Positions 1 to 40,736 of a stretch of 40,736 nucleotides of DNA are shown here, one piece after another. Within the stretch, counting starts at the first letter, position 1, and each line of letters begins with the position of its first letter. This stretch comes from a virus, in the UHGV virus genome UHGV-2023338. One strand, written 5' to 3'. The position numbers and the translations under genes were made by a program. The notes under the pieces are model-generated. The model saw nothing but the letters and a program-made list of their open reading frames with translations. It was not told the DNA's origin and did not search any database.

Positions 1-516
1 ATGAAATTTAAAAAATGTCTTCTGCCTGTGGCAATGTTAGCGTCATTCACTCTGGCAGGATGCCAGTCAAATGCTGACGATCATGCCGCCGATGTTTATC
101 AAACCGATCAACTGAATACCAAACAAGAAACTAAAACCGTTAATATTATTTCCATTCTTCCCGCAAAAGTTGCCGTAGACAACTCCCAAAATAAACGGAA
201 CGCACAAGCCTTCGGCGCGCTTATTGGCGCAGTCGCTGGCGGTGTTATCGGCCACAACGTCGGTTCTGGCAGCAATTCCGGAACGACGGCAGGGGCAGTT
301 GGCGGCGGAGCTGTAGGCGCGGCAGTGGGTTCTATGGTGAATGATAAAACCTTAGTGGAAGGTGTTTCTTTAACATATAAGGAAGGCACCAAAGTGTATA
401 CCTCTACCCAGGTGGGTAAAGAGTGCCAGTTTACGACAGGTTTAGCCGTTGTTATTACCACAACGTATAACGAAACGCGTATTCAGCCAAATACTAAATG
501 TCCTGAAAAGAGCTAA
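1..516 (+). CDS. Glycine-zipper outer-membrane lipoprotein (SlyB/YcfJ-like); probable host-flank gene
   Basis: Signal peptide with lipobox LAGC; Gly/Ala-rich stretch GALIGAVAGGVIGHNVGSG typical of glycine-zipper 17-kDa-antigen-type lipoproteins; opposite strand to adjacent phage lysis genes. Confidence 0.55.
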   Translation: MKFKKCLLPVAMLASFTLAGCQSNADDHAADVYQTDQLNTKQETKTVNIISILPAKVAVDNSQNKRNAQAFGALIGAVAGGVIGHNVGSGSNSGTTAGAVGGGAVGAAVGSMVNDKTLVEGVSLTYKEGTKVYTSTQVGKECQFTTGLAVVITTTYNETRIQPNTKCPEKS

Positions 517-531
517 TAATCAGGAGGAGTC

Positions 532-1071
532 ATGAAGAAAGTTTTTCTTTGCGCCATCTTGGCCTCCTTAAGCTATCCGGCTATCGCCTCATCATTGCAG
601 GATCAACTCTCTGCTGTAGCAGAAGCTGAACAGCAAGGTAAAAATGAAGAGCAAAGGCAGCATGACGAATGGGTCGCGGAGCGCAACAGGGAAATCCAGC
701 AAGAGAAGCAACGTCGCGCAAATGCCCAGGCCGCCGCTAACAAAAGAGCGGCAACGGCAGCGGCAAATAAGAAAGCTCGTCAGGATAAACTGGACGCCGA
801 AGCCTCTGCGGACAAAAAACGCGATCAAAGTTATGAAGATGAGCTACGCAGCTTAGAGATTCAGAAACAAAAACTGGCGCTGGCAAAAGAAGAAGCCCGC
901 GTTAAGCGAGAAAACGAATTTATCGATCAGGAACTGAAGCACAAAGCTGCGCAAACCGATGTGGTGCAATCTGAAGCTGACGCCAACAGAAATATGACTG
1001 AAGGCGGTCGCGATCTGATGAAAAGCGTGGGCAAAGCAGAAGAGAACAAATCGGACAGCTGGTTTAATTAA
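532..1071 (+). CDS. Secreted, highly charged coiled-coil protein of unknown function
   Basis: N-terminal signal peptide (MKKVFLCAILASLSYPAIA), K/E/R/A/Q-rich remainder; RBS AGGAGG 8 nt upstream; 16-nt spacing after previous gene. Confidence 0.5.
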   Translation: MKKVFLCAILASLSYPAIASSLQDQLSAVAEAEQQGKNEEQRQHDEWVAERNREIQQEKQRRANAQAAANKRAATAAANKKARQDKLDAEASADKKRDQSYEDELRSLEIQKQKLALAKEEARVKRENEFIDQELKHKAAQTDVVQSEADANRNMTEGGRDLMKSVGKAEENKSDSWFN

Positions 1072-1115
1072 TCGATGTTAGTAACTTCAAGCCTATGATT
1101 CTTGAAGATAAAAAA

Positions 1116-1144
1116 CCCTCTGTAGTAACAGAGGGTTTTGTTCA
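1116..1144. terminator. Rho-independent terminator (bidirectional candidate) between flank genes and phage lysis cassette
   Basis: AAAAA-CCCTCTG-tagtaa-CAGAGGG-TTTTGTT: 7-bp GC-rich stem flanked by A-run and T-run. Confidence 0.55.
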
Positions 1145-1257
1145 TTCATAGTGCAGGGATTAAAATCATTCCCACTCAATTATTTACGACAAACATAACC
1201 AATTGAGTGATAACAACTTTCTCATAACTTACTTCCACCGTACCGTTCTATATACCG

Positions 1258-1758
1258 TCACAGGTTAATGGTGCCCCGCTTTTTCAGTGCGTCATACTGC
1301 TGCTCACAGGACTCACCTGCAACCCTATATCGCTCAGCTTCTTCTGCTGTTGCGACGTAAGCTCGGTTGCTTTCTTCAAGCATGTCGGCGAGCACACTGA
1401 TGACCTTGCTGGCTGGCGTGCCAGTGGGGAAAGTTCCGGTATAGTGTTCGGCGATTCGCTTGATCTTGTCAAGTTCTGACTGCAGGCGGCCAGAAGAGGC
1501 AGCAGCAAAATCAGCATCAGCCCGCGCAGACTCAATACGGGATAGCGCATCACGTTCAATTTGTGTTTTCTCCTTATCTCGTTGTGCCCGGGCCTTATCA
1601 TCAGCCTGTTTCTGATCTGACTGCGCCTGCGCGTACCCGGCGTCATACTGCCGGTCACCATGGATATTCCAGGCAACAACGCAACTGATAACCAACGCAG
1701 CAAGCATCACGACAATAAGCAACTGTTTCCAGTATGCTTTCACGAATACCCAGATCAT
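1258..1758 (-). CDS. Rz-like i-spanin (inner-membrane spanin subunit)
   Basis: N-terminal TM helix followed by charged coiled-coil periplasmic domain; directly downstream of endolysin with ATGA overlap; contains embedded lipoprotein ORF. Confidence 0.6.
1284..1550 (-). CDS. Rz1-like o-spanin (outer-membrane lipoprotein) embedded in alternate frame of Rz
   Basis: Alternate-frame ORF entirely inside Rz; signal peptide [23 protein letters not shown] with lipobox LAAC, Pro/Ser-rich mature part; start chosen at internal Met of the 139-aa track ORF. Confidence 0.45.
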   Translation of the reverse strand: MRYPVLSLRGLMLILLLPLLAACSQNLTRSSESPNTIPELSPLARQPARSSVCSPTCLKKATELTSQQQKKLSDIGLQVSPVSSSMTH

Positions 1759-2381
1759 AAAAGCACCTTACTGGCGGTGATATACCGCGCGCGCCGGTCA
1801 TCGATGCCGTTCTGCCCACCATTAATGATCTGCGTGACGCGCACCATATCGCCGGTGTACTTCATACAGCCCTTGGTGGCGAAGAACCACGCCGCGCTGC
1901 GGGCCGCATATTCGTCCTGCGTCAACAGCTCAGGATTCTCCAGCAGGTCCACTTTTAGACCGTTTCCGCAGTCACGATAGTTATTCAAACCGGTAATCTG
2001 GATAAGCCCGCGCCCACGGTAAAACCAGCCGTCAGTCGGCCCGTTGTTCCCCATGCGCTTGCTATACACCAGATTGGCGATCGCACGCTGGCGCTCCAGC
2101 GGTAACGATGGCTCACCAGCACGACGGCCCAGCGCATTGGCCTGGCCCTGAGTGAGGCGCCCGGAACGGACGAATCCCGCCAGCCCGGTCACGCTGTAGT
2201 TGAAGTTCTCCTGCAGCCGGGTGAAGCCTCCAGACTCATGCCCGACCTGAGCAATAAACATTGCCTGATCTTCTGGTTTGCTGATACCAAACTCTTTCAT
2301 CGCAGAAGTTATATGCGAGAACCAGCGTGCGGCCAGCGCCTCGCTAATACCAGCAGCTCGCTGGAATTGTTTAATCTCCAT
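1755..2381 (-). CDS. Endolysin, glycoside hydrolase family 19 (chitinase-like) type
   Basis: Motifs [12 protein letters not shown] and [11 protein letters not shown] resemble GH19 catalytic core; sits between holin and spanin genes. Confidence 0.8.
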
Positions 2382-2679
2382 GTTTAGACCTCGTTATTTT
2401 GAAAATCTGAACGACGTTACCGCGAGTTTTAAGAACCGCAGCAAGCATGACAGCATTGATAATGACCTCAGATAAATCCACAGCCATTGGCGTGCGTAAC
2501 CAGATTGCATAGACGACACGAACAGGAATACTGGCCGCAGCAACAATAAGGAAATAAGCAAGCCACCCTCCCCACCTTCGATGTTGTGAACCGTTACGCC
2601 GGAATGTGACAACACGAATTGCTATGCCAGTACAAATAAGTGCATTGGTGATAAGCAAAACAAGCTCATTAGTTACCAT
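2371..2679 (-). CDS. Holin (three predicted TM segments)
   Basis: 102-aa protein with three hydrophobic helices and charged C-terminus, immediately upstream of endolysin (overlapping). Confidence 0.55.
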
Positions 2680-3079
2680 CGCCTTTTCTCCCCGGAATTA
2701 ACTCGCGTGGATTATCGGAACGGTGATAGAGCCAGATGCCAATTCGAACTGCAACGATTGCTGACACGAATGCACCAGCAGAGAAAACAATCCCTTTCTC
2801 GAAAGAGTCCTGCGTGATGGTAGGGATCAGGCTGGCTACGCCGATAAGGATGGATGCAGTTGGTTTGTAGAAGAGAAGGCCGCAGAGAAAGCTGAGCATC
2901 GACAGGAGAACCCGGCGGCGGATCGGGTATTCGACAGCCGAGGTAACAAAGATTACCGCGCCTGCCAAAGACCCCAACGCCACTTCTGGCGGGACACCAG
3001 CGATTACCGCAGCGAGCGAACCCATACTAAGCCACTGATTTAAAGACTCACTTGTTAGCCCGGCTGACATAATGACCAC
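2669..3079 (-). CDS. Holin-like multi-TM membrane protein (holin/antiholin partner candidate)
   Basis: 136-aa hydrophobic protein with 3-4 TM segments, first gene of lysis cassette, overlaps next gene. Confidence 0.5.
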   Translation of the reverse strand: MVIMSAGLTSESLNQWLSMGSLAAVIAGVPPEVALGSLAGAVIFVTSAVEYPIRRRVLLSMLSFLCGLLFYKPTASILIGVASLIPTITQDSFEKGIVFSAGAFVSAIVAVRIGIWLYHRSDNPRELIPGRKGDGN

Positions 3080-3160
3080 CGTTTACTGTGCATAAAGAAC
3101 CTCCTTAGTTGGTTCTCATATCATACACAATAAACCATATGTGTTTTAATTTGGTAACAA

Positions 3161-3200
3161 ATGAAAAAGCCCTTTAGTGAAAAACATTCATTAAAGGGCT
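3161..3200 (-). terminator. Candidate intrinsic terminator after tail-fibre gene (minus strand)
   Basis: GCCCTTTA (3170-3177) pairs with TAAAGGGC (3193-3200), followed on minus strand by TTTTTCATT. Confidence 0.4.
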
Positions 3201-3210
3201 AGATATTTAC

Positions 3211-5955
3211 TTAACCTTTAGAAAAAACAGACAGTAACGGAAGTGTAAAAGTCGACACACCAGTATTCATCATGCAGGTTTTACCACCTGAGTATCCAGA
3301 TATGGTTTGCGAAACTGGACTTCCTGTTGTTGGGAAAATGGTGATTTCATCCCCCCCCTTCAATACTCTAACTTTGCCTGTAACATCAACCGATGAACTT
3401 GAAACAGACGTGAGAGATCCATTGGTCATTGTATAAAAGTTTATAGTTCCTGTTGCTGTTCTGCTTACACCACATCCTGATTTTTGCTTCTGTTTATAGT
3501 TAAACAATACCAGCAGGCCAACAGGCATTGACTCAAGCTCAACTGCTGTAGACTGGTAGGTCTTACTGCCGTTTCTCATGTCAGGAGCCTCATCATCTGG
3601 ATCAGAAAAATTATACCCAAGAGTTAAATCATTAACCGTGGCATTATTCCCTGTTATTCCTTTGACTTGATTAACACTTAACGGTATGTAATTAAACCCT
3701 GCAAAAAGCGGTGTTAACTTTTCTCTAAATAAAAGGCCTGGTGGGTATACTAACGAAGGTGTACCATCATATGTCACTGAGATAATATTAAGTCCCTTTT
3801 TAAGGGTTCCAATGCACGTTGTTTGTTTGCCTGTAAATGATGTTAGCCCATTGCTGGCAACTTTACCTGATAGATAAGAAGAGTTCCTGATGTCATTGAG
3901 AATGACATTGAACTGGTTAACACGATCTGATGAAGTATAAGTTGGGTTATATGGCTCAAATAATGTTACAGAGATATCGCTTGTATCACTCCATACAAAA
4001 TACCGACAAATAACATTTTCATTTGAAGGCGTAATCCTTCCCCATCCACCAAGTGCATCAAGATAATCACCTCCACTTAATATCGAAATTGATGGGTAGT
4101 ATCTGGTATTTGAAGGGTATCCAATACCAATAAATGAAAGTTGCGTAGTAGGGATTAGGTTCTTATTTTTTACAGCTGTATAAACGCGCTCTTTTAATAC
4201 CTCTTTTGCAGCATAAGCACCGATGTATGCATGTCCTATCGTTGATGGATGGCTCTGGTCAAAGACAGTACCGCCGTCACGTTTGGCAACATCAGATATA
4301 GAGTACGCGCCTATATCTGCATAAGCGTCAGTCGTGGCAATGGACAAATCCAAAAACTCGACCTTTGGGAAAAGGCGTTCGATACGCTTCTTAATGGCTG
4401 ACTCCAGGAAAGCCTTTGGCGCATCGTTATTGTTTACAGTAACAAAGCATATCGGACAACCATATCCCCATGATTTTCTAATCAACTTTTCAAACTCATG
4501 AAAATACGCTTCAAATCCTATTGTTGGAAGTATTCCATTGTCATTAAAACCAAGGCTTATAAAAAGAACATCAGGAGCTTTTTTTCCATACGCAGCATTC
4601 TGGAAAAATCCATAGTCGAAGTTTTCATAACCCCAACCTGTCGCAAGTGACTTGCCAGACGATCCGCAGTTATATGCTTTAAAAATATTATCCGTGCTGT
4701 CGGATAGCATATTGAGGCAATCAGTAAAAATTCTGAACCATGAATGCTTACCGCCATTTAAATTATGATTGTAGTTGGTAGAGTTAAGATTTCCATCGCT
4801 ACCAGTCGGGTTCGGGGTCCATCCTGAACTATAGGCTCCATCCGTTATAGAATCACCAATGATACCTACATGGCAATCTTCTACAGTTGATGGGTAACCC
4901 TGCTTATTTGCAAATTTAGCAATTGTTCCAAGAGCAGTAAAATCAGGGCCATTGTTAGATAGCCCAACATCAAAAACATGCTCATTACCCCATTTGTCTC
5001 TTGTGAGAATTTTACCTTCTCCAAGAAATTTAGTCACATCATCTGACGGTAAAAAATTACACCTGATGGTTACATCTTTTGGGATGTAAATCTGACCAGG
5101 GAAAGCATAAATTGCACTTCTGTTGTCAGTTGTCGTGTTAATAACGACATTTGGAACATAAAATATTGACGTTGCGTCAGTTCTATATTGTCCGTTAACA
5201 AGCTCAGATCTGAGAACCGCATCCCCAACACCTCTCCAAGCGCCAGGACCAACACCACCAGTAGTGGTAGGAGTTGATCCTGGAGGAACTACTTTGGGCA
5301 GTGGCCCGTCCCATCTGTAGTATTCGCCGTTGCTTTCCCAGAGAAGAACATCGTTAAGATAGATGATGGTATTACCCAACTCAAAAGATTTCTTCGTGTT
5401 ATAGCCATACAATCCATTTTCTAAGGTTTCAATAATGGTGCTAAGTATGGTACTAAATTTTGCATAAAGATCATCAGTATATTTTTTTGTAGCAGCATCT
5501 TGGGGAAGAGATGGATCACGAAGATTTCTAATATAATTTGAAAGCGCGTCATAAAAAATTGCTACGTCATTTGGCTTTCTTAAAGCCAACTTATCATTTC
5601 TTAATGATTGTTGAATGAGCATAGTAAGTTTATCAAACGCATCCTCATGTACCTCAGCGAAGAACTTACCCTGATTACGTAAATCCGTTTCCTGAGTAGC
5701 TGGTAGTTCTCGTGATATAGATATCTGATGACCGTTAGCCAACGCCTTCGAGAGAATTACATTACCGCCGTTATATCCTCCAGCCCCGGTAACTGTGTAA
5801 TCAGTATCAAGAGCCAGCACAGCGATATTTTCGTCAAGGTCAACCACCTGTACTACCAGATCAGATTTATTGAAAACCCTAAAGGTGTACGGAAATGATG
5901 TCGTAACGCCGTTACCTGTGTATTCGTTGTGGTCAACTTCGGTTGAGACCGTCAT
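3211..5955 (-). CDS. Tail fibre/tailspike with central SGNH (GDSL-type) hydrolase motif; candidate receptor-deacetylating esterase
   Basis: 914 aa; conserved phage tail-fibre N-terminal anchor (YTGNGVTTSFPYTF); HVGIIGDSITDG matches GDS(L) block I of SGNH esterases; AT-rich relative to neighbours; last virion gene before lysis genes. Confidence 0.8.
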   Translation of the reverse strand: MTVSTEVDHNEYTGNGVTTSFPYTFRVFNKSDLVVQVVDLDENIAVLALDTDYTVTGAGGYNGGNVILSKALANGHQISISRELPATQETDLRNQGKFFAEVHEDAFDKLTMLIQQSLRNDKLALRKPNDVAIFYDALSNYIRNLRDPSLPQDAATKKYTDDLYAKFSTILSTIIETLENGLYGYNTKKSFELGNTIIYLNDVLLWESNGEYYRWDGPLPKVVPPGSTPTTTGGVGPGAWRGVGDAVLRSELVNGQYRTDATSIFYVPNVVINTTTDNRSAIYAFPGQIYIPKDVTIRCNFLPSDDVTKFLGEGKILTRDKWGNEHVFDVGLSNNGPDFTALGTIAKFANKQGYPSTVEDCHVGIIGDSITDGAYSSGWTPNPTGSDGNLNSTNYNHNLNGGKHSWFRIFTDCLNMLSDSTDNIFKAYNCGSSGKSLATGWGYENFDYGFFQNAAYGKKAPDVLFISLGFNDNGILPTIGFEAYFHEFEKLIRKSWGYGCPICFVTVNNNDAPKAFLESAIKKRIERLFPKVEFLDLSIATTDAYADIGAYSISDVAKRDGGTVFDQSHPSTIGHAYIGAYAAKEVLKERVYTAVKNKNLIPTTQLSFIGIGYPSNTRYYPSISILSGGDYLDALGGWGRITPSNENVICRYFVWSDTSDISVTLFEPYNPTYTSSDRVNQFNVILNDIRNSSYLSGKVASNGLTSFTGKQTTCIGTLKKGLNIISVTYDGTPSLVYPPGLLFREKLTPLFAGFNYIPLSVNQVKGITGNNATVNDLTLGYNFSDPDDEAPDMRNGSKTYQSTAVELESMPVGLLVLFNYKQKQKSGCGVSRTATGTINFYTMTNGSLTSVSSSSVDVTGKVRVLKGGDEITIFPTTGSPVSQTISGYSGGKTCMMNTGVSTFTLPLLSVFSKG

Positions 5956-6059
5956 GTTAAATCTCCAGATAGTCGCAGCACCCGTTGCGCCGCATATCTG
6001 GTTATTCTATTACCAGAAAAACCATATATGGATATATAGCTCATGAATACGAACAGATA

Positions 6060-6074
6060 TTACCTTTCAGGTGA
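6060..6074. promoter_or_regulatory. Operator-like palindrome TTACCTTTCAGGTGA (14/15 match to TTACC-N5-GGTAA)
   Basis: Read directly from sequence; about 40 bp upstream of LexA box. Confidence 0.35.
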
Positions 6075-6111
6075 TTCGCAAAACGTGCTGGATAGCAAAC
6101 AAATTATTTGC

Positions 6112-6130
6112 TACTGTATATTTATACAGT
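6112..6130 (+). promoter_or_regulatory. LexA (SOS) box
   Basis: TACTGTATATTTATACAGT = CTGT-N8-ACAG with AT-rich spacer, near-identical to E. coli LexA consensus TACTGTATATATATACAGTA; 21 bp upstream of ATG at 6151; -35-like TTGCTA at 6108-6113. Confidence 0.7.
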
Positions 6131-6150
6131 TATTGCTTGGAGAAGATAAG

Positions 6151-6408
6151 ATGCAGCAGTATCACTATCCACTGGAAGACGGATTTACCGAAAGGATTCA
6201 CACGCCGGGAGGCGTCAGGTCACTGGTGGAGGGATCGCACTTGATGAAATTACTCCGGGCTCTCGATAAGGATGGATTTAATGTCGATGGCCCACTTGCC
6301 GAACTGACTGCACTGATTAACTACGTCACCAGCTCACAGATGTCTATGCAGGATCTGCAAACACATCTCGACTATTGTGCCGAACAATTACGAAAACAAA
6401 TCAGGTAA
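6151..6408 (+). CDS. Hypothetical 85-aa protein, SOS-box-associated moron (candidate antirepressor)
   Basis: Internal Met of track ORF 6043-6408 preceded by GGAG RBS; only plus-strand gene inside minus-strand virion operon; function inferred from context only. Confidence 0.45.
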   Translation: MQQYHYPLEDGFTERIHTPGGVRSLVEGSHLMKLLRALDKDGFNVDGPLAELTALINYVTSSQMSMQDLQTHLDYCAEQLRKQIR

Positions 6409-6431
6409 ATTTAAGGGCCGCGAAAGCGGCC

Positions 6432-6445
6432 TGTGACATGTCACA
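6432..6445. repeat. Perfect 14-bp palindrome TGTGACATGTCACA (copy 1 of 3)
   Basis: Directly read; immediately preceded by hairpin GGGCCGC-GAAA-GCGGCC (6415-6431). Confidence 0.8.
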
Positions 6446-6451
6446 CTCAAG

Positions 6452-6592
6452 CTATGACAAACCTATGTACCCTGCTACACCAGATAATATCAAAACAACT
6501 GCTACAGCAAATTCACCGTCTTCAATGATACATTTACGATTCATAACGCCAAGGGCAACAAGCACAAATACAACAAGAATAAAAGCAATCAT
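6452..6592 (-). CDS. Small hydrophobic ORF (46 aa), possible membrane peptide
   Basis: Hand translation MIAFILVVFVLVALGVMNRKCIIEDGEFAVAVVLILSGVAGYIGLS; AAGGA RBS 6 nt upstream; not in track (under 60 aa); could be spurious. Confidence 0.25.
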   Translation of the reverse strand: MIAFILVVFVLVALGVMNRKCIIEDGEFAVAVVLILSGVAGYIGLS

Positions 6593-6601
6593 TTCTCATC
6601 C

Positions 6602-9076
6602 TTATTGCGGAGTGACATCCTGTGGTCGCCACCAGTATGTCTGGTTAAACTCTTTCTTCGAACGTTGCTCCATTTTACGCAAATAGCCTGGTGAAAAATA
6701 CTCCTGCATCTGGTTAAAGATCATGTGATCAAGAGCTGCCTTCAAGTACCAGAGATTCGCACCTGGCATCAGCCCTTTCCCAAGTTTCACCAGATCACCA
6801 CCAGTCTGCTCGTTCTTCCCTTCCACAGCATTTAATGGTATGCCCTGAGCTATCTTCACTACGTCATCAACCAGGCCAGCTACCGGGCCAAGCATCGACG
6901 CCAGCGCGCCGCTTCCGTATCTAGTGTGATCTGACAATAAAAAGTCACCGTAAAGGCCAAGACCACCACCTTTCAGTAGAGCACCAAGCCAAAATTTAGC
7001 AGCATCTTCTCCTGTCATCTCGCGAGGATTACGACCAGACGCAAGGTCGTTAAGTTGCTGCGACAAAGCGCCAAGAATGGTCGTACTAGCAATAAACGTC
7101 GCAATATATGCCGCACGCCCACCAGCAGACGGCATACCCATAGCGCGTGACCAGTGACGCATAACCACCGAGATAGGGAACGATTTAAACAGGAAAACAC
7201 TTCTCGTTAATTCACCTTTCCATGTTCCACGCTGAATACCAGAACCGGTTATCAGTTGCTCACGTGCTCCCGGTGTAATAACAGCCATATCAACTTCTTC
7301 AGTTACGGCACCGAGCAGTTTACGCATTGCCTCAAATTTCACGCGTTCAGGCTCACCAAGATGTTTAACTGCTGAATCAGGGATACGCATAATGCTTTCC
7401 GGTGTCAGCATCGTATTATTACCGTTCCCCCAGTCCTCCTGTTGCGCCAGCTTCCATACGCTCCAGTCTGTGTCAGTAATCCCTTTGCTTTTCAGAATAC
7501 GAAAATCAGAGTCATCGAGGCTACGAAGGTCTGGTGTCCGTGACACTACTTCTCCCAGGCTTCCCATCATGGTTACGCCATAGGCGCGCTTGTGCGCATC
7601 TGACCATGCTGTAAGCCCACTGGCACGCATTACCGCCGTTGCCGCCCAACGAGACACTGACGGCCCCATATTATCCATCGCCCAGCGGTTAACGCTGCCA
7701 AGTAGAGATTCCATCGCCAGACCAGCGCGTCGCGCCCGCGCAAGCTCAGTACGGTTCGTTGGGTCCATAGCTTCAAGCTGGTTGCGGAATAACTGGTTCA
7801 TTGGAAGGTTGGTCACCTTCGCAGACAGATACATGGTTCCAAGATCAGAGAACGATGACAGCAACGCGGATCCGAGTCTGCTGGCAACCAGCCAGTTGCG
7901 GATATTGTCAGACCATTGCGCGATGTGCGGATTCGCTACAGGCTGTGTCTTTCCGGAAATAAAGTTGTACAGATTCTCTGTGTTGTTCGCCAGCCGCTCG
8001 ACTTTACCGGTTTTACTCGGGTTAGCTGTTGCCGTTTCTGCCTTAACCTGATCAAGAAGTGAGCGGAAAACATGATCGGGGTTTGGACCATATGTTTCCA
8101 CCAGAGAAATATCTTTACTGATACCTTCCAGGTGACCGACCATGATTTCCCATAGAGAGCGATCGCCATAAAGTTGTTGATATTGGAGATAGGAATCTGC
8201 ATCTTTGAAATGTATCTGTCGTGATGCATTACCACGGTTAGCACGTGCGCCGGAAATTCGCATTCCGGTATCAGTAAGCTTATTCAGCCCACCAGTAGCG
8301 ATCGTGTTATAAGCCTCTCCAAGAAATGCAGACAACTCGGCATCGTTCATCAGTTGTCCATCGGATCGGGTATAATATTTGCGATCCAGCTTACCTATAA
8401 CATCGCTAACCCACTTATCCTTTGATACCGCCCCAACCTTTTCCATAGAATGATGTTGAGGGATCCCCCAGTTTTCGAGATAGCCAATGTCCCCACCAGC
8501 ATCATTAAACCGGCGGCGCAGCAGCTCTGTAACTTCTCTCCACGCCTTAGCACCTTTTCTTGCTTTAGCATTGCCAGTATTTTGCCCCCGCATTTCATAT
8601 ACCAGGTCACGTACGCCCGCTTCATCTTCAAACAGACCAAAAAAGCGAGGATCAACTGCTTCAAATGCCTCCTGCAATTGACTCAATGCATAATCACGAG
8701 TGGCTTTTGTTCTGGATTCAACAGAGAGGAAATTCGATTTACCGTCTGCATTAAAAGCAATAGTACGGTTAAGAGCGCCAAGTTTCCCATCAGCCCCTTG
8801 ATAGCTATTGATAAATTTATCCAATCTCTGACGTGCGGCTATAGTGAGAGCCACACGACGTTTCTTTAATGCCGCTTCTCGCTGTAATTCTTCAGATGCC
8901 AATTGTGCTGCACGATACAACCGTTCTGATTCGGAAAGTTGTCGCCACGACATCGGGTCATCACGAGCAATGGAGCGCATATTTCGATAAATGCGGTCTT
9001 CAATGTTCTGTATTTCTCGCGCCGTTAACGTGCGCTGCGCCGCCTGCTGGACCGCTTGTATACATTCCTGTCTCAT
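6602..9076 (-). CDS. Large internal virion/ejection protein (T7 gp16-position)
   Basis: 824 aa, last of a run of large structural genes before tail fibre; position-based assignment. Confidence 0.6.
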   Translation of the reverse strand: MRQECIQAVQQAAQRTLTAREIQNIEDRIYRNMRSIARDDPMSWRQLSESERLYRAAQLASEELQREAALKKRRVALTIAARQRLDKFINSYQGADGKLGALNRTIAFNADGKSNFLSVESRTKATRDYALSQLQEAFEAVDPRFFGLFEDEAGVRDLVYEMRGQNTGNAKARKGAKAWREVTELLRRRFNDAGGDIGYLENWGIPQHHSMEKVGAVSKDKWVSDVIGKLDRKYYTRSDGQLMNDAELSAFLGEAYNTIATGGLNKLTDTGMRISGARANRGNASRQIHFKDADSYLQYQQLYGDRSLWEIMVGHLEGISKDISLVETYGPNPDHVFRSLLDQVKAETATANPSKTGKVERLANNTENLYNFISGKTQPVANPHIAQWSDNIRNWLVASRLGSALLSSFSDLGTMYLSAKVTNLPMNQLFRNQLEAMDPTNRTELARARRAGLAMESLLGSVNRWAMDNMGPSVSRWAATAVMRASGLTAWSDAHKRAYGVTMMGSLGEVVSRTPDLRSLDDSDFRILKSKGITDTDWSVWKLAQQEDWGNGNNTMLTPESIMRIPDSAVKHLGEPERVKFEAMRKLLGAVTEEVDMAVITPGAREQLITGSGIQRGTWKGELTRSVFLFKSFPISVVMRHWSRAMGMPSAGGRAAYIATFIASTTILGALSQQLNDLASGRNPREMTGEDAAKFWLGALLKGGGLGLYGDFLLSDHTRYGSGALASMLGPVAGLVDDVVKIAQGIPLNAVEGKNEQTGGDLVKLGKGLMPGANLWYLKAALDHMIFNQMQEYFSPGYLRKMEQRSKKEFNQTYWWRPQDVTPQ

Positions 9077-9081
9077 TTAAT

Positions 9082-10884
9082 TTAACCTCTCAAGAAACAC
9101 GCCACAGCAACATCAAACAGGCTGGAATCCTGTATTGCCTGCTCACTTTCCCTGTTCGCTTCATCCAGTACTTCACGCGCACTGCGCGATTGTGGATTAC
9201 CATCATCATCCAGCACGGTGATTATCATGTCCGGAGATTCAAGCAGCGAGTCTTCAGCTATACGCAGATCAATATCTCCTGCCGGATCTGCCATCATTTT
9301 TTGTTCTGTCTGTTGCAATATCTTACCGGGCTCAAAAGGAGCTACTTCGTCTGGCGTCCTGACCTCTGCTGTTTTATAGAATGAAACAGCCTGAGCATTA
9401 AGTTCACTTTCTGCCTGCTGTCGTCGTGCCAGTTCTGCTCGAGCTTCAAAAAACTGACCGCCAGGCTCATGCGGTGCCAACGCGTTACGGGAAAATTCCA
9501 GGCGCTCTTGTGCCTGCCGGATTCGTTGGTCAATATCGCGAAGTCTGACCTGTTTATCTGATCGAGCACGAGACAAAGCTTTACCGCTACCGTTTGGCTC
9601 TTCTGCAAGAATTTGTGCGCGCTGTTCAGTGAGATTTTCAATAATTCGTTGGCTATTAGCGATTTCAGACTGGTAAACCTGTCTATCGCCACGCGGCAAA
9701 AGCTGCGCGGCCTGTTCTTCAAGCAACCGATTTTCTATAGCGCGCGCCGTTACTCCATCATCTACAGATGACAGAGCCTCATTAACTGCCTGAGACAGCA
9801 GACTCTTGCGCCCAGGAATTTCACTGAAAGATGCAGACTCAACAATGCTGGCAACGTCTACAGGTCTCCCCTCGCTAACATCAGACATAGCTTTTCTCAG
9901 AGCCTGAATGTGAGAATTGCGCGAAAGCACGTTGATCGGCACGCCGGGCGCAATATCAATTTCAGCATGATGAGCGGCATTCGCCGCCAGTGCAGCATCA
10001 ACATCAACTGGTGAAAAATTTGCTGCGTTTGTAGACTCGCCGCGAGAGTTAATAAATCTGCCGACACCACCAAACGCCACCCCAAGAACAGCATCAATAG
10101 CAATTGCCTGTCGATCCAACACATCATACTGGTTAGCCATTTCGCTATAGCCACCATCACGAAGCGTTTTTGCAGTAAGCCCACGCTGTGCCATACCGAA
10201 CGCAATATTTGTACCTGCGGCATAGGCAATATCTGGCGTTGCACGTACTGCTGTTGCTGCGGCGCGTCGCACTGAACTCTCACCCGTCCGCGCAAGCTGA
10301 GCCGCCACACCTTCCGCCAGCGCACCACCAGCACGTAACCCGAGGCTCATAGGGATCAGTGTTCCGGCACCAGCAGTAATGCCCTGCACTAATCCCGCTT
10401 CCTGCGCCGTCCTGAAATCAACACCCTGTGCTGTCAGCCGTTCAAACTCAGAAAAACCCTGTAGCGAAGTTACCGCCGCTGCACCTCCGACAGGACCACC
10501 GAGCGTTGTACCGACAACAGCCTGCCCGCCCATATCGAACAACCCATAAAGAACCTGCCCGGCGGTTCCGGTTGTCGCGGCATCAGGCGTCAGCTGCTTA
10601 ACCTGCTGCTCTGCTAGTTTTCTCTGCTCGGCAATGTATGAAACTGAAGTGTCATTGAGCGAGGTGTTTTCGTTAACAAACTGAGCAATCGGGGATACGA
10701 TTTTATCCATCCCTGCCCAGAGCAACTGATCTGGCTTTGCCACCAGCCCGGAGTACAAACCAGACAATGCCGCTCCTACAGCATTGTCGAAAAAACCAAC
10801 ATCGCTGTTAAAACCAGCTGGATTTGATGCTGCTTCGTCAAGCTGCTGATTCTGGTTTACTGGATTAAGGCCAAAGTAACTCAT
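9082..10884 (-). CDS. Internal virion protein, Gly/Ala-rich
   Basis: 600 aa; Gly/Ala-rich low-complexity N-terminal half; within structural operon. Confidence 0.55.
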   Translation of the reverse strand: MSYFGLNPVNQNQQLDEAASNPAGFNSDVGFFDNAVGAALSGLYSGLVAKPDQLLWAGMDKIVSPIAQFVNENTSLNDTSVSYIAEQRKLAEQQVKQLTPDAATTGTAGQVLYGLFDMGGQAVVGTTLGGPVGGAAAVTSLQGFSEFERLTAQGVDFRTAQEAGLVQGITAGAGTLIPMSLGLRAGGALAEGVAAQLARTGESSVRRAAATAVRATPDIAYAAGTNIAFGMAQRGLTAKTLRDGGYSEMANQYDVLDRQAIAIDAVLGVAFGGVGRFINSRGESTNAANFSPVDVDAALAANAAHHAEIDIAPGVPINVLSRNSHIQALRKAMSDVSEGRPVDVASIVESASFSEIPGRKSLLSQAVNEALSSVDDGVTARAIENRLLEEQAAQLLPRGDRQVYQSEIANSQRIIENLTEQRAQILAEEPNGSGKALSRARSDKQVRLRDIDQRIRQAQERLEFSRNALAPHEPGGQFFEARAELARRQQAESELNAQAVSFYKTAEVRTPDEVAPFEPGKILQQTEQKMMADPAGDIDLRIAEDSLLESPDMIITVLDDDGNPQSRSAREVLDEANRESEQAIQDSSLFDVAVACFLRG

Positions 10885-13394
10885 TGCGGAATATCTCCGG
10901 AGAATCTCTGACGCTTCTGTGTCAGATCAAGAACAACGGGAGAACCATCATCTTTTAGCAGATAACCAGTACCAAGTTTCACCAGGTACTGACTATCGCC
11001 GTAACTTTGCAAACCATACTGACCAGGCGGTGTTTTTATCCCTGTGCCAACAACTTGTTCATTCCAAGCCTGATTAACCTGCTTATCGAATTGCTCTGCA
11101 GACATTCCCCACGGCAAAAGAACATTCCCCATTCCGTTATAGTCATGCACGCCACCTGTAGCTACGTTAACAGCCTGTTTCCAGATATCATTGTCAATTT
11201 CGCCTGATACCACGCCTTTTTTCGCCATCACACCAGCGTAATAGTCCTTTGCGATCTCGTATGCCATTGATGCCCCCTGAGCATCACCAGCAAATGCATC
11301 CTTCACCATGTCAGAAAACTCAAGGCGAAGATCAGCATCTTTAGGCATCGGAATACCTTTCGCGTCATCAGTACCTTTACGAGCCGCCGCGCCAGCAAGA
11401 ATTGTCTGCGCAGCGGTTTCAGGAGACACGGAAACATCCGGATTAAACCAGTTTTTTTCTGCCAAAATACCACCTGGCTTATCCATCAGTATCCCGGCAA
11501 CGGCAGCAGATGGAGCGTTGGCACTGATCTGCTGTAGTGCTGACATATACACCTGCCCACCACCAGTGCTCTGCCTGATGGTATCGAGATATGCTGCCTG
11601 TTGGGAAACGGGCGCATCACGAAAGAAAACACCGATCTGATTGGCCTCGTCTTTGGAAAAGAACGTCAGTGGAGTGCCATATGACTTAGCAAGGTCACTG
11701 ACCTGAGCAGCACGCAAGGCAACGCTCTGTCCAAAGTTATCCTTATTGCTCATGTCGATAGGCTTTGCCTGTCCGGCGGCAAGAGAGAACTGTACAGGAT
11801 CAGCCTGTCGCTGCTTTATCACCTGACTTGCAGCCGACACAACGTTGTCATAAAGAGCGGCTCGTGCCGCATAACCCTCCCCTGTCTCACCAGTATCCGG
11901 GCGTAATTGCTCAACATATGCTGTAATGCTGCTTGTCGGCATGTTGCGGAAAGAGCCTATATACTGTCCGGCGATTTGCGTATTTCTGAACTCGGTATAT
12001 CGCAGGTTTCCTTCTCTGACTCCATAAGCTGCAATAAAATCAGCCTCACCAGGTGGGTTAGGAAATTCAACGCCACGCATATACGCAGCTGTCGCATCGC
12101 GAACCTGGCTGTCAATCATCGTTTTATATTCAGCCTGCTGCTGCCGACGCAGTTGATCCGCCTGTCGCATAAAACTTGCCTGCGCCTCAGAAGATGCCGC
12201 ATCGAATGCTGCATTACCGGTATAGCGTTTGGTGTTGGTTGGAATTGTTGATAAACCAAGTGCTGCACTGACACCAGCAGTTAACTGCTGATCACTGTAT
12301 GGCTGGCTACCGTTCTCATGATGGATAATGGCTGCACAAAGCGCCTTCAGGGTATCAGGATTAGATGCATCGAGAGGCTCATCAGCAGAAACGCCAAGTT
12401 GTTCGCACACTGCTTTGATATACGACATAGTGTCATTTTTATCAGTAGGCGGTGCCCAGCGATTAATTATCTCGCTGACGGTATCGATACCCTGCCGCTG
12501 ATACGACATCAGGTTACGCCCTAATGCACGAATCCCGTGCTCAGGTGTTTCGAATTTAGCAAATCGACCATCATCACCGGTCTGGCCTACCCACGGATTA
12601 GTTTTGCTGTATTCGAGATTTCCTGGGTTATTGTTGCGTATGCCACGGGCACGCTCGGAAGAGTCACTATCTGCTACAGCACGGCGAGCTCCAGCAGCAA
12701 TATCACTTAACTCGCCATTACTTTGGATGAATGCGGTCGCATTGTTTGCCGACCACTGGGACAATGCGGCATCAGCAACCTTCTCTTTAAACTCGATTTT
12801 CTTGGCCTGTATTTGCTCGTCGCTCCAGCCATGCGCAATGCCATAATCCTCAATTTGCTGGAAAGTTTGCTTATTAGCCAATACGTATGCGGCGTTGTCG
12901 CCATACAATGCTGCGGCATTTTTACCATTGTTCAGCAGCGTCGCCTGAAACTGGCCTTCTTCGTAGGCATTTATTTGCCCTATCTCGTGCCGCCCGGCCT
13001 GCATAGTGAACTGAATACGCTGCTGCTGCGCCTGCTGCATGAAAGCATTACGAGCCTGTTCATCCGGCAGCGACATAGCCAGTTGTTCGACCTGAGCATC
13101 AAACTGCTGCGTATACTCATGGCCTTTTCCAATAGCATTTTTCCCTTTCAGGTTAAGCAATCCTGTTTCAGGATTATTCAGCAGATCGCTGCTTATCTGA
13201 CTGAGGTTAAGAGATGCCTCCTGAGCCAGAGCGATATTGGCACGCTGTTTTGCCTGCCCCAAAACATCAATTGCCTCTGTCCCTGCCCGAACAAAAGCAT
13301 CACCAATACCTTGCTGAGAAAACGTCTGCAAGCCTGCTGACTGAACTCCACGACTCTCAACCTGACGTCCGGATACTGTTGGTACGACTGGCAT
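10881..13394 (-). CDS. Internal virion (core) protein (T7 gp15-position)
   Basis: Start trimmed to internal Met (MPVVPTVSGRQ) that abuts upstream gene; 837 aa; contains conserved-looking block GIRNNNPGNLEY. Confidence 0.6.
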   Translation of the reverse strand: MPVVPTVSGRQVESRGVQSAGLQTFSQQGIGDAFVRAGTEAIDVLGQAKQRANIALAQEASLNLSQISSDLLNNPETGLLNLKGKNAIGKGHEYTQQFDAQVEQLAMSLPDEQARNAFMQQAQQQRIQFTMQAGRHEIGQINAYEEGQFQATLLNNGKNAAALYGDNAAYVLANKQTFQQIEDYGIAHGWSDEQIQAKKIEFKEKVADAALSQWSANNATAFIQSNGELSDIAAGARRAVADSDSSERARGIRNNNPGNLEYSKTNPWVGQTGDDGRFAKFETPEHGIRALGRNLMSYQRQGIDTVSEIINRWAPPTDKNDTMSYIKAVCEQLGVSADEPLDASNPDTLKALCAAIIHHENGSQPYSDQQLTAGVSAALGLSTIPTNTKRYTGNAAFDAASSEAQASFMRQADQLRRQQQAEYKTMIDSQVRDATAAYMRGVEFPNPPGEADFIAAYGVREGNLRYTEFRNTQIAGQYIGSFRNMPTSSITAYVEQLRPDTGETGEGYAARAALYDNVVSAASQVIKQRQADPVQFSLAAGQAKPIDMSNKDNFGQSVALRAAQVSDLAKSYGTPLTFFSKDEANQIGVFFRDAPVSQQAAYLDTIRQSTGGGQVYMSALQQISANAPSAAVAGILMDKPGGILAEKNWFNPDVSVSPETAAQTILAGAAARKGTDDAKGIPMPKDADLRLEFSDMVKDAFAGDAQGASMAYEIAKDYYAGVMAKKGVVSGEIDNDIWKQAVNVATGGVHDYNGMGNVLLPWGMSAEQFDKQVNQAWNEQVVGTGIKTPPGQYGLQSYGDSQYLVKLGTGYLLKDDGSPVVLDLTQKRQRFSGDIPQ

Positions 13395-13939
13395 TATAAT
13401 CCTCCGGGTAATCTGGTTCCTGCTGCTGCCACGATTGGCGCAGGAGTGCTTTGAGTAAACGGACTCCACGTCCCACCAAACATCTGGTACGCACCGTATG
13501 CCTTCAGAGGCGCAGTGAGCAATGTTGTTGCTGCTCCCACATTCCCCTGTTTACGGGCTGAACTGGCTTCTGCTTTATAGTTGGCAGCCTGAACCTGATA
13601 ACCGTAAGCCTCGCGTTGCGCGTTATTCACCGTCGTCAGCGAATCAAGAGCGCCAAACTGAGCAGTGTCACCAAATATATCCAGCGCATTACCGGTAGAT
13701 AAATCAGCGCCGGTAGCCCCCATTGTCGCCGCCTGTGTACCAAGCCGCTGTCGAGTCTCTCTGCGCCGTTGCTCAGCTTCAGCGTTACCCCTGTTTATTG
13801 CATCATTTGCCTGAGCTGTGGCTATATCTGCGTTCGCTTCTGCAGCCGTCGAGGCATACTTTCCCTGTTGGTACTGGGTGTATGCCTGAATGCCACTCAT
13901 GGCGAGCATTGCGCCACCAGCAATAACCGGATCGCACAT
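13394..13939 (-). CDS. Internal virion protein (T7 gp14-position)
   Basis: 181 aa, Ala/Gln-rich; position between nozzle-like gene and core proteins. Confidence 0.45.
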   Translation of the reverse strand: MCDPVIAGGAMLAMSGIQAYTQYQQGKYASTAAEANADIATAQANDAINRGNAEAEQRRRETRQRLGTQAATMGATGADLSTGNALDIFGDTAQFGALDSLTTVNNAQREAYGYQVQAANYKAEASSARKQGNVGAATTLLTAPLKAYGAYQMFGGTWSPFTQSTPAPIVAAAGTRLPGGL

Positions 13940-14403
13940 TATTTTCTCTCCATGTGAAATCTGTGGAAATTAAGACCAAGTGCACCATAAGGCGCGGCTT
14001 CTTCAAGCCTGAATCCAAGCCAGTGCAGCCATGCTTTGGCAACATGGTTTCGCTCATCGACATAGTTTTCCAGGCGCGGATAAACTGCCAGCATCTGCTG
14101 CAATACAGGGCGGCAGTGGCGCAGAAATGTCTTCTGATATTTTTCAATACGGCTGGTCCCGACCAGCCAGGGCGTACCATTGCCACCGATCATTGACGCC
14201 GGAGATACGCCAAACATGGTTGCCAGTTCTCCGTTCGCGAACCCTGACCAGGCCATAGTCGCAGTGCGCAGACCAACACGCAGCGCATCTTCGGTAGTCA
14301 TCAGCGATACCGCATACAGTTCGTCAATATCAGCCTGACGAACATCCGGCAAAATCATCTGAAGATGCTCTTCGGTAGCGGGAATAATTTGAACGTCGAT
14401 CAT
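13939..14403 (-). CDS. Putative internal virion protein (T7 gp13-position)
   Basis: 154 aa; tightly packed (shared boundary nucleotides) in structural operon. Confidence 0.4.
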   Translation of the reverse strand: MIDVQIIPATEEHLQMILPDVRQADIDELYAVSLMTTEDALRVGLRTATMAWSGFANGELATMFGVSPASMIGGNGTPWLVGTSRIEKYQKTFLRHCRPVLQQMLAVYPRLENYVDERNHVAKAWLHWLGFRLEEAAPYGALGLNFHRFHMERK

Positions 14404-16874
14404 CAGAATCCCCCAACAGTAAGGCGAGGAATAACGGCAAGAACAGACAGCGGCAACGGGTCAAGCTGACGGATTTTTACACGTCCGTTTTTGCCCCAGT
14501 TACTGTCAAGTTTCACTTCTACTTTTCCGGTAGCATCATCAACAGGATCATCGTAGAACTCGAATTCACGCTGTGGATATTCGTACCATTTACCGCCGGG
14601 CGTAGTCGCCCAGATGCCGCGACTGGCATTCACAACCAGAGTAACGGACGGGTTCACCTGTTTTTTGTCCAGCAGCGTTTCCTGTCCGTTAATGTTGATA
14701 TCCAGTGTTTCGAATTCAGCAGTTATTGGCAGGCCGATGTGCACTACAGCCCCCGGAGATTCCAGCGTGACGGCACCTCCGGAAACCACTTTCTGTGGTT
14801 CCACGTTCGCATCAGAGAGAATGTTTACGGTCTGGCCTTCAAGATGAGACAGGCCTCCAAATGTCCGGCGCGCCATCTGCCAGTTCGTGGTGGCCACATT
14901 CCTGAGGGATGGCGGGACGTTCCTGTTGGCACGAACCACTACAGCGGTATTGCTGGTTACAGAAATAATGTCGCAACGTAATTCTTTTGACACTTCATCG
15001 CCAGTATCAGGAACAGTTCCGGTATAAGGGAACTGTAGTTGCGCGCCGACATCACTACTGGTGAAGTACGCACCACCAGAAACACTGATTGTATATTCCG
15101 CACGGTAATCCCATTCACCAGAACCACCAGTGATGGTCATCGTTCTGTCAGACGTATTTCTTCCATCATAGCTAAGGCCAGAATCAACAAAGAAAGCATC
15201 TTCATCGCTGGTAAATAAACGGCTGGACAGTCTCTCGATGTATCTCACTGTTTTCCCGTTAACGGTTCGGTTAACGACGAAATACACCGCATCTTCATTG
15301 CCTTCGCTGATACTGCATGTGCTTTCATATTTTCCGGTACTGGATTGTGGTGCCCATGCAAAAACCTGCTGATCACGCAAATAGGTCATCACCAGTAATT
15401 TACCGTCATCACGAATGCAGAAGGCGCTGGAGTAAGGGACAATCGAGAAGCACCAGTCAACAATGCTGTGCTTCTGAAAAAGATGATTGGCAAGGATGGT
15501 CAGGTCGTTCCCCTGATAGCCGTCAACATCGAATGAGTAGGCCAGATCACGGACAACACTGCCTTTCTCCTGGACGAACAGAGCAATATTCGCCACGGCA
15601 ATTGGTGGGACATTGCTCGAGCCATTTGATCCCTGAGAGCTGAATGCAAATGATGATGGGGTAAGCACTTTGTTCTGGTCGCCAGTGATGACGTACTCAC
15701 CTCCGGAAGTCAGCGCCACCAGCGAACCAACATCAATCAGGTGACGGATCTCATTAACCTGACGCCCGGCATAGGTGTAGATAATTCTGTCGTCATCCTG
15801 CGTAGGATTGCTTTTGCCAAAATCCTTATAATCCCCGGTACGGCTGGCCCAGATAGTCTGAGGGAACGCAGTCGATGCGGCGAAGTAAAGGCGTTGTTGA
15901 TAATAAACAACAGTGCCAGGATAACCGTTAATACTGTTCCAGGCATATTTAGCCCATTTATAGCTGGCATTATCCTCGCCAACTACCTGCGAAGGGATAT
16001 AGGAAATCACCTCGGCAGTTGCAGTAGTTCCATTTGCAGCAGAGATACGGGCAATGCCAAAACCACTGTGCAGATACTCCCACTCAATGCCGGTATCATC
16101 ATCACCGGATCCGCCCCAGCCATCCCATGATGTGCCTTCTGTATGCGAAGGGCGCAAAGTGCCTGTTTTGCCTGCTGTAACGGCGCGATAGTAGTTACTG
16201 TCTGCACGGCGAATATCGCCAATCGACGTACTCTTACTGGTTTCCCATACCGGCACAGAATCCACTGCAGGCTGTTCCAGATAGAACAATTTGCCTACCT
16301 GCTCCGCGCCAAAAATTGAGGCGCTTGCCGTTAACGTAATTGTCCCGGTGCTGGCGCTGGCATAAACCGTCACTGACTCGTCAATATTGATATCTTCAAA
16401 TGGCCCGTTCTTCGTTACCACATCAACCAGTTGCCAGTTGTCATGCGCATAGCGGCGCAACTCTTTCGGCGGGTATGCCGGGTGAACCAGCGTAAGCACG
16501 TCTGCGCTTTGCGTGAATTTAATTCGGAACAGATCGGCTTCAGTATATGGCGTGGCAATTTCATAAATAACATTGCTGCTGTTCAGCACCAACGCACCAT
16601 CTTTGATAACGCGCATGTACTGGTGTCCGAACTCCAGAGCGTAGGTCTGAACCGTCGAGAACTGGAACGGGATCAGGCGGCATTTCCGATTTGGGTATTT
16701 GGCGGCACCGACAAAACGCGTACCAGGTCGATTCTCAACGCCGCCATACTGCCGCACGATAAAGTTATCGCACTTGCGCAATGCCACCTGGTACTTCGCC
16801 ATGTCGATACGACCGTACAACGACGGTCCAATCTCACCACCGGCAAAGCTGGGCTGGATCCAACTGATAGCCAT
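14403..16874 (-). CDS. Tail tubular protein B / nozzle-like protein
   Basis: 823 aa immediately after adaptor-like gene, matching size/position of podovirus gp12-type nozzle. Confidence 0.55.
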   Translation of the reverse strand: MAISWIQPSFAGGEIGPSLYGRIDMAKYQVALRKCDNFIVRQYGGVENRPGTRFVGAAKYPNRKCRLIPFQFSTVQTYALEFGHQYMRVIKDGALVLNSSNVIYEIATPYTEADLFRIKFTQSADVLTLVHPAYPPKELRRYAHDNWQLVDVVTKNGPFEDINIDESVTVYASASTGTITLTASASIFGAEQVGKLFYLEQPAVDSVPVWETSKSTSIGDIRRADSNYYRAVTAGKTGTLRPSHTEGTSWDGWGGSGDDDTGIEWEYLHSGFGIARISAANGTTATAEVISYIPSQVVGEDNASYKWAKYAWNSINGYPGTVVYYQQRLYFAASTAFPQTIWASRTGDYKDFGKSNPTQDDDRIIYTYAGRQVNEIRHLIDVGSLVALTSGGEYVITGDQNKVLTPSSFAFSSQGSNGSSNVPPIAVANIALFVQEKGSVVRDLAYSFDVDGYQGNDLTILANHLFQKHSIVDWCFSIVPYSSAFCIRDDGKLLVMTYLRDQQVFAWAPQSSTGKYESTCSISEGNEDAVYFVVNRTVNGKTVRYIERLSSRLFTSDEDAFFVDSGLSYDGRNTSDRTMTITGGSGEWDYRAEYTISVSGGAYFTSSDVGAQLQFPYTGTVPDTGDEVSKELRCDIISVTSNTAVVVRANRNVPPSLRNVATTNWQMARRTFGGLSHLEGQTVNILSDANVEPQKVVSGGAVTLESPGAVVHIGLPITAEFETLDININGQETLLDKKQVNPSVTLVVNASRGIWATTPGGKWYEYPQREFEFYDDPVDDATGKVEVKLDSNWGKNGRVKIRQLDPLPLSVLAVIPRLTVGGF

Positions 16875-17479
16875 CAGGACAACCTCGCAATGGTAAACTC
16901 GTCAACCGGTGGCTGTGGTTCCTGTGATTCATTCTGGCTATGCGAGCCAGCACTAAGAATCACGCGATTGTACATATTGAGGGCAAACGTACCGAGGTCT
17001 GCATTCCCAGTCAGCGCCATGTTAATAGCTGCCGCAAGACGCCAGGCCAACGCCTCCATAAAAATGGCATCAAACATGTTCACATCTGAAACGCGAGAGA
17101 CATACTTGAGCCATGCCTGCGGCTGGTCTGTGTAGATCAACTTTCCTGTTCCGTTGGTGTCTGCACCAACTTCGTACTGAACGCGCATTGCTGCTGTTGG
17201 ATTGCGTACACCAGGAAGCATAATTTCAGTAATGCGCAGACAATCGGACGGGTACTGGTACGCATATTCCCAGTCAGGCGGTGGATTGCTCGTATCTGCA
17301 AGCGCCACGCGTTTGGTAGCAAAGTTCCAGTCAAAATCAGAAAGCACAGCATCACGGCAGGCCTCAAAGTGCAGCGAACATTCCCCCGCTTCCTTGCTGG
17401 CTTCCGTCAGGCTGTTAATGCTGCGGCTGTTGCCAATATTGGACAGCGCACGATTGCAGATCTCTACTACAGAGGCCAT
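16874..17479 (-). CDS. Tail tubular protein A / adaptor-like protein
   Basis: 201 aa; N-terminal region resembles T7 gp11-type adaptor by recollection; position upstream of nozzle-like gene. Confidence 0.5.
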   Translation of the reverse strand: MASVVEICNRALSNIGNSRSINSLTEASKEAGECSLHFEACRDAVLSDFDWNFATKRVALADTSNPPPDWEYAYQYPSDCLRITEIMLPGVRNPTAAMRVQYEVGADTNGTGKLIYTDQPQAWLKYVSRVSDVNMFDAIFMEALAWRLAAAINMALTGNADLGTFALNMYNRVILSAGSHSQNESQEPQPPVDEFTIARLS

Positions 17480-17808
17480 TACTCACCCCCATTGCCGTAC
17501 AGAGTTTCAGCCGCTGATTTTTCTACATCACCGGAAACAGGAGCGATTGCCATATCAGTGATCTGCAGATCGGCGCTGCGATTAACGCCATCGTCAGTTT
17601 CTCTGGCAGACAGGCCTCGAATAACAGCCTTTGCAGTTATCATCACTTCTGTTCCGACGCCCTGAGGTTGCGCCTTCAGCTTATTCAATGTGTCGTTATT
17701 CAGCGTGATGCACAGCCCCCATGGGTATTCATCGCGAGTTCTGGTTTCTCCGCTCTCATCCTGGTAGCTGTCAGTGCCGGTTTTGAGGTTTACGAGTTCC
17801 ATATACAC
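17479..17808 (-). CDS. Hypothetical virion-associated protein
   Basis: 109-aa ORF in structural operon, contiguous with neighbours. Confidence 0.45.
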   Translation of the reverse strand: MYMELVNLKTGTDSYQDESGETRTRDEYPWGLCITLNNDTLNKLKAQPQGVGTEVMITAKAVIRGLSARETDDGVNRSADLQITDMAIAPVSGDVEKSAAETLYGNGGE

Positions 17809-17852
17809 TCCTGCAATAAAGGGGCCGAAGCCCCTTGTCTGATTCGCGAGGC

Positions 17853-18197
17853 TTACACGCCCAGTTCTTTACGCTTATCTGCGATCTTCTCGCGGAGCGT
17901 TTCAGCTTTGGCGTTATGGTGTGGCTTCTCGTTAAAGAGCAATTCGTACTCTTCACGGAGCTTATCCAGTTCACCATCATCTGACACATCGTTGATGATT
18001 TTGGTGCTGGTTGCTGCCATTGACACCTTTCCTGCAACTTTTGCTTTTGCCTGTCTGGCTGCATCGTTAACAGGTTCCAGTGCGCTACCAGGCTCACCTT
18101 CGTATTCGATTTCTGCCCCCTCCGGCCACAGAGTGTTATGGATATGAGAGAGGCGCAGAACGCGGTATCTTGGTTTCTCACCTGACATCGATATCAC
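17853..18197 (-). CDS. Hypothetical protein (structural operon)
   Basis: 114-aa charged ORF between decoration-like and adaptor-like genes. Confidence 0.45.
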   Translation of the reverse strand: MISMSGEKPRYRVLRLSHIHNTLWPEGAEIEYEGEPGSALEPVNDAARQAKAKVAGKVSMAATSTKIINDVSDDGELDKLREEYELLFNEKPHHNAKAETLREKIADKRKELGV

Positions 18198-18198
18198 C

Positions 18199-18636
18199 TT
18201 AACCAGTTACTTTTGAGCGGATCGGATACGGCGTATTGGCATCAACATCAAGACTGATACCAGCAGTGAATTCGCCAGCCGTTAGTGGGCCAGTTGCGAC
18301 GGAGTAGTTAACACGCAGATATCGCTGAACACCGGCAGGCACCTTTGCAGAAACAACTCGTTTACCTGCTGTCAGGGCGGTCTTTGCCAGTGCGCCACTA
18401 TCATAAATAGTGGTCCATGAGCTGTTATCCTCACTCGTCTGCAACTGGATGTTTACAGTTGCATCACCGCTTGCCGCGGCGGCTGTGTTAACCAGCGCCC
18501 AAAACTCAAGCGGGTAACCCACGCCGATATCACGACGTTTTCCGTCAATTGGACCGAGATCGATTACGTCAGTAGAAGCCGCGGTATTCGTAACCGCCTG
18601 AGCTTCGGAGAACATCAACAGTTTGTCGGTGATCAT
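18199..18636 (-). CDS. Putative capsid decoration/minor capsid protein
   Basis: 145 aa directly downstream of major capsid gene; beta-rich composition. Confidence 0.4.
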   Translation of the reverse strand: MITDKLLMFSEAQAVTNTAASTDVIDLGPIDGKRRDIGVGYPLEFWALVNTAAAASGDATVNIQLQTSEDNSSWTTIYDSGALAKTALTAGKRVVSAKVPAGVQRYLRVNYSVATGPLTAGEFTAGISLDVDANTPYPIRSKVTG

Positions 18637-18687
18637 CTTCTTTCTCCATTAGTGGGTCTGTTACGACCCACAGGTTAATAACAGGCG

Positions 18688-19680
18688 TTACACCACACGG
18701 GCTTCTGTTTCCAGAAGCGCATCAGTCTCACGGATTGGTACACCACGGAATGAAGTCCACCACTCGCCTTCTGTCTCTTTTACGCTGATCGCCAGAGATG
18801 TTTTCTCCAGAGATTGCAGATCAAGAGCCTGGCCTACAGTGCGGTTCATGTAGAACACCGGGCGGCCCATGCCACGGTTTGGAATGCGATGCAGTGCTTT
18901 AACCATCAACTTCGCAATATTTGCTGCAGAGGAAGGTTCTGAAAGATTGCTGACATCGATGTTTGCAATGCGAACAACATAACGCCAGTCACGCAGAGCA
19001 AGCCCGTTGTCCCATTTGTAATGGGTACGGTAGCCTTCGTACTTGCCGCCATTCGCATCTTCCAGTGTCACCTGGCCTTTATCTTCCATCTGGATGCCAG
19101 CCTTCTGCCCTTTCGGGAAGATGCCATGCACGGTGTTTTCGCCCCACACCACTAACCAGATTGAGGTGTTATCTGTACCCGTGCCACCAGCATCAATGAT
19201 GTTCTGAGCATTACCCGCAGACAGGCTGGAATAGCGGGAGGACAGTCCCATAAACTGCTGAGGGTTAACGCTGGAATCACCATAAAACAGCGTCTGCGCC
19301 ATCTGCTGATTCATCGCTTCAATAAATGCGCGGTCTTCAGACAGGCGGAATTCGGCGGTATTGCCGTTCAGATCAGCCAGTGACTTATCGACTTCAGCAT
19401 AGGTTTCCAGCATGCCAACGGAATCGGTTACCTGCACTGTGGTTGATTTGCTTGGCTGTACGCCATAGTTCAGCAAACGCCAGGTAGCTGAAGGTAAACC
19501 AGAACGAATGGTGGTTCGGTGTCCGGTAGGAAGGTTCCCTTCGACAAAAGGCATATCCTGAAGGATCGGGTTAGTTTGACCGAGAAGCTCGATAATCTTA
19601 TCGACTTTCCCGTTTGGATCGACGCGCTTACCCCAGTCAGCCAGCGTTAGCGCAGTTAAGCCTTTAACAGCCATTGTCAT
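18688..19680 (-). CDS. Major capsid protein
   Basis: 330 aa downstream of scaffold-like acidic protein and portal; size and order typical of HK97-fold major capsid proteins. Confidence 0.75.
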   Translation of the reverse strand: MTMAVKGLTALTLADWGKRVDPNGKVDKIIELLGQTNPILQDMPFVEGNLPTGHRTTIRSGLPSATWRLLNYGVQPSKSTTVQVTDSVGMLETYAEVDKSLADLNGNTAEFRLSEDRAFIEAMNQQMAQTLFYGDSSVNPQQFMGLSSRYSSLSAGNAQNIIDAGGTGTDNTSIWLVVWGENTVHGIFPKGQKAGIQMEDKGQVTLEDANGGKYEGYRTHYKWDNGLALRDWRYVVRIANIDVSNLSEPSSAANIAKLMVKALHRIPNRGMGRPVFYMNRTVGQALDLQSLEKTSLAISVKETEGEWWTSFRGVPIRETDALLETEARVV

Positions 19681-19688
19681 TTCCTCTC

Positions 19689-20390
19689 TTATTTGCCATA
19701 GAGCACTTCGGCCGCACTACGCTGGCCTTCATTACCACCGGTGACCATGCCATCTTCAGACATCGCCTTTCCGATTTTCACGAACGTCTTGACCAGATCA
19801 GGGTGATTACCCAGCCCGGTGGTGTTCAGATATTCTTTGAGTTCAGGTGTCCCGAACTGGTCAAGCGCACGCTGTGCGGCGCTAAGGTTAGAAATCAACT
19901 TGTCGCCACCGATTTCTTTGTCAGCTTTTACATCCGCAGCCCACTGCTCGGTTGTTTTCTGCCAGGCTTCTGCCTGGCGCTGCTGAACACCTGCCAGAAT
20001 CTTCGGATAAGCATCAACCAGCTTTTGCGCTTGCTCGTTGGTCAGGTTAAGTTCTCGCGCCACCGGCTCGAATTCCTTCAACGCTTCTGTATCCAGCTCT
20101 ACGCCTTCGGCAGCCTGAAACTCGTACTTCTCCGGCGCACCCTCCGGTTTATCGTCGTCATTTTTTTCACCCTGCTTATCGCTTTCAGGCTTTTTGTCAT
20201 CAGCAGGTTTATCGCCATCAGCAACAGGTTGTGGCTTATCACCTTCCTGTTGTGATGGATCACCAACTGGAGCAGGGTTATCACCTGCAGGCGCTGACGG
20301 TTCTGACGCAGCCGGAGCTACTCCACCATCGACTGGTTGCTCATTGCAAAGACGGCGATACAGCAAACGCTCAAATAAACTCATGATCAC
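19689..20390 (-). CDS. Scaffolding protein (acidic)
   Basis: 233 aa, very acidic Pro/Asp/Glu-rich N-half and helical C-half; located between portal and capsid genes. Confidence 0.55.
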   Translation of the reverse strand: MIMSLFERLLYRRLCNEQPVDGGVAPAASEPSAPAGDNPAPVGDPSQQEGDKPQPVADGDKPADDKKPESDKQGEKNDDDKPEGAPEKYEFQAAEGVELDTEALKEFEPVARELNLTNEQAQKLVDAYPKILAGVQQRQAEAWQKTTEQWAADVKADKEIGGDKLISNLSAAQRALDQFGTPELKEYLNTTGLGNHPDLVKTFVKIGKAMSEDGMVTGGNEGQRSAAEVLYGK

Positions 20391-20683
20391 TCCTGTTCAC
20401 TGGCCTCTTTGGCCATCTTCAAATACTGTTCAGGGCAATGCGCCATAACGCGCTGAAACAGTTCCAGCGCCAGATTGCGTTGCCCCTCATTAAATGCCAT
20501 TGCCATAGCGTCCATCGGCGAGATAGCGGAAAACACACGGCCTTTCTCCAGTACCGACCAGACAACCCGACGCCCCTGTTCACAGCTCATGACAAAGCGA
20601 ATGTCATCAATTTCACGCTGTGCCATGTCACGTTGCTTACGGGCGTTTTCTTCTTTCAGTTGATCGTCTTCGTAATCTGTCAT
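20387..20683 (-). CDS. Hypothetical protein
   Basis: 98-aa ORF overlapping both neighbours by 4 nt. Confidence 0.45.
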   Translation of the reverse strand: MTDYEDDQLKEENARKQRDMAQREIDDIRFVMSCEQGRRVVWSVLEKGRVFSAISPMDAMAMAFNEGQRNLALELFQRVMAHCPEQYLKMAKEASEQE

Positions 20684-22359
20684 TGTGATTGCCCACCCTG
20701 ACCACTAACTGCATTCGCCATAGCTGACAAAACACTCGGATCCGAAGTTTTAGCTTCGCTTAGCGTCTTGGCCCCCTGTGCCGCCGCCATCCCCATCGCC
20801 ATCATTTGTTGCTGCTGTTGCTGCTGTGCCCGTTGCTGGCGAGCCTGCTCAACCTGTTCCTGCGGAACAATGACGGTTGGAGACACTCCGGACATATCAG
20901 CGAATGCATCGATCGCCTGATCAACGTTGAGTTTGTCGAGAGCTTCTGGTTTCGCTTGCGCAAGTTGACCAATGAAGTTAACCGTGGACGCCAGACTGGA
21001 CAGGCCGATAGACTTCTGCGCCTGAGCCATGACGGAAATGTATTCGACCTTCAGGGGCATGCCTTCCATCGCGTCAGGCGGTGGCGGCAGCATGTTTTTA
21101 CGCACCATCATCGAGAAAGCGCGATCAATGAGAGGATTAAGACATTCGTCGTTCAGACGCTCCAGAACCGGCCCCAACATCAGAAGTTTTTCTTCTTTCA
21201 TTTCGATCACCGCTTCAACAGGCATCGAGCGGGTATTGATGTTCTGCAACATCATGAACAGATCGACAAAGTAGGCGCTGTTAATGATTTGGCGAGTGTC
21301 CTGAATGTCTGCCACCAGATCTGCTGTACTGGGGTTAACCAGATAAGCAGGCCTGAAACCATCCTGACCAGTAATCTGATCGATATACGTGATGTCGCCA
21401 GGAAGAAGGGAGGCGCGCTGATTCTTGAGGGAAGTCGGAGCAACCATCGGCGGATTGGTGGCTTTATCAATCAACTGCGACTTGCGCTTCTGGAGAAGCT
21501 GCAATGCCTTAACAGGTCCAAGCGCCAGCATACCCGGGCATGATGATCCATAAACATCTTCGCCGTTAACTTCCCAGCGCGGAGCCATAATTGGAAACTC
21601 ATCGAATCCGGACTCACGCAACAACTTGTCGTTATCGCCACCAACCTCGTAATAAACCGATTTGAATGGCTTGTTCTTGCTATCCAGCTTCGATGTATCG
21701 CGGTCAATGTTCGGGTAAACCGAATGCATCACTTCGATCCACTTCTCGTAGGTGCCGCTTTCCCACATGCTTTTTACGGATTCGCTGACGTTATTTAGCC
21801 CGAACTCCTGAACAAGCTGACGAACAGTCATAGAGAACTTGCGAAAACAGGTGTCAACACTGCCACGAGGTGAGTTAGCCAGGTAGTAACTGCCTATCGG
21901 GAATGGCATTGTGCGAATGATGTCCTCATCATCCTCCAGTACCGCCATTGCACCGGTGCTGTATGTGCCGAGGCTTCCGTATAACTGCGGCAGCGACTGA
22001 TAGAGATTCGACTTATTGAACATATCGTTCATGCGGTTCTGCACCGCCTCAAGCCACAACTTAACAGGGCCATAATCCATCATTTCAGGATCTGGCGTAG
22101 CCAGGCGAAACCACGGACGCGCGGGGCTTGTGATGCCTGACATCATGCCGCTGGCGAGAGTGCGCGCCGCCATAGTCCCGGTCGAATCAATAATGCGTGT
22201 ATTGCGTCGATCGTTACGGTTGACCTCAGAAGTCAGAAAGCGGGAACCACGCGGGTTGATGTAATCACTCAACTCGCGCCAGTGCGGCTCGAACGACTGA
22301 CGCTCGCTTTCAAGTTGTGCGAACTGTTTGTTCAATCGCTCTTTAGTTGTTTCCGCCAT
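20680..22359 (-). CDS. Portal (head-to-tail connector) protein, T7 gp8-like
   Basis: 559 aa; C-terminal Gln/Met/Ala-rich tail (QQQQQQQMMAMGMAAAQGA) resembles T7 gp8 C-terminus; GGAG RBS; precedes scaffold and capsid genes. Confidence 0.8.
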   Translation of the reverse strand: MAETTKERLNKQFAQLESERQSFEPHWRELSDYINPRGSRFLTSEVNRNDRRNTRIIDSTGTMAARTLASGMMSGITSPARPWFRLATPDPEMMDYGPVKLWLEAVQNRMNDMFNKSNLYQSLPQLYGSLGTYSTGAMAVLEDDEDIIRTMPFPIGSYYLANSPRGSVDTCFRKFSMTVRQLVQEFGLNNVSESVKSMWESGTYEKWIEVMHSVYPNIDRDTSKLDSKNKPFKSVYYEVGGDNDKLLRESGFDEFPIMAPRWEVNGEDVYGSSCPGMLALGPVKALQLLQKRKSQLIDKATNPPMVAPTSLKNQRASLLPGDITYIDQITGQDGFRPAYLVNPSTADLVADIQDTRQIINSAYFVDLFMMLQNINTRSMPVEAVIEMKEEKLLMLGPVLERLNDECLNPLIDRAFSMMVRKNMLPPPPDAMEGMPLKVEYISVMAQAQKSIGLSSLASTVNFIGQLAQAKPEALDKLNVDQAIDAFADMSGVSPTVIVPQEQVEQARQQRAQQQQQQQMMAMGMAAAQGAKTLSEAKTSDPSVLSAMANAVSGQGGQSQ

Positions 22360-22373
22360 TTCAATGACTCCGG

Positions 22374-22580
22374 TTACTGACCAAGCAGCGTTTTACCGCT
22401 GGTATTAGCAGTTGATGTGTCGCCCTGAGAACCGGTAAGCAGCGTAGAACTACGACCAGCAGCAGCGCGACGGCGACGTGTTTCTTCGTCGCGGGCATCA
22501 ACAACGGCGGCATCCTGCTCCTGTGGTGCTGCCTGAACTTCTGGTGTTGCAGGCACTGATGGTGAGCTACCCATGCACAT
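22374..22580 (-). CDS. Small hypothetical protein upstream of portal
   Basis: 68-aa ORF with GGAG RBS; competing overlapping ORF in another frame makes call uncertain. Confidence 0.3.
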   Translation of the reverse strand: MCMGSSPSVPATPEVQAAPQEQDAAVVDARDEETRRRRAAAGRSSTLLTGSQGDTSTANTSGKTLLGQ

Positions 22581-22670
22581 ATCAATGACTCCGTACGCAA
22601 TTAAATTATTACCAATTTAACCATATATGATTTATTTATCGTAGGTAGTTGACATTTAACGCACAAATTA

Positions 22671-22685
22671 TTACCTTTAAGGTAA
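22671..22685. promoter_or_regulatory. Operator-like palindrome TTACCTTTAAGGTAA
   Basis: Perfect TTACC-N5-GGTAA; TTGACA hexamer at 22649-22654 lies 17 bp upstream. Confidence 0.5.
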
Positions 22686-23008
22686 GCAAAGGGTTCATTC
22701 CGGTTATTAACCTGACTGGCTTGTCGTTAAATTGAACAGGTGGAGTGAGCTTTTATTTTGAGCAGTACGGCGTATGGCACATGCGCCGATAGCGGTATGG
22801 ATACGTTTAAGGGGCACCCTCCCTTGCTCGGGCAAACGAACCAGGTAGCCGGAATGTGCAAGTCGAGCGGTTTTATTCCGCGCACGGGGATTCACCATCC
22901 CGGCGATTCGGTGTGACGCCTCGGAAGAGACGAGGGTACAACGATGAGAGCATTTATGGAGCTGCGACAAAGTGTGGCGCACTTAACAGGCTAAGTGCTC
23001 TCAGCGTT

Positions 23009-23085
23009 GTGGCATTAGCTCAGTTGGACAGAGCAACCGCCTTCTAAGCGGTTGGTCGCAGGTTCGAATCCTGCATGCCACGCCA
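23009..23085 (+). tRNA. tRNA-Arg (anticodon UCU), phage-encoded
   Basis: Cloverleaf folded by hand: acceptor GTGGCAT/ATGCCAC, D-arm GCTC/GAGC, anticodon stem ACCGC/GCGGT with loop CUUCUAA, T-arm GCAGG-TTCGAAT-CCTGC, encoded CCA. Confidence 0.9.
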
Positions 23086-23128
23086 GAATCACGCCTAAGG
23101 ACCGTGATGCCAGAAGTTCCAGGGGCTT

Positions 23129-23170
23129 GGCGGTGATGGTTTCCCTTGAAGGACTATCACCGCCCTTTTT
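23129..23170 (+). terminator. Candidate terminator downstream of tRNA
   Basis: GGCGGTGAT...ATCACCGCC inverted repeat with long loop, followed by CTTTTT. Confidence 0.4.
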
Positions 23171-23200
23171 ACAGCAGGACGCCATTGCGATGACTTCATG

Positions 23201-23216
23201 CTGTAAACCAGTACAG
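23201..23216. promoter_or_regulatory. LexA-box-like motif CTGTAAACCAGTACAG (weaker)
   Basis: CTGT-N8-ACAG spacing correct but spacer not AT-rich; 68 bp upstream of gene at 23284. Confidence 0.3.
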
Positions 23217-23248
23217 CCACGGAAGGCATAACTCATTGCTTCCAGTTT

Positions 23249-23272
23249 GCCCGGTTCGCCGGGCATTTTTTT
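23249..23272 (+). terminator. Intrinsic terminator/attenuator 12 bp upstream of start codon
   Basis: GCCCGG-TTCG-CCGGGC followed by ATTTTTTT; lies between LexA-like box and RBS of gene at 23284. Confidence 0.55.
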
Positions 23273-23283
23273 AAGGTGAGATT

Positions 23284-23661
23284 ATGAACGACCAGCAAAT
23301 CGAAAAAGAAATCATTGAGAAAGGCAAAACGGCACCGCGAATCACCCCGCAGCACATCGAAGACGTGATTATTAGTGAGCACTATTTCACGGCTGCAGAA
23401 GGGGTTCATGGCGCTAATGAGCTTTTAAAACCGCATGAAAGCCCAATTGACTATTACCAGGAAGCGCACCCTGCTGAGTCACTTCTGACCTTCTGCGTTC
23501 TGGTGCTGCGCAACGGATTTACTGTAACCGGAGAAAGCGCCTGTGCAAGCCATGAAAACTTTGATGCAGAAATTGGTCGGAAGATTGCCCGGCAGAATGC
23601 TGTAAACAAAATCTGGATGCTCGAAGGTTACTTGCTGAAGCAGAAGCTAAGCGAGCAATAA
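23284..23661 (+). CDS. Phage N4 Gp49 / Sf6 gp66-family protein (function unknown)
   Basis: 125 aa; C-terminal pattern VLRNGFTVTGESACASHENFDAEIGRKIA...KIWMLEGYLL matches my recollection of this family; AGGTGAG RBS. Confidence 0.5.
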   Translation: MNDQQIEKEIIEKGKTAPRITPQHIEDVIISEHYFTAAEGVHGANELLKPHESPIDYYQEAHPAESLLTFCVLVLRNGFTVTGESACASHENFDAEIGRKIARQNAVNKIWMLEGYLLKQKLSEQ

Positions 23662-23664
23662 CAC

Positions 23665-23678
23665 CGTGACATGTCACA
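23665..23678. repeat. Palindrome CGTGACATGTCACA (copy 2 of 3)
   Basis: Directly read; 4 nt after stop of gene 23284-23661; followed by hairpin and TTTGTTTT. Confidence 0.8.
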
Positions 23679-23820
23679 AACAGCCGGCCGATGAGCTGGC
23701 TTTGTTTTATCCTCATCAGAGGATATCAACGACATTATCCCCTCATAGGGATACGTTTTTCATAATGACCGAAGATTACCTTAAAGGTAGAATCAGAAAA
23801 AAACCTAAAAGGGCCTGGAC

Positions 23821-24561
23821 ATGCTTGAATCACTTAAAGAATACCTATCTTCAACCGTTAATACCGCTGCGCAAAGGGTCAGAAATCCAGTGTTTGGAGC
23901 GTTCGCACTGTCATGGTGCGCCTTTAACTGGAAGTCGATTTTATACTTACTCCTCAGCGACTCCAGCATCATCGACAAGATCACCTACATTTCCAGCAAT
24001 AGCAGTTGGAAAACGGTATTAGCATTCCCATGTGTTTCAGCAATAATCCTGTGCGGCGGCATGCCCTGGATCAACAACGTGATTTCAAAGTGGCAAGCCA
24101 AACCTCTTGATAATTACGATTCGATAGAGAACCACCGGAAGGCCAAGCGCATTCATCGCGCCACACGCCTGCAGCGCCTGAAGGCAAAGCACGATGTGAC
24201 ATACGACAAAGTTAAGACTGGCGCCGAAAAGGACATACAGGCTATGAAGGAAAGAATTACGGAGTCACAGGCCAGGATGGGTGAGCTAACGTCGGAAAGA
24301 GATAGGCTCTCCGATAAGGTTTTGGAATTGAATAAGAAGCTGGAAAACATGCAATCAGTGGCTGCAGCGTTAAAGATTGAGGCAGAAAAGTCCGCCAGAA
24401 TGCTTGAAGATAGGGAGGCCAAAATAAATAATCTCATACAAGAATTAAAGGAAAAAGAAAAGGAAAGTATCGTATTGCATATGGGCCATGAACCCTTGCG
24501 AAAAACATATACATCACAGGCTGAGAGAATGATTGCTGAAGCCGTGAAAAATAAGCAATAA
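23821..24561 (+). CDS. AT-rich membrane protein with two TM helices and long cytoplasmic coiled coil (candidate superinfection-exclusion/abortive-infection protein)
   Basis: 246 aa; hydrophobic N-terminal segments then K/E-rich heptad-like region; noticeably AT-rich codon usage; converges on terL. Confidence 0.5.
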   Translation: MLESLKEYLSSTVNTAAQRVRNPVFGAFALSWCAFNWKSILYLLLSDSSIIDKITYISSNSSWKTVLAFPCVSAIILCGGMPWINNVISKWQAKPLDNYDSIENHRKAKRIHRATRLQRLKAKHDVTYDKVKTGAEKDIQAMKERITESQARMGELTSERDRLSDKVLELNKKLENMQSVAAALKIEAEKSARMLEDREAKINNLIQELKEKEKESIVLHMGHEPLRKTYTSQAERMIAEAVKNKQ

Positions 24562-24562
24562 A

Positions 24563-26038
24563 TCACGCAAACGGGTCGTAATCTGTGATGGCCTTGCCTT
24601 GCTGGTTCTGCTGACCGGGAATTCGCAGGCGCTTCGACACAGGGAAAGCAAACGTCAGCAATAGCGCATCGCCTTTCCCCGGCGAACGCCCAAGTCGTTC
24701 TTTGATATCTTCCTTCGGTTCGATAACGATTTTACCGTCCACGCGAACTTTGTACTCTGCCGTCGACAGGTCGTCCGCTGTTTCCTGGTCATCCAGCATA
24801 CCGCCCAGCCTCAGCCATGTCTTACATGAGTTGAACATCTCCCCACGCTTGTTGAGCATCTGCGGGTCAGTAGACGCGCCACCGAACGGAACAAGTTGCC
24901 ATGTCCTGCCCCAGCCGTCACCGATGGACTTCAGCCCGGTGCCGTAACCGAAGTCGATGAACACCGCGTCAGCCTGGTACTGGTCTTCAAAGTCGGCGAT
25001 TCGCTTAGCCATAATCAAATCGTCGGTGGTCTTGTTGCCGGTCCAGAGCACTTTGCTGTGCAGCCCCTGCCGCAGGTATATCACCGCGTCATCAACTCCG
25101 GAATACGCCGGGTCGACGCCGATAATCACAGGAGCGTGAGCAACCTGCCCGGCGGTAACCACCCGCTTCATGGCCTCGTCTGTAAGGCCTGTTGGGATAA
25201 ACTGGAGTTCTGACGCGTCAGGGAAGATCCCCCGCACGCGGACCTTCACGAAGTCGCTGTCTTCCCCGTAGTCATCAACCCATTTCTGCAACTGCTGTTT
25301 GTTAGTGCCTTCCACCGTCCGGCTGTCAATCTGCGCAGTTTTCCAGCGGTGTTTATATTTGCGGAAACATTCGCGGAAACGCCCGGTATTACGCGTCGGG
25401 TTCCCGAACGCCACCCAGATGATTTCGGTGTCTTCGTCCGTAAGCGCACCCTCAGCAACTTCCCACACCAGATCCGCAATGTTCGACGCTTCATCGAATA
25501 CCACGATGATGCGTTTGCGCTCGTTGTGTAGTCCGGCGAATGCCTCAGTGTTGTGCTCAGACCAGGGTATTGCGTCAGCCCGCCACCGCTTGTCGTGCCC
25601 AGGATCATTGCTGTACATCGCGGTAGCGGTACAGGTAAACCAGTCTTTCGTGATGGCAAGGTTCGACCACTTGATAATTTCCGGCCAGGTCTTCGTTCGT
25701 AGCTGGTTGTCGGTGTTGGCGGTCACCACGACCTTACAATCCTCGCAAGTGGACATGCCCCAGTTGATCAGCATTGAGATGAATGCGGATTTACCAATAC
25801 CGTGACCAGAAGCGCGTGCCAGCATAAGCGGCTGATAGCGCGTCTCTGGATTCTGCAGGTGATCACGTATCTCTCGGAACGCATCGGCCTGCCACTGACG
25901 TGGACCGGTGGCATGTGCCAGTTCAGTACCCTCTTCCCCCCACGGGAACGCATAGAGGGCATAGCCAAGCGGATCGTGAGTGAACCCTGCAATATCCTCG
26001 ATCAACTGCTCTTCAGGAGATAACGCTGTATCTGTCAC
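24563..26038 (-). CDS. terL: Terminase large subunit
   Basis: 491 aa; Walker A-like ASGHGIGKS and Walker B-like IIVVFDEA; overlaps small subunit by 4 nt. Confidence 0.9.
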   Translation of the reverse strand: MTDTALSPEEQLIEDIAGFTHDPLGYALYAFPWGEEGTELAHATGPRQWQADAFREIRDHLQNPETRYQPLMLARASGHGIGKSAFISMLINWGMSTCEDCKVVVTANTDNQLRTKTWPEIIKWSNLAITKDWFTCTATAMYSNDPGHDKRWRADAIPWSEHNTEAFAGLHNERKRIIVVFDEASNIADLVWEVAEGALTDEDTEIIWVAFGNPTRNTGRFRECFRKYKHRWKTAQIDSRTVEGTNKQQLQKWVDDYGEDSDFVKVRVRGIFPDASELQFIPTGLTDEAMKRVVTAGQVAHAPVIIGVDPAYSGVDDAVIYLRQGLHSKVLWTGNKTTDDLIMAKRIADFEDQYQADAVFIDFGYGTGLKSIGDGWGRTWQLVPFGGASTDPQMLNKRGEMFNSCKTWLRLGGMLDDQETADDLSTAEYKVRVDGKIVIEPKEDIKERLGRSPGKGDALLLTFAFPVSKRLRIPGQQNQQGKAITDYDPFA

Positions 26039-26631
26039 TGATTACCATCCTGACGTTCTTTGAGTCGCTTCCTGGCTGCTGCTATGCGATCAGCAATTGT
26101 CACATTCACATTAACATCCAGGCGTTCTTTGAATGCGTTGACGTCGACGTGCTTACCAATCAGTTCTAGGTTCTTCACCTTGTCAGGCCATTTAATTTTT
26201 TTGAGGATTGTCTCTATCGAGTCCTCGTTCATGTTCATGATGGTCGATGACAGATCAAAGCCGCTAAGCGTAGTGCGCCATATTTTCGGCCACTCGCGGA
26301 TTGGCTTAAGACTCCCATCGTCGTTGAGGATATCAATCACGTCCATCTGGTCGATCTCCACCAGGCGCATGAGAACGTAATCAGCACTGACGCGCATTCG
26401 TTTGTTGCGCTCCTCCATCAACTCGGCAATCCGTTTTTTAATGCGTTCATCACGCATCATGACACTGGCTTTAACTGCCGCTGTATTTGGGGAGAATCCT
26501 GCGTTAATCGCTGCCTGAGTCTGGTTTTCAGGCGTTTTGATGTATGACTGGCAATAAGCCTCCTGCATTGCTGTTAGTGGCTTAAATTGCGTTGATTTGC
26601 GTTTATAGGTTTTAGGTTCAGCAGACATCAT
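26035..26631 (-). CDS. terS: Terminase small subunit
   Basis: Start trimmed to Met downstream of hairpin terminator (track ORF N-terminal extension is Thr/Val/Ile junk); HTH-like FSPNTAA region; directly upstream of terL. Confidence 0.7.
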   Translation of the reverse strand: MMSAEPKTYKRKSTQFKPLTAMQEAYCQSYIKTPENQTQAAINAGFSPNTAAVKASVMMRDERIKKRIAELMEERNKRMRVSADYVLMRLVEIDQMDVIDILNDDGSLKPIREWPKIWRTTLSGFDLSSTIMNMNEDSIETILKKIKWPDKVKNLELIGKHVDVNAFKERLDVNVNVTIADRIAAARKRLKERQDGNQ

Positions 26632-26638
26632 AACCACC

Positions 26639-26667
26639 GTGGTAATAGTTACCGTTGTGGTAATAGT
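26639..26667. repeat. Direct repeat GTGGTAATAGT x2 (18-bp period) containing operator-like TTACCGTTGTGGTAA (26649-26663)
   Basis: Directly read; lies across terS start region, between late-region terminator and terS coding sequence. Confidence 0.6.
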
Positions 26668-26673
26668 ACCATG

Positions 26674-26700
26674 CAAAATAAAGCCGCCATAGTTGGCGGC
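26674..26700 (-). terminator. Intrinsic terminator upstream of terS (minus strand), tR-prime-like
   Basis: GCCGCCA-tagt-TGGCGGC hairpin followed on minus strand by TTTATTTTG. Confidence 0.5.
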
Positions 26701-26740
26701 AGTATTCAAAACCCATCAAATTCATCATGCATAATCTAAT

Positions 26741-26754
26741 CGTGACATGTCACA
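26741..26754. repeat. Palindrome CGTGACATGTCACA (copy 3 of 3)
   Basis: Directly read; overlaps stop codon of gene 26750-27091. Confidence 0.8.
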
Positions 26755-27091
26755 CTATTAATTTCGTTTCATGCCAGCCTTTAGTCACCCAGCATTGCAA
26801 GTCACCATTACACGGACATGAATTAACTGGAACTCTCTCGCCGCACTTACCGCAACATTTTCTGCTGATCGATTTTATACGCCCGCGCACGCGTGCATCA
26901 TCCTGGCGGATCAGTAACGCTATATACTCACCAAATTCGTAAGGCGCACGCCCGGGGCGACGCGTGGCACAGTTACGCTCCAGCATTTCAATTTCCTGAG
27001 CATCAAGCACAATTTCCAGCTTACGCACACCAGATGCAGCTTGTCTGGCTCTCTGAGCGGCTTTGCGCTCTGCTGCTGATTTAGCCATCAA
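26750..27091 (-). CDS. Putative DNA-binding protein with C-terminal Cys-rich zinc ribbon; candidate late-gene regulator
   Basis: 113 aa; basic N-terminus, C-terminal CCGKCG...CPCNG...C cluster; occupies the Q-like position immediately upstream of late terminator and terS. Confidence 0.4.
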   Translation of the reverse strand: MMAKSAAERKAAQRARQAASGVRKLEIVLDAQEIEMLERNCATRRPGRAPYEFGEYIALLIRQDDARVRGRIKSISRKCCGKCGERVPVNSCPCNGDLQCWVTKGWHETKLIV

Positions 27092-27362
27092 TATTTACCT
27101 TTATCGCGTACACCTTTACCGGTTTATCGCCGAAGTGCGGATGTGTGATTGTCTTGATTTCATATCCGTCATACGGGACGTCTATTCTGCGGCTGGAATC
27201 GTCGCGCTTCGGATATCCCTTTGTGATAATCAGGCGGTCATACTCCCGGAACATAATTCGCTTATTCCAGTAGTCATTACACAGGCGATACTCTTCCGTT
27301 TTCTCGCCTGACTTCATCTGGTCGAAATATTCACCGTTAACTGCCAGTTGAAGGTTAGCCAC
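27081..27362 (-). CDS. ASCH/DUF3850-like (PUA-fold) domain protein
   Basis: 93 aa; pattern GEYFDQMKSGEKTEEYR...ITKGY...VKVYAIKV resembles ASCH-type small proteins. Confidence 0.5.
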   Translation of the reverse strand: MANLQLAVNGEYFDQMKSGEKTEEYRLCNDYWNKRIMFREYDRLIITKGYPKRDDSSRRIDVPYDGYEIKTITHPHFGDKPVKVYAIKVNIDG

Positions 27363-28545
27363 GGTTAACCTCCTGCGGCGGTTCTGGTAGAGGCATCCAG
27401 TCGGTTACATTGCGGCTCTGCGTTTCGAAGAACTCCTCACCATTGCGGACAACATCAAAAAACTCACCGTCTCGATATTGTGCATAAAGAACGAATGCAC
27501 CATCACATAAAATAATTACGTGCTGACCATCATCAGGCATTTGCTCACTACAGCTTATCCAACCATCCGGAGTTACCGGAGAATTGCCATTTACCAAGTC
27601 AGCTCGAACATATAGCGTGTCATCATGGTGCTGATTGTGGCTGCACCACGTTAATTCGCTTAACTCGCCATCTTCTGGCCATACTCCAGCTGTTTGCAGC
27701 CAGATATGGGCTGGCGCATCCTGGCAAGGTGTATTAACTGGAAACTTGTAAGTTTGGCTTACAGGTTGGCTACCCTGAAGCATGGCAGCGTGGCAGGCTT
27801 CATCAACCATAGCTTCTACGTTTTCGAGAAGTACGTAACTGTACTGCTGCCCACTAACCCATTCTTTTCTGCGAGGTAATGCGCGTGGGTCCGCTACAAT
27901 GGTTCGCAAACGTTCCAGAACAGCAGGCACTACCGGCTCTACTGCCAACCGACTGGCATATTTGTTAATGGTAACGATAAGCTCTTGCTCAGCCTCATCC
28001 AGACAATCACCGATACCTCGCCTGTCACCGTCAAAATCATCGAAATCGGCACGAATCTTGGCAACCTTCAGGATTGCGGACAACACCTCACTAGGAATTA
28101 CCGGATAGTTGGTTGACGTTTCCGCGATTTCCCGAAAATTATTGGTTGACGAATTCTTGTTTTCCCGAAAGTTTCCGGACTGAAGCATGGCGGCGCGGCA
28201 GGCGTTCCAGCCATCTGCGTAACAATCTCTGTGTGTCTTGAAATATGTCACCGCCCTTGGTACATCGTTTACGTCTATTTCATCCGGCACAACCGGCGCA
28301 GGTGAGTCAGCATAAACAGGAATAACGTCCGGTTGCTCTTTATTGCTTTCATCCGTTAAAGCCCAGAATAATTTCCCGGCCGGATGTTTGAAAATATAAG
28401 CAACTGGTTCTGCTTCCAGCGATGCCAGAGCAATTCGTGCCAGTTCTTCCGCTTCTTCTGCTGGCAGTACAACGTTGCTACCAGGTCCGTATGTTTCGCG
28501 CCACTGCTTGATTGTCAGTAGTCGCTCTTTGGTAATAGTGATCAT
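27355..28545 (-). CDS. Hypothetical protein with C-terminal DUF551-like domain
   Basis: 396 aa; C-terminus WISCSEQMPDDGQHVIIL...VTDWMPLPEPP matches typical DUF551 signature of lambdoid nin-region proteins. Confidence 0.55.
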   Translation of the reverse strand: MITITKERLLTIKQWRETYGPGSNVVLPAEEAEELARIALASLEAEPVAYIFKHPAGKLFWALTDESNKEQPDVIPVYADSPAPVVPDEIDVNDVPRAVTYFKTHRDCYADGWNACRAAMLQSGNFRENKNSSTNNFREIAETSTNYPVIPSEVLSAILKVAKIRADFDDFDGDRRGIGDCLDEAEQELIVTINKYASRLAVEPVVPAVLERLRTIVADPRALPRRKEWVSGQQYSYVLLENVEAMVDEACHAAMLQGSQPVSQTYKFPVNTPCQDAPAHIWLQTAGVWPEDGELSELTWCSHNQHHDDTLYVRADLVNGNSPVTPDGWISCSEQMPDDGQHVIILCDGAFVLYAQYRDGEFFDVVRNGEEFFETQSRNVTDWMPLPEPPQEVNRG

Positions 28546-29057
28546 GCCGCGTTTCCTTCTTTCTTATTAACAATTACACCGTCATATATTTCATTAAGGT
28601 GCCCTCTCAACTCCATGCGCCTTAATGCAGATAACATGTAATCGCATTCAACCTGCTTATTTCCAGTAAATGGCTTATCGTCAGGATTACCCCAACAGCA
28701 ATTACCCTTGGGCCACCCATGTACCTTCCGTACTCTTCCGTTAACAACGTGAAGTAATCCCCAGCCAGGTGGTAAATCCTCAATTGAAATAATTCCCGGC
28801 TCACTAATAAAGAATCGCCAGTCGCCCATTCCAAGAGACGGATTTTTACGAAAACGCTTTTTTCTATCTGCCAACAAGTCAGCACGAGAACACTTCGCCT
28901 CTATCAGGCATGATGCTGAATTTCTGAATCCCATAGCATCTGGCTGTTCTCCGGTACTGGTTACAGCTATAAAGCGGTCATGAAAACAAACCTTGAACCC
29001 GTTGCGCTTAAGGAACTTGTACGCAATCTGACAGAGTTCGCGGTGTGTTAACGCCAT
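28542..29057 (-). CDS. Putative PD-(D/E)XK-type nuclease-like protein
   Basis: 171 aa; QPDAMGF...CLIEAK arrangement is compatible with PD-x(n)-(D/E)-x-K active-site spacing. Confidence 0.4.
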   Translation of the reverse strand: MALTHRELCQIAYKFLKRNGFKVCFHDRFIAVTSTGEQPDAMGFRNSASCLIEAKCSRADLLADRKKRFRKNPSLGMGDWRFFISEPGIISIEDLPPGWGLLHVVNGRVRKVHGWPKGNCCWGNPDDKPFTGNKQVECDYMLSALRRMELRGHLNEIYDGVIVNKKEGNAA

Positions 29058-29058
29058 A

Positions 29059-29424
29059 TCACTCTCCTTTGATGCGAATGCCAGCGGCGCGGATTGCAGC
29101 GATGACTTCAGAAACTTTGTATGCCATTACCGTTTGGTAATCATCGTGAAAATCTGTTCGATGAAGCATGCTGCTACGTTCCGGGAGCGATATTTCCCGA
29201 GCATCCAGTTCCTTAACGCGTTCCTCCAGTTCGTAGACCCTGCATTGTTCTCTATCATCAATCAGATATAACCCAAGACATTCGCTTTCTACCCAACCGC
29301 CAAAATCATGATCGTAACGCTCACATGAAAACTCACCGTCACCGTCCTTTGTTGGAATGGTGTAACTATCTAATGGGCCACCATATGTCGGCACATTCCC
29401 CAATGTTGGATGCTCAATCCACAT
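29059..29424 (-). CDS. Hypothetical protein (reading frame remains open upstream of start)
   Basis: 121-aa track ORF; same frame is stop-free for about 70 codons upstream, see findings. Confidence 0.45.
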   Translation of the reverse strand: MWIEHPTLGNVPTYGGPLDSYTIPTKDGDGEFSCERYDHDFGGWVESECLGLYLIDDREQCRVYELEERVKELDAREISLPERSSMLHRTDFHDDYQTVMAYKVSEVIAAIRAAGIRIKGE

Positions 29425-29534
29425 GAAAAATGCACGTCCGGTTATTGGGCAAATATCTGGCCGCCATTGGTTACGAACAGCCTTGGTTTCGGATAATTCT
29501 TCAGCGTGTTGTTTTACTTCCTCAAGCTCAACTC

Positions 29535-29738
29535 TCAGCTTCCCAACCGTAAGAGCAATATCCTCGTTCTCCTGGTCACGGCGTTTGATGTATTGCTGGT
29601 TTCTTTCCCGTTCATCCAGTAGTGCAGTGCCACCGATGGCGTGAACGCCATACGAAACGCCACAAAATTTTGATGCATAGGTTCTGTTTCTACTGCAACT
29701 GCCGCATCTCGCAGTGCCTGATAGTCAATTTCGCTCAC
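29535..29738 (-). CDS. Small hypothetical ORF (possibly 5-prime part of a frameshifted gene)
   Basis: 67-aa track ORF with GTG start; C-terminal third looks non-protein-like. Confidence 0.3.
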   Translation of the reverse strand: MSEIDYQALRDAAVAVETEPMHQNFVAFRMAFTPSVALHYWMNGKETSNTSNAVTRRTRILLLRLGS

Positions 29739-30042
29739 TGGTTGTCTCCTTTGCTTGGCCTTCTAACTTCTGAGTGGTTGTATCAAACTCAAACAACTTA
29801 ACCACGTCATCAAACAGGACATAATCGCCATCAGAATCTTCAGTCATGTCAGCGCCACAATCCTGACCGCACGAGTCGCAACCTCCCATATCAAGCTCGT
29901 ATCGCTTCAGGTTTGCGATATTTGATAAATTCAGCGCCAGTACAGCTAGGTCATAAACCTCGTCAGCGGTATACCCTGCACCATGTCCATACATTTCAAT
30001 GCGGGATATGATTTCTTCTAACCGTTGTTTTGTGATCGTCAT
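29725..30042 (-). CDS. Hypothetical acidic protein
   Basis: 105-aa ORF, tightly packed in nin-like block. Confidence 0.45.
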   Translation of the reverse strand: MTITKQRLEEIISRIEMYGHGAGYTADEVYDLAVLALNLSNIANLKRYELDMGGCDSCGQDCGADMTEDSDGDYVLFDDVVKLFEFDTTTQKLEGQAKETTSERN

Positions 30043-30044
30043 TT

Positions 30045-30602
30045 TTACTCACCTTCCTGTTCTTCCAGAAAAATACGCATAGCCTCAAGCATCTCTTCGG
30101 TGTCATACGGAGACAGCTTGTCACGCAGGATGTGTTCAATGCTGTTAATGAACTTTCGGATTGCTTTGCGTTCAATTTCAGTCAGGAAAGCATCGGTGGC
30201 TGGGGTGTCTGATTGCAGAGACTTTGCGCGATAGTCATTCCACCCTCTTGCATACATGGGATTAACTCGCACTCCATCTTTTACGCAATATGCCTGACCT
30301 CCACGGTTGATAACCTTGATTTCGTCCATAGCGCCAGACTTCAGCCCCGCATTCTCCGCCGCCAGCGCTGAAAACTTCTCGTGTGCCAACTTAACAGCCG
30401 AATCAGCCTGCTTAATTGACTCAATCGCTTTCTGCTGGTCTTCGGCCAGCGCATTAGCACGCACCAGTTGCACTTCCAGTTGCGTTGCCAAATCGCTGAT
30501 CAGCTTTGCCACACTACGCATATCAACGGCACCACATTCTGCTTTCAGTTCCGAAGCCATCTCATGCCCGGCGGAAACTAACCATTTGATATTACTTTCC
30601 AT
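30045..30602 (-). CDS. Hypothetical protein
   Basis: 185-aa ORF, helical/coiled-coil composition. Confidence 0.5.
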   Translation of the reverse strand: MESNIKWLVSAGHEMASELKAECGAVDMRSVAKLISDLATQLEVQLVRANALAEDQQKAIESIKQADSAVKLAHEKFSALAAENAGLKSGAMDEIKVINRGGQAYCVKDGVRVNPMYARGWNDYRAKSLQSDTPATDAFLTEIERKAIRKFINSIEHILRDKLSPYDTEEMLEAMRIFLEEQEGE

Positions 30603-30663
30603 CTTTACCCTCGCTTATCCACATAACTTATTGATTACATTGATAACTAAAAAGATCGTCGAT

Positions 30664-31011
30664 TCAGAACTCTTCGATGTTCCAGCCGCCACCTGCTTTC
30701 TTTGGTTTAACCGTTACCCCGATGATTCGGAACGGATACTGATCTGCGGCTACTTTGGTTTTCACCCTGGCGTCGTCGGTCCAGAATCCCCCTTTCACTT
30801 CGTGCAGTTCCATCTCTCCGGTGGCGAGCATCACAGCGAAATCGGGCGTATAGAACGTGTTGTCAGCTAACCGCAGCTTGATACCCTCGAATCGATACCA
30901 GGCGATTTCCCCTGCACGTTTACGCTGCTCAAGGTGCTGGCAATACGCAGATTCTGTTTTGTTCATCTGGCCTGTTTTGAGTCGACCAAGAGCCTGTATC
31001 TGTTTTCTCAT
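30664..31011 (-). CDS. DUF1064-like protein (small nuclease-fold candidate)
   Basis: 115 aa; pattern KTESAYCQHLEQRKRAGEI...YTPDFAV...ELHEVKG resembles DUF1064 family by recollection. Confidence 0.45.
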   Translation of the reverse strand: MRKQIQALGRLKTGQMNKTESAYCQHLEQRKRAGEIAWYRFEGIKLRLADNTFYTPDFAVMLATGEMELHEVKGGFWTDDARVKTKVAADQYPFRIIGVTVKPKKAGGGWNIEEF

Positions 31012-31014
31012 GAT

Positions 31015-31091
31015 TTACCTCTAAGGTAATTAAAAACCACATAAGACACGAAATCAATAGAGTTTAGAATATTTTGTTACCTCATAGGTAA
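31015..31091. promoter_or_regulatory. Pair of operator palindromes (TTACCTCTAAGGTAA 31015-31029; TTACCTCATAGGTAA 31077-31091) in P-to-nin intergenic region
   Basis: Both perfect TTACC-N5-GGTAA, 62 bp apart centre-to-centre. Confidence 0.55.
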
Positions 31092-31100
31092 TTGTTGAGG

Positions 31101-31123
31101 CGTAAAAAAATGCGCTATCGCGC
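31101..31123 (-). terminator. Weak candidate terminator after P gene (minus strand), tR2-like position
   Basis: GCGC-gata-GCGC short hairpin followed on minus strand by TTTTTTTAC; 4-bp stem only. Confidence 0.3.
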
Positions 31124-31128
31124 TGGTA

Positions 31129-31929
31129 TTACTTGATAAATCCTGCCGCCTTTCCCCGCCTGTATTCCTCCATCAGCCACTGCGCCGGTGTTATTCCCCC
31201 AAGGGTGGCGGCGTTAGGCATGCACCCGAAACTTCGCCCTGGTGGATGGTAAACGTCTCTCCCTGTGTCCGGAGGTGTACTCATGGGCTCTGGCTTTGCC
31301 TGTATGCTGATCACCGGATCGGGTATCTGCTGTCCGGAAGCCACCTTTTTCGCCCAATCATCGAGCAGCCTGCGCGCGTGTTTCTCAACCTCAATCTCGC
31401 TAAGCTGGCGCTGATACATTGCACGGCGGGTATCACATACGACCCAGTACATAACCGGATGCCGCCACGGGAATCTTTCGGGACCACCAGGATATAAACT
31501 TTTTTCCTTGCTGTACCGGTGAAACTCCGCCATCACATCGTCAATGGTGACGCCAAGAACCATCTTGCTGTCTTTGCACCACTTGATGAATTGCCCTGGC
31601 GACGGCCAGAACGGAGATTCACTGGCGCGGGCGTGGCGCATACCAGCAGAAACCTGTTCACGGGTTCGGATCCCACCTTCGGCAAACGCAGCAATCCACT
31701 GCTGTTTTGCAGCGACTTCCTGCTCTGGCGTCTTCAGGTTGGTTACCACTGCCGCCGGAAACAGTTGTTTCAGCTGTTTGAAAAGGGCATCAACAAGCCT
31801 CTCTGCTGACATGTTCACCACGTTGTCATTGTTGGTGTACTGATGCTCATAACCTGACATGCGAGAAAGGGCTTCTCCGTCACGGTTTTGTATCGCGGTA
31901 AAAACGTTGTTCACAAGAAATCCTCCCAT
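31129..31929 (-). CDS. P: Replication protein P-like helicase loader
   Basis: 266 aa; block SAGMRHARASESPFWPSPGQFIKWC closely parallels lambda P (NAGMRVARRQNRPFLPSPGQFVAWC). Confidence 0.85.
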   Translation of the reverse strand: MGGFLVNNVFTAIQNRDGEALSRMSGYEHQYTNNDNVVNMSAERLVDALFKQLKQLFPAAVVTNLKTPEQEVAAKQQWIAAFAEGGIRTREQVSAGMRHARASESPFWPSPGQFIKWCKDSKMVLGVTIDDVMAEFHRYSKEKSLYPGGPERFPWRHPVMYWVVCDTRRAMYQRQLSEIEVEKHARRLLDDWAKKVASGQQIPDPVISIQAKPEPMSTPPDTGRDVYHPPGRSFGCMPNAATLGGITPAQWLMEEYRRGKAAGFIK

Positions 31930-32726
31930 GCTTCAGGGCTGTTCCAGTGCGGAACGTTGTTATCAGGTAATGTTGATTGCTTCTGTCTGCTAATCTGCAG
32001 CCGCCTTGCCAGCTTCTGCTCCCACTGTGCCTGATGGTATGCCTTACCCTCAGCCATCCAGTAAATTCTGAACTCTGCAAGTTCCTGTGCCGTTGGCAGA
32101 CTGTCCAGGTAGATCCCCTGCAATGAGCTTTTCCGAAGAAAGTCATCTGATGGCTGCCATTGTTCATGCATGACAAATTTGCCTAATTGCCCTGGCCCAC
32201 CAGGAGGAACAAAGTTATTCATCACGGCGTTGTTTGCGCCGGGGTCATGAGGCACAGAATCCCCGCTTTTTGTCCTGCTCTCCCTCTCTTGGTTAAATGA
32301 CTGGTTATATGACTGGTTCTGGATCCCGTTTTTGGGATCATTCAACATCCCGTTTTTGGGATCATTCAACATCCCGTTTTTGGGTATATTCCCGTTTTCG
32401 GTAACATTACCGTTTTCGGGTTCATTACCCCCTTCCCGGTTGCCTTTAATGTTCCCGTTTTTGGTTATATTAAGAGAGAAAACCCGCACTCTTTTCGTCG
32501 CTCCCTTTCTCTCTCCGGTATCTGAAATAAGCCCCATTTTCATGAGCGATATAAGCCCGGCCTGCACGGTTTTTTTGTTCAGGCAAGTGTCTTTAACGAG
32601 GCGTTCTATGCTGGGGTAGCAGAGGTTATATTCATCGGCTCTGTCAGCCATCGAGAGCAGTATGAGCTTTAATGACGAGCTACCTGGATCTGTCTCCCAG
32701 GCCCAATCTGTTGCATGTCTGCTCAT
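31911..32726 (-). CDS. Replication initiator (lambda O-like role) with internal iterons
   Basis: 271 aa; N-terminal HTH-like region; internal peptide repeats NGMLNDPK encoded by DNA iterons; overlaps P start. Confidence 0.7.
   Translation of the reverse strand: MSRHATDWAWETDPGSSSLKLILLSMADRADEYNLCYPSIERLVKDTCLNKKTVQAGLISLMKMGLISDTGERKGATKRVRVFSLNITKNGNIKGNREGGNEPENGNVTENGNIPKNGMLNDPKNGMLNDPKNGIQNQSYNQSFNQERESRTKSGDSVPHDPGANNAVMNNFVPPGGPGQLGKFVMHEQWQPSDDFLRKSSLQGIYLDSLPTAQELAEFRIYWMAEGKAYHQAQWEQKLARRLQISRQKQSTLPDNNVPHWNSPEAWEDFL
32322..32470. repeat. Origin-type iteron array (about 7 copies of CCCGTTTT(T/C)GG, 18-24 bp period)
   Basis: Directly read; first two 24-bp units ATCCCGTTTTTGGGATCATTCAAC identical; lies inside initiator gene as in lambda ori. 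Confidence 0.7.
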
Positions 32727-32741
32727 GATTAATCTCCGCTA

Positions 32742-32942
32742 TCAGCTTGAATGTTGTGGGGAGGAATTAATCATGATCTGCTTAATCTCTGCCCTGATAC
32801 GACGGTTTGATTCCATGGTGCACTCAACACAGTGTCCGTTGTAAACCCAGCGTTCACTGTCATGTCCGTGCTTACATGTTTTTCCGGTGTAGTAGCGTTT
32901 AAGTCCGCGCTTTGCGGCATCAATACGTGTAATGATTTCCAT
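32742..32942 (-). CDS. Small Cys/His zinc-binding protein (cII-position)
   Basis: Start trimmed to internal Met with AGGG RBS; 66 aa; CKHGH...CVEC motif; function not recognised. Confidence 0.4.
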   Translation of the reverse strand: MEIITRIDAAKRGLKRYYTGKTCKHGHDSERWVYNGHCVECTMESNRRIRAEIKQIMINSSPQHSS

Positions 32943-33023
32943 GGTAAGCCCTGCTATTAGTATTGGGATTACGGTCATTTTGTGCTGACACAAAAAAAAG
33001 ATCAACCAGATTTGGTTTTTTAT

Positions 33024-33038
33024 TACCTTTGAGGTACG
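33024..33038. promoter_or_regulatory. Operator-like site TTACCTTTGAGGTAC (14/15)
   Basis: Directly read; just downstream of Cro-region terminator. Confidence 0.35.
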
Positions 33039-33045
33039 AATAGAT

Positions 33046-33070
33046 ATGAAAAGACCGCCGGGTGGCGGTC
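33046..33070 (-). terminator. tR1-like intrinsic terminator between Cro-like gene and downstream early genes
   Basis: GACCGCC-gggt-GGCGGTC hairpin, followed on minus strand by TTTTCAT. Confidence 0.5.
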
Positions 33071-33092
33071 TACAGAGGGTTGTAGCTGGATA

Positions 33093-33323
33093 TCATGAGT
33101 AGAAGAAGTATGCCAGTTCTGCTTTTGAGCGCAGCCATTGTCTTGTTTTACAGGCTTTAAAAAGCCCATTCATCAATACTTTACCTGGCATTTTGCGCTT
33201 ACCTGTTAAGTGAGTCTGGATATAGTGACTCGTCGTTCCGGCTTCCTGTGCGAAGGCTTCACGCTCATCCGGAGTAAGTGCAAGCCAGTGCTTTTTGAAA
33301 TCGAAATGTTCGTTATCGCTCAT
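33093..33323 (-). CDS. Cro-like small HTH regulator
   Basis: 76 aa; HTH-like segment AFAQEAGTTSHYIQTHLTGKRK; first gene of rightward (minus-strand) early operon leading to replication genes. Confidence 0.5.
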   Translation of the reverse strand: MSDNEHFDFKKHWLALTPDEREAFAQEAGTTSHYIQTHLTGKRKMPGKVLMNGLFKACKTRQWLRSKAELAYFFYS

Positions 33324-33477
33324 AGCTATTGCCTGATATTTATTTCAGATAATAAATATTCACCCATAAGGTAACAAAAATCAAGGATAGTTACCTATGG
33401 GGTGCATTTACCTGTTGGGTAATATTGCTTTAAATTGAATCATCTACTGATTCATATATGAGGCGATTTTCCAGAAA
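33324..33477. promoter_or_regulatory. Immunity-region divergent promoter/operator region
   Basis: 154-bp AT-rich spacer between divergent regulators; perfect operator TTACCTGTTGGGTAA (33408-33422) plus two imperfect sites (33360-33374, 33391-33405). Confidence 0.6.
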
Positions 33478-34062
33478 ATGAAAAGTATCCAGGACGTCCG
33501 CAGGCAAAATCTCAACGACTTGATCGACCGTGAATTCAATGGTGTTCAGACGCGGATGGCAGAAAAACTTGGAACTCAGGCAAATCTGGTAAACCGCTGG
33601 GCTCTTGGCAAGAAGGTTATCGGCGACCAGGTTGCGCGAAAAATTGAAGCTGCCGCCAATAAACCACGTAACTGGCTTGATATCGATCGCTCGCTTTCTC
33701 AGGAAGGTTTTCAGCCTGTCGGCCCGAGCGATATAGGTCAGCTGGCGGCTCACAACCTGGAACGCTGGATGAGCGAAAGCCGCGACCTTTCAACACAGGG
33801 AAAACTTCACCGCGCATCCGGCGTCGCCCAGGTGACAATCAGCCGCCTGTTAAACAATGAAGTCAGCGTTTCCATTTCCACCCTGGAGAATGTTGCATCC
33901 GCATTCGGGCGTCACGGCTATGAATTACTGATTCACCCGCACGACCCTGCGACTATCAACTATGATCGCTCGCGCTACGCATTGTTACCTGAAACAGAGA
34001 AGGCAAAGATCGAAAGTTACATTGAATTTGTCATCAACCAGAACGAAAAAAGCAAACAATAA
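33478..34062 (+). CDS. CI-like prophage repressor candidate (two HTH regions, no evident autopeptidase domain)
   Basis: 194 aa; XRE-type HTH MAEKLGTQANLVNRWALGKK and second HTH-like ASGVAQVTISRLLNNEV; no Ala-Gly/Ser...Lys S24-type motifs seen; followed by terminator. Confidence 0.55.
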   Translation: MKSIQDVRRQNLNDLIDREFNGVQTRMAEKLGTQANLVNRWALGKKVIGDQVARKIEAAANKPRNWLDIDRSLSQEGFQPVGPSDIGQLAAHNLERWMSESRDLSTQGKLHRASGVAQVTISRLLNNEVSVSISTLENVASAFGRHGYELLIHPHDPATINYDRSRYALLPETEKAKIESYIEFVINQNEKSKQ

Positions 34063-34082
34063 AATCATATTTTTCAGTAAGT

Positions 34083-34108
34083 AAGCCGCCTCATGGCGGC
34101 TTTTTTAT
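34083..34108 (+). terminator. Rho-independent terminator after repressor gene
   Basis: AAGCCGCC-tcat-GGCGGCTT followed by TTTTTTATT. Confidence 0.65.
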
Positions 34109-34119
34109 TGCCTATGCGA

Positions 34120-34196
34120 TTACCTTATGGGTAATTTTTTTAACTCATATCTATTGACATCAAACCAGATACGCATAATTATTACCTCAACGGTAA
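34120..34196 (+). promoter_or_regulatory. PL-like promoter flanked by two operator palindromes
   Basis: TTACCTTATGGGTAA (34120-34134), TTGACA (34154-34159), -10-like TAATTA, TTACCTCAACGGTAA (34182-34196). Confidence 0.5.
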
Positions 34197-34215
34197 CAGA
34201 CCGAGGTAACAAGTT

Positions 34216-34365
34216 ATGCAGTGGAAAATCATCAACGGTTGGTACTGCGTTACTGCATGCGGATTCATGAGCTGGAAGTTCCGCACCTTACAGGAAGGCA
34301 TTAAGTGGGCTTTCGTCAGCAAAGAAGCTCGCGATGTAGCCAACGATAACGAGATATGGGAGTAG
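34216..34365 (+). CDS. Small Trp-rich ORF (49 aa), first gene of early-left operon
   Basis: Hand translation MQWKIINGWYCVTACGFMSWKFRTLQEGIKWAFVSKEARDVANDNEIWE; GAGG RBS; not in track (under 60 aa). Confidence 0.3.
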   Translation: MQWKIINGWYCVTACGFMSWKFRTLQEGIKWAFVSKEARDVANDNEIWE

Positions 34366-34373
34366 GTTAGCAA

Positions 34374-35408
34374 ATGAGTGAATTATCAATCATCGAAATC
34401 ACACCAGACATGGCACCAAGAATTTACGTTGAAAAAGGGCTGGAAAAGTTTCTCGAGCAGATCCGTGAAGGTGTTAATGAAGTGCCTGACATTAGCACAG
34501 ACAAAGGCAGAAAGCGCATTGCATCTCTGGCTGCGAAGGTTTCAAGAAGTAAAACAGCGGTAGAAAAACCAGGACGTGATTATCTGAAACGCCTGAAAGA
34601 ACAGCCGAAAGTAGTTGAAGCAGAGTTACGACGCTTCGTAACCGAATGCGATCGGCTTCGTGATGAAGTACGCCGCCCACTCACCGAGTGGGAAAATGCT
34701 GAGAAATTACGCACTGAAGCACTGCAACAACGCCTGACAAATTTGCGAGCACTAGCTGACGTGATCGATCTCTCCGGAAACTACTTGCCATCATCTGATA
34801 TTCAGGAACGAATTCAAGAGGCTAAATCAGTAGCACTTGATGAAAGTTGGCAGGAGTACGCAGCAGAAGCTGGAGTAGCCAAGGATTCAACCATCCAGAA
34901 ACTGGAAGAATCACTCGCAGTAGCTCAAAAACGCGAGCGTGAAGCCGCTGAGCTGGAGCGACTTCGCAAAGAAGCGGAGGAAAAAGCGCGCATTGAGCGA
35001 GAAGAGAATATCCGCCGGGAAGCTGCTGAACAGGCCAGGCTCGAAGCTGAACAAAAAGCGAAAGCTGAAATTGAGGCTGCGGCACGCCTGGCGGCGGAAG
35101 AAAAAGCACGTGCAGAAGTAGCAGAACGTCAGCGAATTGAAGCAGAGCAGCGTGCACGACGCGAAAAAGAAGAAGCCGTTGCCGAGGAACGCCGACGCCA
35201 AGAGGCGGCAGAAAAAGCCCGCCTTGACGAACAGAAGCGTATCGCCGACGAAGAAGCGCGCCGAGCTGCAGATAAAGAGCATCGCCGTACCGTTAACCGC
35301 AGAGTAATCGCAGATCTGATAGCCCAAGGCATTCACGAAGAATTCGCGCAGAAAGCAATGTTGGCTATCGCTGGCGGCAAAGTGCAGGACGCGTATATCA
35401 AATATTGA
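34374..35408 (+). CDS. Hypothetical protein with long Glu/Ala/Arg/Lys-rich coiled-coil repeat region
   Basis: 344 aa; residues about 190-300 are TolA-like EAEEKAR-type low-complexity repeats. Confidence 0.5.
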   Translation: MSELSIIEITPDMAPRIYVEKGLEKFLEQIREGVNEVPDISTDKGRKRIASLAAKVSRSKTAVEKPGRDYLKRLKEQPKVVEAELRRFVTECDRLRDEVRRPLTEWENAEKLRTEALQQRLTNLRALADVIDLSGNYLPSSDIQERIQEAKSVALDESWQEYAAEAGVAKDSTIQKLEESLAVAQKREREAAELERLRKEAEEKARIEREENIRREAAEQARLEAEQKAKAEIEAAARLAAEEKARAEVAERQRIEAEQRARREKEEAVAEERRRQEAAEKARLDEQKRIADEEARRAADKEHRRTVNRRVIADLIAQGIHEEFAQKAMLAIAGGKVQDAYIKY

Positions 35409-35409
35409 G

Positions 35410-35715
35410 GTGGGTATGAACGTTAATCAGCAGAAAAATCTTCAAAAAATCATGCTGGCATTCGACAAGGACTACCGTCTGTCAGAACAGCTATATGACC
35501 GACAAGTTGAACTGATTGAGAGTATCCGGCTTCATCAACTGGCATCAACTTTCGACGTTGTAACAGTTAAAGGCGTTCGCCAGGAAGTACTGGAGGCCGC
35601 TAAAGACAGCCCTGAGTTCGAAGAACTAATGGATGCCTACCGGCGCGAGGCAATGGCAATTATCGCCCGCTGGGATCTGGCTGATCAGCTTGATGGGCAG
35701 AGGGACGCGGCATGA
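35410..35715 (+). CDS. Hypothetical protein
   Basis: 101-aa ORF, 1-nt gap after previous gene and 4-nt overlap with next. Confidence 0.45.
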   Translation: MGMNVNQQKNLQKIMLAFDKDYRLSEQLYDRQVELIESIRLHQLASTFDVVTVKGVRQEVLEAAKDSPEFEELMDAYRREAMAIIARWDLADQLDGQRDAA

Positions 35716-36533
35716 AACCGGGAATTTATTTCGACATCAGCAACGAAGACTACCACGCCGGTGACGGCGTGAGTAAGTCGCAACTGGACATGGTTGCCAA
35801 GAATCCGGCGCTTCTTAAATGGGTTCAGGCAGCACCAGAAGACGAAGAGAAAAAGTCTGCACTGGATATGGGAACCGCATTGCACTGTCTGCTTCTGGAG
35901 CCTGGAGAGTTCGACAAACGCTTCATTGTTTCACAGAAATTCGATCGTCGGACGAAACAAGGTAAAGCTGACGAAGAGGAATTTCTTCGTGATGTGGCGG
36001 ATATGGGGATTACGGTACTTGATGCCGAGCAGTGGCGGAAACTGGAGCTGATGCGTGATAGCGCAATGGCTCACCCGGCGGCACGCTGGATGCTGGAAGC
36101 ACCTGGTTACTGCGAAGCATCAATGTACTGGAACGATGAAGAGACGGGGGAGTTGTGCCGAATTCGTCCAGACAAATGGCTGAACGAGCACAACGTGATC
36201 GTCGACGTGAAAAAGGTTGCAGATATGGACCGTTTTGCACGCCACATCGAGGAATTCCGCTACCACGTGCAGGACGCAATGTACCGCGAAGGCGCAATGA
36301 GGGTTACTGGTCAGCCGCATGGTTTTTTCTTTCTTGCCGTGAGCGAAAGCATTGATTGTGGTCGGTATCCGGTACGCGTGTTCGAGCTGGATGCGCAGGA
36401 TGTCGATGCCGGGCACGCTCTGTTCCGCCGGGATCTGAATACCTATCACGAATGCCGCATCAATGATGAATGGGGCGGTGTGGAAATCATTAAACGCCCT
36501 GAGTGGGCACGCAAACAGGATATGTACATATGA
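35712..36533 (+). CDS. PD-(D/E)XK-family exonuclease (exonuclease VIII/RecE C-terminal-like)
   Basis: 273 aa; candidate active-site block VIVDVKKV; translationally coupled (ATGA) to downstream annealing-protein gene. Confidence 0.6.
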   Translation: MKPGIYFDISNEDYHAGDGVSKSQLDMVAKNPALLKWVQAAPEDEEKKSALDMGTALHCLLLEPGEFDKRFIVSQKFDRRTKQGKADEEEFLRDVADMGITVLDAEQWRKLELMRDSAMAHPAARWMLEAPGYCEASMYWNDEETGELCRIRPDKWLNEHNVIVDVKKVADMDRFARHIEEFRYHVQDAMYREGAMRVTGQPHGFFFLAVSESIDCGRYPVRVFELDAQDVDAGHALFRRDLNTYHECRINDEWGGVEIIKRPEWARKQDMYI

Positions 36534-37471
36534 GCAACGACATCGCAAACATCAACGCACCAGTAGACACAGCAATCGCTGGAACTGCTGCAACTATTTT
36601 CAGCCCAGACGGCTTGAACCAACTGATGAAATTCGCCGAGGTAATGGCGCAAAGCCGCGTAACGGTACCGGCGCACCTCGCCGGGAAACCAGCTGATTGC
36701 ATGGCCGTGGCAATGCAGGCTGCGCAGTGGGGAATGAACCCGTTTGCCGTGGCTCAGAAAACCCATGTTGTGAACGGCACGCTAGGTTATGAAGCCCAAT
36801 TAGTAAACGCAGTTATCTCAACGATGTCGCCAACAAAAGATCGCATCAACTACGAGTGGTTTGGGCCGTGGGAACGCGTGATCGGTAAGTTTGTTGAGAA
36901 AACATCCAAAAACGGCAATCCATATATCGCACCAGGCTGGACTCTAAAAGACGAAGAAGGCTGCGGTGTTCGCGTATGGGCAACCATGAAGGGCGAGGAT
37001 CAACCTCGAGTGCTTGAGTTAATGCTGTCTCAAGCACAGGTAAGAAACTCCACACTTTGGGCCAGTGATCCGAAACAACAACTCGCATACCTTGCGACAA
37101 AACGCTGGTCTCGCCTGCACTGTCCTGACGTAATCATGGGCGTCTACACCCCAGACGAATTACAGGAAACGGCACCGCGCGTTGAGCGAGACATTACTCC
37201 GCAAACGACAACTGCTGCGGGAATGAACAGTCTGATCAACGCTAAAACAGTGAAAAAGCCTGATGAGCAAACGCGTAAAGCGGATAGCCGTGATCCAGAA
37301 GAAATGCTGATGGCCTTTACCAGCGCAGCGATGAATTACAGCACTGTCTCCGAACTGGATAAGGCTTACAAATACATTGCACAAAAACTTTCAGATGATG
37401 ACGAACTGCTGGCAAAAGCCACCGACGTTTACAGCGTTCGTCGGGAAGAATTAAACGAAACATCTATGTAA
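36530..37471 (+). CDS. ssDNA-annealing protein, RecT-like
   Basis: Start trimmed to Met overlapping exonuclease stop; 313 aa; pairing with exonuclease typical of RecET-type modules. Confidence 0.5.
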   Translation: MSNDIANINAPVDTAIAGTAATIFSPDGLNQLMKFAEVMAQSRVTVPAHLAGKPADCMAVAMQAAQWGMNPFAVAQKTHVVNGTLGYEAQLVNAVISTMSPTKDRINYEWFGPWERVIGKFVEKTSKNGNPYIAPGWTLKDEEGCGVRVWATMKGEDQPRVLELMLSQAQVRNSTLWASDPKQQLAYLATKRWSRLHCPDVIMGVYTPDELQETAPRVERDITPQTTTAAGMNSLINAKTVKKPDEQTRKADSRDPEEMLMAFTSAAMNYSTVSELDKAYKYIAQKLSDDDELLAKATDVYSVRREELNETSM

Positions 37472-37520
37472 CCACCACCGCGGCGCCACGCGCGCCGCAC
37501 TGCAACCAAGAGAGGTATTT

Positions 37521-37769
37521 ATGAAAGGTGCATTAGGTAAGAAGGAACTCCTGGCGGTGGTGCCACTGTCATGGAGCACTATCGACCGTATGGAGCGCGC
37601 AGGTGAATTTCCTAAACGCTGGTATATCACTGACAAACGCTGCGCATGGAACCGTGACGAAGTTGAGCGTTGGCTTGATGAACGTCAGGCAGCAAGCCCG
37701 GCAGAGTTCCAGGGTAAAAAGCCTCCTGTTCAGCAACGTGTATATCGTCCTGTGAGCAACGCTGCATGA
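37521..37769 (+). CDS. AlpA-family HTH regulator / excisionase candidate
   Basis: 82 aa; LLAVVPLSWSTIDRMERAGEFPKRWYITDKRCAWNRDEVERWL resembles AlpA/Xis-type motif. Confidence 0.6.
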   Translation: MKGALGKKELLAVVPLSWSTIDRMERAGEFPKRWYITDKRCAWNRDEVERWLDERQAASPAEFQGKKPPVQQRVYRPVSNAA

Positions 37770-37878
37770 GTGCGCTGCTAAGGCACTGGAGCAAATGGTC
37801 AGGATGGTACTTATTCCTGGCCTCTGTTTCAGCATGGCTTTATCTGCTGGCATTAATTTTCAGAGAGGGTTGGATTAA

Positions 37879-38178
37879 GTGAGAAAGTTAAGCCGACTTG
37901 AAAAATATCACATGAACAAGGTTTCAATGCGCAGCCCTTCAAAGATTGTCGCCGTTACTCCTGCGGCGATAGAGATCGAAAAACGCGCGATTGAAAGAGA
38001 GAAAAAAGGGCAATTCCGCATTGCCGCTCACCTTTGGCTTCAGTGTATGGATGTTGCTTCTGGTGATGTTGAACGTGCAAGGATCGCGGTTCGCAGGGAC
38101 CAATGTATCACAAAAGGTAACGGCCTTCGCCGTGGCGACTATAGCGGCATAGGATGTTGTGGGGTGGTTTATGACTAA
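37879..38178 (+). CDS. Hypothetical small protein (ANR-family-like regulator candidate)
   Basis: GTG start at 37879 or ATG at 37912; segment EKKGQFRIAAHLWLQCMDVA resembles small prophage regulators; weak. Confidence 0.35.
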   Translation: MRKLSRLEKYHMNKVSMRSPSKIVAVTPAAIEIEKRAIEREKKGQFRIAAHLWLQCMDVASGDVERARIAVRRDQCITKGNGLRRGDYSGIGCCGVVYD

Positions 38179-38821
38179 GAAATACACACTAATCTATGCA
38201 GATCCACCCTGGGTATACCGGGACAAAGCCGCAGATGGTAATCGCGGTGCCAGTTTTAAATATCCGGTTATGAGTGTGATGGATATCTGCCGCCTTCCTG
38301 TGTGGGATTTGGCCGATGAAAACTGTCTGTTGGCCATGTGGTGGGTGCCAACACAACCACTCGAAGCGCTAAAAGTTGTTGAAGCCTGGGGATTCCGTCT
38401 GATGACCATGAAGGGCTTCACGTGGATAAAATGTGGTAGTCGACAACCAGATAAACTGGTTATGGGTATGGGGCACATGACTCGCGCCAATAGTGAAGAT
38501 TGCCTGTTTGCGGTAAAGGGAAAGCTACCTACGCGCATTAATGCAGGGATCGTTCAGTCATTTACCGCACCGCGGCTTGAGCATTCAAGAAAACCAGATA
38601 TCGTTCGTGAAAAACTTGTGCAATTGTTAGGCGATGTTTCTCGCATTGAACTGTTCGCCCGCCAGACGTCTCATGGCTTCGATGTTTGGGGTAATCAGTG
38701 CGAAGACCCGGCAGTGCAACTACACCCTGGATACGCGTTGGATATTGGCGGATTAACAAATGCATTCAGCAATGCTCCGGTGTCACCAATAGACAACCAG
38801 GGGCGGGAGCGTGCAGCATGA
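38171..38821 (+). CDS. DNA N6-adenine methyltransferase, MT-A70 family
   Basis: 216 aa from ATG; N-terminal LIYADPPW catalytic motif; no adjacent restriction enzyme gene, so orphan methylase. Confidence 0.8.
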
Positions 38822-39477
38822 ACCTATATCAACGCATCAATGGCGCTGACTGGTGCAATATCTTCGTCGTCGGCGATCTGCATGGGTGCTACACGCTGCT
38901 GATGAACGAACTCGACAAAGTTTCATTCGACCCGGCGCGCGATTTACTTATTTCCGTTGGTGACCTTGTTGACCGCGGCGCTGAAAACGTCGAATGCCTG
39001 GATTTGATTACTATGCCGTGGTTCCGAGCTGTTCGTGGCAACCATGAGCAGATGATGCTGGATGCACTGGTCAACGGCGGAAGTTTCGGACATTGGATGT
39101 CAAACGGCGGTGGATGGTGGCACCAACTTGATTCTGAGCAGGATGTGCAACTCAAATACCTTCTGCCAAAGATTACCAACCTCCCGATGATTATCGAACT
39201 GGTTACCGGCAATAAGAAGGTCGTCATCTGTCACGCAGACTACCCGCACAACGAATACGCATTCGATAAGCAAGTACCAGAAGAAATGGTGATATGGAAT
39301 CGTGAGCGGGTTAGCGACGCGCAGGACGGTATTGTCTCGGAGATAACCGGTGCCGATTTGTTCATCTTCGGTCATACGCCAGCACATCACCCACTGGTGT
39401 ATGCAAACCAGATGTACATCGACACCGGCGCAGTGTTCTGCGGAAATCTGACGCTTACCAAAGTCCAGGAAGGATAG
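38818..39477 (+). CDS. Serine/threonine protein phosphatase, lambda PP (orf221)-like
   Basis: 219 aa; metallophosphatase motifs GDLHGC, GDLVDRG, GNHE; near-collinear with lambda phosphatase; ATGA overlap with methylase. Confidence 0.9.
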
Positions 39478-39479
39478 AA

Positions 39480-40736
39480 TTATTTATTACTGTCTTCCAT
39501 CCACCTCTCAAACTTCGACGGGGAGAACGGAATCAGATCCGTATGCTCCCCGTTAATCCAGGAATCAATCATATCGGCCCACTGCTGCAACATGTAGGCG
39601 CGCTGTCTGGCGTATTCCGCTTTGTTATATACGGCGCGCACACCTTTCTGCTCATGTGCCAGAGCCTTTTCAATCCAGTCTGAAGGATAACCAGCCTCAT
39701 GCAACAACGTACTTGCTGTACGGCGCATATCGTGTACGGTGAAGTCCTGAATATGCTCACCATCTTCATTTATTATTTTCACCGTTCTGTCGATCAGAGA
39801 GTTCAGCGCGGCATTAGATAATGGCTTCCGGAAATTGTAACGACCAGGAACCAGATATTCACTTCCACCAGCGCACATCTGCAACCCAACCAATATATCC
39901 TGTGCCTGTTTAGGCAGGTAAATAACGTGCGCCCGGCTTCCCTTCATGCGGTCTGGAGGAATTGTCCATGTCCATTTTTTAAAATCTATTTCATCCCACG
40001 TTGCATTGGTGAATTCGCCCTTACGAACCATAGTGATAAGCACCAGTTTTAAAGCCATTTTCATAGTGCCCATAGCACCAATGGCATCCAGCGTGCGGAA
40101 GAACAGGCCAATTTCTTCTGGTGTCAGTGTTCGCTCTCGTGGTTTAAATATGGCGATAGACGAAGGTTTAATGTCAGCCGCAGGATTAAACAAACCATGA
40201 CCACGGTCATTGGCGTGACGGTATACGCTACTGATGATCTCCCTGGCCTGCACTGCTGTTGCCCGGCCACCGCGTTCGACAATCCGGTCACACAAATCAC
40301 GAACCATCGATGTGGTAATTTCAGCCATCATTTTATTGCCAAGAACCGGAAGTATGTCACGGTCGATCACCGCCTGTTTCATTGCGCGGGTACTGTCAGC
40401 CAGGATGACGTGTTTCATATAACTGTCGGTATGTACCGCAAACGTCTCGGCACCACGAATCTTTTTGATACCGTCACGTTTAGCCGCAGCCGGTGACTGG
40501 CCTGCTTTAAGCAGCTTCTTTGCAGCAATCAGTTCTTCTCGCGCTTCTGCCAGGCTGATACCGTCACGCCCATACTGCCCGATTACCAGTGTTTCGCGGC
40601 GACCGTTGATACGGTAGTCATAGCGAAACGAGACCGTGCCTGACGTAAGCACAGCTACATACAGCCCGTCACGATCGGAGACCTTGTACAGTTTGTCCTG
40701 CGGCTTGAGGCTTTTTAATTTTGTATCGGTAAGCAC
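39480..40736 (-). CDS. int: Tyrosine integrase, P4-type; N-terminus at window edge
   Basis: 418 aa; N-terminal MLTDTKLKSLKP...YRINGRRETLVIGQY arm-binding-type region and C-terminal catalytic region with HxxR/Y-type residues; start codon is the last 3 nt of the window so completeness cannot be confirmed. Confidence 0.8.
   Translation of the reverse strand: MLTDTKLKSLKPQDKLYKVSDRDGLYVAVLTSGTVSFRYDYRINGRRETLVIGQYGRDGISLAEAREELIAAKKLLKAGQSPAAAKRDGIKKIRGAETFAVHTDSYMKHVILADSTRAMKQAVIDRDILPVLGNKMMAEITTSMVRDLCDRIVERGGRATAVQAREIISSVYRHANDRGHGLFNPAADIKPSSIAIFKPRERTLTPEEIGLFFRTLDAIGAMGTMKMALKLVLITMVRKGEFTNATWDEIDFKKWTWTIPPDRMKGSRAHVIYLPKQAQDILVGLQMCAGGSEYLVPGRYNFRKPLSNAALNSLIDRTVKIINEDGEHIQDFTVHDMRRTASTLLHEAGYPSDWIEKALAHEQKGVRAVYNKAEYARQRAYMLQQWADMIDSWINGEHTDLIPFSPSKFERWMEDSNK

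What the first reader, a model, noticed from the sequence alone, without database searches (positions are those of the whole stretch)
3211..5955. Tail fibre carries an SGNH/GDSL esterase motif, suggesting receptor deacetylation rather than glycan cleavage
Seen: conserved tail-fibre N-terminal anchor followed by HVGIIGDSITDG (GDS block with catalytic Ser) in a 914-aa AT-rich gene. Established: SGNH-domain tailspikes deacetylate O-antigen or capsule as the receptor-recognition step. Inference: host range is set by an O-acetylated surface polysaccharide; the AT-rich composition suggests the receptor-binding module was swapped in.
Basis: partly seen in the sequence, partly recalled or inferred. 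Interest (0 to 1): 0.5.

Follow-up and report, generated by a model that had tools for sequence, protein, structure and literature searches.

The report
G7C-type esterase tailspike in prophage
The gene is the single tailspike of a phiV10/epsilon15-like prophage of E. coli, and its receptor-binding part is a clear relative of the phage G7C gp63.1 tailspike, an enzyme reported to strip acetyl groups from the O-antigen instead of cutting it; this is a correct but ordinary finding.

Summary
Window 3211-5955 (minus strand) is an intact 914-aa ORF with HVGIIGDSITDG at aa 362-373 and 40% GC, against 50% for the rest of the window.

The protein has two modules. Residues 1-~165 are an epsilon15/phiV10-type virion anchor. 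Residues 190-914 are homologous to phage G7C tailspike gp63.1 (PDB 4QNL, E 1e-103). An AlphaFold model of aa 256-914 (pLDDT 91.9) superposes on 4QNL with TM 0.87.

All four SGNH blocks are present and conserved in 56 homologues: Ser369, Gly434, Asn471, Asp566/His569. No beta-helix glycanase domain was found. Papers read here report that gp63.1 deacetylates the O-antigen without cutting it. So deacetylation is the best-supported mechanism, though it was inferred and not assayed.

The module swap is real. The prophage backbone is about 97.6% identical to phiV10. Similarity stops at codon ~161 and resumes only before the holin genes. The inserted cassette also replaces phiV10's O-acetyltransferase gene.

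AT-richness does not mark the swap, because the conserved anchor is equally AT-rich.

Proteins 96-100% identical are already in public databases, and some are named "SGNH/GDSL hydrolase family protein". This is a new member of a known kind and of low interest.

The parts
3211..5955 (-). Tailspike gene, 914 aa plus stop codon. It appears to be the only receptor-binding protein of the prophage.
   Evidence: ORF list. PHROG tail fibre/tail spike families. The exact protein sits in the same gene order on 13 public metagenome contigs. None of the four large neighbouring virion proteins scanned matches a tail-spike family.
5461..5955 (-). N-terminal virion anchor (aa 1-~165) of the epsilon15/phiV10 (Uetakevirus) type.
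   Evidence: phrog_1640 and others match over aa 1-164. DNA similarity to phiV10 runs from window 6408 to 5472 at 87%. BLASTP to phiV10 gp25 covers aa 1-223 at 63%. PDB chain 28lx_A N-terminus matches at E 2e-25.
5221..5403 (-). Tail_spike_N domain (aa 185-245), a small domain shared with CBA120 TSP1, G7C gp66 and gp63.1. It lies between the two recombination junctions.
   Evidence: Pfam PF18668, E 5.5e-18. Residues 1-252 are 95% identical to E. coli prophage tailspikes that carry other catalytic heads, such as P0071.
4966..5157 (-). G7C gp63.1 'domain 3' (aa 267-330).
   Evidence: Pfam PF21562, E 2.1e-31, above the curated cut-off. From aa 267 onward the protein is 87-94% identical to tailspikes with a P22-type anchor, P0009 and P0010.
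4219..4866 (-). SGNH/GDSL esterase domain (aa ~364-579). Block I is G367-D368-S369 (4849-4857). Block II is G434 (4654-4656). Block III is G469-x-N471-D472 (N at 4543-4545). Block V is D566-x-x-H569 (4249-4260).
   Evidence: Residue alignment to 4qnl_A. G367, D368, S369, G469, N471, D472 and H569 are invariant in both alignments; D566 is invariant in 19 and >=90% conserved in 56 sequences; G434 is >=90% conserved in both. The model matches TesA and other GDSL structures at TMt 0.71-0.79. A domain profile aligns blocks I, III and V to GDSL proteins in the PDB. Codons were checked.
3727..4125 (-). Galactose-binding-domain-like module (aa 611-743), as in G7C gp63.1.
   Evidence: Pfam PF21988, E 1.6e-8, above the curated cut-off. 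It is included in the alignment to 4qnl_A.
3214..3723 (-). C-terminal beta-sandwich domain (aa 745-914). It has no detectable sequence similarity to G7C, but the overall fold match to 4QNL covers the whole fragment.
   Evidence: The model is all-beta here with pLDDT mostly >90. The Foldseek alignment to 4qnl has 708 columns and TMq 0.87 for the 659-aa fragment. This domain is 51% identical to that of Kagunavirus Schulenburg.
3150..5471 (-). Exchanged cassette relative to phiV10. It holds the tailspike from codon ~162 to the stop plus the downstream spacer. It replaces phiV10's tailspike head and its O-acetyltransferase gene oac.
   Evidence: Pairwise blastn between window and phiV10 shows similarity over 6408-5472, then none until 3149. 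phiV10 annotation places the tail fibre, then oac, then the membrane protein/holin.
3163..3200 (-). Terminator-like hairpin just after the tailspike stop codon: AGCCCTTTA, a 15-nt loop, TAAAGGGCT, then TTTTT on the minus strand. It lies inside the exchanged cassette.
   Evidence: Read directly from the intergenic sequence printed. The consensus scan did not report it because the loop exceeds its 8-nt limit.

Best explanation
The gene encodes the single tailspike of an apparently intact phiV10/epsilon15-like (Uetakevirus) temperate podovirus. The prophage sits next to yfgI/yfgH in an E. coli chromosome.

Residues 1-~165 fix the spike to the tail. Residues ~190-914 are a G7C gp63.1-type receptor-binding module made of the Tail_spike_N domain, 'domain 3', an SGNH esterase, a galactose-binding-like domain and a C-terminal beta-sandwich.

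The shown parts are the domain architecture, the homology, the conservation of the SGNH blocks, the absence of a recognisable glycanase domain, and the mosaic origin of the gene.

The inferred mechanism, by analogy with gp63.1, is as follows. The spike binds an O-acetylated surface polysaccharide, most likely the O-antigen. Ser369 acts as nucleophile with the His569/Asp566 pair, and Gly434 and Asn471 form the oxyanion hole. The enzyme removes O-acetyl groups and leaves the glycan backbone intact. This step is needed for the virion to move through the polysaccharide layer and adsorb irreversibly.

Host range would then depend on both the O-unit structure and its acetylation state.
For: Sequence homology:
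- phmmer against the PDB gives 4qnl_A (G7C gp63.1) at E 1.2e-103 over aa 190-744.
- tblastn gives 36.6% identity to G7C gp63.1 and 51% to Kagunavirus tail spikes.
- Pfam gives Gp63_3rd_G7C (2e-31), G7C_GBD (1.6e-8) and Tail_spike_N (5.5e-18), all above their cut-offs.

Structure:
- The AF2 model of aa 256-914 has pLDDT 91.9 and pTM 0.89.
- Foldseek finds 4qnl at E 2.3e-61 with TMq 0.87. It also finds TesA and other GDSL esterases at TMt 0.71-0.79.

Active site:
- G367, D368, S369, G469, N471, D472 and H569 are invariant in both alignments. D566 is invariant in the 19-sequence set and >=90% conserved in the 56-sequence set. G434 is >=90% conserved in both.
- They line up with G7C S276, G345, N382, D470 and H473.

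Literature read here:
- gp63.1 is reported to be a deacetylase that leaves the O-polysaccharide backbone intact and is essential for infection; hosts lacking O-acetylation are reported resistant (PMC10743462 citing Prokhorov 2017).
- Tail proteins of Pectobacterium phages Possum (SGNH domain homologous to G7C's) and PP99 deacetylate O-polysaccharide.
- Two SGNH receptor-binding proteins of Klebsiella prophages are reported as active esterases.

Context:
- The backbone is 97.6% identical to phiV10, with integrase, lysis cassette and virion genes present.
- A 100% identical copy with the lysis cassette joined to the integrase gene, as in the phiV10 genome map, is present in another metagenome.
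Against:
- The generic Pfam GDSL models score below their curated cut-offs (24.6 vs 32.9 bits; 21.2 vs 23.6). There is no NCBIfam hit.
- The putative specificity-determining parts (galactose-binding-like and C-terminal domains) are only weakly similar or not similar to G7C in sequence. The sugar and position deacetylated cannot be predicted.
- The window does not contain the host's O-antigen or capsule loci.
Confidence: 0.8

Rival explanations
1. The same esterase tailspike acts on a different substrate. The target would be an O-acetylated capsule (K antigen), colanic acid, ECA or another exopolysaccharide rather than the O-antigen.
For: SGNH receptor-binding proteins of Klebsiella prophages are linked to capsule types. 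Nothing in the window identifies the host polysaccharide. The galactose-binding-like and C-terminal domains differ strongly from G7C.
Against: The closest characterised relatives act on O-polysaccharide: G7C gp63.1 and Possum gp66. Other characterised spikes on this anchor are O-antigen specific, such as phiV10 on O157.
Confidence: 0.15
2. The SGNH domain is a catalytically inactive binding module that only recognises the polysaccharide, with no deacetylation.
For: The generic GDSL Pfam models fall below their gathering scores. Activity was not tested.
Against: All four catalytic and oxyanion blocks are present. They are invariant or nearly invariant across 56 homologues that are only 29-98% identical overall. 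This pattern is expected under selection for catalysis. In G7C the enzymatic activity is reported as essential for infection.
Confidence: 0.04
3. The spike is a glycan-cleaving tailspike with an accessory esterase, as the abstract on epsilon15 gp20 describes, so depolymerisation is the main activity.
For: A 2026 preprint listed describes the epsilon15 tailspike as having O-antigen binding sites plus a protruding esterase domain. The anchor here is of the epsilon15 type.
Against: There is no beta-helix, pectate-lyase or other glycanase domain in Pfam. The secondary structure of the confident model shows none either. The whole region aa 256-914 superposes on gp63.1, which is reported to leave the backbone intact. 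Similarity to phiV10's spike ends at aa ~223.
Confidence: 0.02

Closest known systems
Escherichia phage G7C tailspike gp63.1 (PDB 4QNL; Prokhorov et al. 2017, as cited in PMC10743462)
   Same: It has the same order of domains from Tail_spike_N onward: domain 3, SGNH esterase, galactose-binding-like domain and C-terminal beta domain. Identity is 36.6% over aa 190-743. The model-to-structure TM score is 0.87. The catalytic residues line up (S276/S369, N382/N471, D470/D566, H473/H569).
   Different: The N-terminus differs. gp63.1 is reported to form a branched fibre with gp66 on a virulent N4-like phage. Here the module is fused to an epsilon15/phiV10-type anchor on a temperate podovirus and is the only spike. 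The C-terminal 170 aa have no detectable sequence similarity, so specificity is probably different.
Tail spikes of Kagunavirus siphophages Schulenburg, Snoke, Sciku and Shashou
   Same: These are the closest isolated-phage relatives of the esterase module. Identity is 51% over aa 212-909, including the C-terminal domain. They are annotated as containing hydrolase and tail-spike domains.
   Different: They belong to a different virion type (siphovirus) with a different N-terminal attachment. They are uncharacterised biochemically as far as seen here.
phiV10 tail fibre gp25 plus Oac (Uetakevirus phiV10)
   Same: The phage backbone is the same (about 97.6% nt identity). The gene position and the N-terminal anchor are the same (87% nt identity over the first 484 nt).
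   Different: phiV10's receptor-binding head is unrelated. In phiV10 it is followed by an O-acetyltransferase gene annotated as modifying the host O-antigen for superinfection immunity. Both are replaced here by the esterase head, and no O-antigen-modifying gene is present in the cassette.
Deacetylating tail proteins of Pectobacterium phages PP99 (gp55) and Possum (gp66), and SGNH receptor-binding proteins of Klebsiella prophages
   Same: The functional class is the same: tail spikes or fibres that remove acetyl groups from surface polysaccharide rather than depolymerising it. Possum's relatives (the CB1/CB3/CB4/Nepra group) are 32-33% identical to the module.
   Different: The hosts, anchors and substrate polysaccharides differ. 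The Klebsiella examples are fibre-like and were linked to capsule types.
E. coli prophage tailspikes with the same esterase module on other anchors (P0009, P0010 with the P22-type PF09008; P0006 with the T7-type PF03906)
   Same: From aa 267 onward they are 87-94% identical for the P22-type examples, and P0006 is 68% identical overall.
   Different: They carry different virion-attachment domains. This shows the module moves between podovirus lineages.

Membership tests
SGNH/GDSL hydrolase superfamily | Block I GDS(x) motif with the nucleophilic Ser near the start of the domain | tested here: met
   G367-D368-S369 lies within HVGIIGDSITDG. It is invariant in 19 and in 56 aligned homologues. It aligns to the GDS of G7C gp63.1 and of PDB GDSL proteins.
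SGNH/GDSL hydrolase superfamily | Block II conserved Gly (oxyanion hole) | tested here: inconclusive
   G434 in NCGSSGK is conserved in >=90% of homologues and aligns to G345 of gp63.1. It is assigned by position only; the model coordinates could not be inspected.
SGNH/GDSL hydrolase superfamily | Block III GxND with the oxyanion-hole Asn | tested here: met
   G469, N471 and D472 are invariant. They align to the GxND of PDB GDSL proteins in the profile search.
SGNH/GDSL hydrolase superfamily | Block V DxxH (catalytic Asp and His) | tested here: met
   The motif is D566-Q-S-H569. H569 is invariant and D566 is conserved in >=90%. It aligns to the DxxHP of PDB GDSL proteins.
SGNH/GDSL hydrolase superfamily | Three-layer alpha/beta/alpha flavodoxin-like fold | tested here: met
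   The model (pLDDT 91.9) matches E. coli TesA, 4rsh, 9otv and other GDSL structures at TMt 0.71-0.79 with probability 1.00.
SGNH/GDSL hydrolase superfamily | Score above the curated cut-off of the generic Pfam models PF13472/PF00657 (a practical criterion, not a biochemical one) | tested here: not met
   Scores are 24.6 bits against a cut-off of 32.9, and 21.2 against 23.6. The family is a divergent branch with long insertions. Several close homologues do carry precomputed PF13472/PF00657 hits.
G7C gp63.1-type esterase tailspike | Domain set: gp63.1 domain 3 (PF21562), then SGNH esterase, then galactose-binding-like domain (PF21988) | tested here: met
   PF21562 scores E 2e-31 and PF21988 E 1.6e-8, both above their cut-offs. 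The SGNH region lies between them.
G7C gp63.1-type esterase tailspike | Overall fold equals the solved gp63.1 structure | tested here: met
   Foldseek to 4qnl gives E 2.3e-61, TMq 0.87, rmsd 3.6 over 708 columns.
G7C gp63.1-type esterase tailspike | Deacetylates the O-antigen without cleaving the backbone, and the activity is required for infection | not testable with these tools
   Known for gp63.1 from the literature. It needs an enzyme assay, NMR and genetics for this protein.
G7C gp63.1-type esterase tailspike | Homotrimeric spike | not tested
   Only a monomer was modelled.
G7C gp63.1-type esterase tailspike | Branched tail fibre formed with gp66, as described for G7C (specific to Gamaleyavirus) | tested here: not met
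   Similarity to gp63.1 starts at its residue 103. The N-terminus here is the epsilon15/phiV10 anchor. This concerns the mode of attachment, not the catalytic module.
Uetakevirus (epsilon15/phiV10) tailspike | Conserved N-terminal anchor and a gene position between the gp19-like gene and the holin/lysis genes | tested here: met
   Identity to phiV10 is 87% nt over the first 484 nt and the upstream gene. Gene order is the same. PHROG matches cover aa 1-164.
Uetakevirus (epsilon15/phiV10) tailspike | Receptor-binding head homologous to that of phiV10 gp25 | tested here: not met
   There is no similarity to phiV10 gp25 beyond aa ~223. No beta-helix domain was found. The head is the gp63.1-type esterase instead.

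The most novel reading that the evidence does not exclude
The exchange removed phiV10's O-acetyltransferase gene, which that record annotates as acetylating the host O-antigen for superinfection immunity, and put an O-acetyl-esterase spike in its place. One reading is that esterase spikes in this prophage lineage are a counter-move. They would let the phage use, or strip, exactly the O-acetyl decorations that rival prophages add as a barrier. Acetylation-based exclusion would then become a receptor. A milder version is that an esterase alone, as the only spike of an epsilon15-like podovirus, is enough to carry the tail through the O-antigen layer. That would fit the 'processive deacetylation as motor' idea proposed in PMC10743462.
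Probability: 0.1. Interest if true: 0.55.

Novelty: new member of a known kind. Interest (0 to 1): 0.22.

Why it matters
This is mainly an annotation result. It says this prophage's host range probably depends on the acetylation state of a surface polysaccharide and not only on its backbone. That matters for predicting phage susceptibility from serotype or O-locus alone.

It also gives a clean example of receptor-binding-module exchange. The same esterase head is found on epsilon15-type, P22-type, T7-type and siphovirus anchors. Here the exchange also replaced an O-antigen acetyltransferase gene.

It does not open a new question. Esterase tailspikes are experimentally established, and they have been reported as common in the receptor-binding proteins of Klebsiella prophages.

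Tried and rejected
- **Generic family models.** The Pfam GDSL models alone would not have called the domain, since they fall below their cut-offs. NCBIfam gave nothing. The call rests on the G7C-specific Pfam domains, the PDB homology and the fold.
- **AT-richness as a marker of the swap.** Rejected. GC is 40.6% in the conserved anchor and 36-44% in the other segments of the gene. phiV10's own spike has 42.7% and its oac 30.9%. Low GC characterises this whole hypervariable locus.
- **O-antigen-modifying genes near the spike.** I looked for an acyltransferase or gtr-type gene. None was found among the neighbours scanned. The oac of phiV10 is absent.
- **Complete E. coli genomes carrying the esterase part.** I hoped to read host serotypes from them. 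None of 5426 genomes matched beyond the first ~480 nt at megablast sensitivity, so the host polysaccharide could not be inferred.
- **The 2026 epsilon15-tailspike preprint.** It is not held in the library. Only its title and abstract start were used.
- **Promoter and terminator scan.** It gave no more promoter-like sites than shuffled sequence. A long-loop hairpin after the stop codon was read by eye instead.
- **Catalytic-site geometry.** It could not be inspected, because model coordinates are not exposed to the scripting tool.
Full report
**Observation**

Window 3211..5955 holds a 914-aa ORF on the minus strand with an ATG start. The peptide HVGIIGDSITDG lies at residues 362-373, and the GDS triplet is encoded at 4849-4857. 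The gene has 40.1% GC, against 49.8% for the rest of the window.

**What the protein is**

Domain and family matches:
- Pfam finds three domains above their curated cut-offs. They are Tail_spike_N (aa 185-245, E 5.5e-18), 'G7C tail fiber protein domain 3' (aa 267-330, E 2.1e-31) and the podovirus tailspike galactose-binding-like domain (aa 611-743, E 1.6e-8).
- Between the last two lie weak, sub-threshold matches to the generic GDSL lipase/acylhydrolase models (aa 364-579).
- PHROGs place aa 1-164 in many tail-protein families and aa 177-860 in a tail-fibre family.

Structural homology:
- Against the PDB sequences the best hit by far is 4qnl_A, the tailspike gp63.1 of phage G7C. The score is E 1.2e-103 over aa 190-744, and GIIGDSITDGA aligns residue for residue.
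- An AlphaFold2 model of aa 256-914 was built from 56 homologues. It is confident, with mean pLDDT 91.9 and pTM 0.89.
- Foldseek finds 4QNL first, at E 2.3e-61 with TM 0.87 normalised to the query over 708 columns. The match therefore also covers the C-terminal 170 residues, which have no detectable sequence similarity to G7C.
- The same search matches the esterase domain to classical SGNH enzymes such as E. coli TesA and other GDSL proteins, at TM 0.71-0.79 normalised to the target.

**Catalytic residues**

I aligned 19 sequences, including G7C gp63.1 and a Kagunavirus tail spike, and separately 56 sequences that are 29-98% identical to the query.
- G367, D368 and S369 (block I), G469, N471 and D472 (block III) and H569 (block V) are invariant in both alignments.
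- D566 (block V) is invariant in the 19-sequence alignment and conserved in at least 90% of the 56.
- G434 (block II) is conserved in at least 90% of sequences in both.
- These residues correspond to S276, G345, N382, D470 and H473 of gp63.1.
- A profile of the esterase domain alone recovers 4QNL at E 1.5e-80. It weakly aligns blocks I, III and V to GDSL proteins in the PDB.

The protein passes it.

No beta-helix, lyase or other glycanase domain appears in Pfam or in the model's secondary structure.

**What is known about the family**

The papers read here report the following.
- gp63.1 is an esterase that deacetylates the O-antigen of E. coli 4s and leaves the backbone intact. The activity is essential for infection, and hosts lacking O-acetylation are resistant (PMC10743462 citing Prokhorov et al. 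2017).
- Related tail proteins of Pectobacterium phages deacetylate O-polysaccharide: Possum gp66, whose SGNH domain is homologous to G7C's, and PP99 gp55.

The mechanism proposed for this gene is therefore inferred by homology. It is Ser369/His569/Asp566-catalysed removal of O-acetyl groups from an acetylated surface polysaccharide, most likely the O-antigen, as the receptor-recognition and penetration step. It fits everything that could be computed.

**Genomic context and origin of the module**

- The first 1.1 kb of the window is E. coli chromosome (yfgH, yfgI). It is followed by a prophage lysis cassette.
- The last ORF of the window is an integrase.
- Window 6000-30000 is about 97.6% identical to phiV10, O157 typing phages 9 and 10, PAS61 and other Uetakevirus genomes.
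- Against phiV10, similarity runs through the upstream gene and the first 484 nt of the tailspike gene (window 6408-5472, 87%). It then disappears and resumes at window 3149, just before the membrane-protein/holin genes.
- In phiV10 the corresponding interval holds the tail-fibre head and oac. That gene is annotated as an O-acetyltransferase that modifies the host O-antigen for superinfection immunity. Here the interval holds only the esterase head and a terminator-like hairpin.

At the protein level there are two junctions.
- Residues 1-252 are 95% identical to E. coli prophage spikes that carry other heads. These heads include different GDSL esterases, a sialate-O-acetylesterase-type domain and a pectate-lyase-type domain.
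- Residues 267-914 are 87-94% identical to spikes with a P22-type head-binding domain.
- A T7-type-anchor version, siphovirus versions and Vibrio tail-collar versions also exist.

So the module was indeed swapped in. Base composition is not what shows it. The conserved anchor has 40.6% GC, like the rest of the gene. phiV10's own spike has 42.7% GC, its oac 30.9% and G7C gp63.1 43.4%.

**How common it is**

- The exact protein is on 13 public metagenome contigs.
- One of them is 100% identical to window 1-15955. Another joins the lysis cassette directly to the integrase gene, as in the phiV10 genome map, at 100% identity.
- Its 90%-identity cluster has 113 members from E. coli and E. albertii. 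Some are already named 'SGNH/GDSL hydrolase family protein' or 'tail fiber/spike domain-containing protein' by NCBI.
- None of 5426 complete E. coli genomes, and no isolated phage, carries the esterase part at megablast sensitivity. This particular allele is uncommon, but the kind is not.

**Rivals**

- A different acetylated substrate, such as capsule, colanic acid or ECA, cannot be excluded. The host loci are not in the window, and the specificity domains differ from G7C.
- An inactive, binding-only domain is unlikely given the invariance of the catalytic blocks.
- A depolymerase with an accessory esterase, as an abstract describes for epsilon15 itself, is contradicted by the absence of any beta-helix and by the full-length fold match to gp63.1.

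**Verdict**

This is a new, uncharacterised member of the established class of G7C gp63.1-type deacetylating tailspikes, here on a temperate epsilon15/phiV10-like podovirus. Interest is low.

The only mildly novel angle is that the exchange replaced an O-acetyltransferase conversion gene with an O-acetyl esterase spike. That invites, but does not demonstrate, an arms-race reading.

Noticed in passing
window 1164-40736; L005 14793-14982: The prophage's left end maps to about window 1164. A metagenome contig from another sample (ERZ1741973, 79.6 kb, roughly twice the phage length) is 100% identical. It joins the lysis cassette directly to the integrase gene, as in the phiV10 genome map. This suggests excised, circular or concatemeric phage DNA, meaning an active phage.
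   Followed up: partly
window 3150-3210 versus phiV10 (L003 5637-6653): phiV10 carries an O-acetyltransferase gene (oac, 30.9% GC) between the tailspike and the holin genes. This prophage has none, and the esterase cassette replaced it. None of the neighbouring ORFs scanned against Pfam or PHROGs looks like an O-antigen-modifying enzyme.
   Followed up: partly
window 6409-6415 versus phiV10 (L003 1523-2543): About 1 kb of phiV10 has no counterpart here. It holds the Bro-N antirepressor-like gene p23 and the small gene p22. The flanking segments abut in the window.
   Followed up: no
window 6043-6408 (+): A divergently oriented 121-aa ORF matches phrog_450 and is homologous to phiV10 gp24 and epsilon15 gp19. 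Its function is unknown, apart from a weak match to the C-terminal part of an anti-repressor PHROG (phrog_1760, E 2.5e-6). Other contigs call it at 85 aa, so the start codon is uncertain. This region is also below the window's average GC (42% over 6001-6300).
   Followed up: partly
window 23009-23085 (+): A tRNA-Arg (anticodon TCT) gene lies inside the prophage. It is also annotated in the related O157 typing phages 9 and 10.
   Followed up: no
window 1164-3149: The lysis cassette (two holin-like genes, a GH19 endolysin and a DUF2514 spanin-like gene) is only 79.5% identical to phiV10. The virion genes are about 97.6% identical. The cassette is about 91% identical to cassettes in other E. coli genomes at the same yfgI-adjacent site, so this is a second mosaic segment.
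   Followed up: no
homologues P0071-P0079, P0083, P0098, P0105, P0106, P0097: Many E. coli prophage spikes share this protein's first ~252 residues (76-95% identity) but carry other heads. Several are different GDSL esterases or a sialate-O-acetylesterase-type domain (PF03629), and one has a pectate-lyase-type domain. Esterase heads seem frequent on this anchor in E. coli prophages.
   Followed up: partly
window 6416-6431 (-): A perfect GC-rich hairpin (GGCCGC-TTTC-GCGGCC) lies about 170 nt beyond the stop codon (6602) of the upstream virion-protein gene. It aligns with the interval of phiV10 that carries an annotated terminator. The tailspike gene may therefore be transcribed separately from the upstream virion genes.
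   Followed up: no

Follow-up and report, generated by a model that had tools for sequence, protein, structure and literature searches.

What does an isolated 85-aa open reading frame do when it reads against the virion genes of a temperate phage and has a LexA-box-like sequence in front of it? A first-pass annotation of this locus had proposed an SOS-controlled antirepressor that acts on a CI-like repressor incapable of cleaving itself. The window analyzed here is the whole 40,736-nt stretch of UHGV-2023338, a temperate E. coli podophage of the epsilon15/phiV10 type (Uetakevirus). It is collinear with phiV10 in reverse orientation, with 95–98% identity across most of its length, and the region around the ORF (5900–6650) matches the records of the Uetakevirus phages epsilon15, phiV10, SPC32H, PAS61, TL-2011b and Tyrion.

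The late genes of the window lie on the minus strand and comprise the terminase gene (24563–26709), the portal operon (22359 to 6452), at whose end a small membrane-protein gene is found (6452–6592), the tailspike gene (3211–5955) and the lysis genes (1258–3079); the integrase gene occupies 39480–40736. The ORF (6151–6408, plus strand) separates the membrane-protein gene from the tailspike gene. It had been described as the only plus-strand gene inside the virion operon, which is correct between the tailspike gene and the portal operon, both included (3211–22359), but not for the late genes overall, since a second plus-strand cassette lies between the portal and terminase genes. This cassette consists of a tRNA-Arg (23009–23085), the sole match in an Rfam search of the window, and two ORFs (23284–23661 and 23821–24561). 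The order of membrane-protein gene (minus), ORF (plus) and tailspike gene (minus) is that of SPC32H_019, ant and tsp in SPC32H, and epsilon15 likewise has a membrane-protein gene that ends the late operon, an opposite-strand ant and then the tailspike gene.

The first-pass annotation did not recognize the protein sequence, which is in fact 86% identical to a protein of solved structure. Residues 2–83 of 85 matched chain E of PDB 5D50, 'Anti-repressor protein', in a phmmer search (E=4e-46). The ORF is orthologous to the genes for Ant (about 86 aa) of Salmonella phage SPC32H, for epsilon15 gp19 and for phiV10p24, with global protein identities of 86%, 83% and 95%, respectively. In a tblastn search the identity to the SPC32H gene 'ant' (KC911856) was 87.8%, and homologs were found in 35 phage records, all of them enterobacterial; every record inspected was a Uetakevirus. 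The records of SPC32H and SPC32N annotate the homolog as 'ant: anti-repressor protein', the name that we use in the following. The reading frame of ant extends from the ATG at 6151 to the TAA at 6406–6408 and is preceded by a Shine-Dalgarno sequence GGAG (6139–6142) located 8 nt before the ATG, with GGA invariant in an alignment of nine phages. A longer ORF of 121 aa, starting from an ATG at 6043, was discarded, because the LexA box would come to lie inside it together with the Shine-Dalgarno sequence and because the crystallized protein as well as the GenBank CDS begin at the ATG equivalent to 6151. The dN/dS ratio of ant is about 0.05 against its orthologs from Salmonella and Enterobacter phages, so that it is a real protein-coding gene under purifying selection.

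Family profiles gave a mixed answer. Searches of Pfam and NCBIfam returned no family for the 85-aa protein, with neither an ANT nor a P22_AR nor a Bro-N domain in Pfam, and a weak DUF724 match under the cut-off was disregarded, but the protein belongs to phrog_450 in PHROGs (E=5e-47), a family labeled 'unknown function', in addition to matching the antirepressor of known structure. A local match to phrog_1760, 'anti-repressor' (E=1.6e-6), is limited to the last 49 positions of that family. Small phage genes under LexA control that act on the host are known, for example the dinI homologs of Gifsy (PMC3121763), and the missing Pfam or NCBIfam family would leave room for such a role. We nevertheless regard it as extremely unlikely that the ORF is an SOS-induced moron directed at the host, be it a DinI-like modulator, a toxin or similar, and not the phage's own switch, given the 86% identity to a protein that was crystallized in complex with a phage repressor and the outcome of the Pfam search, which gave no match to DinI (E≤1), the family of small SOS-induced proteins that also covers the C-terminal half of Tum, or to another domain.

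The near-consensus LexA box that had been claimed in front of the ORF is indeed found there. The sequence TACTGTATATTTATACAGT (6112–6130) is part of a full 20-mer, TACTGTATATTTATACAGTT (6112–6131), which deviates at two positions from the 20-mer consensus TACTGTATATATATACAGTA (quoted in PMC8072944) and lies 20 nt upstream of the ant ATG. When the 40.7-kb window was searched for TACTGTATATATATACAGTA with up to three mismatches, this box was the only match, and 100 shuffled sequences yielded none. The shorter pattern CTGT-N8-ACAG occurs three times in the window (0.57 expected), and only the copy at 6112 has an AT-rich spacer. We also computed the heterology index (HI) with an approximate matrix based on 20 known SOS boxes of E. 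coli; on this matrix the box scores 1.5–2.0, within the range of the strongest SOS boxes, and the next best site of the window scores 11.2. The two other CTGT-N8-ACAG copies were rejected as LexA sites, both having GC-rich spacers: the one at 23201 has an HI of 13.4 (at 23199), and the one at 18658 falls outside the six best-scoring sites (HI >13.47). The orthologous box is the only low-HI site in SPC32H, epsilon15 and phiV10 as well, which makes four genomes in all.

To this we add the conservation of the region between the tailspike gene and ant, which was aligned across nine phages (the window and eight others) and covers about 210 nt upstream of ant. The box is in register in nine of nine, at the same spacing. 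A scan of genome contigs yielded five true relatives, namely prophages of Citrobacter braakii, C. werkmanii, Candidatus Erwinia dacicola, Superficieibacter electus and Klebsiella pneumoniae, along with one false positive from a Clostridiaceae contig. In all five prophages, the distances between the upstream palindrome described below, the LexA box and the ATG are unchanged. Klebsiella and Superficieibacter lineages have a degenerate left half-site, ATGT. SPC32H and SPC32N differ at a single position in the roughly 210 nt upstream of ant, a C to A exchange in the right half-site of the box that turns TATACAGT into TATAAAGT, affects its CAG core and raises the HI from 3.8 to 7.6 on the approximate matrix. 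The SPC32N mutation reportedly causes constitutive production of Ant, and lysogeny is said not to be maintained. We take the C to A exchange in the aligned box to be this constitutive-Ant mutation of Kim & Ryu (2013).

These observations support a predicted LexA site in front of ant at 6112–6131. One could object that the palindrome is a chance AT-rich repeat or the site of another protein, with ant being controlled by the phage repressor through a site at 6060–6074 alone; a repressor-type operator does lie 37 bp upstream of the box, and the left half-site is ATGT in the Klebsiella and Superficieibacter lineages. We consider the probability that this is correct as close to negligible: chance would produce no such box, none of the four genomes has a second low-HI site, 14 loci keep the box in register, and the difference between SPC32H and SPC32N falls into its CAG core.

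The promoter that the box would control can be outlined from the same alignment. A stricter scan for sigma-70 promoters found nothing over threshold at the LexA box, so P_ant is probably weak or atypical and its hexamers are provisional. Among the candidates of a looser scan, we chose TGGATA (6089–6094) as −35 and, after a 17-bp spacer, TACTGT (6112–6117) as −10, because their bases are invariant in the nine phages ('T.CTGGA.A' and 'TG.TA'); a TG at 6109–6110, one base further upstream, would make it an extended −10. In this arrangement, all on the plus strand, the −10 hexamer would coincide with the left arm of the LexA box, and the predicted transcription start, near 6124, would lie within the box. 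The −35 element assumed previously, TTGCTA (6108–6113), is doubtful. The hexamer is not conserved (CTGTTA in SPC32H, CTGATA in epsilon15), the one 17 bp downstream is poor (TATTGC, and GTTTGC in SPC32H), and the start would fall inside the Shine-Dalgarno sequence. More likely, TTGCTA is part of the extended −10 (TG-n-TACTGT). A further −10-like hexamer, TATACA (6123–6128), which the SPC32N exchange converts to TATAAA, comes without an acceptable −35.

Between the divergent ant and tailspike genes lies the palindrome TTACCTTTCAGGTGA (6060–6074), 37 bp upstream of the LexA box, with ATTACC/GGT.A invariant in the nine-phage alignment. It corresponds to the 'operator-like' sequence noted before at a distance of 40 bp. 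That observation was real and is not explained by chance, but the palindrome is not peculiar to this locus, as it is one of a genome-wide family of 13 sites: when one mismatch is allowed, the window contains 13 matches to TTACC-N5-GGTAA, as opposed to 0.74 expected. The family presumably represents operators of the phage repressor Rep (and of Cro). One pair (33360–33374 and 33408–33422) lies between rep and a divergent cro-like gene and presumably forms the main operators; a second pair (34120–34134 and 34182–34196) is located downstream of rep and before the plus-strand early operon, and a third at 31015/31077. Further sites precede the portal operon (22671) or lie close to where the ORF for the terminase small subunit starts (26631/26649). 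In SPC32H, epsilon15 and phiV10, the motif occurs at syntenic positions, and the RefSeq record of epsilon15 annotates the palindrome upstream of gp19 as 'protein_bind: repressor, lysogeny', beside an IHF site. A conserved spacing of about 54 bp separates the center of TTACCTTTCAGGTGA (6067) from that of the LexA box. The center of TTACCTTTCAGGTGA precedes the proposed start of ant transcription by about 57 bp and a candidate tailspike start by roughly 70 bp. The putative operator could presumably serve P_ant, the tailspike promoter or both.

On the tailspike side, a late-promoter-like block, TTACC-N5-AACCATATATG, lies on the minus strand upstream of the gene (6010–6030, within an element spanning 6004–6034). 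It is repeated exactly upstream of the portal operon (22609–22629) and with three mismatches upstream of the lysis genes (3123–3143), so that it looks like a shared late-promoter element. From the looser hexamer scan and the invariant columns of the alignment, we derive a candidate tailspike promoter with −35 TCCATA (6032–6027) and −10 TAGAAT (6009–6004). On the other side of ant, 8 nt past its stop codon, the hairpin GGCCGC-GAAA-GCGGCC (6416–6431) was recognized by a terminator scan on the minus strand, where it would terminate the upstream late operon; the stem is invariant and the loop variable in six phages, and the records of epsilon15 and phiV10 annotate it as the rho-independent late-operon terminator on the late strand. 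Late transcripts thus probably end before they could read through ant in antisense, and given this stop a separate promoter would probably be required for the tailspike gene. The hairpin may also end or stabilize the ant mRNA.

The presumed target of Ant is encoded by rep (33478–34062, plus strand), a gene for a 194-aa prophage repressor of the SPC32H Rep type. Residues 1–190 matched chain A of 5D50, 'Repressor' (E=3.5e-42), and the C-terminal fragment 5D4Z_A was matched with E=3.6e-20. In Pfam, the protein has an HTH_3 domain (best stretch 106–147) and an N-terminal HTH (21–61) and no match to Peptidase_S24 at E≤1; NCBIfam gave only weak matches to HTH families. The profiles agree with the first-pass description of a CI-like protein with two HTH regions and without S24 features. 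Descriptions of SPC32H Rep (PMC9986798) list an N-terminal HTH domain for DNA binding, a middle HTH-like domain for dimerization and a C-terminal domain for tetramerization and Ant binding, and they attribute tetramerization to Phe187 and Phe190 of the C-terminal domain, which binds Ant. In the window Rep, this pair aligns with a Tyr and a Phe.

Rep of the window is 99.5% identical to phiV10p40 but shares only 42.5% of its residues with SPC32H Rep (42.7% in a second comparison); the identity is 53% for the N-terminal domain and 41% for the C-terminal part. In fact, two Rep clades with about 43% identity to each other can be distinguished, one with phiV10, Tyrion and BUCT554, the other with SPC32H, epsilon15 and Klebsiella phages, whereas Ant is 77–86% identical across them. 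In both Rep clades, the region of the recognition helix (NLVNRW) and a large part of the extreme C-terminus (I.YD...Y..LP..EK.KI) show no variation. The phage records that contain Ant (35) and those that contain Rep (36–37) are almost identical sets.

Overall, we assign a probability of about 0.9 to the reading that the ORF at 6151–6408 is the Ant of the published SPC32H Ant/Rep SOS switch and acts on a non-cleavable Rep. In a lysogen, host LexA would occupy the box at 6112–6131, which overlaps the predicted core of the ant promoter, and would keep ant silent, and the Rep tetramer, which has no autocleavage domain, would hold the lytic genes off from the TTACC-N5-GGTAA operators. Upon DNA damage, RecA would be activated, LexA would cleave itself and ant would be transcribed. 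An Ant tetramer would then bind the C-terminal domains of two Rep dimers and break up the Rep tetramer, Rep would leave its operators, and the derepression of the lytic genes would induce the prophage. For SPC32H, each of these steps is supported in the literature, which describes that Ant is produced after LexA self-cleavage and that the repressor is inhibited by protein-protein contact (PMC7380047), with Ant binding the C-terminal domain of Rep and dissociating the Rep tetramer (PMC9638917, PMC9986798). From this system we infer that LexA would bind the box of the window, that ant would be SOS-inducible and that Ant would bind the window Rep, the last point being an extrapolation because the latter shares only 42.5% of its residues with SPC32H Rep. 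The E. coli phage ZX5, which is nearly identical to the window phage in both proteins (Rep 99.5%, Ant 97.6%), is inducible by mitomycin C (PMC9782041).

The divergence of Rep gives some weight to another scenario, in which Ant of the phiV10 clade no longer acts on its Rep, induction is brought about by another factor such as a Bro-N antirepressor and Ant is linked to the SOS response in some other way. In several relatives, ant is immediately followed by a Bro-N 'anti-repressor' gene of the same orientation (phiV10 p23, ZX5 ORF4, Tyrion gp20). Its product is of another fold family than Ant (Bro-N, phrog_130), although residues 148–181 in the C-terminus of phiV10p23 resemble residues 2–32 of Ant (BLASTP 1e-6, phrog_450 7e-8). 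In the single experimental study found on an E. coli member of the clade, ZX5, overexpression of the Bro-N protein ORF4 lowered lysogeny and rep transcription; the antirepressor role was given to ORF4, and the small Ant is not mentioned (PMC9782041). Still, a search for a Bro-N type gene found none in the window, and the gene is also absent from PAS61, SPC32H and epsilon15, whereas Ant, the LexA box and Rep are all present in every relative examined. Ant is also under strong purifying selection, and the Ant-contacting C-terminal domain of Rep keeps the aromatic pair and many invariant residues in both clades. Taken together, a loss of the action of Ant on Rep appears very improbable.

The antirepressor interpretation of the first-pass annotation is thus supported, with orthologs of chains E and A of one crystallized complex on both sides of the interaction, yet it restates a published system, as Ant and Rep are homologous to the SPC32H pair; the window adds a member and no new principle. 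We take the system to be the lytic switch of Kim & Ryu (2013, J Virol) and Kim et al. (2016, PNAS), with the structures PDB 5D50 and 5D4Z. The likeness extends from the orthologous Ant, whose gene has the same orientation and the same two neighbors, the late operon and the tailspike gene, to a LexA box equally far from the ATG, the same upstream TTACC-N5-GGTAA palindrome and a homologous three-domain Rep without S24 in a phage of the same genus. Differences concern the Rep clade (that of phiV10, Tyrion and BUCT554 for the window), the host, which is E. coli for the window phage, and the LexA box, which is closer to the consensus in the window (spacer ATATTT, ATGTTT in SPC32H).

Ant has reportedly been described as a structurally distinct class of antirepressor for podophages. 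Among podophages, P22 also has an ant among its late genes, directly beside the tailspike gene. The P22 Ant of immI (mnt-arc-ant) acts on the prophage repressor by protein contact (PMC7380047), but it is a large unrelated protein under the control of Mnt and Arc and not of LexA. Tum of phage 186, AntC of N15 and GfoA/GftA of Gifsy are small antirepressors of non-cleavable repressors, and their genes are directly repressed by LexA and lie outside the immunity region (PMC3121763). With these, compared here through their Pfam and NCBIfam families alone, Ant appears to share the regulatory logic only, and no family in these searches links it to Tum, AntC or GfoA/GftA. The modes of action differ as well: Tum blocks the binding of the repressor to its operator (PMC3121763), whereas SPC32H Ant contacts the C-terminal domain of Rep and takes the tetramer apart.

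That Ant is far better conserved than Rep raises the question of whether it could act across the two Rep clades. We would propose only tentatively, as a rather unlikely extension, that Ant is a pan-genus cross-immunity inducer acting on the Reps of both clades and that ant is under double control by LexA and Rep. If this were true, one Ant (77–86% identical) would inactivate Reps of about 43% identity via the conserved C-terminal tetramerization domain, and an SOS-induced Uetakevirus prophage could induce a heteroimmune relative in the same cell. The double control would, in turn, create a positive feedback once Ant starts to remove Rep.

For annotation, the value of these findings is practical: the records of E. 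coli and its phages can adopt the name and the mechanism known for SPC32H Ant. With phrog_450 being of 'unknown function' and no Pfam or NCBIfam family available, most records call Ant hypothetical; the homologs in phiV10, TL-2011b, ZX5, PAS61 and others are named 'hypothetical protein', and among the RefSeq matches listed (12 of 534 records) no product bears an antirepressor name. The ant locus is present in 531 of 5426 complete E. coli genomes (about 10%), and by analogy with SPC32H Ant is likely to be the primary SOS switch of these common prophages.

Thirteen TTACC-N5-GGTAA palindromes occur genome-wide, spanning positions 3863-34196 of the window, and most early and late transcription units are preceded by one. 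The sites are often paired with a spacing of 48 or 62 bp; they include those at 31015-31029 and 31077-31091, at 34120-34134 and 34182-34196, at 33408-33422 and at 22671-22685. SPC32H, epsilon15 and phiV10 display the same pattern, although the repressors (Rep) are only ~43% identical across the two Rep clades. If these palindromes are Rep operators, late operons would be directly gated by Rep just like early ones, and operator specificity would be common to both clades. A further motif, TTACC-N5-AACCATATATG, is present in two exact copies, upstream of the tailspike gene (6010-6030, gene on the minus strand) and of the minus-strand portal operon (22609-22629), and in one copy with three mismatches upstream of the minus-strand lysis genes (3123-3143), compared to 0.27 expected. 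It is likely a late-promoter or activator element common to these three minus-strand late units.

Between the portal and terminase genes lies a second plus-strand cassette, comprising a tRNA-Arg with anticodon TCT (23009-23085, +), a phrog_322 ORF (23284-23661, +) and an ORF of unknown function assigned to phrog_4780 (23821-24561, +). phiV10 contains no equivalent of the segment 23742-24567, which includes the last of these ORFs. A perfect TTGACA (22650-22655) is located 17 bp ahead of the putative operator at 22671, which may therefore overlap the -10 element of the predicted promoter of the tRNA-Arg cassette. The weak LexA-like sequence TGCTGTAAACCAGTACAGCC (23199-23218), 66 bp upstream of the ORF starting at 23284, is also found in phiV10 at position 2722. 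Given its heterology index of ~13.4, a score in which low values denote good LexA sites, it is probably not functional.

In phiV10, ZX5 and Tyrion, a gene for a Bro-N 'anti-repressor' (in phiV10 this is phiV10p23, 19646-20230, minus strand) is inserted just 3' of ant, the gene of the 85-aa antirepressor Ant; the Bro-N gene is absent from the equivalent spot of the window, between 6408 and 6416. In the ZX5 study, the role of antirepressor is given to the Bro-N protein and not to the small Ant (PMC9782041). At the C-terminus of phiV10p23, residues 148-181 are similar to residues 2-32 of Ant (BLASTP 1e-6; phrog_450 7e-8), which suggests a fusion with the 5' portion of ant or a scar left by recombination with it. 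Directly adjoining the late-operon terminator hairpin is a perfect 12-bp palindrome, GTGACATGTCAC (6433-6444), that is unchanged in six phages; its flanking bases vary.

The tailspike (3211-5955, -) combines a conserved N-terminus of the epsilon15 type with a receptor-binding part similar to gp63.1 of phage G7C that includes a GDSL/SGNH esterase domain (Pfam matches: Gp63_3rd_G7C, Tail_spike_N, G7C_GBD and Lipase_GDSL_2). Its enzyme activity is probably that of an O-antigen deacetylase, not of a glycanase. Past the lysis genes, the left end of the window carries two plus-strand cargo ORFs (1-516 and 532-1071) without counterpart at that position in phiV10. One encodes a glycine-zipper/TraT-like putative outer-membrane lipoprotein and the other a DUF5384 protein. 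The family of the TraT-like ORF is labeled 'DNA methyltransferase' in PHROGs, which looks like a mislabel.

What the first reader, a model, noticed from the sequence alone, without database searches (positions are those of the whole stretch)
6060..34196. Dispersed 15-bp palindrome TTACC-N5-GGTAA at nine or more promoter-proximal sites spanning early, late and moron regions
Seen: perfect copies at 22671, 26649, 31015, 31077, 33408, 34120 and 34182, with 14/15 copies at 6060 and 33024 and half-site clusters at 33360-33405 and 26641-26667. All are intergenic or at operon starts. Inference: a single dimeric HTH regulator, most simply the prophage repressor or Cro, may contact not only the immunity region but also the late operon, the portal operon, the post-P internal promoter and the SOS moron. 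That is more global than classical three-site OL/OR control. Count comes from manual scanning, so more copies may exist.
Basis: partly seen in the sequence, partly recalled or inferred. Interest (0 to 1): 0.7.

Follow-up and report, generated by a model that had tools for sequence, protein, structure and literature searches.

The report
Prophage repressor operators, epsilon15/phiV10 family
The repeated 15-bp palindrome is real and is most likely the operator of the Rep repressor of an epsilon15/phiV10-type prophage, sitting at the start of nearly every phage transcription unit; the epsilon15 reference genome already annotates the equivalent sites as repressor-binding sites, so it is a known kind of control.

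Summary
TTACC-N5-GGTAA occurs 7 times perfectly (0 expected) and 13 times with at most one mismatch (0.74 expected). Only the N5 spacing is enriched, and 13 of 14 sites lie in the 5.9% of the window that is non-coding.

The window is an E. coli Uetakevirus prophage, 97-98% identical to phiV10 and phiv142-3. Its 194-aa repressor is a full-length homologue of Salmonella phage SPC32H Rep (PDB 5D50).

The same palindrome sits at the same intergenic positions in every relative examined. The epsilon15 GenBank record already labels seven of its sites "protein_bind: repressor".

Three lytic promoters (PL, a post-replication promoter and the terminase promoter) have an operator starting on the last base of the -10 hexamer. 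PL and the post-replication promoter have a second operator exactly 62 bp upstream, and this spacing is conserved across the genus. The rep/cro region holds three operators.

Verdict: a real feature, already known for this family, of low novelty. Direct binding at the dispersed sites could not be verified here.

The parts
33478..34062 (+). rep: 194-aa repressor with an N-terminal HTH DNA-binding domain, a middle HTH-fold domain and a C-terminal oligomerisation region. No peptidase domain.
   Evidence: Matches PDB 5D50_A (SPC32H Rep) at E 3.5e-42 over residues 1-190. Pfam gives only HTH families. Recognition helix NLVNRW is invariant in homologues at 43-78% identity.
33093..33323 (-). cro-like gene (76 aa), divergent from rep.
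   Evidence: PHROG 35 'transcriptional repressor', E 5.7e-13. Homologue of epsilon15 gp39 and phiV10 p41 by position.
33360..33374 (.). OR operator O1 (14/15), lying in the -35/spacer region of the cro-like promoter.
   Evidence: (TTGTTA-17-TATTAT on the minus strand at 33377-33349).
33391..33405 (.). OR operator O2 (13/15), 17 bp centre-to-centre from O3.
   Evidence: The orthologous site is a perfect copy in epsilon15, SPC32H and BUCT711.
33408..33422 (.). OR operator O3 (perfect), next to or overlapping the likely rep promoter.
34120..34134 (.). PL distal operator (perfect), just after the rep terminator and 19 nt upstream of the -35.
34154..34182 (+). PL-type sigma-70 promoter, TTGACA-17-AATTAT (10 of 12 matches), reading into the recombination and early-left genes.
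   Evidence: The -35 block CTATTGAC is invariant in 6 genomes.
34182..34196 (.). PL proximal operator (perfect). It starts on the last T of the -10 hexamer (about -7 to +8) and lies 62 bp from the distal operator.
33023..33037 (.). Operator (14/15) just after the cro terminator and upstream of the 66-aa gene 32742-32942 and the replication genes.
   Evidence: (terminator 33071-33052). Conserved in phiV10, phiv142-3 and Tyrion, always 337 bp from O1.
31077..31091 (.). Post-replication promoter (Pmid), distal operator (perfect), just after the terminator of the P-like gene.
   Evidence: Orthologous to the epsilon15 feature 35906-35922, 'protein_bind repressor'.
31029..31057 (-). Pmid promoter, TTGATT-17-TTTAAT.
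31015..31029 (.). Pmid proximal operator (perfect). Same junction with the -10 as at PL, 62 bp from the distal operator. It contains the Shine-Dalgarno sequence of the DUF1064 gene.
26649..26663 (.). Terminase-operon operator 1 (perfect), starting on the last T of an extended -10 (TGGTACTAT at 26671-26663, minus strand).
   Evidence: Orthologous to the epsilon15 feature 12-27 'repressor'.
26631..26645 (.). Terminase-operon operator 2 (14/15), 18 bp from operator 1, ending 2 nt before the terS ATG.
22671..22685 (.). Operator (perfect) about 90 nt upstream of the first gene of the portal/structural operon.
   Evidence: Orthologous to the epsilon15 feature 2931-2947 'repressor'.
6060..6074 (.). 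Operator (14/15) between the divergent ant gene and the tailspike-lysis operon.
   Evidence: Orthologous to the epsilon15 feature 19895-19911 'repressor'.
6112..6131 (.). LexA box TACTGTATATTTATACAGTT, ending 19 nt before the ant ATG.
   Evidence: Conserved in 5 genomes.
6151..6408 (+). ant: 85-aa antirepressor.
   Evidence: 88% identical to SPC32H Ant (72/82, E 5e-56).
23776..23790 (.). Operator-like site (14/15) overlapping a sigma-70-like promoter, upstream of a 246-aa ORF in a rare insertion. Membership is uncertain.
3863..3877 (.). 14/15 match inside the tailspike gene. Probably chance and not part of the system.
   Evidence: (0.74 such sites expected).

Best explanation
The palindrome is the operator of the prophage's Rep repressor (33478-34062), the E. 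coli counterpart of Rep of Salmonella phages epsilon15 and SPC32H. Each half-site, TTACC, is read by one N-terminal HTH domain. The two half-site centres are 10 bp apart, one helical turn. In the lysogen, Rep occupies about a dozen operators, one set at the start of almost every lytic transcription unit. At PL, at the post-replication promoter and at the terminase promoter, an operator begins on the last base of the -10 hexamer and covers the start site. At the cro-like promoter an operator sits in the -35/spacer region. In all four cases bound Rep would exclude RNA polymerase. PL and the post-replication promoter each carry a second operator exactly 62 bp (about six turns) upstream. Since Rep is reported to be a tetramer with two pairs of DNA-binding domains, one tetramer probably holds both operators and loops the promoter. 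The tandem pairs 17-18 bp apart (O2/O3 and terS) could likewise be filled by one tetramer. The single upstream operators (portal operon, tailspike-lysis operon, post-cro) probably help by looping to other sites or by blocking read-through from the terminator just upstream. Induction does not use RecA cleavage. DNA damage removes LexA from the box at 6112-6131, Ant is made, and Ant takes Rep off all operators at once. Shown here: the motif, its enrichment, its positions relative to promoter-like elements, its conservation, and the homologies. Inferred: binding, looping and roadblock.
For: Enrichment and spacing specificity. Intergenic placement, P about 1.5e-15. The window is a Uetakevirus prophage. 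Rep matches 5D50_A at E 3.5e-42 over its full length and has no peptidase domain. Ant is 88% identical to SPC32H Ant and sits behind a perfect LexA box. The epsilon15 records AY150271.2 and NC_004775.2 annotate seven of these palindromes as 'protein_bind, repressor, lysogeny'. My alignments show they are orthologous to window sites 26649, 22671, 6060, 34120/34182 and 31077. The motif is equally enriched, with the same distribution, in phiV10 (14 sites), phiv142-3 (15), Tyrion (15), epsilon15 (15), SPC32H (18) and BUCT711 (13), each against fewer than 1 expected. It also occurs next to every full-length Rep homologue found in bacterial genomes. Half-site columns are 93% invariant, against 27% for spacer columns and 42% for other intergenic columns. 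The Rep recognition helix NLVNRW is invariant at 43% overall identity. The 62 +/- 1 bp pair spacing holds in all 15 genomes and loci examined. A citing paper states that SPC32H Rep binds palindromic DNA sites as a tetramer and that Ant breaks the tetramer. Another describes the architecture as DBD + dimerisation domain + a tetramerisation domain related to a DNA-looping domain. A Pseudomonas phage cI whose DNA-binding domain is 39% identical to Rep's has TTACC-N4-GGTAA operators around its own gene.
Against: No experiment that I could read shows Rep bound to the dispersed sites. The three key papers (Kropinski 2007, Kim & Ryu 2013, Kim 2016) are not held, and the epsilon15 features may be computational predictions. 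No relative with a different repressor specificity was found, so the decisive co-variation test between protein and site could not be done. The cro-like protein is always present too and could share the sites. For the portal, tailspike and post-cro operators the promoter is not mapped. An operator some 50-70 bp upstream of a -10-like block cannot occlude polymerase by itself.
Confidence: 0.85

Rival explanations
1. The cro-like protein (33093-33323), not Rep, is the main ligand of the dispersed sites. Made early in lytic growth, it would bind them to shut down early promoters and time the switch to late expression.
For: It is an HTH protein of a 'transcriptional repressor' PHROG. It is encoded divergently from rep across the three-operator region. 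It co-occurs with the motif in every genome examined. Cro proteins classically share operators with their repressor (general knowledge of lambda and P22).
Against: Sites that cover the -10/+1 of the terminase promoter and sit before the structural and lysis operons would be self-defeating for a lytic-phase protein. The epsilon15 depositors assigned the sites to the repressor. Tandem and 62-bp-paired sites fit a four-headed tetramer. This is not exclusive: Cro may well bind O3 and other sites too.
Confidence: 0.07
2. The sites bind another phage regulator, such as the gp49-like regulator (26750-27091), the PerC-like activator (37879-38178) or the AlpA-like protein (37521-37769), and serve activation rather than repression.
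For: These regulators exist in all relatives. Single operators before the portal and tailspike operons lie upstream of the promoter-like blocks, where activators often bind.
Against: Three copies lie between rep and cro. Others overlap the -10/+1 of strong sigma-70 promoters, which is where repressors act. The TTACC half-site also travels with a Rep-type DNA-binding domain in an unrelated Pseudomonas phage whose 8.2-kb fetched immunity region shows no annotated counterpart of these regulators.
Confidence: 0.03
3. The palindrome is a binding site for a host protein that the phage has recruited.
For: The epsilon15 record places predicted IHF sites overlapping two of the palindromes. The motif is conserved across phages of several enterobacterial hosts.
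Against: I know of no enterobacterial regulator with this consensus (own knowledge, not tested). The motif clusters around rep in every case, including three copies in the rep/cro gap. A related variant with N4 spacing occurs in a Pseudomonas phage carrying a related repressor domain.
Confidence: 0.02
4. The palindrome acts as an RNA or DNA hairpin (processing site, terminator part or recombination signal), not as a protein-binding site on duplex DNA.
For: Each copy can form a 5-8-bp stem. Several copies follow terminators.
Against: The hairpins are weak: -3.5 to -6.4 kcal/mol, with z-scores mostly around -1.4 to -3. The arms never vary, so no compensatory change exists and it is the sequence, not the pairing, that is conserved. 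Distal copies lie upstream of the promoters and would not be transcribed from them.
Confidence: 0.01

Closest known systems
Rep operators of epsilon15-like phages (epsilon15 GenBank AY150271.2 / NC_004775.2 'protein_bind: repressor' features; Rep-Ant-LexA switch of Salmonella phage SPC32H, PDB 5D50/5D4Z)
   Same: Same genus. Same repressor family over the full length, same antirepressor and the same LexA box before ant. Same palindrome at orthologous positions.
   Different: Only detail differs. The E. coli-type phages have two operators at PL where the Salmonella and Klebsiella types have three. They have an extra operator after the cro terminator. O2 is degenerate here (13/15). The epsilon15 record does not mark the three sites between rep and gp39 or the proximal post-replication site.
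Lambda-type OL/OR immunity control
   Same: Divergent repressor and cro genes separated by three operators. A second operator set guards a leftward early promoter just beyond the repressor gene. Palindromic sites are read by HTH domains.
   Different: The repressor has no S24 self-cleavage domain, and induction goes through a LexA-controlled antirepressor. Operators also stand before the middle, packaging, structural and tailspike-lysis units instead of late genes being left to an antiterminator cascade.
Phage P1/P7 C1 repressor with operators scattered round the genome and an antirepressor-based immunity (own knowledge)
   Same: One repressor holds many separate transcription units through dispersed operators, and an antirepressor is part of the immunity circuit.
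   Different: P1 operators are asymmetric 17-bp sites bound by a C1 monomer, and C1 is not an XRE-type HTH protein (own knowledge; no homology test was run here). P1 is a plasmid prophage.
Mycobacteriophage L5 gp71 'stoperators' and Streptomyces phiC31 conserved inverted repeats (own knowledge)
   Same: A prophage repressor has many sites spread through the genome, well beyond the immunity region.
   Different: L5 stoperators are asymmetric, oriented with transcription, and act inside transcription units. Here the sites are palindromic and sit at promoters or just after terminators.
Rco of Bacillus plasmid pLS20 (TetDloop tetramerisation domain, DNA looping)
   Same: A published comparison finds the same architecture, an N-terminal HTH plus a C-terminal p53-like tetramerisation domain, and a similar repressor/antirepressor logic in SPC32H Rep. 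The conserved 62-bp operator pairs found here fit looping.
   Different: Rep has an extra middle dimerisation domain. Looping by Rep is proposed, not shown.

Membership tests
epsilon15/SPC32H-type Rep-Ant immunity system (Uetakevirus) | Repressor homologous to SPC32H Rep over its full length (DNA-binding, middle and C-terminal domains) | tested here: met
   phmmer against PDB: 5D50_A at E 3.5e-42, query residues 1-190 aligned to chain residues 2-197. 43% identity to epsilon15 and SPC32H Rep, with 69 invariant columns.
epsilon15/SPC32H-type Rep-Ant immunity system (Uetakevirus) | Repressor lacks a RecA-stimulated self-cleavage (S24 peptidase) domain | tested here: met
   Pfam finds only HTH families in the 194-aa protein.
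epsilon15/SPC32H-type Rep-Ant immunity system (Uetakevirus) | Small Ant antirepressor encoded between the structural operon and the tailspike gene | tested here: met
   Window 6151-6408 is 88% identical to SPC32H Ant and occupies the same position.
epsilon15/SPC32H-type Rep-Ant immunity system (Uetakevirus) | LexA box at the ant promoter | tested here: met
   TACTGTATATTTATACAGTT at 6112-6131, conserved in phiV10, epsilon15, SPC32H and BUCT711.
epsilon15/SPC32H-type Rep-Ant immunity system (Uetakevirus) | TTACC-N5-GGTAA palindromes at positions orthologous to those annotated as repressor sites in epsilon15 | tested here: met
   and alignments. The terS site is matched by its distance to the ATG.
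epsilon15/SPC32H-type Rep-Ant immunity system (Uetakevirus) | Rep physically binds these palindromes and Ant releases it | not testable with these tools
   Needs EMSA, footprinting or ChIP. Only second-hand statements that SPC32H Rep binds palindromic sites as a tetramer could be read.
Lambda-type CI/Cro switch | Three operators between divergent repressor and cro genes | tested here: met
   33360, 33391 and 33408 lie between the genes at 33093-33323 (minus strand) and 33478-34062 (plus strand).
Lambda-type CI/Cro switch | Repressor with a LexA-like self-cleaving C-terminal domain | tested here: not met
   No peptidase S24 match. The C-terminal part aligns with the SPC32H Rep oligomerisation region.
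L5-type stoperators | Asymmetric sites oriented with transcription, inside transcription units | tested here: not met
   The sites are palindromic, and 13 of 14 are intergenic at promoters or just after terminators.
P1 C1-type dispersed operators | C1-family repressor and asymmetric 17-bp operators | not tested
   No comparison with P1 C1 was run. The operator here is a palindrome and Rep is an XRE-type HTH protein, so the resemblance is functional only.

The most novel reading that the evidence does not exclude
The position classes of the operators may encode different outputs. Promoters with an operator on the -10/+1 (PL, post-replication, terS) would be clamped by a Rep tetramer that loops 62 bp of DNA. 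Promoters with only an upstream operator (portal, tailspike-lysis, post-cro) would be controlled by long-range looping to other operators (for example 33023 to O1, a constant 337 bp). Alternatively, Rep or the cro-like protein bound near -62, a classic activator position, could stimulate them. Either way, a single palindrome would set the early-to-late programme of the phage. In addition, the whole genus, across at least eight host genera, appears to share one immunity specificity.
Probability: 0.15. Interest if true: 0.5.

Novelty: already known. Interest (0 to 1): 0.2.

Why it matters
It shows that in epsilon15/phiV10-type prophages lysogeny does not rest on silencing two early promoters. 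It rests on direct occupation of nearly every lytic transcription unit by one repressor, all released at once by a LexA-controlled antirepressor. This matters for phiV10- and SPC32H-based reporter phages and for predicting induction of these common E. coli and Salmonella prophages. The principle and the sites were already recognised in epsilon15. What this analysis adds is the complete site list for this prophage, the exact promoter/operator geometry, the genus-wide 62-bp pairing that fits looping by a tetramer, and the apparent absence of heteroimmune variants.

Tried and rejected
1. I tried to read the three primary papers by DOI, PMC id and PubMed id: Kropinski 2007 (Virology), Kim & Ryu 2013 (J Virol) and Kim 2016 (PNAS). 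None is held. Full-text searches for the motif, for 'epsilon15' plus 'repressor binding', and for Uetakevirus plus repressor found no description of the operators. The ZX5 paper speaks only of a repressor acting at PL.

2. I looked for a relative with a different repressor specificity, to test co-variation of protein and site. Among 37 phage records and 11 genome loci, every full-length homologue keeps both the NLVNRW helix and the same palindrome, so the test is impossible with these data.

3. The distant homologues that share only the DNA-binding domain (Paraburkholderia, Hydrogenovibrio, Thiomicrospira) showed no informative palindromes.

4. The RNA/DNA hairpin reading was rejected: stems are weak and the arms are invariant.

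5. The 3863 site was rejected as chance.

6. The 23776 site is left open. It lies in an insertion that is complete in only 5 of 5426 E. coli genomes, so conservation cannot be judged.

7. I could not assign unambiguous -35/-10 elements to the portal, tailspike and rep promoters from sequence alone.

8. Several loci fetched in parallel never reached the Python sandbox. Their sites were taken from the DNA search and DNA alignment outputs instead.
Full report
**Observation.** The pattern TTACCNNNNNGGTAA has 7 exact matches in the 40,736-bp window, at 22671, 26649, 31015, 31077, 33408, 34120 and 34182. None occurred in 100 dinucleotide-preserving shuffles. With one mismatch allowed there are 13 matches against 0.74 expected. 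The extra sites are 6060, 33023, 33360, 26631, 23776 and 3863. At two mismatches a further site at 33391 lies between 33360 and 33408.

The enrichment is specific to the 5-bp spacer. TTACC followed by GGTAA occurs 7 times at N5 and at most once at any other spacing up to 30. Thirteen of the 14 sites fall in the 5.9% of the window that is non-coding in my gene list (P about 1.5e-15). The exception, 3863 inside the tailspike gene, is what chance predicts. Its 'half-site clusters' are complete but slightly degenerate sites.

**What the element is.** The window is an integrated E. coli prophage of the genus Uetakevirus, 97-98% identical to phiv142-3 and phiV10 over most of its length.
- The left 1.2 kb is the host yfgI/yfgH region.
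- The att core AATCATTCCCACTCAAT is at 1164-1180. It is the reverse complement of the core reported for phage ZX5.
- The integrase gene runs off the right end.

The 194-aa product of 33478-34062 matches the crystallised repressor Rep of Salmonella phage SPC32H (PDB 5D50) at E 3.5e-42 over its whole length. It has HTH domains but no peptidase domain. The gene at 6151-6408 encodes a protein 88% identical to the SPC32H antirepressor Ant. The perfect LexA box TACTGTATATTTATACAGTT (6112-6131) ends 19 nt before its ATG, and this box is conserved in relatives.

From my own knowledge of Kim & Ryu 2013, which I could not read here, Rep is not cleaved on SOS induction but is inactivated by Ant, whose promoter is repressed by LexA. 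A citing paper states that SPC32H Rep binds palindromic DNA sites as a tetramer, that the paired DNA-binding domains come from different dimers, and that the Ant tetramer breaks the Rep tetramer. Another describes the architecture as a DNA-binding domain, a dimerisation domain and a p53-like tetramerisation domain related to a DNA-looping domain. It adds that the structural mechanism of repression 'has not been extensively characterized'.

**Prior annotation.** The epsilon15 GenBank and RefSeq records carry seven 'protein_bind, bound moiety repressor, lysogeny' features:
- 12-27, before terS
- 2931-2947, before the portal operon
- 19895-19911, between gp19/ant and the tailspike gene
- 32479-32494, 32554-32570 and 32616-32632, beyond the repressor gene
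- 35906-35922, after the replication genes

Each is a TTACC-N5-GGTAA palindrome. The dispersed distribution, and its assignment to the repressor, were thus recognised by the depositors of the type phage. I could not establish whether that assignment was experimental.

**Conservation.** The motif is similarly over-represented in every relative examined, each against fewer than 1 site expected:

| Genome | Sites with at most 1 mismatch |
|---|---|
| phiV10 | 14 |
| phiv142-3 | 15 |
| Tyrion | 15 |
| epsilon15 | 15 |
| SPC32H | 18 |
| Klebsiella phage BUCT711 | 13 |

It is also present next to every full-length Rep homologue recovered from bacterial genomes: Superficieibacter, Erwinia, Klebsiella, Citrobacter and Scandinavium.

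Alignments of five orthologous intergenic regions from five or six genomes show the half-sites invariant while the spacer and flanks drift. Across these, 93% of half-site columns are invariant, against 27% of spacer columns and 42% of other intergenic columns (Fisher P of 1e-15 or lower).

The Rep proteins of these phages are only 43-78% identical to the window's. All keep the helix NLVNRW. Pooling 39 perfect sites gives (A)TTACC(T)n(W)n(A)GGTAA(T).

An unrelated Pseudomonas phage, PseuP_224, has a cI whose first 70 residues are 39% identical to Rep. It carries TTACC-N4-GGTAA palindromes on both sides of its cI gene. The half-site therefore travels with this type of DNA-binding domain. That phage's cro-like protein also resembles the window's, so the comparison does not separate Rep from Cro.

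**Anatomy relative to promoters.**

*PL.* The rep terminator (34083-34102) is followed by a distal operator (34120-34134). Then come 19 nt, TTGACA (34154-34159), 17 nt and AATTAT (34177-34182). The last T of that hexamer is the first base of the proximal operator (34182-34196).

*Post-replication promoter (minus strand).* It has the same cassette: a terminator, a distal operator at 31091-31077, 19 nt, TTGATT, 17 nt, TTTAAT, and a proximal operator at 31029-31015.

In both promoters the operators are 62 bp apart centre to centre, about 5.9 helical turns. This spacing is 62 +/- 1 bp in all 15 genomes and loci examined, although the intervening sequence diverges.

*Terminase promoter.* An extended -10 (TGGTACTAT) ends on the first T of the first of two tandem operators. 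These are 18 bp apart and run up to 2 nt before the terS ATG.

*rep/cro gap.* O1 (33360-33374) lies in the -35/spacer region of the cro-like promoter. O2 and O3, 17 bp apart, lie over the probable rep promoter.

*Single operators.* One lies about 90 nt before the first gene of the portal/structural operon (22671). One lies between ant and the tailspike-lysis operon (6060). One lies just after the cro terminator (33023), a constant 337 bp from O1 in the E. coli and Enterobacter phages.

**Mechanism.** The best-supported reading is that Rep, through pairs of N-terminal HTH domains, binds each palindrome. The half-site centres are 10 bp apart. At the -10/+1 and spacer positions it excludes RNA polymerase. 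The tandem (17-18 bp) and paired (62 bp) arrangements match a tetramer with two pairs of DNA-binding domains, and the 62-bp pairs imply a small promoter loop. The lone upstream operators probably work by longer-range looping or by blocking read-through from the terminators that precede them.

Release is global: LexA inactivation leads to Ant synthesis, and Ant dissociates Rep. The motif, geometry, conservation and homologies are shown. Binding, looping and roadblock are inferred.

**Rivals.**
- *The cro-like protein as main ligand.* It belongs to a repressor PHROG and may share some operators, as Cro proteins do. It is unlikely to be the main ligand, since sites covering the terminase promoter and preceding the late operons would hinder lytic growth.
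- *An activator or other phage regulator.* This is disfavoured by the three sites in the rep/cro gap and by the core-promoter overlap.
- *A host factor.* This has no positive support.
- *A hairpin function.* This is disfavoured by weak stems (-3.5 to -6.4 kcal/mol) and by invariance of sequence rather than of pairing.
- *Chance.* This is excluded.

**Comparison and novelty.** This is a member of the epsilon15/SPC32H Rep-Ant-LexA immunity system. Every sequence-level defining feature I could test is met. It resembles lambda in having a three-operator divergent switch and a guarded leftward promoter. It differs from lambda in the induction route and in placing operators on middle and late units. 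In the latter respect it works like P1 C1, L5 gp71 or the phiC31 repressor (own knowledge) without being related to them.

Because the sites are already annotated in the type genome, and this prophage is nearly identical to published phages, I rate it 'already known' with low interest.

The modest additions here are:
- the full site list for this prophage
- the -10/operator junction shared by three promoters
- the genus-wide 62-bp pairing
- the apparent lack of heteroimmune variants

**Limits.** The primary papers could not be read. No co-variation test was possible. Transcription starts are not mapped. The status of 23776, which lies in an insertion complete in only 5 of 5426 E. coli genomes, is open.

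Noticed in passing
window 31042, 22626, 6027 and 3140 (minus strand): A second motif, AT(A/G)TGGTT followed by three A/T, occurs 4 times against about 0.3 expected (my own estimate from the pattern's specificity, not a shuffle test). All copies are on the minus strand, just upstream of the -10-like regions of the post-replication, portal, tailspike and lysis-cassette units. It is invariant across the genus, and at the portal and tailspike promoters it is followed by an invariant GGTAATA block. It may be an unusual -35 region or a site for a phage activator (the gp49-like regulator at 26750-27091 or the PerC-like protein at 37879-38178).
   Followed up: partly
window 33478-34062 and loci L002-L018: All full-length Rep homologues, down to 41-43% identity and from at least eight host genera, keep the recognition helix NLVNRW and the same operator. 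I saw no heteroimmune variant, unlike the many immunity types of lambdoid phages.
   Followed up: partly
L012 3922-3974 and 4797-4836 (Pseudomonas phage PseuP_224): A 245-aa cI with a Rep-like DNA-binding domain (39% identical) uses the same half-sites with a 4-bp spacer: two TTACC-N4-GGTAA sites before cI and two after its terminator. An unannotated cro-like ORF lies on the opposite strand at 3891-3664.
   Followed up: partly
window 23744-24570: An insertion absent from the closest phages carries a 246-aa ORF (23821-24561, plus strand, PHROG 4780, unknown function). It is complete in only 5 of 5426 complete E. coli genomes, including strain UTME-9, which also matches the left flank. It is preceded by the 14/15 operator-like site at 23776, which overlaps an ATGACC-17-TAGAAT promoter-like element.
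   Followed up: partly
window 23009-23085: A tRNA-Arg(tct) gene lies between the terminase and portal operons, as in relatives. The mechanical ORF 23015-23266 overlaps it.
   Followed up: no
window 23201-23216: A second perfect CTGT-N8-ACAG (CTGTAAACCAGTACAG) occurs here. I estimate about 0.6 such matches by chance (my own estimate), so it may mean nothing.
   Followed up: no
window 1-1250 and 39480-40736: Prophage boundaries. The host genes yfgI/yfgH fill the left 1.1 kb. The att core AATCATTCCCACTCAAT is at 1164-1180. The integrase gene is cut by the right end of the window.
   Followed up: yes
window 32333-32376: A direct 20-bp repeat, TGGGATCATTCAACATCCCG followed by TTTTTGGG, occurs twice 24 bp apart inside the primosomal/replication gene 31911-32726. 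The terminator scan picked it up. It may be iteron-like origin repeats.
   Followed up: no

What the first reader, a model, noticed from the sequence alone, without database searches (positions are those of the whole stretch)
6432..26754. Three copies of a 13-14 bp perfect palindrome (GTGACATGTCACA), each at a module junction next to a GC hairpin
Seen: TGTGACATGTCACA at 6432-6445, CGTGACATGTCACA at 23665-23678 and 26741-26754. Each follows a gene stop (overlapping it at 26750) and abuts a stem-loop. The three positions bracket the SOS moron, the tRNA island and the start of the late operon. Inference: a conserved protein-binding or RNA element, for example a site for the late regulator or a boundary sequence promoting modular exchange. 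Function is unknown.
Basis: seen in the sequence. Interest (0 to 1): 0.6.

Follow-up and report, generated by a model that had tools for sequence, protein, structure and literature searches.

The report
Phage regulator's dispersed 12-bp binding site
The three identical palindromes are real and are most likely the DNA docking sites of a small, uncharacterised DNA-binding protein whose gene ends inside one of the copies, a protein-plus-site pairing kept in many unrelated temperate phages whose purpose is still unknown.

Summary
GTGACATGTCAC occurs exactly three times (6433, 23666, 26742); none is expected by chance, and the flanks are unrelated. The window is an epsilon15/phiV10-like (Uetakevirus) prophage, and the same 12-mer sits at the same three places in epsilon15, phiV10, Tyrion and SPN9TCW.

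One copy always overlaps or directly follows the stop codon of a 112-aa gene (26750-27088, minus strand; epsilon15 gp49 / N15 gp46 family, phrog_536, no Pfam). This holds whatever lies downstream, and in homologues down to about 30% identity:
- ZF40: same 12-mer.
- N15-like phages: GTGACTGGTCAC.
- A Paraglaciecola genome: GTGACAGGTCAC.
- Pseudomonas phages: GTGACGGGTAAC.

Genomes that encode the family carry 3 to 10 such sites, against about 0.03-0.08 expected. The protein models confidently as a ribbon-helix-helix DNA binder with a C-terminal Cys4 domain.

Best reading: the palindrome is this protein's operator. What binding achieves is inferred only. In this phage all three sites lie at operon ends next to terminators, which fits a transcription barrier and self-limitation at its own stop codon. 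An architectural, MatP/matS-like role is not excluded, because the site equals consensus matS minus its central base pair. Neither motif nor protein appears in the searchable literature.

The parts
6432..6445 (.). Palindrome copy a (core GTGACATGTCAC 6433-6444). It lies at the end of the structural-gene operon, where that operon converges with a LexA-box moron.
   Evidence: The same composite of palindrome, 1-3 nt and a GGCCGC...GCGGCC hairpin is invariant in epsilon15, phiV10, TL-2011b and Tyrion, while the upstream flank is not conserved.
6416..6431 (-). G+C-rich terminator hairpin GGCCGCTTTCGCGGCC, directly adjacent to copy a.
   Evidence: Terminator-like scan. Annotated as a rho-independent terminator at the equivalent place in epsilon15 and phiV10. 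The stem is invariant in alignment A5.
23665..23678 (.). Palindrome copy b (core 23666-23677), 4 nt after the stop of the plus-strand N4-gp49/Sf6-gp66-family moron gene (23284-23661).
   Evidence: A syntenic copy lies next to the terL terminator in epsilon15, phiV10, Tyrion and SPN9TCW.
23682..23701 (+). Terminator hairpin plus T-tract, 4 nt from copy b.
   Evidence: Annotated as a terminator in phiV10.
26741..26754 (.). Palindrome copy c (core 26742-26753). It contains the TGA stop codon (26752-26750, minus strand) of the RHH/Cys4 protein gene.
   Evidence: In 77 of 78 evaluable loci found through the protein, the exact motif sits at this position.
26750..27088 (-). Gene for the 112-aa ribbon-helix-helix plus Cys4 protein (epsilon15 gp49 / phiV10 p55 / N15 gp46 family, phrog_536). 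This is the proposed binder of the palindrome.
26683..26700 (-). Intrinsic terminator between copy c and the small-terminase gene. It marks the end of the early-right operon.
   Evidence: Annotated as a terminator at the same place in epsilon15.

Best explanation
The palindrome is the cognate DNA site (operator) of the phage's own 112-aa ribbon-helix-helix/Cys4 protein, encoded at 26750-27088 on the minus strand.

How binding would work (inferred): a dimer places its two-stranded beta-ribbon in the major groove over the ACATGT centre and reads two GTGAC half-sites. Each genome that encodes the family keeps one site welded to the 3' end of the gene, usually with the gene's TGA stop inside the half-site, and two or more further sites elsewhere.

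What binding achieves (inferred, not shown): in this phage all three sites sit at the ends of consecutive transcription units, next to intrinsic terminators. These units are the early-right operon, the terS-terL side and the structural operon, and two of the junctions face convergent LexA-box morons. My preferred reading is therefore an orientation-independent barrier to RNA polymerase that does two things:
- It reinforces or insulates these operon ends.
- At its own stop codon, it limits its own and downstream expression, in the manner of LacI bound to O3.

My estimates:
- About 0.7 that the site is bound by this protein.
- About 0.3 that the main effect is a transcription barrier.
- About 0.25-0.3 that the main role is architectural (bridging or marking of phage DNA).
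For: 1. Exact and positional conservation. The 12-mer is identical at the three syntenic places in epsilon15 (about 80% nt identity to the window), phiV10, Tyrion and SPN9TCW, while its flanks diverge.

2. Gene-site linkage, whichever way the loci were found.
- 41 of 120 viral contigs found through the motif have it at the 3' end of a family gene.
- 77 of 78 evaluable loci found through the protein have it there.
- The linkage holds whatever follows: terminator plus terS, a LexA-box promoter, the ribosome-binding site of another gene, or xis.

3. Deep conservation with lineage-specific variation.
- ZF40 gp22 (66% identity): exact motif 2 nt after a TAA stop.
- Pantoea AH07: GTGACCTGTCAC.
- N15 gp46 and phiKO2 gp45 (35%): GTGACTGGTCAC over the stop, seen in 49 of 49 N15-like loci.
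- Paraglaciecola homologue (about 32%): GTGACAGGTCAC over the stop.
- Pseudomonas lineage: GTGAC-N2-GTAAC over the stop in 14 of 18 loci.
- Beta-strand residues differ between these groups.

4. Multi-copy enrichment in genomes that encode the family.
- Three GTGAC-N2-GTCAC sites each in the window, epsilon15, ZF40, N15 and Vibrio K308, against 0.02-0.045 expected and at most 1 in 500 simulations.
- 4-10 GT[G/T]AC-N2-GT[C/A]AC sites per Pseudomonas-phage locus of 12-20 kb, against 0.04-0.08 expected for a 20-kb locus.
- Within a genome the sites share the same centre dinucleotide.
- Lambda has no family gene and no site.

6. Barrier reading.
- The sites directly flank terminators.
- LexA boxes at 6114 and 23201 drive plus-strand genes that run into copies a and b.
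- There is precedent for an operator at the 3' end of the regulator's own gene acting as a roadblock: LacI-O3 (PMC3711431) and the Kpn2I C protein (PMC6237814), both found.
Against: - No binding experiment exists. The link rests entirely on comparative genomics.
- A complete lambdoid genome (AsXd-1, 99% identical to a contig group in IMG/VR) has the exact 12-mer over the stop codon of its YdaS/Cro-like gene, yet has no family gene at all (HMM search at E<=10 finds nothing). The motif can therefore exist without the protein in cis.
- A Yersinia homologue has no site within 3 kb. In Vibrio K308 the nearest site is 226 nt from the gene rather than at its stop.
- Against the barrier reading in particular: in ZF40, N15 and Pseudomonas phages many sites lie inside genes, including terL and a portal-like gene. 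A tight roadblock there would be harmful.
- In this phage each site already has a terminator beside it.
Confidence: 0.68

Rival explanations
1. The sites are read by a host nucleoid protein rather than by the phage protein. The candidates are MatP, SlmA or an unknown factor. Phage DNA would be tethered, or the host system titrated.
For: - Consensus E. coli matS is GTGACATTGTCAC (PMC8669397; pattern GTGAC[AG]N[TC]GTCAC, PMC3603311). The phage 12-mer is that sequence minus the central base pair.
- The SlmA site GTGAGTACTCAC is also a 12-bp palindrome with the same outer 4+4 bases (PMC3116907).
- The motif occurs at a cro-like stop codon in a phage that lacks the family gene.
Against: - The spacing differs from matS by 1 bp, and no 13-bp matS is present in the window.
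- The four central bases differ from the SlmA site.
- The centre dinucleotide, and in Pseudomonas phages even a half-site, change with the phage protein lineage and not with the host.
- The family and its gene-end site occur in Pseudomonas phages. To my knowledge Pseudomonas has no MatP or SlmA; this point rests on memory.
- The tight linkage to the 3' end of one phage gene is unexplained by a host reader.
Confidence: 0.08
2. The protein-site pair is a Q-like antitermination device. The protein loads onto RNA polymerase at the DNA site just upstream of a terminator and lets polymerase read through into the next late module.
For: - At copy c the order is: regulator gene, site, terminator, terS.
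- The half-site GTGACA matches a -35 hexamer in 5 of 6 positions, and a promoter-like GTGACA-18-CATGAT was found. In epsilon15 and Tyrion the arrangement GTGACA-17-TAAATT can be read directly from the sequence.
- In one reading direction each site precedes a terminator by 1-40 nt.
- The C-terminal Cys4 region gives weak profile hits to the RNAP-binding TraR/YbiI zinc-finger family (E about 0.06).
Against: - There is no similarity to any Q family.
- ZF40 and N15 carry their own Q-type regulators as well as this pair.
- In many lineages no terminator follows the gene-end site.
- The promoter-like match is at chance level (6 found, 6.2 expected).
Confidence: 0.1
3. The palindrome is a junction sequence at which phage modules and morons are exchanged. 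It would be a recombination hot spot or the target of a nuclease or recombinase, not a regulatory site.
For: - In Uetakeviruses all three sites border hypervariable regions. Between copy c and terS the content varies: nothing, an extra gene, or a LexA-controlled umuD-like gene.
- The window has a 246-aa ORF inserted beside copy b that phiV10 lacks.
- The gene upstream of copy a differs between epsilon15, phiV10, TL-2011b and Tyrion.
- The same 12-mer ends different YdaS/Cro-like genes.
Against: - Equivalent sites in ZF40 (gp08, gp12), N15 (repA) and Pseudomonas phages (terL and others) lie inside conserved coding sequence.
- Twelve base pairs is too short for homology-driven exchange.
- No recombinase or nuclease co-occurs consistently with the site.
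- Operon ends tolerate insertions for unrelated reasons.
Confidence: 0.06
4. It acts as RNA, either as a small hairpin that forms part of the terminators or as a processing or translational signal.
For: - It is transcribed at gene ends.
- It often lies 4-20 nt upstream of the next gene's Shine-Dalgarno sequence (N15, K308 and several contig types).
Against: - The hairpin is weak (-2.8 kcal/mol; 57 of 200 shuffles fold as well) and is not consistently formed in context.
- The half-site sequence is invariant across homologues at 30-35% identity, and no compensatory stem changes are seen.
- In the Pseudomonas lineage the gene-end site is an imperfect inverted repeat, GTGAC..GTAAC.
- No T-tract follows it in the window.
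Confidence: 0.04

Closest known systems
Ribbon-helix-helix repressor/operator pairs (Arc, Mnt, CopG, MetJ, AmrZ, TacA)
   Same: - A short dyad-symmetric DNA site of about one dimer footprint.
- A phage-encoded small regulator.
   Different: - It has an extra N-terminal basic helix and a C-terminal Cys4 domain.
- The site is not in the regulator's promoter. It is embedded in or next to its own stop codon, with 2-9 further single sites kilobases apart, many at gene ends or inside genes.
- No sequence-level membership in any Pfam RHH family.
MatP-matS (Ter macrodomain organiser of E. coli)
   Same: - Consensus matS GTGACATTGTCAC differs from the phage site only by one extra central base pair.
- Both systems use single sites dispersed over a replicon rather than promoter-proximal arrays.
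   Different: - The site is 12 bp, not 13 bp.
- There is no detectable sequence homology (hhalign probability 0.2%).
- The phage protein lacks MatP's four-helix bundle and coiled coil, and has a Cys4 domain instead.
- It is phage-borne and also occurs in Pseudomonas phages.
LacI with its auxiliary operator O3 at the 3' end of lacI (roadblock autoregulation); Kpn2I C-protein roadblock
   Same: An operator overlaps the 3' end of the regulator's own coding sequence. This could truncate its own transcript and gate downstream genes (PMC3711431, PMC6237814).
   Different: - The protein fold is different.
- No nearby primary operator or promoter is known.
- Truncated transcripts and tmRNA tagging have not been tested here.
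SlmA binding site (SBS, GTGAGTACTCAC)
   Same: A 12-bp palindrome with identical outer GTGA....TCAC (PMC3116907).
   Different: - The four central bases differ (CATG against GTAC).
- SlmA is a TetR-family host protein.
- Nothing here links the phage sites to cell division.
Lambda Q with its binding element at PR' and terminator tR'
   Same: At copy c only, the order is regulator gene, then DNA site, then terminator, then the first late genes.
   Different: - No Q homology.
- The arrangement is not conserved in other lineages.
- Q-type regulators coexist with this pair in ZF40 and N15.

Membership tests
Ribbon-helix-helix DNA-binding proteins | N-terminal beta-strand followed by two helices (beta-alpha-alpha fold). 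| tested here: met
   [not shown]
Ribbon-helix-helix DNA-binding proteins | Sequence membership in a curated RHH family. | tested here: not met
   No Pfam or NCBIfam hit at threshold. Only sub-threshold hits to RHH_5, RepB-RCR_reg and RHH_1, at E 0.013-0.07, in 1-2 of 55 members.
Ribbon-helix-helix DNA-binding proteins | A dimer binds a dyad or repeat DNA site through the paired beta-ribbon. | not testable with these tools
   Only a monomer could be modelled, and no binding assay was possible. The site is dyad-symmetric and of suitable size.
MatP/matS | 13-bp site GTGAC[AG]N[TC]GTCAC. | tested here: not met
   All three window sites have a 2-bp, not a 3-bp, centre, and no spacer-3 site is present in the window. 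Definition taken from PMC3603311 and PMC8669397.
MatP/matS | The binding protein is homologous to MatP. | tested here: not met
   hhalign of family alignment A3 against E. coli MatP gave probability 0.2%. The MatP sequence was verified against PDB 4d8j. Only the generic RHH fold is shared.
MatP/matS | Host MatP binds the site. | not testable with these tools
   This needs an EMSA or ChIP experiment.
SlmA binding site | 12-bp palindrome GTGAGTACTCAC. | tested here: not met
   8 of 12 positions are identical. The central CATG differs from GTAC.
CRP site | TGTGA-N6-TCACA. | tested here: not met
   The spacing here is N4 (TGTGA-CATG-TCACA), as read from the sequence. The consensus is quoted from memory.
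Intrinsic terminator | A stable G+C-rich hairpin followed by a T-tract. | tested here: not met
   The palindrome folds at only -2.8 kcal/mol and has no T-tract. The neighbouring hairpins, not the palindrome, are the terminators.
Lambda-type Q antitermination module | A Q-family protein, plus a binding element inside a promoter that is followed by a terminator. | tested here: not met
   No Q-family hit. The promoter-like match at copy c is at chance level. The arrangement is absent in other lineages.
3'-end operator roadblock autoregulation (LacI-O3 type) | An operator overlaps the 3' end of the regulator's own gene. | tested here: met
   The stop codon lies inside the site in the window, in N15-like phages, AH07, Paraglaciecola and Pseudomonas lineages, and 2-10 nt before the site in others.
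3'-end operator roadblock autoregulation (LacI-O3 type) | Truncated non-stop transcripts and tmRNA tagging of the regulator. | not testable with these tools
   This needs 3'-end mapping and tagging assays.
cos/pac packaging site | Genome termini generated at the site. | tested here: inconclusive
   The Tyrion record begins at the palindrome centre and the phiV10 record ends on the TGA inside it. Other records of the genus open elsewhere, and three copies per genome do not fit a unique cleavage site. This most likely reflects a convention for opening records.

The most novel reading that the evidence does not exclude
The pair is a phage-borne analogue of the MatP-matS kind of system. A sequence-specific RHH protein would recognise matS-like sites scattered over the phage genome (3 in enterobacterial phages, up to 10 per 20 kb in Pseudomonas phages). 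Its main job would be to mark, bridge or organise phage DNA rather than to control a promoter. Examples are looping, pairing of copies, keeping SMC/MukBEF-type complexes off the DNA, or interfering with host MatP or SlmA.
Probability: 0.15. Interest if true: 0.85.

Novelty: new variant of a known kind. Interest (0 to 1): 0.62.

Why it matters
If the link holds, it gives a name and a directly testable function to a widespread family of 'hypothetical' phage proteins. The family includes epsilon15 gp49, N15 gp46, phiKO2 gp45 and ZF40 gp22, and occurs in prophages of Escherichia, Salmonella, Klebsiella, Vibrio, Pseudoalteromonas and Pseudomonas.

It also defines an unusual regulatory layout. The operator is fused to the regulator's own stop codon, and a few further single sites lie dispersed along the genome.

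In Uetakeviruses such as phiV10, which is used in O157 typing and detection, it would explain how the ends of the early, packaging and structural operons are marked.

The near-identity of the site to matS raises a testable question: do phages copy, avoid or interfere with the host's chromosome-organising sites?

Tried and rejected
- **Longer repeat or mobile element.** Rejected: the flanks do not align, and the repeat finder shows no larger family.
- **Operator of the prophage repressor.** Rejected: the repressor-type motif in this genus is TTACC-N5-GGTAA (annotated in epsilon15; 13 matches in the window against 0.74 expected). It lies at operon starts, not ends. The cI-cro region of the AsXd-1-type phage also lacks GTGAC sites.
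- **MatP homology.** Tested by hhalign and rejected.
- **First structure model from a shallow alignment.** Poor (pLDDT 60) and not used.
- **The second 12-mer copy in AsXd-1-type phages.** It is in coding sequence (Ser-Val-Thr-Cys-His-Ser-Cys of a Q-like gene), and its centre varies at the codon wobble position in relatives. It is therefore treated as a coding coincidence.
- **Many other viral-contig hits to the 14-mer.** These lie in coding sequence of unrelated genes, for example the N-terminus of Q proteins, and are treated as background.
- **Literature.** No paper in the library holds the motif strings. The epsilon15 genome paper (PMC2698709) is not held, but its GenBank features do not mark the palindrome.
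Full report
**1. The observation**

GTGACATGTCAC occurs exactly three times in the window, at 6433, 23666 and 26742. Shuffled sequence gives zero matches. The three copies share the 13-mer GTGACATGTCACA. Only copy a is a perfect 14-bp palindrome. With 60-nt flanks on both strands, only the 12 core columns are invariant, and no larger repeat family contains them.

Gene stops:
- Copy c holds the TGA stop of the minus-strand ORF 26750-27088.
- Copy b begins 4 nt after the stop of ORF 23284-23661.
- Copy a lies 7 nt after the stop of a 46-aa minus-strand gene (6452-6592).

Terminator-like hairpins lie directly beside copy a (6416-6431), 4 nt from copy b (23682-23701) and about 40 nt from copy c (26683-26700).

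**2. What the window is**

The window is an epsilon15/phiV10-like (Uetakevirus) prophage, with its late genes on the minus strand (annotated relatives).

In the direction of late transcription the order is:
- early-right operon, ending with the 112-aa gene
- copy c
- terminator
- terS-terL
- copy b with a terminator, followed by plus-strand morons and tRNA-Arg
- structural operon
- copy a with a terminator, followed by plus-strand morons and the tailspike gene

Perfect LexA boxes at 6114 and 23201 precede the two plus-strand genes that run into copies a and b. A different dyad, TTACC-N5-GGTAA, gives 13 matches against 0.74 expected. It marks the starts of operons and the immunity region, and is the motif annotated as the repressor site in epsilon15.

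**3. Conservation in close relatives**

The exact 12-mer is found at the same three places in epsilon15, Tyrion and SPN9TCW, and at two of them plus a one-mismatch third in phiV10. TL-2011b keeps two. Alignments of sites a and b show an invariant block made of the palindrome and the adjacent terminator stem, set in otherwise diverged sequence. The epsilon15 and phiV10 records annotate the terminators but not the palindrome.

**4. Link to one gene**

A scan of viral contigs for CGTGACATGTCACA returned at least 120 stretches. In 41 of them the motif lies at the 3' end of a homologue of the 112-aa protein, including contigs that share no other gene with the window.

Starting from the protein instead, 77 of 78 evaluable loci carry the exact motif at the stop codon, and one carries a single mismatch. 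What follows the motif varies freely: terminator plus terS, an extra gene, a LexA-box promoter with an umuD-like gene, or xis.

Only 5 nt of the motif are coding, so coding constraint cannot explain the conservation.

**5. Depth of the link**

The family is phrog_536. It has no Pfam or NCBIfam model, and every database homologue is 'hypothetical'. It has 181 representatives at 50% clustering.

| Lineage | Protein identity | Site at the gene's 3' end |
|---|---|---|
| Pectobacterium ZF40 gp22 | 66% | exact 12-mer, 2 nt after a TAA stop |
| Pantoea AH07 | 57% | GTGACCTGTCAC |
| N15 gp46, phiKO2 gp45 | 35-37% | GTGACTGGTCAC over the stop; 49 of 49 N15-like loci |
| Paraglaciecola genome | about 32% | GTGACAGGTCAC over the stop |
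| Pseudomonas phages | not measured against the window protein | GTGAC-N2-GTAAC over the stop in 14 of 18 loci, plus a second site inside the gene's own 5' end |

The half-sites are thus conserved far beyond the point where synonymous sites are saturated. The centre dinucleotide, and in Pseudomonas one half-site, change by lineage, together with the residues of the predicted beta-strand.

**6. Several sites per genome**

GTGAC-N2-GTCAC occurs three times in each of the following, against 0.02-0.045 expected and never more than one in 500 simulations:
- the window
- epsilon15
- ZF40, at 5125, 7622 and 14944
- N15, at 28550, 33237 and 39269
- Vibrio phage K308, at 21342, 33227 and 35942, the last of these 20 nt upstream of terS

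. The second and third N15 sites are conserved in position across diverged N15-like contigs. Pseudomonas loci carry 4-10 GT[G/T]AC-N2-GT[C/A]AC sites per locus of 12-20 kb, against 0.04-0.08 expected for a 20-kb locus. Lambda has neither the gene nor a site.

**7. The protein**

A shallow alignment gave a poor model. A diverse alignment (A3) gave a confident one, with pLDDT 92.7.

The C-terminal part has Cys79 and Cys82 invariant, Cys99 nearly so, and a fourth Cys near position 91. It gives only insignificant profile hits to TraR/YbiI zinc fingers. An RHH dimer on a 12-bp dyad is a standard geometry, so the protein is a credible reader of the site. That it binds is inference, not observation.

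**8. What binding might do**

*Barrier reading.* In this phage the three sites close three consecutive transcription units, and two face convergent SOS-controlled morons. This fits a barrier that stops polymerase from either side. Its position on its own stop codon recalls the LacI-O3 roadblock (PMC3711431).

*Against that reading.* Sites in ZF40, N15 and Pseudomonas phages lie inside genes, including terL.

*Architectural reading.* Those internal sites suit an architectural role better. The site equals consensus matS (GTGACATTGTCAC, PMC8669397) minus its central base pair, and shares its outer bases with the SlmA site (PMC3116907). MatP is itself an RHH protein.

*Against that reading.* The phage protein shows no sequence homology to MatP, and the spacing differs. 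The family and its site also exist in Pseudomonas phages. A direct role of host MatP is therefore unlikely.

*Other readings.* A Q-like antitermination role fits only copy c, and is contradicted by the coexistence of Q-type regulators in ZF40 and N15. An RNA role is unlikely.

**9. Exceptions, reported as found**

- A group of lambdoid contigs and the complete genome AsXd-1 carry the exact 12-mer on the stop codon of a YdaS/Cro-like gene, but have no family gene.
- Their second copy is a coding coincidence.
- A Yersinia homologue has no site nearby.

These cases keep my confidence in the protein-site link below 0.75.

**10. Novelty**

No paper in the searchable library contains the motif strings. 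A survey of 500 prophages looked only for the 13-bp matS and found none (PMC3603311). The pair is best filed as a new variant of the RHH regulator/operator kind, with three unusual features:
- an added Cys4 domain
- an operator fused to the regulator's own stop codon
- a small set of dispersed single sites

These features are conserved from enterobacterial to Pseudomonas phages.

Noticed in passing
window 6060, 22671, 23776, 26631, 26649, 31015, 31077, 33023, 33360, 33408, 34120, 34182: A second dyad motif, TTACC-N5-GGTAA, gives 13 matches with at most one mismatch, against 0.74 expected. It is the motif annotated as 'repressor / lysogeny' binding sites in the epsilon15 record. It sits at the starts of operons and morons and in the immunity region, whereas GTGACATGTCAC sits at their ends.
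   Followed up: partly
window 6114-6129 and 23201-23216: Perfect LexA boxes (CTGT-N8-ACAG) lie upstream of the two plus-strand moron genes (about 6150-6408 and 23284-23661). The 3' ends of these genes meet palindrome copies a and b. The listed ORF 6043-6408 probably starts downstream of the box.
   Followed up: partly
window 23821-24561 (+): A 246-aa ORF (phrog_4780, with weak coiled-coil/SMC-like hits) lies between terL and the terminator/palindrome b. It is absent from phiV10 at this place, so it is a recent insertion next to the site.
   Followed up: partly
window 32323-32472: Tandem 24-nt iterons (ATCCCGTTTTTGGGATCATTCAAC, three copies) and related repeats lie inside ORF 31911-32726 (-). 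They probably mark the replication origin within the initiator gene.
   Followed up: no
window 23009-23085: tRNA-Arg (anticodon TCT) lies in the variable region between copy b and the structural operon.
   Followed up: no
window 20620-20631: A one-mismatch copy, GTGCCATGTCAC, lies inside a coding sequence. It is conserved in phiV10 and TL-2011b and is statistically not above chance.
   Followed up: partly
L332 (Aeromonas phage AsXd-1) 11251; contigs L266-L301: The exact 12-mer overlaps the stop codon of a YdaS/Cro-like gene in a lambdoid phage group that has no homologue of the RHH/Cys4 protein anywhere in the complete genome. This is an unexplained exception to the gene-site link.
   Followed up: partly
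L264 (Vibrio phage K308) 19491: GTGACACCGTCAC is an exact match to the 13-bp matS consensus, in a phage that also has three 12-bp GTGAC-N2-GTCAC sites.
   Followed up: no
L211 (N15) 33482, 35933, 41127, 45564: The same scan finds four dispersed CGACC-N2-GGTCG dyads. The phiKO2 record annotates a 'putative plasmid partitioning site' at the corresponding place just upstream of its late promoter. These are probably the dispersed SopB centromere sites of N15, so N15 would carry two independent sets of dispersed dyad sites.
   Followed up: no
L333-L348 (Pseudomonas phage contigs), about 365 nt upstream of the family gene's stop: In the Pseudomonas lineage the family gene is bracketed by two sites, one within its first ten codons and one over its stop codon. 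A further site of the same sequence in opposite orientation is conserved about 3.8 kb downstream inside a 583-aa terL-like ORF.
   Followed up: partly
L006 (Tyrion) record ends; L004 (phiV10) record ends: The Tyrion GenBank record begins exactly at the centre of the palindrome, and the phiV10 record ends on the TGA inside it. If the phiV10 ends are joined, its third site reads GTGACATGTTAC, one mismatch. This is most likely a convention for opening records, not evidence of a terminus.
   Followed up: partly

Follow-up and report, generated by a model that had tools for sequence, protein, structure and literature searches.

A conserved plus-strand island carrying a structured RNA and a tRNA-Arg(UCU) in phiV10-like prophages

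Taken as a whole, the 2-kb plus-strand island found between the terminase and portal operons of UHGV virus genome UHGV-2023338 (the whole stretch analysed, 40,736 nucleotides, is called the window here) is probably an accessory transcription unit that is conserved in temperate podophages of the phiV10/epsilon15 type (Uetakevirus). The island as a conserved feature of phiV10-like phages is already known; what is new is an RNA beside its tRNA, a structured noncoding molecule which appears, rather than the tRNA, to be the conserved heart of the island.

Results

The prophage and its flanking operons

The window is a phiV10/epsilon15-like (Uetakevirus) prophage. The region has 97% DNA identity to phiV10 (over 83% of the length) and to O157 typing phages 9 and 10, it encodes T7-type portal (PF12236), GP7 capsid (PF20911) and Bbp19-like (PF25181) proteins, and the order of its head and packaging genes matches that of Uetakevirus (phiV10, epsilon15). 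The morphogenesis module is epsilon15-like, not lambdoid. The genes on either side of the island are as follows.

20680-22359, minus strand: portal (PF12236, 624 bits; phrog_332)
22374-22580, minus strand: gp3-like gene of 68 aa (phrog_831), homologous to epsilon15 gp3 and PhiV10p06
24563-26038, minus strand: terL (phrog_2, phrog_5902), convergent with the island
26035-26709, minus strand: terS (PF03592)

The gp3-like gene is the first of the portal/head operon, which diverges from the island. Homologues of the window terL in phiV10, epsilon15 and vB_EcoP_ZX5 carry a terminase large subunit annotation, and a shorter form of terS is annotated in typing phage 9 and epsilon15.

Layout of the island

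Positions 22581-24562, between terL and gp3/portal, read in the plus direction. A first-pass annotation of this DNA had described a plus-strand tRNA, two terminators and two accessory genes between the minus-strand terL and portal, a description borne out by ARAGORN, a terminator scan and Pfam/PHROG matches. The features, in order, are these.

22649-22677, plus strand: sigma-70-like promoter TTGACA-17 nt-TACCTT, read from the sequence, the proposed driver of the RNA/tRNA unit
22671-22685: prophage-repressor operator TTACCTTTAAGGTAA, overlapping the plus-strand -10 and 91 nt upstream of the divergent gp3/portal operon
~22762-23008, plus strand: structured noncoding RNA of ~245 nt (covariance model R1), directly 5' of the tRNA
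23009-23085, plus strand: tRNA-Arg(UCU) with encoded CCA (ARAGORN, anticodon tct at position 35), joined directly to the RNA 3' end
23129-23164, plus strand: terminator-like hairpin T1, 14 pairs, tail CTTTTTACAG, kept in phiV10
23248-23265, plus strand: terminator-like hairpin T2, GC-rich, 7 pairs, seven T
23284-23661, plus strand: Gp49 / Sf6 gene 66 family gene, 125 aa (PF13876, 121.6 bits against a cut-off of 27; phrog_322)
23682-23701, plus strand: third terminator-like hairpin, after gp49
23743-24566, plus strand: rare 824-bp cassette, an insertion relative to phiV10
23765-23793, plus strand: cassette promoter-like site ATGACC-17-TAGAAT, from a consensus promoter scan
23776-23790: second repressor operator TTACCTTAAAGGTAG, a motif match overlapping the cassette promoter, upstream of the 246-aa gene
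23821-24561, plus strand: gene of 246 aa (phrog_4780)

T2 ends a few bases 5' of the gp49 ribosome-binding site, and in the epsilon15 record a rho-independent terminator is marked immediately 5' of the gp49 homologue. The gap between T2 and gp49 leaves no room for a promoter, so the gp49 mRNA would have to read through T2. For the third hairpin, phiV10 annotates a terminator at the equivalent place. The terminator scan gave 7 sites in the region compared with 3.1 ± 2.0 in shuffles, so only strong, GC-rich, T-tailed terminators count.

The gp49 gene is deleted in the E. coli UTME-9 prophage. Homology to phiV10 stops at 23742, where the 824-bp cassette begins; of 5426 complete E. coli genomes, 5 contain the cassette. 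BUCT711 and EC.W1-9 have homologues of its 246-aa gene at this position (41-65% identity), with an operator again upstream in EC.W1-9. In the 246-aa protein a single clear hydrophobic segment (~residues 63-88) stands out, and 39% of the residues of the C-terminal half are charged. PADLOC and NCBIfam scans of the 246-aa, gp49 and gp3 proteins returned only weak coiled-coil-type noise. As regards the features expected of a moron, the cassette has its own promoter-like site with a repressor operator over that site, and no terminator before terL, the stop codon of which lies 1 nt from that of the 246-aa gene. The overlap of operator and cassette promoter predicts that the 246-aa gene is silent in the lysogen.

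Conservation among relatives

The order operator-RNA-tRNA-cargo between terL and gp3/portal is also seen in phiV10, typing phage 9, EC.W1-9, BUCT711 and SPN9TCW. A search of 5426 complete E. coli genomes gave matches to the island's first 1143 nt in 1029 of them; the prophages sampled share the layout. The placement had been called unusual and the mark of an insertion; by the synteny comparison which that same annotation put forward, the layout is the norm for the genus and the first 1143 nt are conserved core, and the claim does not hold. The associated idea of an insertion hotspot survives for the slot 3' of the tRNA, the contents of which vary from phage to phage (gp49, a relative of the 246-aa gene, the two together, or other small ORFs), but not for the operator/RNA/tRNA part, which is conserved. 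The rare part of the island is the 246-aa cassette only.

A structured RNA 5' of the tRNA

The stretch 22600-23008 was passed over in the first-pass annotation; it contains no credible ORF, yet it is not an empty leader. The elements of the RNA, all on the plus strand, are as follows.

22768-22935: core, ~170 nt, at least five helices, defined by covariation
22768-22788: 5' hairpin of the core
22792-22799 with 22842-22849: long-range helix of the core
22844-22862: invariant 19-mer GGTAGCCGGAATGTGCAAG of the core
22887-22901: core hairpin with loop TTCACCA
22919-22935: core hairpin CCTCG-GAAGAGA-CGAGG
22938-22956 with 22992-23010: arms of a long 3' hairpin that follows the core

R1 finds a single copy in the window (144.4 bits, E 4e-43). 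Across 41 diverged sequences pairing is retained in 97.3% of cells, compared with 24-44% in slid controls, and both partners vary in 11 of the 27 pairs; the compensatory cells number 82 where shuffles give 23 ± 5.8 (0 of 500 reach the observed count). In 37 of 44 distinct versions, 10 or more pairs close the long 3' hairpin. The RNA is assigned to the plus strand because many G-U pairs are possible on that strand only, and is considered noncoding because close relatives differ by indels of 1, 3 and 4 nt. Rfam 15 gave no match to the RNA in the window (E up to 5), nor in mEp460, P1, SopranoGao and BUCT708 (E up to 1), and literature searches on the 19-mer, RNAs downstream of cI, the P1 ban operon and put relatives returned no description, a prior one outside Rfam being possible.

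Several candidate features were considered and set aside. An N-like, Arg-rich small ORF starting from GTGGTG after the tRNA-less RNAs would give peptides of 4-59 aa, and its conserved bases belong to a hairpin that covaries (GCGCA/TGCGC, GGCGG/CCGCC, CCGCG/CGCGG). A degenerate tRNA at the same position was found by neither ARAGORN nor Rfam. A pseudoknot of the TTCACCA loop with the TGGTGAAT 3' tail shows no covariation beyond ACCA/TGGT, and the boxA-like TGCTCT(C/T) lies inside the long hairpin, where the sequence varies between versions and the helix is kept, and is probably a coincidence. The AgvB and AsxR anti-sRNAs (~60 nt) and the Pas sRNAs are different, short, late-region RNAs which have Rfam models.

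The RNA is present in all ten Uetakeviruses with distinct islands and degraded in epsilon15: R1 gives epsilon15 48 bits, and the other ten Uetakevirus islands tested (the window included) 144-181 bits. In Tyrion and PAT1 it is intact although the tRNA is absent. It also occurs in P1-like and lambdoid phages, in Stenotrophomonas phage BUCT708 and in Stx2c phages, and its core is found in 1840 of 5426 complete E. coli genomes (about a third), with no annotation among the matches listed. An exact search with the 19-mer hit 24 species representatives, 22 of them Enterobacterales, from 12 genera. Of 131 instances, 84 stand without an adjacent tRNA; a tRNA-Arg follows the RNA in 30, and a tRNA(CAU) precedes it in 17. 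The strand of the RNA is always that of the downstream genes. A terminator does not generally follow the RNA across the family: 52 of 124 loci have one, compared with 47 of 111 control windows. Some records, including those of mEp460 and Ayreon, annotate ORFs of 39-122 aa over the homologous stretch. A second scan of viral contigs, with a different conserved block, mostly recovered the same loci.

Promoter and repressor control

The -10 element TACCTT of the proposed plus-strand promoter matches the consensus at 3 of 6 positions (T1, A2, T6), which explains why the promoter is missing from the consensus scan. Its arrangement is kept: in 7 of 8 Uetakeviruses, from four host genera, the position relative to the gp3 ATG is +69 for TTGACA and +91 for the operator, and the sequence of the 17-nt spacer varies among them. 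In the exception, Klebsiella BUCT711, the operator is at +92 and TTGACG (a match to TTGACR) at +78, so that the spacing is not kept.

The operator motif TTACC-N5-GGTAA, with up to one mismatch, occurs at 13 sites in the window where 0.74 are expected. Four of them, at 33360, 33408, 34120 and 34182, flank a cI-like gene, and the motif coincides with most of the annotated 'repressor' sites of epsilon15, including one upstream of gp3. Two operators at 26631-26663 make it probable that the true start of terS is 26628. The operator of the island may serve a promoter of the divergent gp3/portal operon instead of, or besides, the plus-strand promoter.

Elsewhere, mEp460, Ayreon and Stenotrophomonas BUCT708 have repeats that match their cro-cI operators between the repressor gene and the RNA, with a promoter directly upstream; in P1 the RNA lies within the C1-controlled ban operon, 15 nt after trnI; and an S24 CI-type repressor is encoded just upstream on the same strand in at least 36 and up to 63 of the 131 loci (ORF clusters of 36 and 27). 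In every context examined, the RNA appears to lie downstream of a promoter controlled by an immunity repressor.

The tRNA and codon use

A well-folded tRNA-Arg(UCU) had been reported at this place, and it is accepted both by ARAGORN, as the sole tRNA in the window, and by Rfam RF00005 (73.3 bits against a gathering score of 29). It is identical to E. coli K-12 argU at 64 of 77 positions. By inspection, the 13 differences comprise paired changes in the acceptor and anticodon stems together with changes in the variable and D loops, and the anticodon loop CTTCTAA, A20 of the D-loop and G73-CCA are common to both. The tRNA is missing from Tyrion, PAT1 and epsilon15.

The window uses ~6.93-7.1 AGA and 4.1 AGG per 1000 codons, compared with 2.6 and 0.7 in a K-12 sample of 7305 codons, which places AGA at ~2.7 times the host sample and the two codons in a range of 2.7-6 times. 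The carriers of AGA are the tailspike (16), the 246-aa gene (5 AGA, 4 AGG) and some of the early genes; no AGA occurs in terS, terL, portal, protease and capsid, beside the tRNA. Six genomes revealed no relation of tRNA presence to AGA use: per 1000 codons, AGA stands at 7.35 in Tyrion, 7.09 in PAT1 and 4.40 in epsilon15, which lack the tRNA, and at 6.93 in the window, 6.37 in phiV10 and 6.25 in SPN9TCW, which carry it, so that only epsilon15 is lower. The proposal that the tRNA offsets rare Arg codons thus stands as far as the AGA/AGG count, well above that of the host, is concerned; it is not helped by the equal AGA use of the tRNA-less Tyrion and PAT1, nor by adjacent late genes without AGA. 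Codon compensation is plausible, if weakly so, from these counts. The tRNA would add AGA decoding capacity, and it seems dispensable, being absent from relatives with an equal AGA load.

Discussion

We favour the reading of the island as a repressor-controlled accessory unit of this genus, which would be silent in the lysogen and fire on induction or infection. RNase P cleaves at the 5' ends of tRNAs as a matter of general tRNA biology, and an early transcript of the island would be cut there to leave a mature tRNA and an RNA with a defined 3' end. The RNA always shares the strand of the genes that follow it and has an early promoter under repressor control upstream in Uetakeviruses, lambdoids, the Stenotrophomonas phage and P1, a position that points to an early role. 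Since epsilon15 is viable with a degraded RNA and no tRNA, neither is essential.

The island has also been read as an unusual insertion hotspot, the essential content of which is a horizontally acquired tRNA-Arg(UCU) that offsets AGA/AGG in late or moron genes. The tRNA is real, the AGA/AGG excess over the host sample is real, AGA is concentrated in the tailspike and the 246-aa gene, and the slot after the tRNA is variable. We nevertheless consider this reading unlikely, given that the layout is the genus norm with 1029 E. coli genomes behind it, that Tyrion and PAT1 are AGA-rich and lack the tRNA, that the head and terminase genes are AGA-free, and that it leaves out the RNA, which is better conserved than the tRNA. 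Phage tRNAs that replace cleaved host tRNAs are known from T5-like phages, and the tRNA could in principle be a nuclease-resistant stand-in for host tRNA-Arg cut by host or competitor nucleases rather than a codon supply. This would suit the 13 differences from argU, which reach into the acceptor and anticodon stems and leave the anticodon loop unchanged, but a diverged paralogue would show stem changes too, the tRNA is often lost in relatives, and the island offers no nuclease or defence context (PADLOC hits to its proteins being coiled-coil noise), so we rate the idea as improbable. It is hardly credible that 22600-23008 is a meaningless tRNA leader or protein-coding. ORFs of 39-122 aa are annotated in some records, those of mEp460 and Ayreon among them, and a 91-aa minus-strand ORF does exist at 22707-22982; this ORF has no PHROG or Pfam match, however, close relatives differ by the indels of 1, 3 and 4 nt, helix substitutions are compensatory and include G-U pairs on the plus strand only, and the element is kept without any tRNA at 84 of 131 loci.

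Two ways in which the RNA might act can be weighed against each other. It could be a cis-acting leader for terminator read-through into the downstream genes, like put of HK022, or a regulated attenuator. In the operator-controlled early-left operons of mEp460, Ayreon and BUCT708 the inferred start is 30-100 nt upstream of the RNA. Its strand is in all cases that of the downstream genes, and Pfam scans of early-left proteins from the lambdoid carriers recognised no N-like gene (one protein without a family, the others DUF2303 and YfbR-like). Two terminator-like hairpins stand between the RNA/tRNA and gp49, with T2 abutting the gp49 ribosome-binding site; a strong terminator follows the RNA in BUCT708; and HK022 put RNA provides a precedent, as it needs no phage protein and is active untethered (PMC9378689). 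Against this, R1 has no match in HK022 24000-31000, the early-left/PL region, the RNA is ~3 times the size of put, each phage has a single copy rather than one per early operon, the P1 RNA is 2.4 kb from its promoter, downstream terminators are not enriched across the family, and epsilon15 retains T2 and gp49 with a degraded RNA. The leader is for us a possibility on the doubtful side, and we would place at the same level a stable trans-acting early RNA (a decoy, sponge, anti-defence factor or binder of a host protein) released by tRNA-processing enzymes. The joint to the 5' end of tRNA-Arg is exact in Uetakeviruses and in P1-like phages the RNA starts 15 nt after a tRNA; adjacency on either side would define the ends of the RNA through RNase P and 3' trimming. 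Long invariant single-stranded blocks common to Escherichia, Klebsiella and Stenotrophomonas phages suggest a conserved host or defence target, the contexts yielded no phage protein family that co-occurs with the RNA, and the P1 c4, P4 CI (RNase P) and T4 stable RNAs are precedents. A trans-acting RNA has to contend with 84 of 131 copies that have neither an adjacent tRNA nor a tRNA-like match after them and with pairing of hairpin loop and 3' tail that lacks covariation, and the analysis found no target or partner for it.

Our tentative proposal, to which we would give somewhat less than an even chance, is that the RNA is a previously undescribed structured class which temperate phages of unrelated kinds make when derepressed (epsilon15-like podophages, P1-like phage-plasmids, N-less lambdoids and a Stenotrophomonas siphophage). 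It would act either on transcription, as a processivity or switch element that needs no protein, or, once released, by disabling a host or defence factor that is conserved; the tRNA would serve partly as a processing handle. If functional, the RNA would fill a gap in the early programme of several textbook temperate phages. Among its carriers are the model phages P1, phiV10 and the Stx2c phages, and genome annotations place spurious ORFs over it.

Comparison with known systems

The closest counterparts are the islands of phiV10, O157 typing phages 9 and 10, vB_EcoP_ZX5, SPN9TCW and epsilon15, which are like that of the window in position, orientation, operator, leader, tRNA-Arg(UCU), terminators and gp49-family gene. 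Leader and tRNA are 98.6% identical to those of phiV10, and what sets the window apart from phiV10-type islands is the additional 824-bp cassette that encodes the 246-aa protein. In epsilon15 the tRNA and most of the RNA are gone (window 22803-23134 is missing there). The tRNA is annotated in several Uetakevirus records, and one tRNA has been reported for ZX5 (PMC9782041). The phiV10 record annotates no tRNA and has an antisense ORF, PhiV10p04, over it, and no Uetakevirus record examined annotates the leader as an RNA.

The Stx/lambdoid phages (ileZ-argN-argO) and P1 (tRNA-Asn, -Thr and -Ile) resemble the window as temperate enterobacterial phages with tRNAs for rare codons (AGA/AGG, AUA), and the tRNA-Ile(CAU) gene of P1 directly adjoins a member of the same RNA family. 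The tRNAs of Stx phages lie in the late region downstream of Q; the tRNA of the window, unlike these, has packaging genes on one side and head genes on the other, comes under an immunity-repressor operator and is joined to an RNA. The c4 RNAs of P1/P7 and the P4 CI RNA are matured by RNase P, and the tRNA cluster of T4 includes stable RNAs without an assigned role. The resemblance of our RNA to these would be that of small stable phage RNAs with ends made by the tRNA-processing machinery or with tRNA co-transcription; it has no sequence or model similarity to them, is 3 times longer than c4, and is missed by the Rfam C4, isrK and tRNA models. A C4 family match (83.6 bits) is present elsewhere in mEp460.

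The likeness to lambda nut is by eye only: CCUCG-GAAGAGA-CGAGG resembles boxB and TGCTCT(C/T) resembles boxA, the boxA-like bases sitting in a hairpin. The sites putL and putR of HK022 consist of ~70 nt with two stems and follow both PL and PR, whereas the RNA described here has a ~170-nt core plus a 3' domain and occurs once per phage. Like putL and putR, it is folded and encoded shortly after an early promoter under repressor control, in phages without a recognised N-like gene.

Layout and conservation of the island

The window is, on nucleotide similarity, a Uetakevirus prophage; the region shares 97% identity with phiV10 and the O157 typing phages 9 and 10, and about 80% with epsilon15 of Salmonella. 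E. coli UTME-9 contains a close relative, a prophage integrated beside guaA, and integration next to guaA has been published for vB_EcoP_ZX5 (PMC9782041). The first-pass annotation placed a plus-strand tRNA, terminators and two genes between terS-terL and portal on the minus strand, a layout borne out by ARAGORN, Rfam, profile searches and a terminator scan:

26035-26709, minus: terS (PF03592 profile match)
24563-26038, minus: terL (phrog_2 and phrog_5902 profile matches)
23821-24561, plus: gene for a 246-aa protein (phrog_4780)
23682-23701, plus: terminator-like hairpin (terminator scan)
23284-23661, plus: gp49, Gp49/Sf6-gene-66 family (PF13876, 121.6 bits)
23248-23265, plus: terminator-like hairpin T2 (terminator scan)
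23129-23164, plus: terminator-like hairpin T1 (terminator scan)
23009-23085, plus: tRNA-Arg, anticodon tct (ARAGORN; sole tRNA in the 40.7-kb window)
22762-23008, plus: structured noncoding RNA (the leader)
22374-22580, minus: gp3-like 68-aa gene (profile search)
20680-22359, minus: portal (PF12236, 624 bits)
Beyond portal, minus: Bbp19-like protein, protease and GP7-type major capsid protein (profile searches)

All credible features between terL and gp3 are on the plus strand, and the Rfam tRNA model agrees with ARAGORN on 23009-23085 (73.3 bits against a gathering score of 29).

The island is thus real but ordinary. Its placement had been called unusual, which the relatives contradict: phiV10, typing phage 9 and two E. 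coli prophages that were sampled have leader, tRNA-Arg and gp49 in this interval between terL and gp3/portal, while EC.W1-9, Klebsiella BUCT711 and Salmonella SPN9TCW keep leader and tRNA with a different cargo gene. Of 5426 complete E. coli genomes, 1029 contain matches to the first 1143 nt (leader, tRNA, gp49). The position is the norm for the genus and, by the criterion that the first-pass annotation set itself, this part is conserved core content. What survives of the proposed insertion hotspot is the cargo, which does vary.

What follows the tRNA position
phiV10 and its close relatives: gp49 alone
UTME-9: 246-aa gene alone; gp49 precisely deleted
BUCT711, EC.W1-9: genes homologous to the 246-aa one (263 and 201 aa, 41-65% identity)
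SPN9TCW, Tyrion, PAT1: small ORFs of other kinds
This window: gp49 and 246-aa gene

The 246-aa gene lies in an 824-bp cassette (23743-24566) that is an insertion relative to phiV10 and occurs in only 5 of the 5426 genomes. Family scans returned no informative family for its product, a protein with a single clear hydrophobic segment whose C-terminal half is highly charged and resembles a coiled coil. Its stop codon and that of terL, on opposite strands, are 1 nt apart (24559-24565) with no terminator between them; transcription of either gene would enter the other antisense.

Several gene models deserve comment. Two repressor operators (26631-26663) fall inside the longest terS ORF (224 aa, TTG start at 26709). 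They lie just ahead of a 197-aa form with its start at 26628, which is the likelier gene and the form annotated in typing phage 9 and epsilon15. The phiV10 record (DQ126339.2) leaves the tRNA-Arg at 3909-3985 unannotated and carries instead an antisense hypothetical ORF, PhiV10p04, whose 83-aa equivalent here (23015-23266, minus) is almost certainly spurious.

A widespread structured RNA

It is the RNA that makes the region matter beyond the earlier reading. Profile searches found no ORF with a family match in the 400 nt that separate gp3 from the tRNA. In a sensitive DNA search, window 22767-23012 proved about 82% identical to unannotated stretches in mEp460, cdtI, Ayreon, 2H10 and Stx2c phages, the relatives differing by indels of 1, 3 and 4 nt. 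These lambdoid copies lie just downstream of the cI repressor gene with no tRNA following, and the homology stops at ...GCGTTGTGG, reaching the first four tRNA bases in the window. Two ORFs placed over the RNA by annotation, mEp460_037 of mEp460 and SJJBTUD_0037 of Ayreon, look spurious.

Further members are present in P1, P7, D6, SJ46 and RCS47, in Klebsiella phage SopranoGao and in Stenotrophomonas phage BUCT708; the P1 copy (71023-71191) begins 15 nt after trnI, upstream of ban. An invariant 19-mer, GGTAGCCGGAATGTGCAAG (window 22844-22862), has matches in at least 120 IMG/VR contigs. Pooled with the phage and prophage loci of the family, these give 109 distinct versions, which form 41 clusters at 88% identity. 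The 19-mer also matches 24 species-representative genomes, 22 of them Enterobacterales from 12 genera; two metagenome bins labelled Oscillospiraceae and Bacillota contain the exact enterobacterial 19-mer and are probably mis-binned enterobacterial phage contigs. The core of the RNA occurs in 1840 of 5426 complete E. coli genomes, 554 of the places being on plasmids, and none of the matches listed carries an annotation.

Structure was named on the 41 cluster representatives and comprises the following elements:

5′ hairpin, CGGCRUAU-GGCAC-AUGYGYCG, with an invariant long-range pairing GCACAU/AUGUGC as a possible alternative
Long-range helix enclosing a variable hairpin
Hairpin with loop UUCACCA
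Hairpin CCUCG-GAAGAGA-CGAGG
Possible 4-bp loop pseudoknot, its helix invariant

In this structure 97.3% of cells pair, against 24-44% in slid controls, and 11 of the 27 pairs vary on both sides. Compensatory cells number 82, compared with 23 ± 5.8 in shuffles, none of 500 reaching 82. The pseudoknot helix, being invariant, is one on which covariation is uninformative either way. A long 3′ hairpin (arms 22938-22956 and 22992-23010) is closed by 10 or more pairs in 37 of 44 distinct versions, and its stem varies in sequence while the helix is maintained. Frequent G-U pairs establish that the plus strand is the one transcribed.

R1, the covariance model of the family, finds a single copy in the window (144.4 bits, E = 4e-43). 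Its scores are 144-181 bits across the ten tested Uetakevirus islands, this one counted and epsilon15 excepted. The latter scores just 48 bits because a 332-nt deletion, equivalent to window 22803-23134, has removed most of the RNA, the tRNA and T1. An ‘RNaseIII’ mRNA processing site in the epsilon15 record (2720-2819) lies beside what is left of the RNA (2612-2742) and overlaps it in part. The tRNA is absent from Tyrion, PAT1 and epsilon15. Across the family, tRNA-Arg(UCU) lies directly 3′ of the RNA in 30 of 131 members (those with flanks compared look Uetakevirus-like), tRNA(CAU) directly 5′ in 17, which are P1-like, and in 84 no tRNA is adjacent. It would therefore seem to be the RNA, not the tRNA, that forms the conserved heart of the island. 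R1 has no match in a 25-kb K-12 sample, Rfam 15 gave none at E up to 5 for the window or up to 1 for four relatives, and our literature searches found no description; this is apparently a structured phage RNA without prior description, very widespread and under repressor control.

Predicted repressor control

The motif TTACC-N5-GGTAA, with at most one mismatch, occurs at 13 window sites where 0.74 are expected:

3863, 6060, 22671, 23776, 26631, 26649, 31015, 31077, 33023, 33360, 33408, 34120, 34182

Operators flank the cI-like gene, and others lie upstream of terS, of gp3/portal (22671-22685) and of the tailspike, with one at 23776-23790. This distribution suggests direct action of the repressor at the promoters of structural genes. 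The motif coincides with most ‘repressor’ binding sites annotated in the epsilon15 record, which likewise places such sites at structural-gene promoters. The 246-aa gene has an operator over its own promoter, as in UTME-9 and EC.W1-9, which predicts an induced function rather than that of a classical prophage-expressed moron.

Of eight Uetakeviruses from four host genera, seven have TTGACA at +69 and the operator at +91 relative to the gp3 ATG; the 17-nt promoter spacer differs in sequence and the left half of the operator supplies a TACCTT -10 element. BUCT711 has the operator at +92 and its TTGACR match (TTGACG) at +78, so the spacing is not kept there. In SPN9TCW the RNA begins roughly 35 nt past the predicted transcription start. 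An 11-nt exact direct repeat, AAATTATTACC, occupies 22603-22613 and 22665-22675 between gp3 and the RNA. The copy at 22665-22675 extends into the operator; the other is inside a block nearly identical in the Uetakeviruses compared (ATTAAATTATTACCAATTTAACCA), and may thus be a half-site or an element of the gp3/portal promoter.

Elsewhere, an S24 CI-type repressor lies immediately upstream on the same strand at no fewer than 36 of the 131 loci and at as many as 63 (two ORF clusters, of 36 and 27 loci). mEp460, Ayreon and BUCT708 have repeats with matches to the cro-cI operators between repressor gene and RNA and a PL-type promoter 30-100 nt upstream of the RNA, and in P1 the RNA is within the ban operon, controlled by the C1 operator Op72. 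In four unrelated immunity systems (Uetakevirus, lambdoid, BUCT708 and P1), the RNA thus follows an early promoter controlled by the repressor and shares its strand with the genes downstream. mEp460 also gives strong matches to Rfam C4 antisense RNA (83.6 bits) and isrK (67 bits) at 706-894 (minus), beside an antirepressor gene. A lambdoid phage with the new RNA at PL, it contains in this stretch an immI module of the P1 type.

The tRNA and codon use

Aligned with host argU, the phage tRNA is identical at 64 of 77 positions. Inspection shows that the two differ by paired changes in the acceptor and anticodon stems and at sites within the variable and D loops, whilst the anticodon loop, A20 and G73-CCA are identical. 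Compensation for rare Arg codons had been proposed, and AGA and AGG are indeed commoner in the phage than in host genes.

Arginine codons per 1000, hand-picked or annotated genes
This window: AGA 7.1, AGG 4.1
K-12 sample (7305 codons): AGA 2.6, AGG 0.7
guaA, guaB, xseA beside a related prophage: AGA 0, AGG 0

The AGA codons are located in the low-GC tailspike gene (16), the 246-aa gene (5, with 4 AGG) and some early genes; the count found none in terS, terL, gp3, portal, protease or capsid. The tailspike gene (3211-5955, minus) has a GC content of 40%, compared with 49% for the prophage, and looks like a host-range module acquired by recent exchange; with 16 of 89 AGA codons, it is the largest single consumer of the tRNA's codon.

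AGA per 1000 codons in six genomes, one uniform ORF caller
This window, tRNA present: 6.93
phiV10, tRNA present: 6.37
SPN9TCW, tRNA present: 6.25
Tyrion, tRNA absent: 7.35
PAT1, tRNA absent: 7.09
epsilon15, tRNA absent: 4.40

A tight link between tRNA presence and AGA use is unsupported among these six. Extra AGA decoding is a reasonable benefit of the tRNA, but compensation is weakened as its explanation by the equally AGA-rich, tRNA-less Tyrion and PAT1 and by the AGA-free head and terminase genes. The tRNA is dispensable and does not track AGA demand.

Possible roles of the RNA

From the parts, their order, their conservation and the RNA structure, all observed, we infer a course of transcription and processing. 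Derepression would allow transcription to start near 22684 and pass through RNA and tRNA. RNase P matures the 5′ ends of all tRNAs, and a cut at 23008/23009 would release both. Most transcripts would end at T1 or T2, and as T2 ends a few bases before the gp49 ribosome-binding site, gp49 could be expressed by read-through only.

Two roles, to which we give about equal weight, would fit this scheme. The RNA may be released from the early transcript to act in trans, which would explain both its tRNA junctions and its long invariant unpaired blocks. Alternatively, it may be a leader acting in cis to control read-through, in the manner of put in phage HK022. It is not a put homologue, since R1 has no match in the HK022 early-left region, and several features of put membership are lacking. 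The likeness proposed by the cis-acting role is to an element that functions without a protein and without a tether (PMC9378689).

Follow-up and report, generated by a model that had tools for sequence, protein, structure and literature searches.

The Acb4 proteins, founded on Acb4 of Bacillus phage SPO1 (PDB 9E4W), are phage sponges for the cyclic dinucleotides of CBASS, and their family corresponds to Pfam PF13876. All eight homologues that were tested bound 3'3'-cGAMP, those of Gram-negative phages bind c-di-AMP as well, and Q287B5 of phiV10 and gp66 of Sf6 are listed members of the family (Chang et al. 2024, PMC11722364, Table S3). The arrangement described here is closest to that of phage anti-defence loci (anti-CRISPR loci and the sites of Tad1, Tad2 and Acb2), with which it shares a fixed slot, conserved flanks and small cargo genes that alternate among sister genomes; known nucleotide-signal sponges account for three of the cargo families. 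It differs from them in its precise junction 11-16 nt past a terminator-like hairpin that is conserved and preceded by a tRNA gene, and in that the unit is transcribed against the flanking late genes. A literature search for this slot found no description. A second point of reference is the moron as defined by Juhala and Hendrix, a unit of promoter, gene and terminator that is autonomous and lies between phage genes; a third is dispersed-operator immunity, as formed by the C1 operators of P1 and the stoperators of cluster A mycobacteriophages, in which one short motif occurs at many transcription units including the immunity region. Here we present the features of the slot, of its two occupants and of the cargo that replaces them in related phages.

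The DNA analyzed (40,736 nt, in the following 'the window') is by sequence comparison a Uetakevirus (phiV10/epsilon15-like) prophage of E. coli; at the DNA level it is best matched by phiV10, ZX5 and further Uetakeviruses, with which it shares its gene order. The region of interest appears to be the variable accessory slot of this prophage, which lies between the terS-terL unit on one side and the portal unit on the other and is transcribed on the opposite strand. As an earlier note on this DNA had described, two plus-strand genes, here called gene A (23284-23661, 125 aa) and gene B (23821-24561, 246 aa), converge on terL (24563-26038, minus strand), with a gap of 1 nt between gene B and terL. 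The same note had read the two genes, which do lie on one strand, as a single cassette that resembles superinfection-exclusion or abortive-infection proteins and is gated by attenuation or antitermination and possibly by SOS; spelled out in full, this model would be one defence cassette, co-transcribed under LexA control behind an attenuator in the leader.

Gene A (plus strand) was correctly placed in the Gp49/66 family: it matches PF13876 (Phage_gp49_66) with an E-value of 2e-35 and 121.6 bits, the cut-off being 27, and its residues 20-122 span profile positions 1-82 of 82. A phmmer alignment with SPO1 Acb4 (PDB 9e4w) gave an E-value of 0.007 over the core, and the C-terminal 58 residues are almost identical to those of phiV10 Q287B5 and Sf6 gp66. 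Because PF13876 is the Acb4 anti-CBASS sponge family, with the phiV10 and Sf6 orthologues among its listed members, gene A is by homology an Acb4-family counter-defence protein, a predicted cyclic-dinucleotide sponge, which is the opposite of the proposed defence role and counts against a defence cassette. The statement that no known defence family could be recognized thus fails for gene A; gene B is matched by no defence model. By family membership, a gene A tetramer would sequester the CBASS cyclic dinucleotides 3'3'-cGAMP and probably c-di-AMP, and with its ligand sequestered the host CBASS effector would stay untriggered.

Ligand binding by gene A would follow by analogy from SPO1 Acb4, with which it shares a phage origin, the beta-core and the core ENFxxEIGR motif. 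Regarding the ten SPO1 ligand contacts compared (K36, F48, E49, V56, Y57, F62, N63, I66, T70 and K81), which were mapped through the phmmer alignment and an SPO1-like sequence, F48, F62 and I66 are identical in gene A (F79, F93 and I97), while the backbone contact N63 corresponds to D94 and V56 to C87. Five of the ten (K36, E49, Y57, T70 and K81) are either different or not covered by the alignment, so the ligand range is uncertain; K36 and E49 are the guanine-specific contacts, and the ligand preference may differ from that of SPO1 Acb4. Gene A is also longer (125 aa versus 96 aa), is extended at its N-terminus and carries a variable insert around residues 37-66. Its GC content is 47.6%.

The DNA upstream of gene A appears to form a constant platform, composed of a promoter/operator near 22650, a tRNA-Arg(UCU) gene, hairpin 1, an invariant inverted-repeat block and hairpin 2 with a run of seven T residues, and ending 11-16 nt 5' of whichever cargo gene occupies the slot. 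The putative promoter of the plus-strand unit (TTGACA, 17 nt, TACCTT; 22649-22685, plus strand) is overlapped by a perfect palindrome, TTACCTTTAAGGTAA (22671-22685), the probable repressor operator. Comparison of the E. coli and Klebsiella lineages shows no change in the -35 element or in either arm of the palindrome, but a variable spacer and a variable N5. The -10 element is weak, matching at three of six positions, and the promoter scan tool gave no call there, so that this promoter is a putative assignment. The tRNA-Arg gene (anticodon UCU; 23009-23085, plus strand) was found by ARAGORN and by Rfam (RF00005, 73.3 bits) and is present in 73 of 91 related contigs. In Rfam, at the gathering threshold and also at E <= 1 over 22360-23830, it was the only element retained, a RyhB match (21.8 bits, E 0.34) being dismissed as terminator noise. 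An 83-aa minus-strand ORF of phiV10 (PhiV10p04, corresponding to 23015-23266 of the window) overlaps the tRNA and the hairpins and is probably spurious. The tRNA, hairpin 1, the hairpin between the genes and the promoter of gene B are absent from the earlier note.

Directly 3' of the tRNA lies the terminator-like hairpin 1 (23129-23170, plus strand), a 14-bp stem followed by CTTTTT (stem 23129-23164, -22.8 kcal/mol, z -5.8), which is more stable than hairpin 2 (-13.6 kcal/mol) and whose stem is maintained in the Klebsiella lineage by paired changes (GGCGGTGAT/ATCACCGCC versus GGCGGTGG/CCACCGCC). It is followed by a conserved inverted repeat found by repeat search, TTTACAGCAGGACGCCAT / ATGACTTCATGCTGTAAA (23168-23207), with a block of 32 invariant nucleotides (23178-23209). 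In this block the Uetakeviruses of E. coli and Klebsiella show 100% identity, compared with about 79% in its flanks, and exact matches to the block occur in at least 120 IMG/VR contigs. Inspection of both strands by eye found no convincing sigma-70 promoter inside it. A reading of the block as a tRNA trailer was rejected, since lambdoid prophages without the tRNA have the block together with gene B as well.

Hairpin 2 (TGCCCGG-TTCG-CCGGGCA; 23248-23265) and its T-run (23266-23272), together at 23248-23272 on the plus strand, form the terminator-like element at the cargo junction, 11 nt 5' of the ATG of gene A, where the earlier note had seen a hairpin with a U-run. The stem has 7 bp, six of them G-C, and a TTCG loop (-13.6 kcal/mol, z -3.4); none of 200 shuffled sequences was as stable, and the consensus of hairpin and T-run was found in 100 of 105 related phage contigs. 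The element is, by folding and conservation, a real and conserved part of the leader, and it has the sequence features of an intrinsic terminator, which is a point in favour of the earlier model. Regarding the attenuator of that model, an outer stem that encloses hairpin 2 and would sequester the Shine-Dalgarno sequence folds in the window (z -2.7) but is unconvincing in the leaders of phiV10 and Klebsiella (Klebsiella z -0.28), and no attenuator is therefore claimed; folding statistics supported no antiterminator or alternative structure for the leader.

The LexA-like sequence that was to provide SOS control, CTGTAAACCAGTACAG, is present at 23201-23216 (pattern search) with an exact CTGT-N8-ACAG core, and as the second-best matrix match in the window it speaks for the model of the earlier note. 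A bare match to this pattern says little by itself, since 0.57 are expected by chance in the window and three are found. The heterology index of the box is about 13.1 and its matrix score about 10.6; 20 known E. coli boxes, in comparison, range from 0.3 to 9.6 in index and from 13.0 to 26.9 in score (both measures are approximate, the matrix having been rebuilt from known operators). The left half of the box is the 3' arm of the conserved inverted repeat. Its right half is lost in the Klebsiella Uetakeviruses, which read CTGTAAACCCTGTGACACCCAG, with no ACAG at N8 spacing, while the preceding 32 nt are invariant. The box overlaps no recognizable promoter. A function as an SOS box is therefore improbable, and the suggested SOS control through it is not supported, given an index outside the known range and a right half that is not kept. 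An 11-nt repeat, ATGCTGTAAAC, occurs at 23198 and at 23597. A canonical SOS box (heterology index 1.5, matrix score 27.3) lies at 6112-6131, where it precedes a putative antirepressor (6151-6408); SOS input to the slot, if any, would more likely be indirect, acting only through this LexA-boxed gene.

Between the two genes lies hairpin 3 (23682-23708; stem 23682-23701, -12.3 kcal/mol), a terminator-like structure with T-rich tails on both strands, whose phiV10 counterpart, placed immediately past terL, carries the annotation of a putative rho-independent terminator. It is followed by a sigma-70-like promoter of gene B found by promoter scan (ATGACC, 17 nt, TAGAAT; 23765-23793, plus strand), which carries the palindrome TTACCTTAAAGGTAG in its spacer (23776-23790). 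The promoter pattern xTGACx-17-TAnAAT is kept in seven unrelated contexts, including lambdoid prophages and an island at guaA. The genes also occur separately: phiV10 has gene A without gene B, E. coli UTME-9 has gene B without gene A, and several draft genomes carry both. Among otherwise near-identical phages, gene B is missing in phiV10 and ZX5 and found in UTME-9, BUCT711 and the window. The suggestion of horizontally acquired cargo is borne out by the occurrence of all three states among relatives. Because of these A-only, B-only and A+B states, the hairpin between the genes and a gene B promoter kept in seven contexts, gene A and gene B are, on comparative grounds, independent passengers of the slot, and the analysis rules against a two-gene, SOS-controlled defence cassette. 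The complete model of the earlier note, for which the PADLOC models also matched nothing beyond coiled-coil noise, is regarded as highly improbable.

Gene B would instead be a second, autonomous unit that was inserted between the terminator of gene A and the end of terL and brought its own promoter. With a predicted promoter of its own and a presence/absence pattern among near-identical phages, gene B is a moron, which it further resembles in the conservation of that sigma-70-like promoter, the terminator-like hairpins on its 5' side and its orientation against the neighbouring genes. It differs from the classical moron in its modest GC deviation, in a promoter palindrome that is also found in the regulatory regions of the phage itself, and in the lack of a downstream terminator of its own, as gene B abuts or overlaps the end of terL.

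The content of the slot was classified in 105 IMG/VR contigs that share the same leader. Acb4 was found in 43 (40 alone, two with the family U2, one with gene B), gene B in 23 (22 alone and the one with Acb4), the family U1 (phrog_4846) in 16, a Tad2-like gene (PF11195) in seven and an Acb2/Tad1-hairpin gene (PF24729, E 3.6e-17) in one; the slot was empty in seven. Rarer cargo comprised U3 (three contigs), U6 (two) and U7, U10, U11 and U12 (one each), and U2 occurred only as a second gene, in three contigs. At least 12 cargo families were thus seen, three of which (PF13876, PF11195 and PF24729) reached the Pfam cut-offs. The cargo ORF starts 11-16 nt 3' of the T-run of hairpin 2 in 42 of 42 cases for Acb4 and 13 of 15 for U1, and likewise for U3, U7, U9 and U11, while gene B starts 59-63 nt 3' of it. 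Since three sponge families (Acb4, Tad2-like and Acb2/Tad1) are among its cargo, the slot is, judged by its content, an anti-defence hot spot.

The palindrome TTACC-N5-GGTAA occurs at 13 sites of the window, compared with 0.72 +/- 0.86 in shuffled sequences. They are found, among other places, in the intergenic stretch that separates the cro-like gene from the repressor gene and 5' of terS, of the tRNA and of gene B; they are often paired, 62 bp apart. Of 91 related contigs, 85 have a perfect copy at 350-700 nt on the 5' side of the leader block, and 14 of 19 Uetakevirus gene B promoters carry the palindrome with at most one mismatch. It is probably the operator of the prophage repressor (194 aa, encoded at 33478-34062). 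The likeness to the dispersed operators of P1 and the cluster A mycobacteriophages lies in the many transcription units that share the motif; the motif here is a symmetric palindrome, often in pairs 62 bp apart, and its binding by the repressor is putative. A literature search on Uetakevirus operators found nothing relevant. As the platform promoter and the gene B promoter both carry the palindrome, we infer repressor control of both units, and if the palindrome is the repressor operator, the slot would be kept off during lysogeny and expressed upon infection or induction.

Taken together, a swap-prone slot that here holds an Acb4 sponge and an autonomous membrane-protein unit, both under repressor-operator control, is the model we consider reasonably probable. 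Several observations count against it. Two successive terminator-like hairpins should stop most transcription into gene A, yet a sponge needs abundant expression; the -10 element of the platform promoter is weak and was not called; and the palindrome of the gene B promoter overlaps the -10 element and persists in lambdoid prophages with other repressors, so that it may reflect promoter function only.

Gene B (plus strand, phrog_4780, annotated 'function unknown') is an uncharacterized, predicted inner-membrane protein, as judged by homologue comparison and an AF2 model (pLDDT 77.7). Residues 1-160 are conserved and comprise two hydrophobic helices and a basic juxtamembrane helix, whereas residues 161-246 form a hypervariable coiled-coil tail; the mean pairwise identity among homologues is 71-81% in the N part and 16% in the tail. 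The long coiled coil of the earlier note is corroborated by a helix at residues 134-221, modelled with pLDDT above 90, in which one register has 76% hydrophobic a/d positions compared with 37.5% overall. Its claim of two transmembrane helices was overstated: residues 66-84 reach a Kyte-Doolittle value of 1.95, but residues 27-45 only 1.31. K+R/D+E counts are 1/2 for the inter-helix loop and 12/5 for the stretch that follows the second hydrophobic helix; the predicted topology is N-in/C-in, which would leave the tail in the cytoplasm. The gene was also called markedly AT-rich, which is true only of tail codons 161-246 (39.1% GC, rich in E, K, L, N and I). The whole gene has 44.8% GC compared with 49.1% in the window, and in 741-bp windows the standard deviation is 3.7%, with 10.6% of the windows as low as gene B.

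All 204 homologues of gene B are named 'hypothetical', as are the source names of 10 distant clusters; at E <= 1e-10 there were 311 cluster representatives. Searches of gene B against Pfam, PADLOC, NCBIfam, PDB (sequence and profile), BFVD and PHROGs yielded only phrogs of unknown function and coiled-coil noise, and Pfam and PADLOC searches of 61 distant relatives nothing beyond such noise. Only three of 50,697 GenBank phage records carry the gene, all of them temperate and Uetakevirus-like. In lambdoid prophages it stands alone, in antisense, with the replication genes on one side and the nin genes on the other, and one intact copy is found next to guaA (the attachment site of Uetakeviruses), in a neighbourhood free of phage structural genes up to a distance of 5 kb. 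The gene B family is, from these searches, unnamed and restricted to prophages. A literature search for a matching membrane coiled-coil exclusion protein or for lambdoid hot spots found nothing relevant.

Regarding its function, we tentatively favour a membrane-anchored protein of the exclusion or abortive-infection type whose variable tail sets specificity, a reading that we hold to be somewhat short of probable. Gene B resembles SieB (lambda/P22), SieA (P22), Imm (T4) and RexB as a small inner-membrane protein encoded by a single gene, in an accessory position and in a temperate phage. It differs from them in that no similarity of sequence or fold was detected: neither gene B nor the 61 relatives matched the Pfam SieB and Imm models or PADLOC, and against PADLOC-DB v2 and Pfam families such as SieB and Imm gene B had no significant match over its non-coiled-coil region. 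We know of no long hypervariable cytoplasmic coiled coil in any of these four proteins.

An argument against exclusion is that a slot common to three sponge families and an operator-like palindrome both point to counter-defence in the lytic phase. Gene B might accordingly be made early and block or decoy a membrane-acting defence effector at the inner membrane, its tail tracking variable host targets; candidate targets would include the 2TM/4TM effectors of CBASS, Thoeris or Panoptes-type systems, or Rex-like channels. The three sponge families that sister phages carry in the same slot are experimentally founded, gene B is the sole cargo in 22 of the 105 contigs, as if it replaced a sponge, and the palindrome in its promoter predicts lytic-phase expression. 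Unlike the sponges, however, gene B is never placed at the platform junction and always has its own promoter; it is missing from virulent phages among the GenBank records, lies antisense to the early operon in lambdoid prophages like a gene of lysogenic conversion, and persists intact beside guaA. Counter-defence is thus considered unlikely for gene B.

Exclusion has also to be weighed against a role outside phage-host conflict, as a membrane protein for lysogenic conversion or housekeeping (for example in envelope stress, lysis timing or assistance of DNA entry) whose tail varies by relaxed constraint. Such a role would agree with the lack of homology to the defence and anti-defence families searched, with the tolerance of coiled coils to sequence drift and with the E, K, N, I and L codons, which can explain the low GC content of the tail. 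It is nevertheless quite improbable, as the tails form separate classes that are shuffled among nearly identical N parts, which looks like module exchange and not like drift, and as gene B occupies recognized accessory slots in two unrelated prophage types.

As a member of a listed Acb4 family, gene A in itself brings nothing new, and the useful result is the slot: a conserved leader with a tRNA, two hairpins and a fixed junction, behind which interchangeable cargo is found in at least 100 genomes of temperate enterobacterial phages. Since three unrelated families of nucleotide sponges share it, its unnamed cargo families and gene B make up a short list of candidate genes for immune evasion or exclusion. 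Possibly, although we are inclined to doubt it, gene B founds a new class of phage-conflict proteins, in which the two helices and the basic juxtamembrane segment would be the working part and the swappable tail the specificity of an exclusion or abortive-infection sensor or of a membrane counter-defence factor, and the platform is an 'expression dock' with new anti-defence genes as its unnamed cargo; if the latter were true, U1, U2, U3, U6, U7 and U10-U12 would be such genes. The arrangement also suggests how a temperate phage could silence a sponge in the lysogen, sparing the CBASS and Thoeris systems of its host, and release it through the operators of its repressor.

The region 22600-24700 aligns, over parts of its length only, with DNA of phiV10, vB_EcoP_ZX5 and O157 typing phages 9 and 10, and with many E. 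coli prophages (92-98% identity). Annotated relatives share the gene order terS, terL, a short plus-strand insert, a 68-aa gene and portal; from this order and the DNA matches we identify the window as a Uetakevirus (phiV10/epsilon15-like) prophage or phage. Gene A (23284-23661, plus strand, 125 aa) and gene B (23821-24561, plus strand, 246 aa) are flanked by the terS-terL unit on one side and the portal unit on the other, and are read from the opposite strand. The convergence of the two ORFs on terL (24563-26038, minus strand), the CTGT-N8-ACAG string (23201-23216) and hairpin 2 with its T7 run (23248-23272) are present as described in the earlier note, which overlooked a tRNA-Arg(UCU) (23009-23085), a stronger terminator-like hairpin 1 directly after it (23129-23164, -22.8 kcal/mol), a further terminator-like hairpin between the two genes (23682-23701) and a promoter-like site immediately 5' of gene B (23765-23793). 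The proposed two-gene cassette thus resolves into two separate units, with a hairpin and a promoter between genes that occur independently: gene A only in phiV10 and ZX5, gene B only in E. coli UTME-9 and in four further complete genomes of that species, and both together in several draft genomes.

Gene A matches Pfam PF13876 (Phage_gp49_66; E 2e-35), and its sole PDB sequence match is 9e4w, 'anti-CBASS 4 (Acb4)'. Acb4 of SPO1, assigned to PF13876 by Chang et al. (PMC11722364), forms a tetramer and acts as a sponge, sequestering 3'3'-cGAMP along with other CBASS signals; all eight homologues tested bound 3'3'-cGAMP, and those of phages of Gram-negative hosts also bound c-di-AMP (PMC11722364). 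Table S3 of that paper includes phiV10 Q287B5 and Sf6 gp66, two proteins nearly identical to gene A in the C-terminal core. Among the SPO1 Acb4 contact residues, mapped by alignment, F48, F62 and I66 are retained in gene A, N63 is changed to D and V56 to C, and K36, E49, Y57, T70 and K81 are not retained. Membership of gene A in the Acb4 family is solid; its exact ligand range is not. By family assignment gene A is a counter-defence gene, and an already known one, rather than the defence gene it had been taken for.

When E. coli and Klebsiella Uetakeviruses were aligned over the region, four elements proved to be conserved, namely the tRNA, hairpins 1 and 2 and a 32-nt block (23178-23209), and the sequence 3' of hairpin 2 varied between phages. 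The stem of hairpin 1 is maintained by paired changes, and the block is invariant whereas its flanks are only ~79% identical. The block is the core of an inverted repeat with 18-nt arms, the 3' arm of which is overlapped by the supposed LexA box. Klebsiella phages lack the right half of this box, and its heterology index of ~13.1 lies beyond the 0.3-9.6 of 20 known boxes (approximate values, from a rebuilt matrix); from these two features we conclude that 23201-23216 is probably not functional as an SOS box, and the direct LexA control once proposed falls with it. The tRNA is separated by two canonical-looking terminators from gene A, the product of which should be needed in quantity. No supported alternative structure was found at the leader hairpins, an RNA family search of the leader returned nothing known beyond the tRNA, and the 32-nt block contains no convincing promoter. 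The ~300 nt from the putative promoter to the tRNA (22700-23008) are conserved in part with Klebsiella phages (e.g., GGCGTATGGCACATGCGCCGATAGCGGT) and may be a processed leader or small RNA; a 19-nt inverted repeat (22938-22956/22992-23010) extends into the 5' end of the tRNA, and a 91-aa minus-strand ORF in this interval is probably spurious. An exact 11-nt direct repeat, ATGCTGTAAAC, has one copy in the block (23198-23208) and one in the Acb4 gene, inside its conserved 3' end (23597-23607); the repeat could be coincidental or could assist recombination.

An exact search with the 32-nt block found at least 120 IMG/VR contigs, and the cargo was classified in the 105 with terL within 4.5 kb. 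Acb4 stood alone in 40 contigs, with the unnamed family U2 in two and, as in the window, with gene B in one; gene B stood alone in 22. The remainder carried U1 (an unnamed 144-aa family, phrog_4846, e.g., locus L040; 16 contigs), a Tad2-like protein (PF11195; seven), U3 (three, one of them with U2; e.g., L080, U3 with U2), U6 (two; e.g., L130), U9 (one, L061; an Acb2/Tad1-hairpin protein, PF24729, E 3.6e-17) or U7 (e.g., L037), U10, U11 and U12 (one each), and the slot was empty in seven. Promoterless cargo starts 11-16 nt past the T-run of hairpin 2 (Acb4 in 42/42 contigs, U1 in 13/15); gene B starts 59-63 nt past it, the extra length being its own promoter. The presence of three unrelated nucleotide-sponge families at one junction marks the site, as judged from its cargo, as an anti-defence slot. 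U1, the PF24729 protein and the several cargo families docking behind hairpin 2 without annotation are candidate new anti-defence genes. Further cargo behind hairpin 2 is seen in loci L070, L090 and L137. In the Klebsiella Uetakevirus ST512-KPC3phi13.3 (L008, 3453-3974) the slot cargo is a Tad2-like protein of 173 aa (PF11195, E 4e-26), extended at its N terminus by ~75 residues. Klebsiella phage BUCT711 (L009, 3345-3590) has an 81-aa ORF, without a Pfam match, that carries its own hairpin and lies between hairpin 1 and the block, indicating a second insertion point.

Gene B occupies the same slot in E. coli and Klebsiella Uetakeviruses, and is carried by only three of 50,697 GenBank phage records, each from a temperate phage of Uetakevirus type. 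Klebsiella, Enterobacter and Citrobacter also have it in lambdoid prophages, alone and antisense between the replication and nin genes. In lambdoid prophages lacking the tRNA, the block and a degraded hairpin 2 precede gene B, which we take to be left over from its transfer from a Uetakevirus. The promoter xTGACx-17-TAnAAT accompanies gene B in 7/7 contexts examined, and one intact copy adjoins guaA, the Uetakevirus attachment site (PMC9782041). This confinement to temperate elements, together with the autonomous promoter, the antisense position in lambdoid prophages and the intact copy kept beside guaA, favors an exclusion or Abi-type role beneficial to the prophage, a reading that we regard as quite possible though short of probable. 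In a Klebsiella lambdoid prophage (L004), a perfect LexA box, TACTGTATAAAATTACAGTA (5603-5622), precedes a 63-aa minus-strand gene directly adjoining the gene B unit. The intact homologue beside guaA/guaB in Enterobacter cloacae (L024) has a gene for a 776-aa SEC-C-motif protein and the T6SS genes Hcp/Tlde1 as neighbors, and phage structural genes are absent for 5 kb around it; the locus resembles an island or prophage remnant at the Uetakevirus attachment site.

The ~200 close homologues of gene B are all from Enterobacteriaceae and all named 'hypothetical'; a profile search yielded 311 cluster representatives at E <= 1e-10. Outside the coiled coil, none of 62 family members matches a Pfam or PADLOC model, and structure and PDB searches with gene B returned coiled coils only. 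Alignment of 36 sequences that share less than 80% identity gave 58 invariant columns within residues 1-159 and none beyond; pairwise identity averages 71-81% for the N part vs 16% for the tail. The existence of discrete tail types suggests module exchange. Two residues, W32 and N36, are invariant throughout the wider family, with R19, G26, W37, P70 and P82 nearly so. The coiled coil is well supported (AF2 helix 134-221, pLDDT >90; hydrophobic a/d positions 76% in one register vs 37.5% overall). The two TM helices were overstated, since residues 66-84 pass the usual Kyte-Doolittle threshold (1.95) and residues 27-45 fall short of it (1.31). The charge distribution (K+R/D+E 12/5 past the second helix, 1/2 in the inter-helix loop) suggests an N-in/C-in protein with a cytoplasmic tail. 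Likewise, 'markedly AT-rich' was too strong for a gene of 44.8% GC in a window of 49.1% (10.6% of equal-sized windows are as low); only the E/K/L/N/I-rich tail is clearly low (39.1%).

Promoter comparison revealed a palindrome that occurs both in the gene B promoter and 5' of the tRNA. Generalised to TTACC-N5-GGTAA with at most one mismatch, it occurs at 13 sites in the window (3863, 6060, 22671, 23776, 26631, 26649, 31015, 31077, 33023, 33360, 33408, 34120 and 34182) vs 0.72 +/- 0.86 in shuffles, and sites precede most transcription units. Some are intergenic between a cro-like gene (33093-33323, minus strand) and a 194-aa repressor-like gene (33478-34062), which has only HTH-type repressor/regulator matches in PHROGs; two pairs 62 bp apart (31015/31077 and 34120/34182) flank promoter-like sequences. 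The site at 22671, upstream of the tRNA, overlaps TTGACA-17-TACCTT; the E. coli and Klebsiella lineages agree fully in its arms and in the -35 and differ in the N5 and the spacer, and a perfect palindrome stands at the equivalent position in 85/91 contigs. The sites upstream of terS (26631-26663) lie inside N-terminal codons of the terS ORF as listed (26035-26709, TTG start; the ZX5 annotation is shorter); the true start is probably downstream, which would place them in the promoter region of the packaging operon. The set looks like a putative genome-wide immunity-repressor operator; no description of such a dispersed palindrome was found in the literature searched. The site at 23776 lies within the gene B promoter, and this operator-like palindrome and the slot-mates would fit a counter-defence factor, a role that we consider rather unlikely for gene B; what probability remains beside this and the exclusion or Abi-type role falls to some other function.

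A near-consensus SOS box, TACTGTATATTTATACAGTT (6112-6131; heterology index ~1.5, approximate), precedes by 20 nt an 85-aa gene (6151-6408, plus strand) situated between the tailspike gene and internal-protein genes. Its matches are phrog_450, of unknown function, and, weakly, an antirepressor family (phrog_1760, E 1.6e-6); the gene is probably a LexA-controlled antirepressor that induces the prophage, so that any SOS input to the slot would be indirect. If the palindrome is the repressor operator, a lysogen would keep the slot off, and infection or induction would turn it on. The interest of the region lies in an undescribed anti-defence docking slot and in gene B as an uncharacterised membrane protein family.
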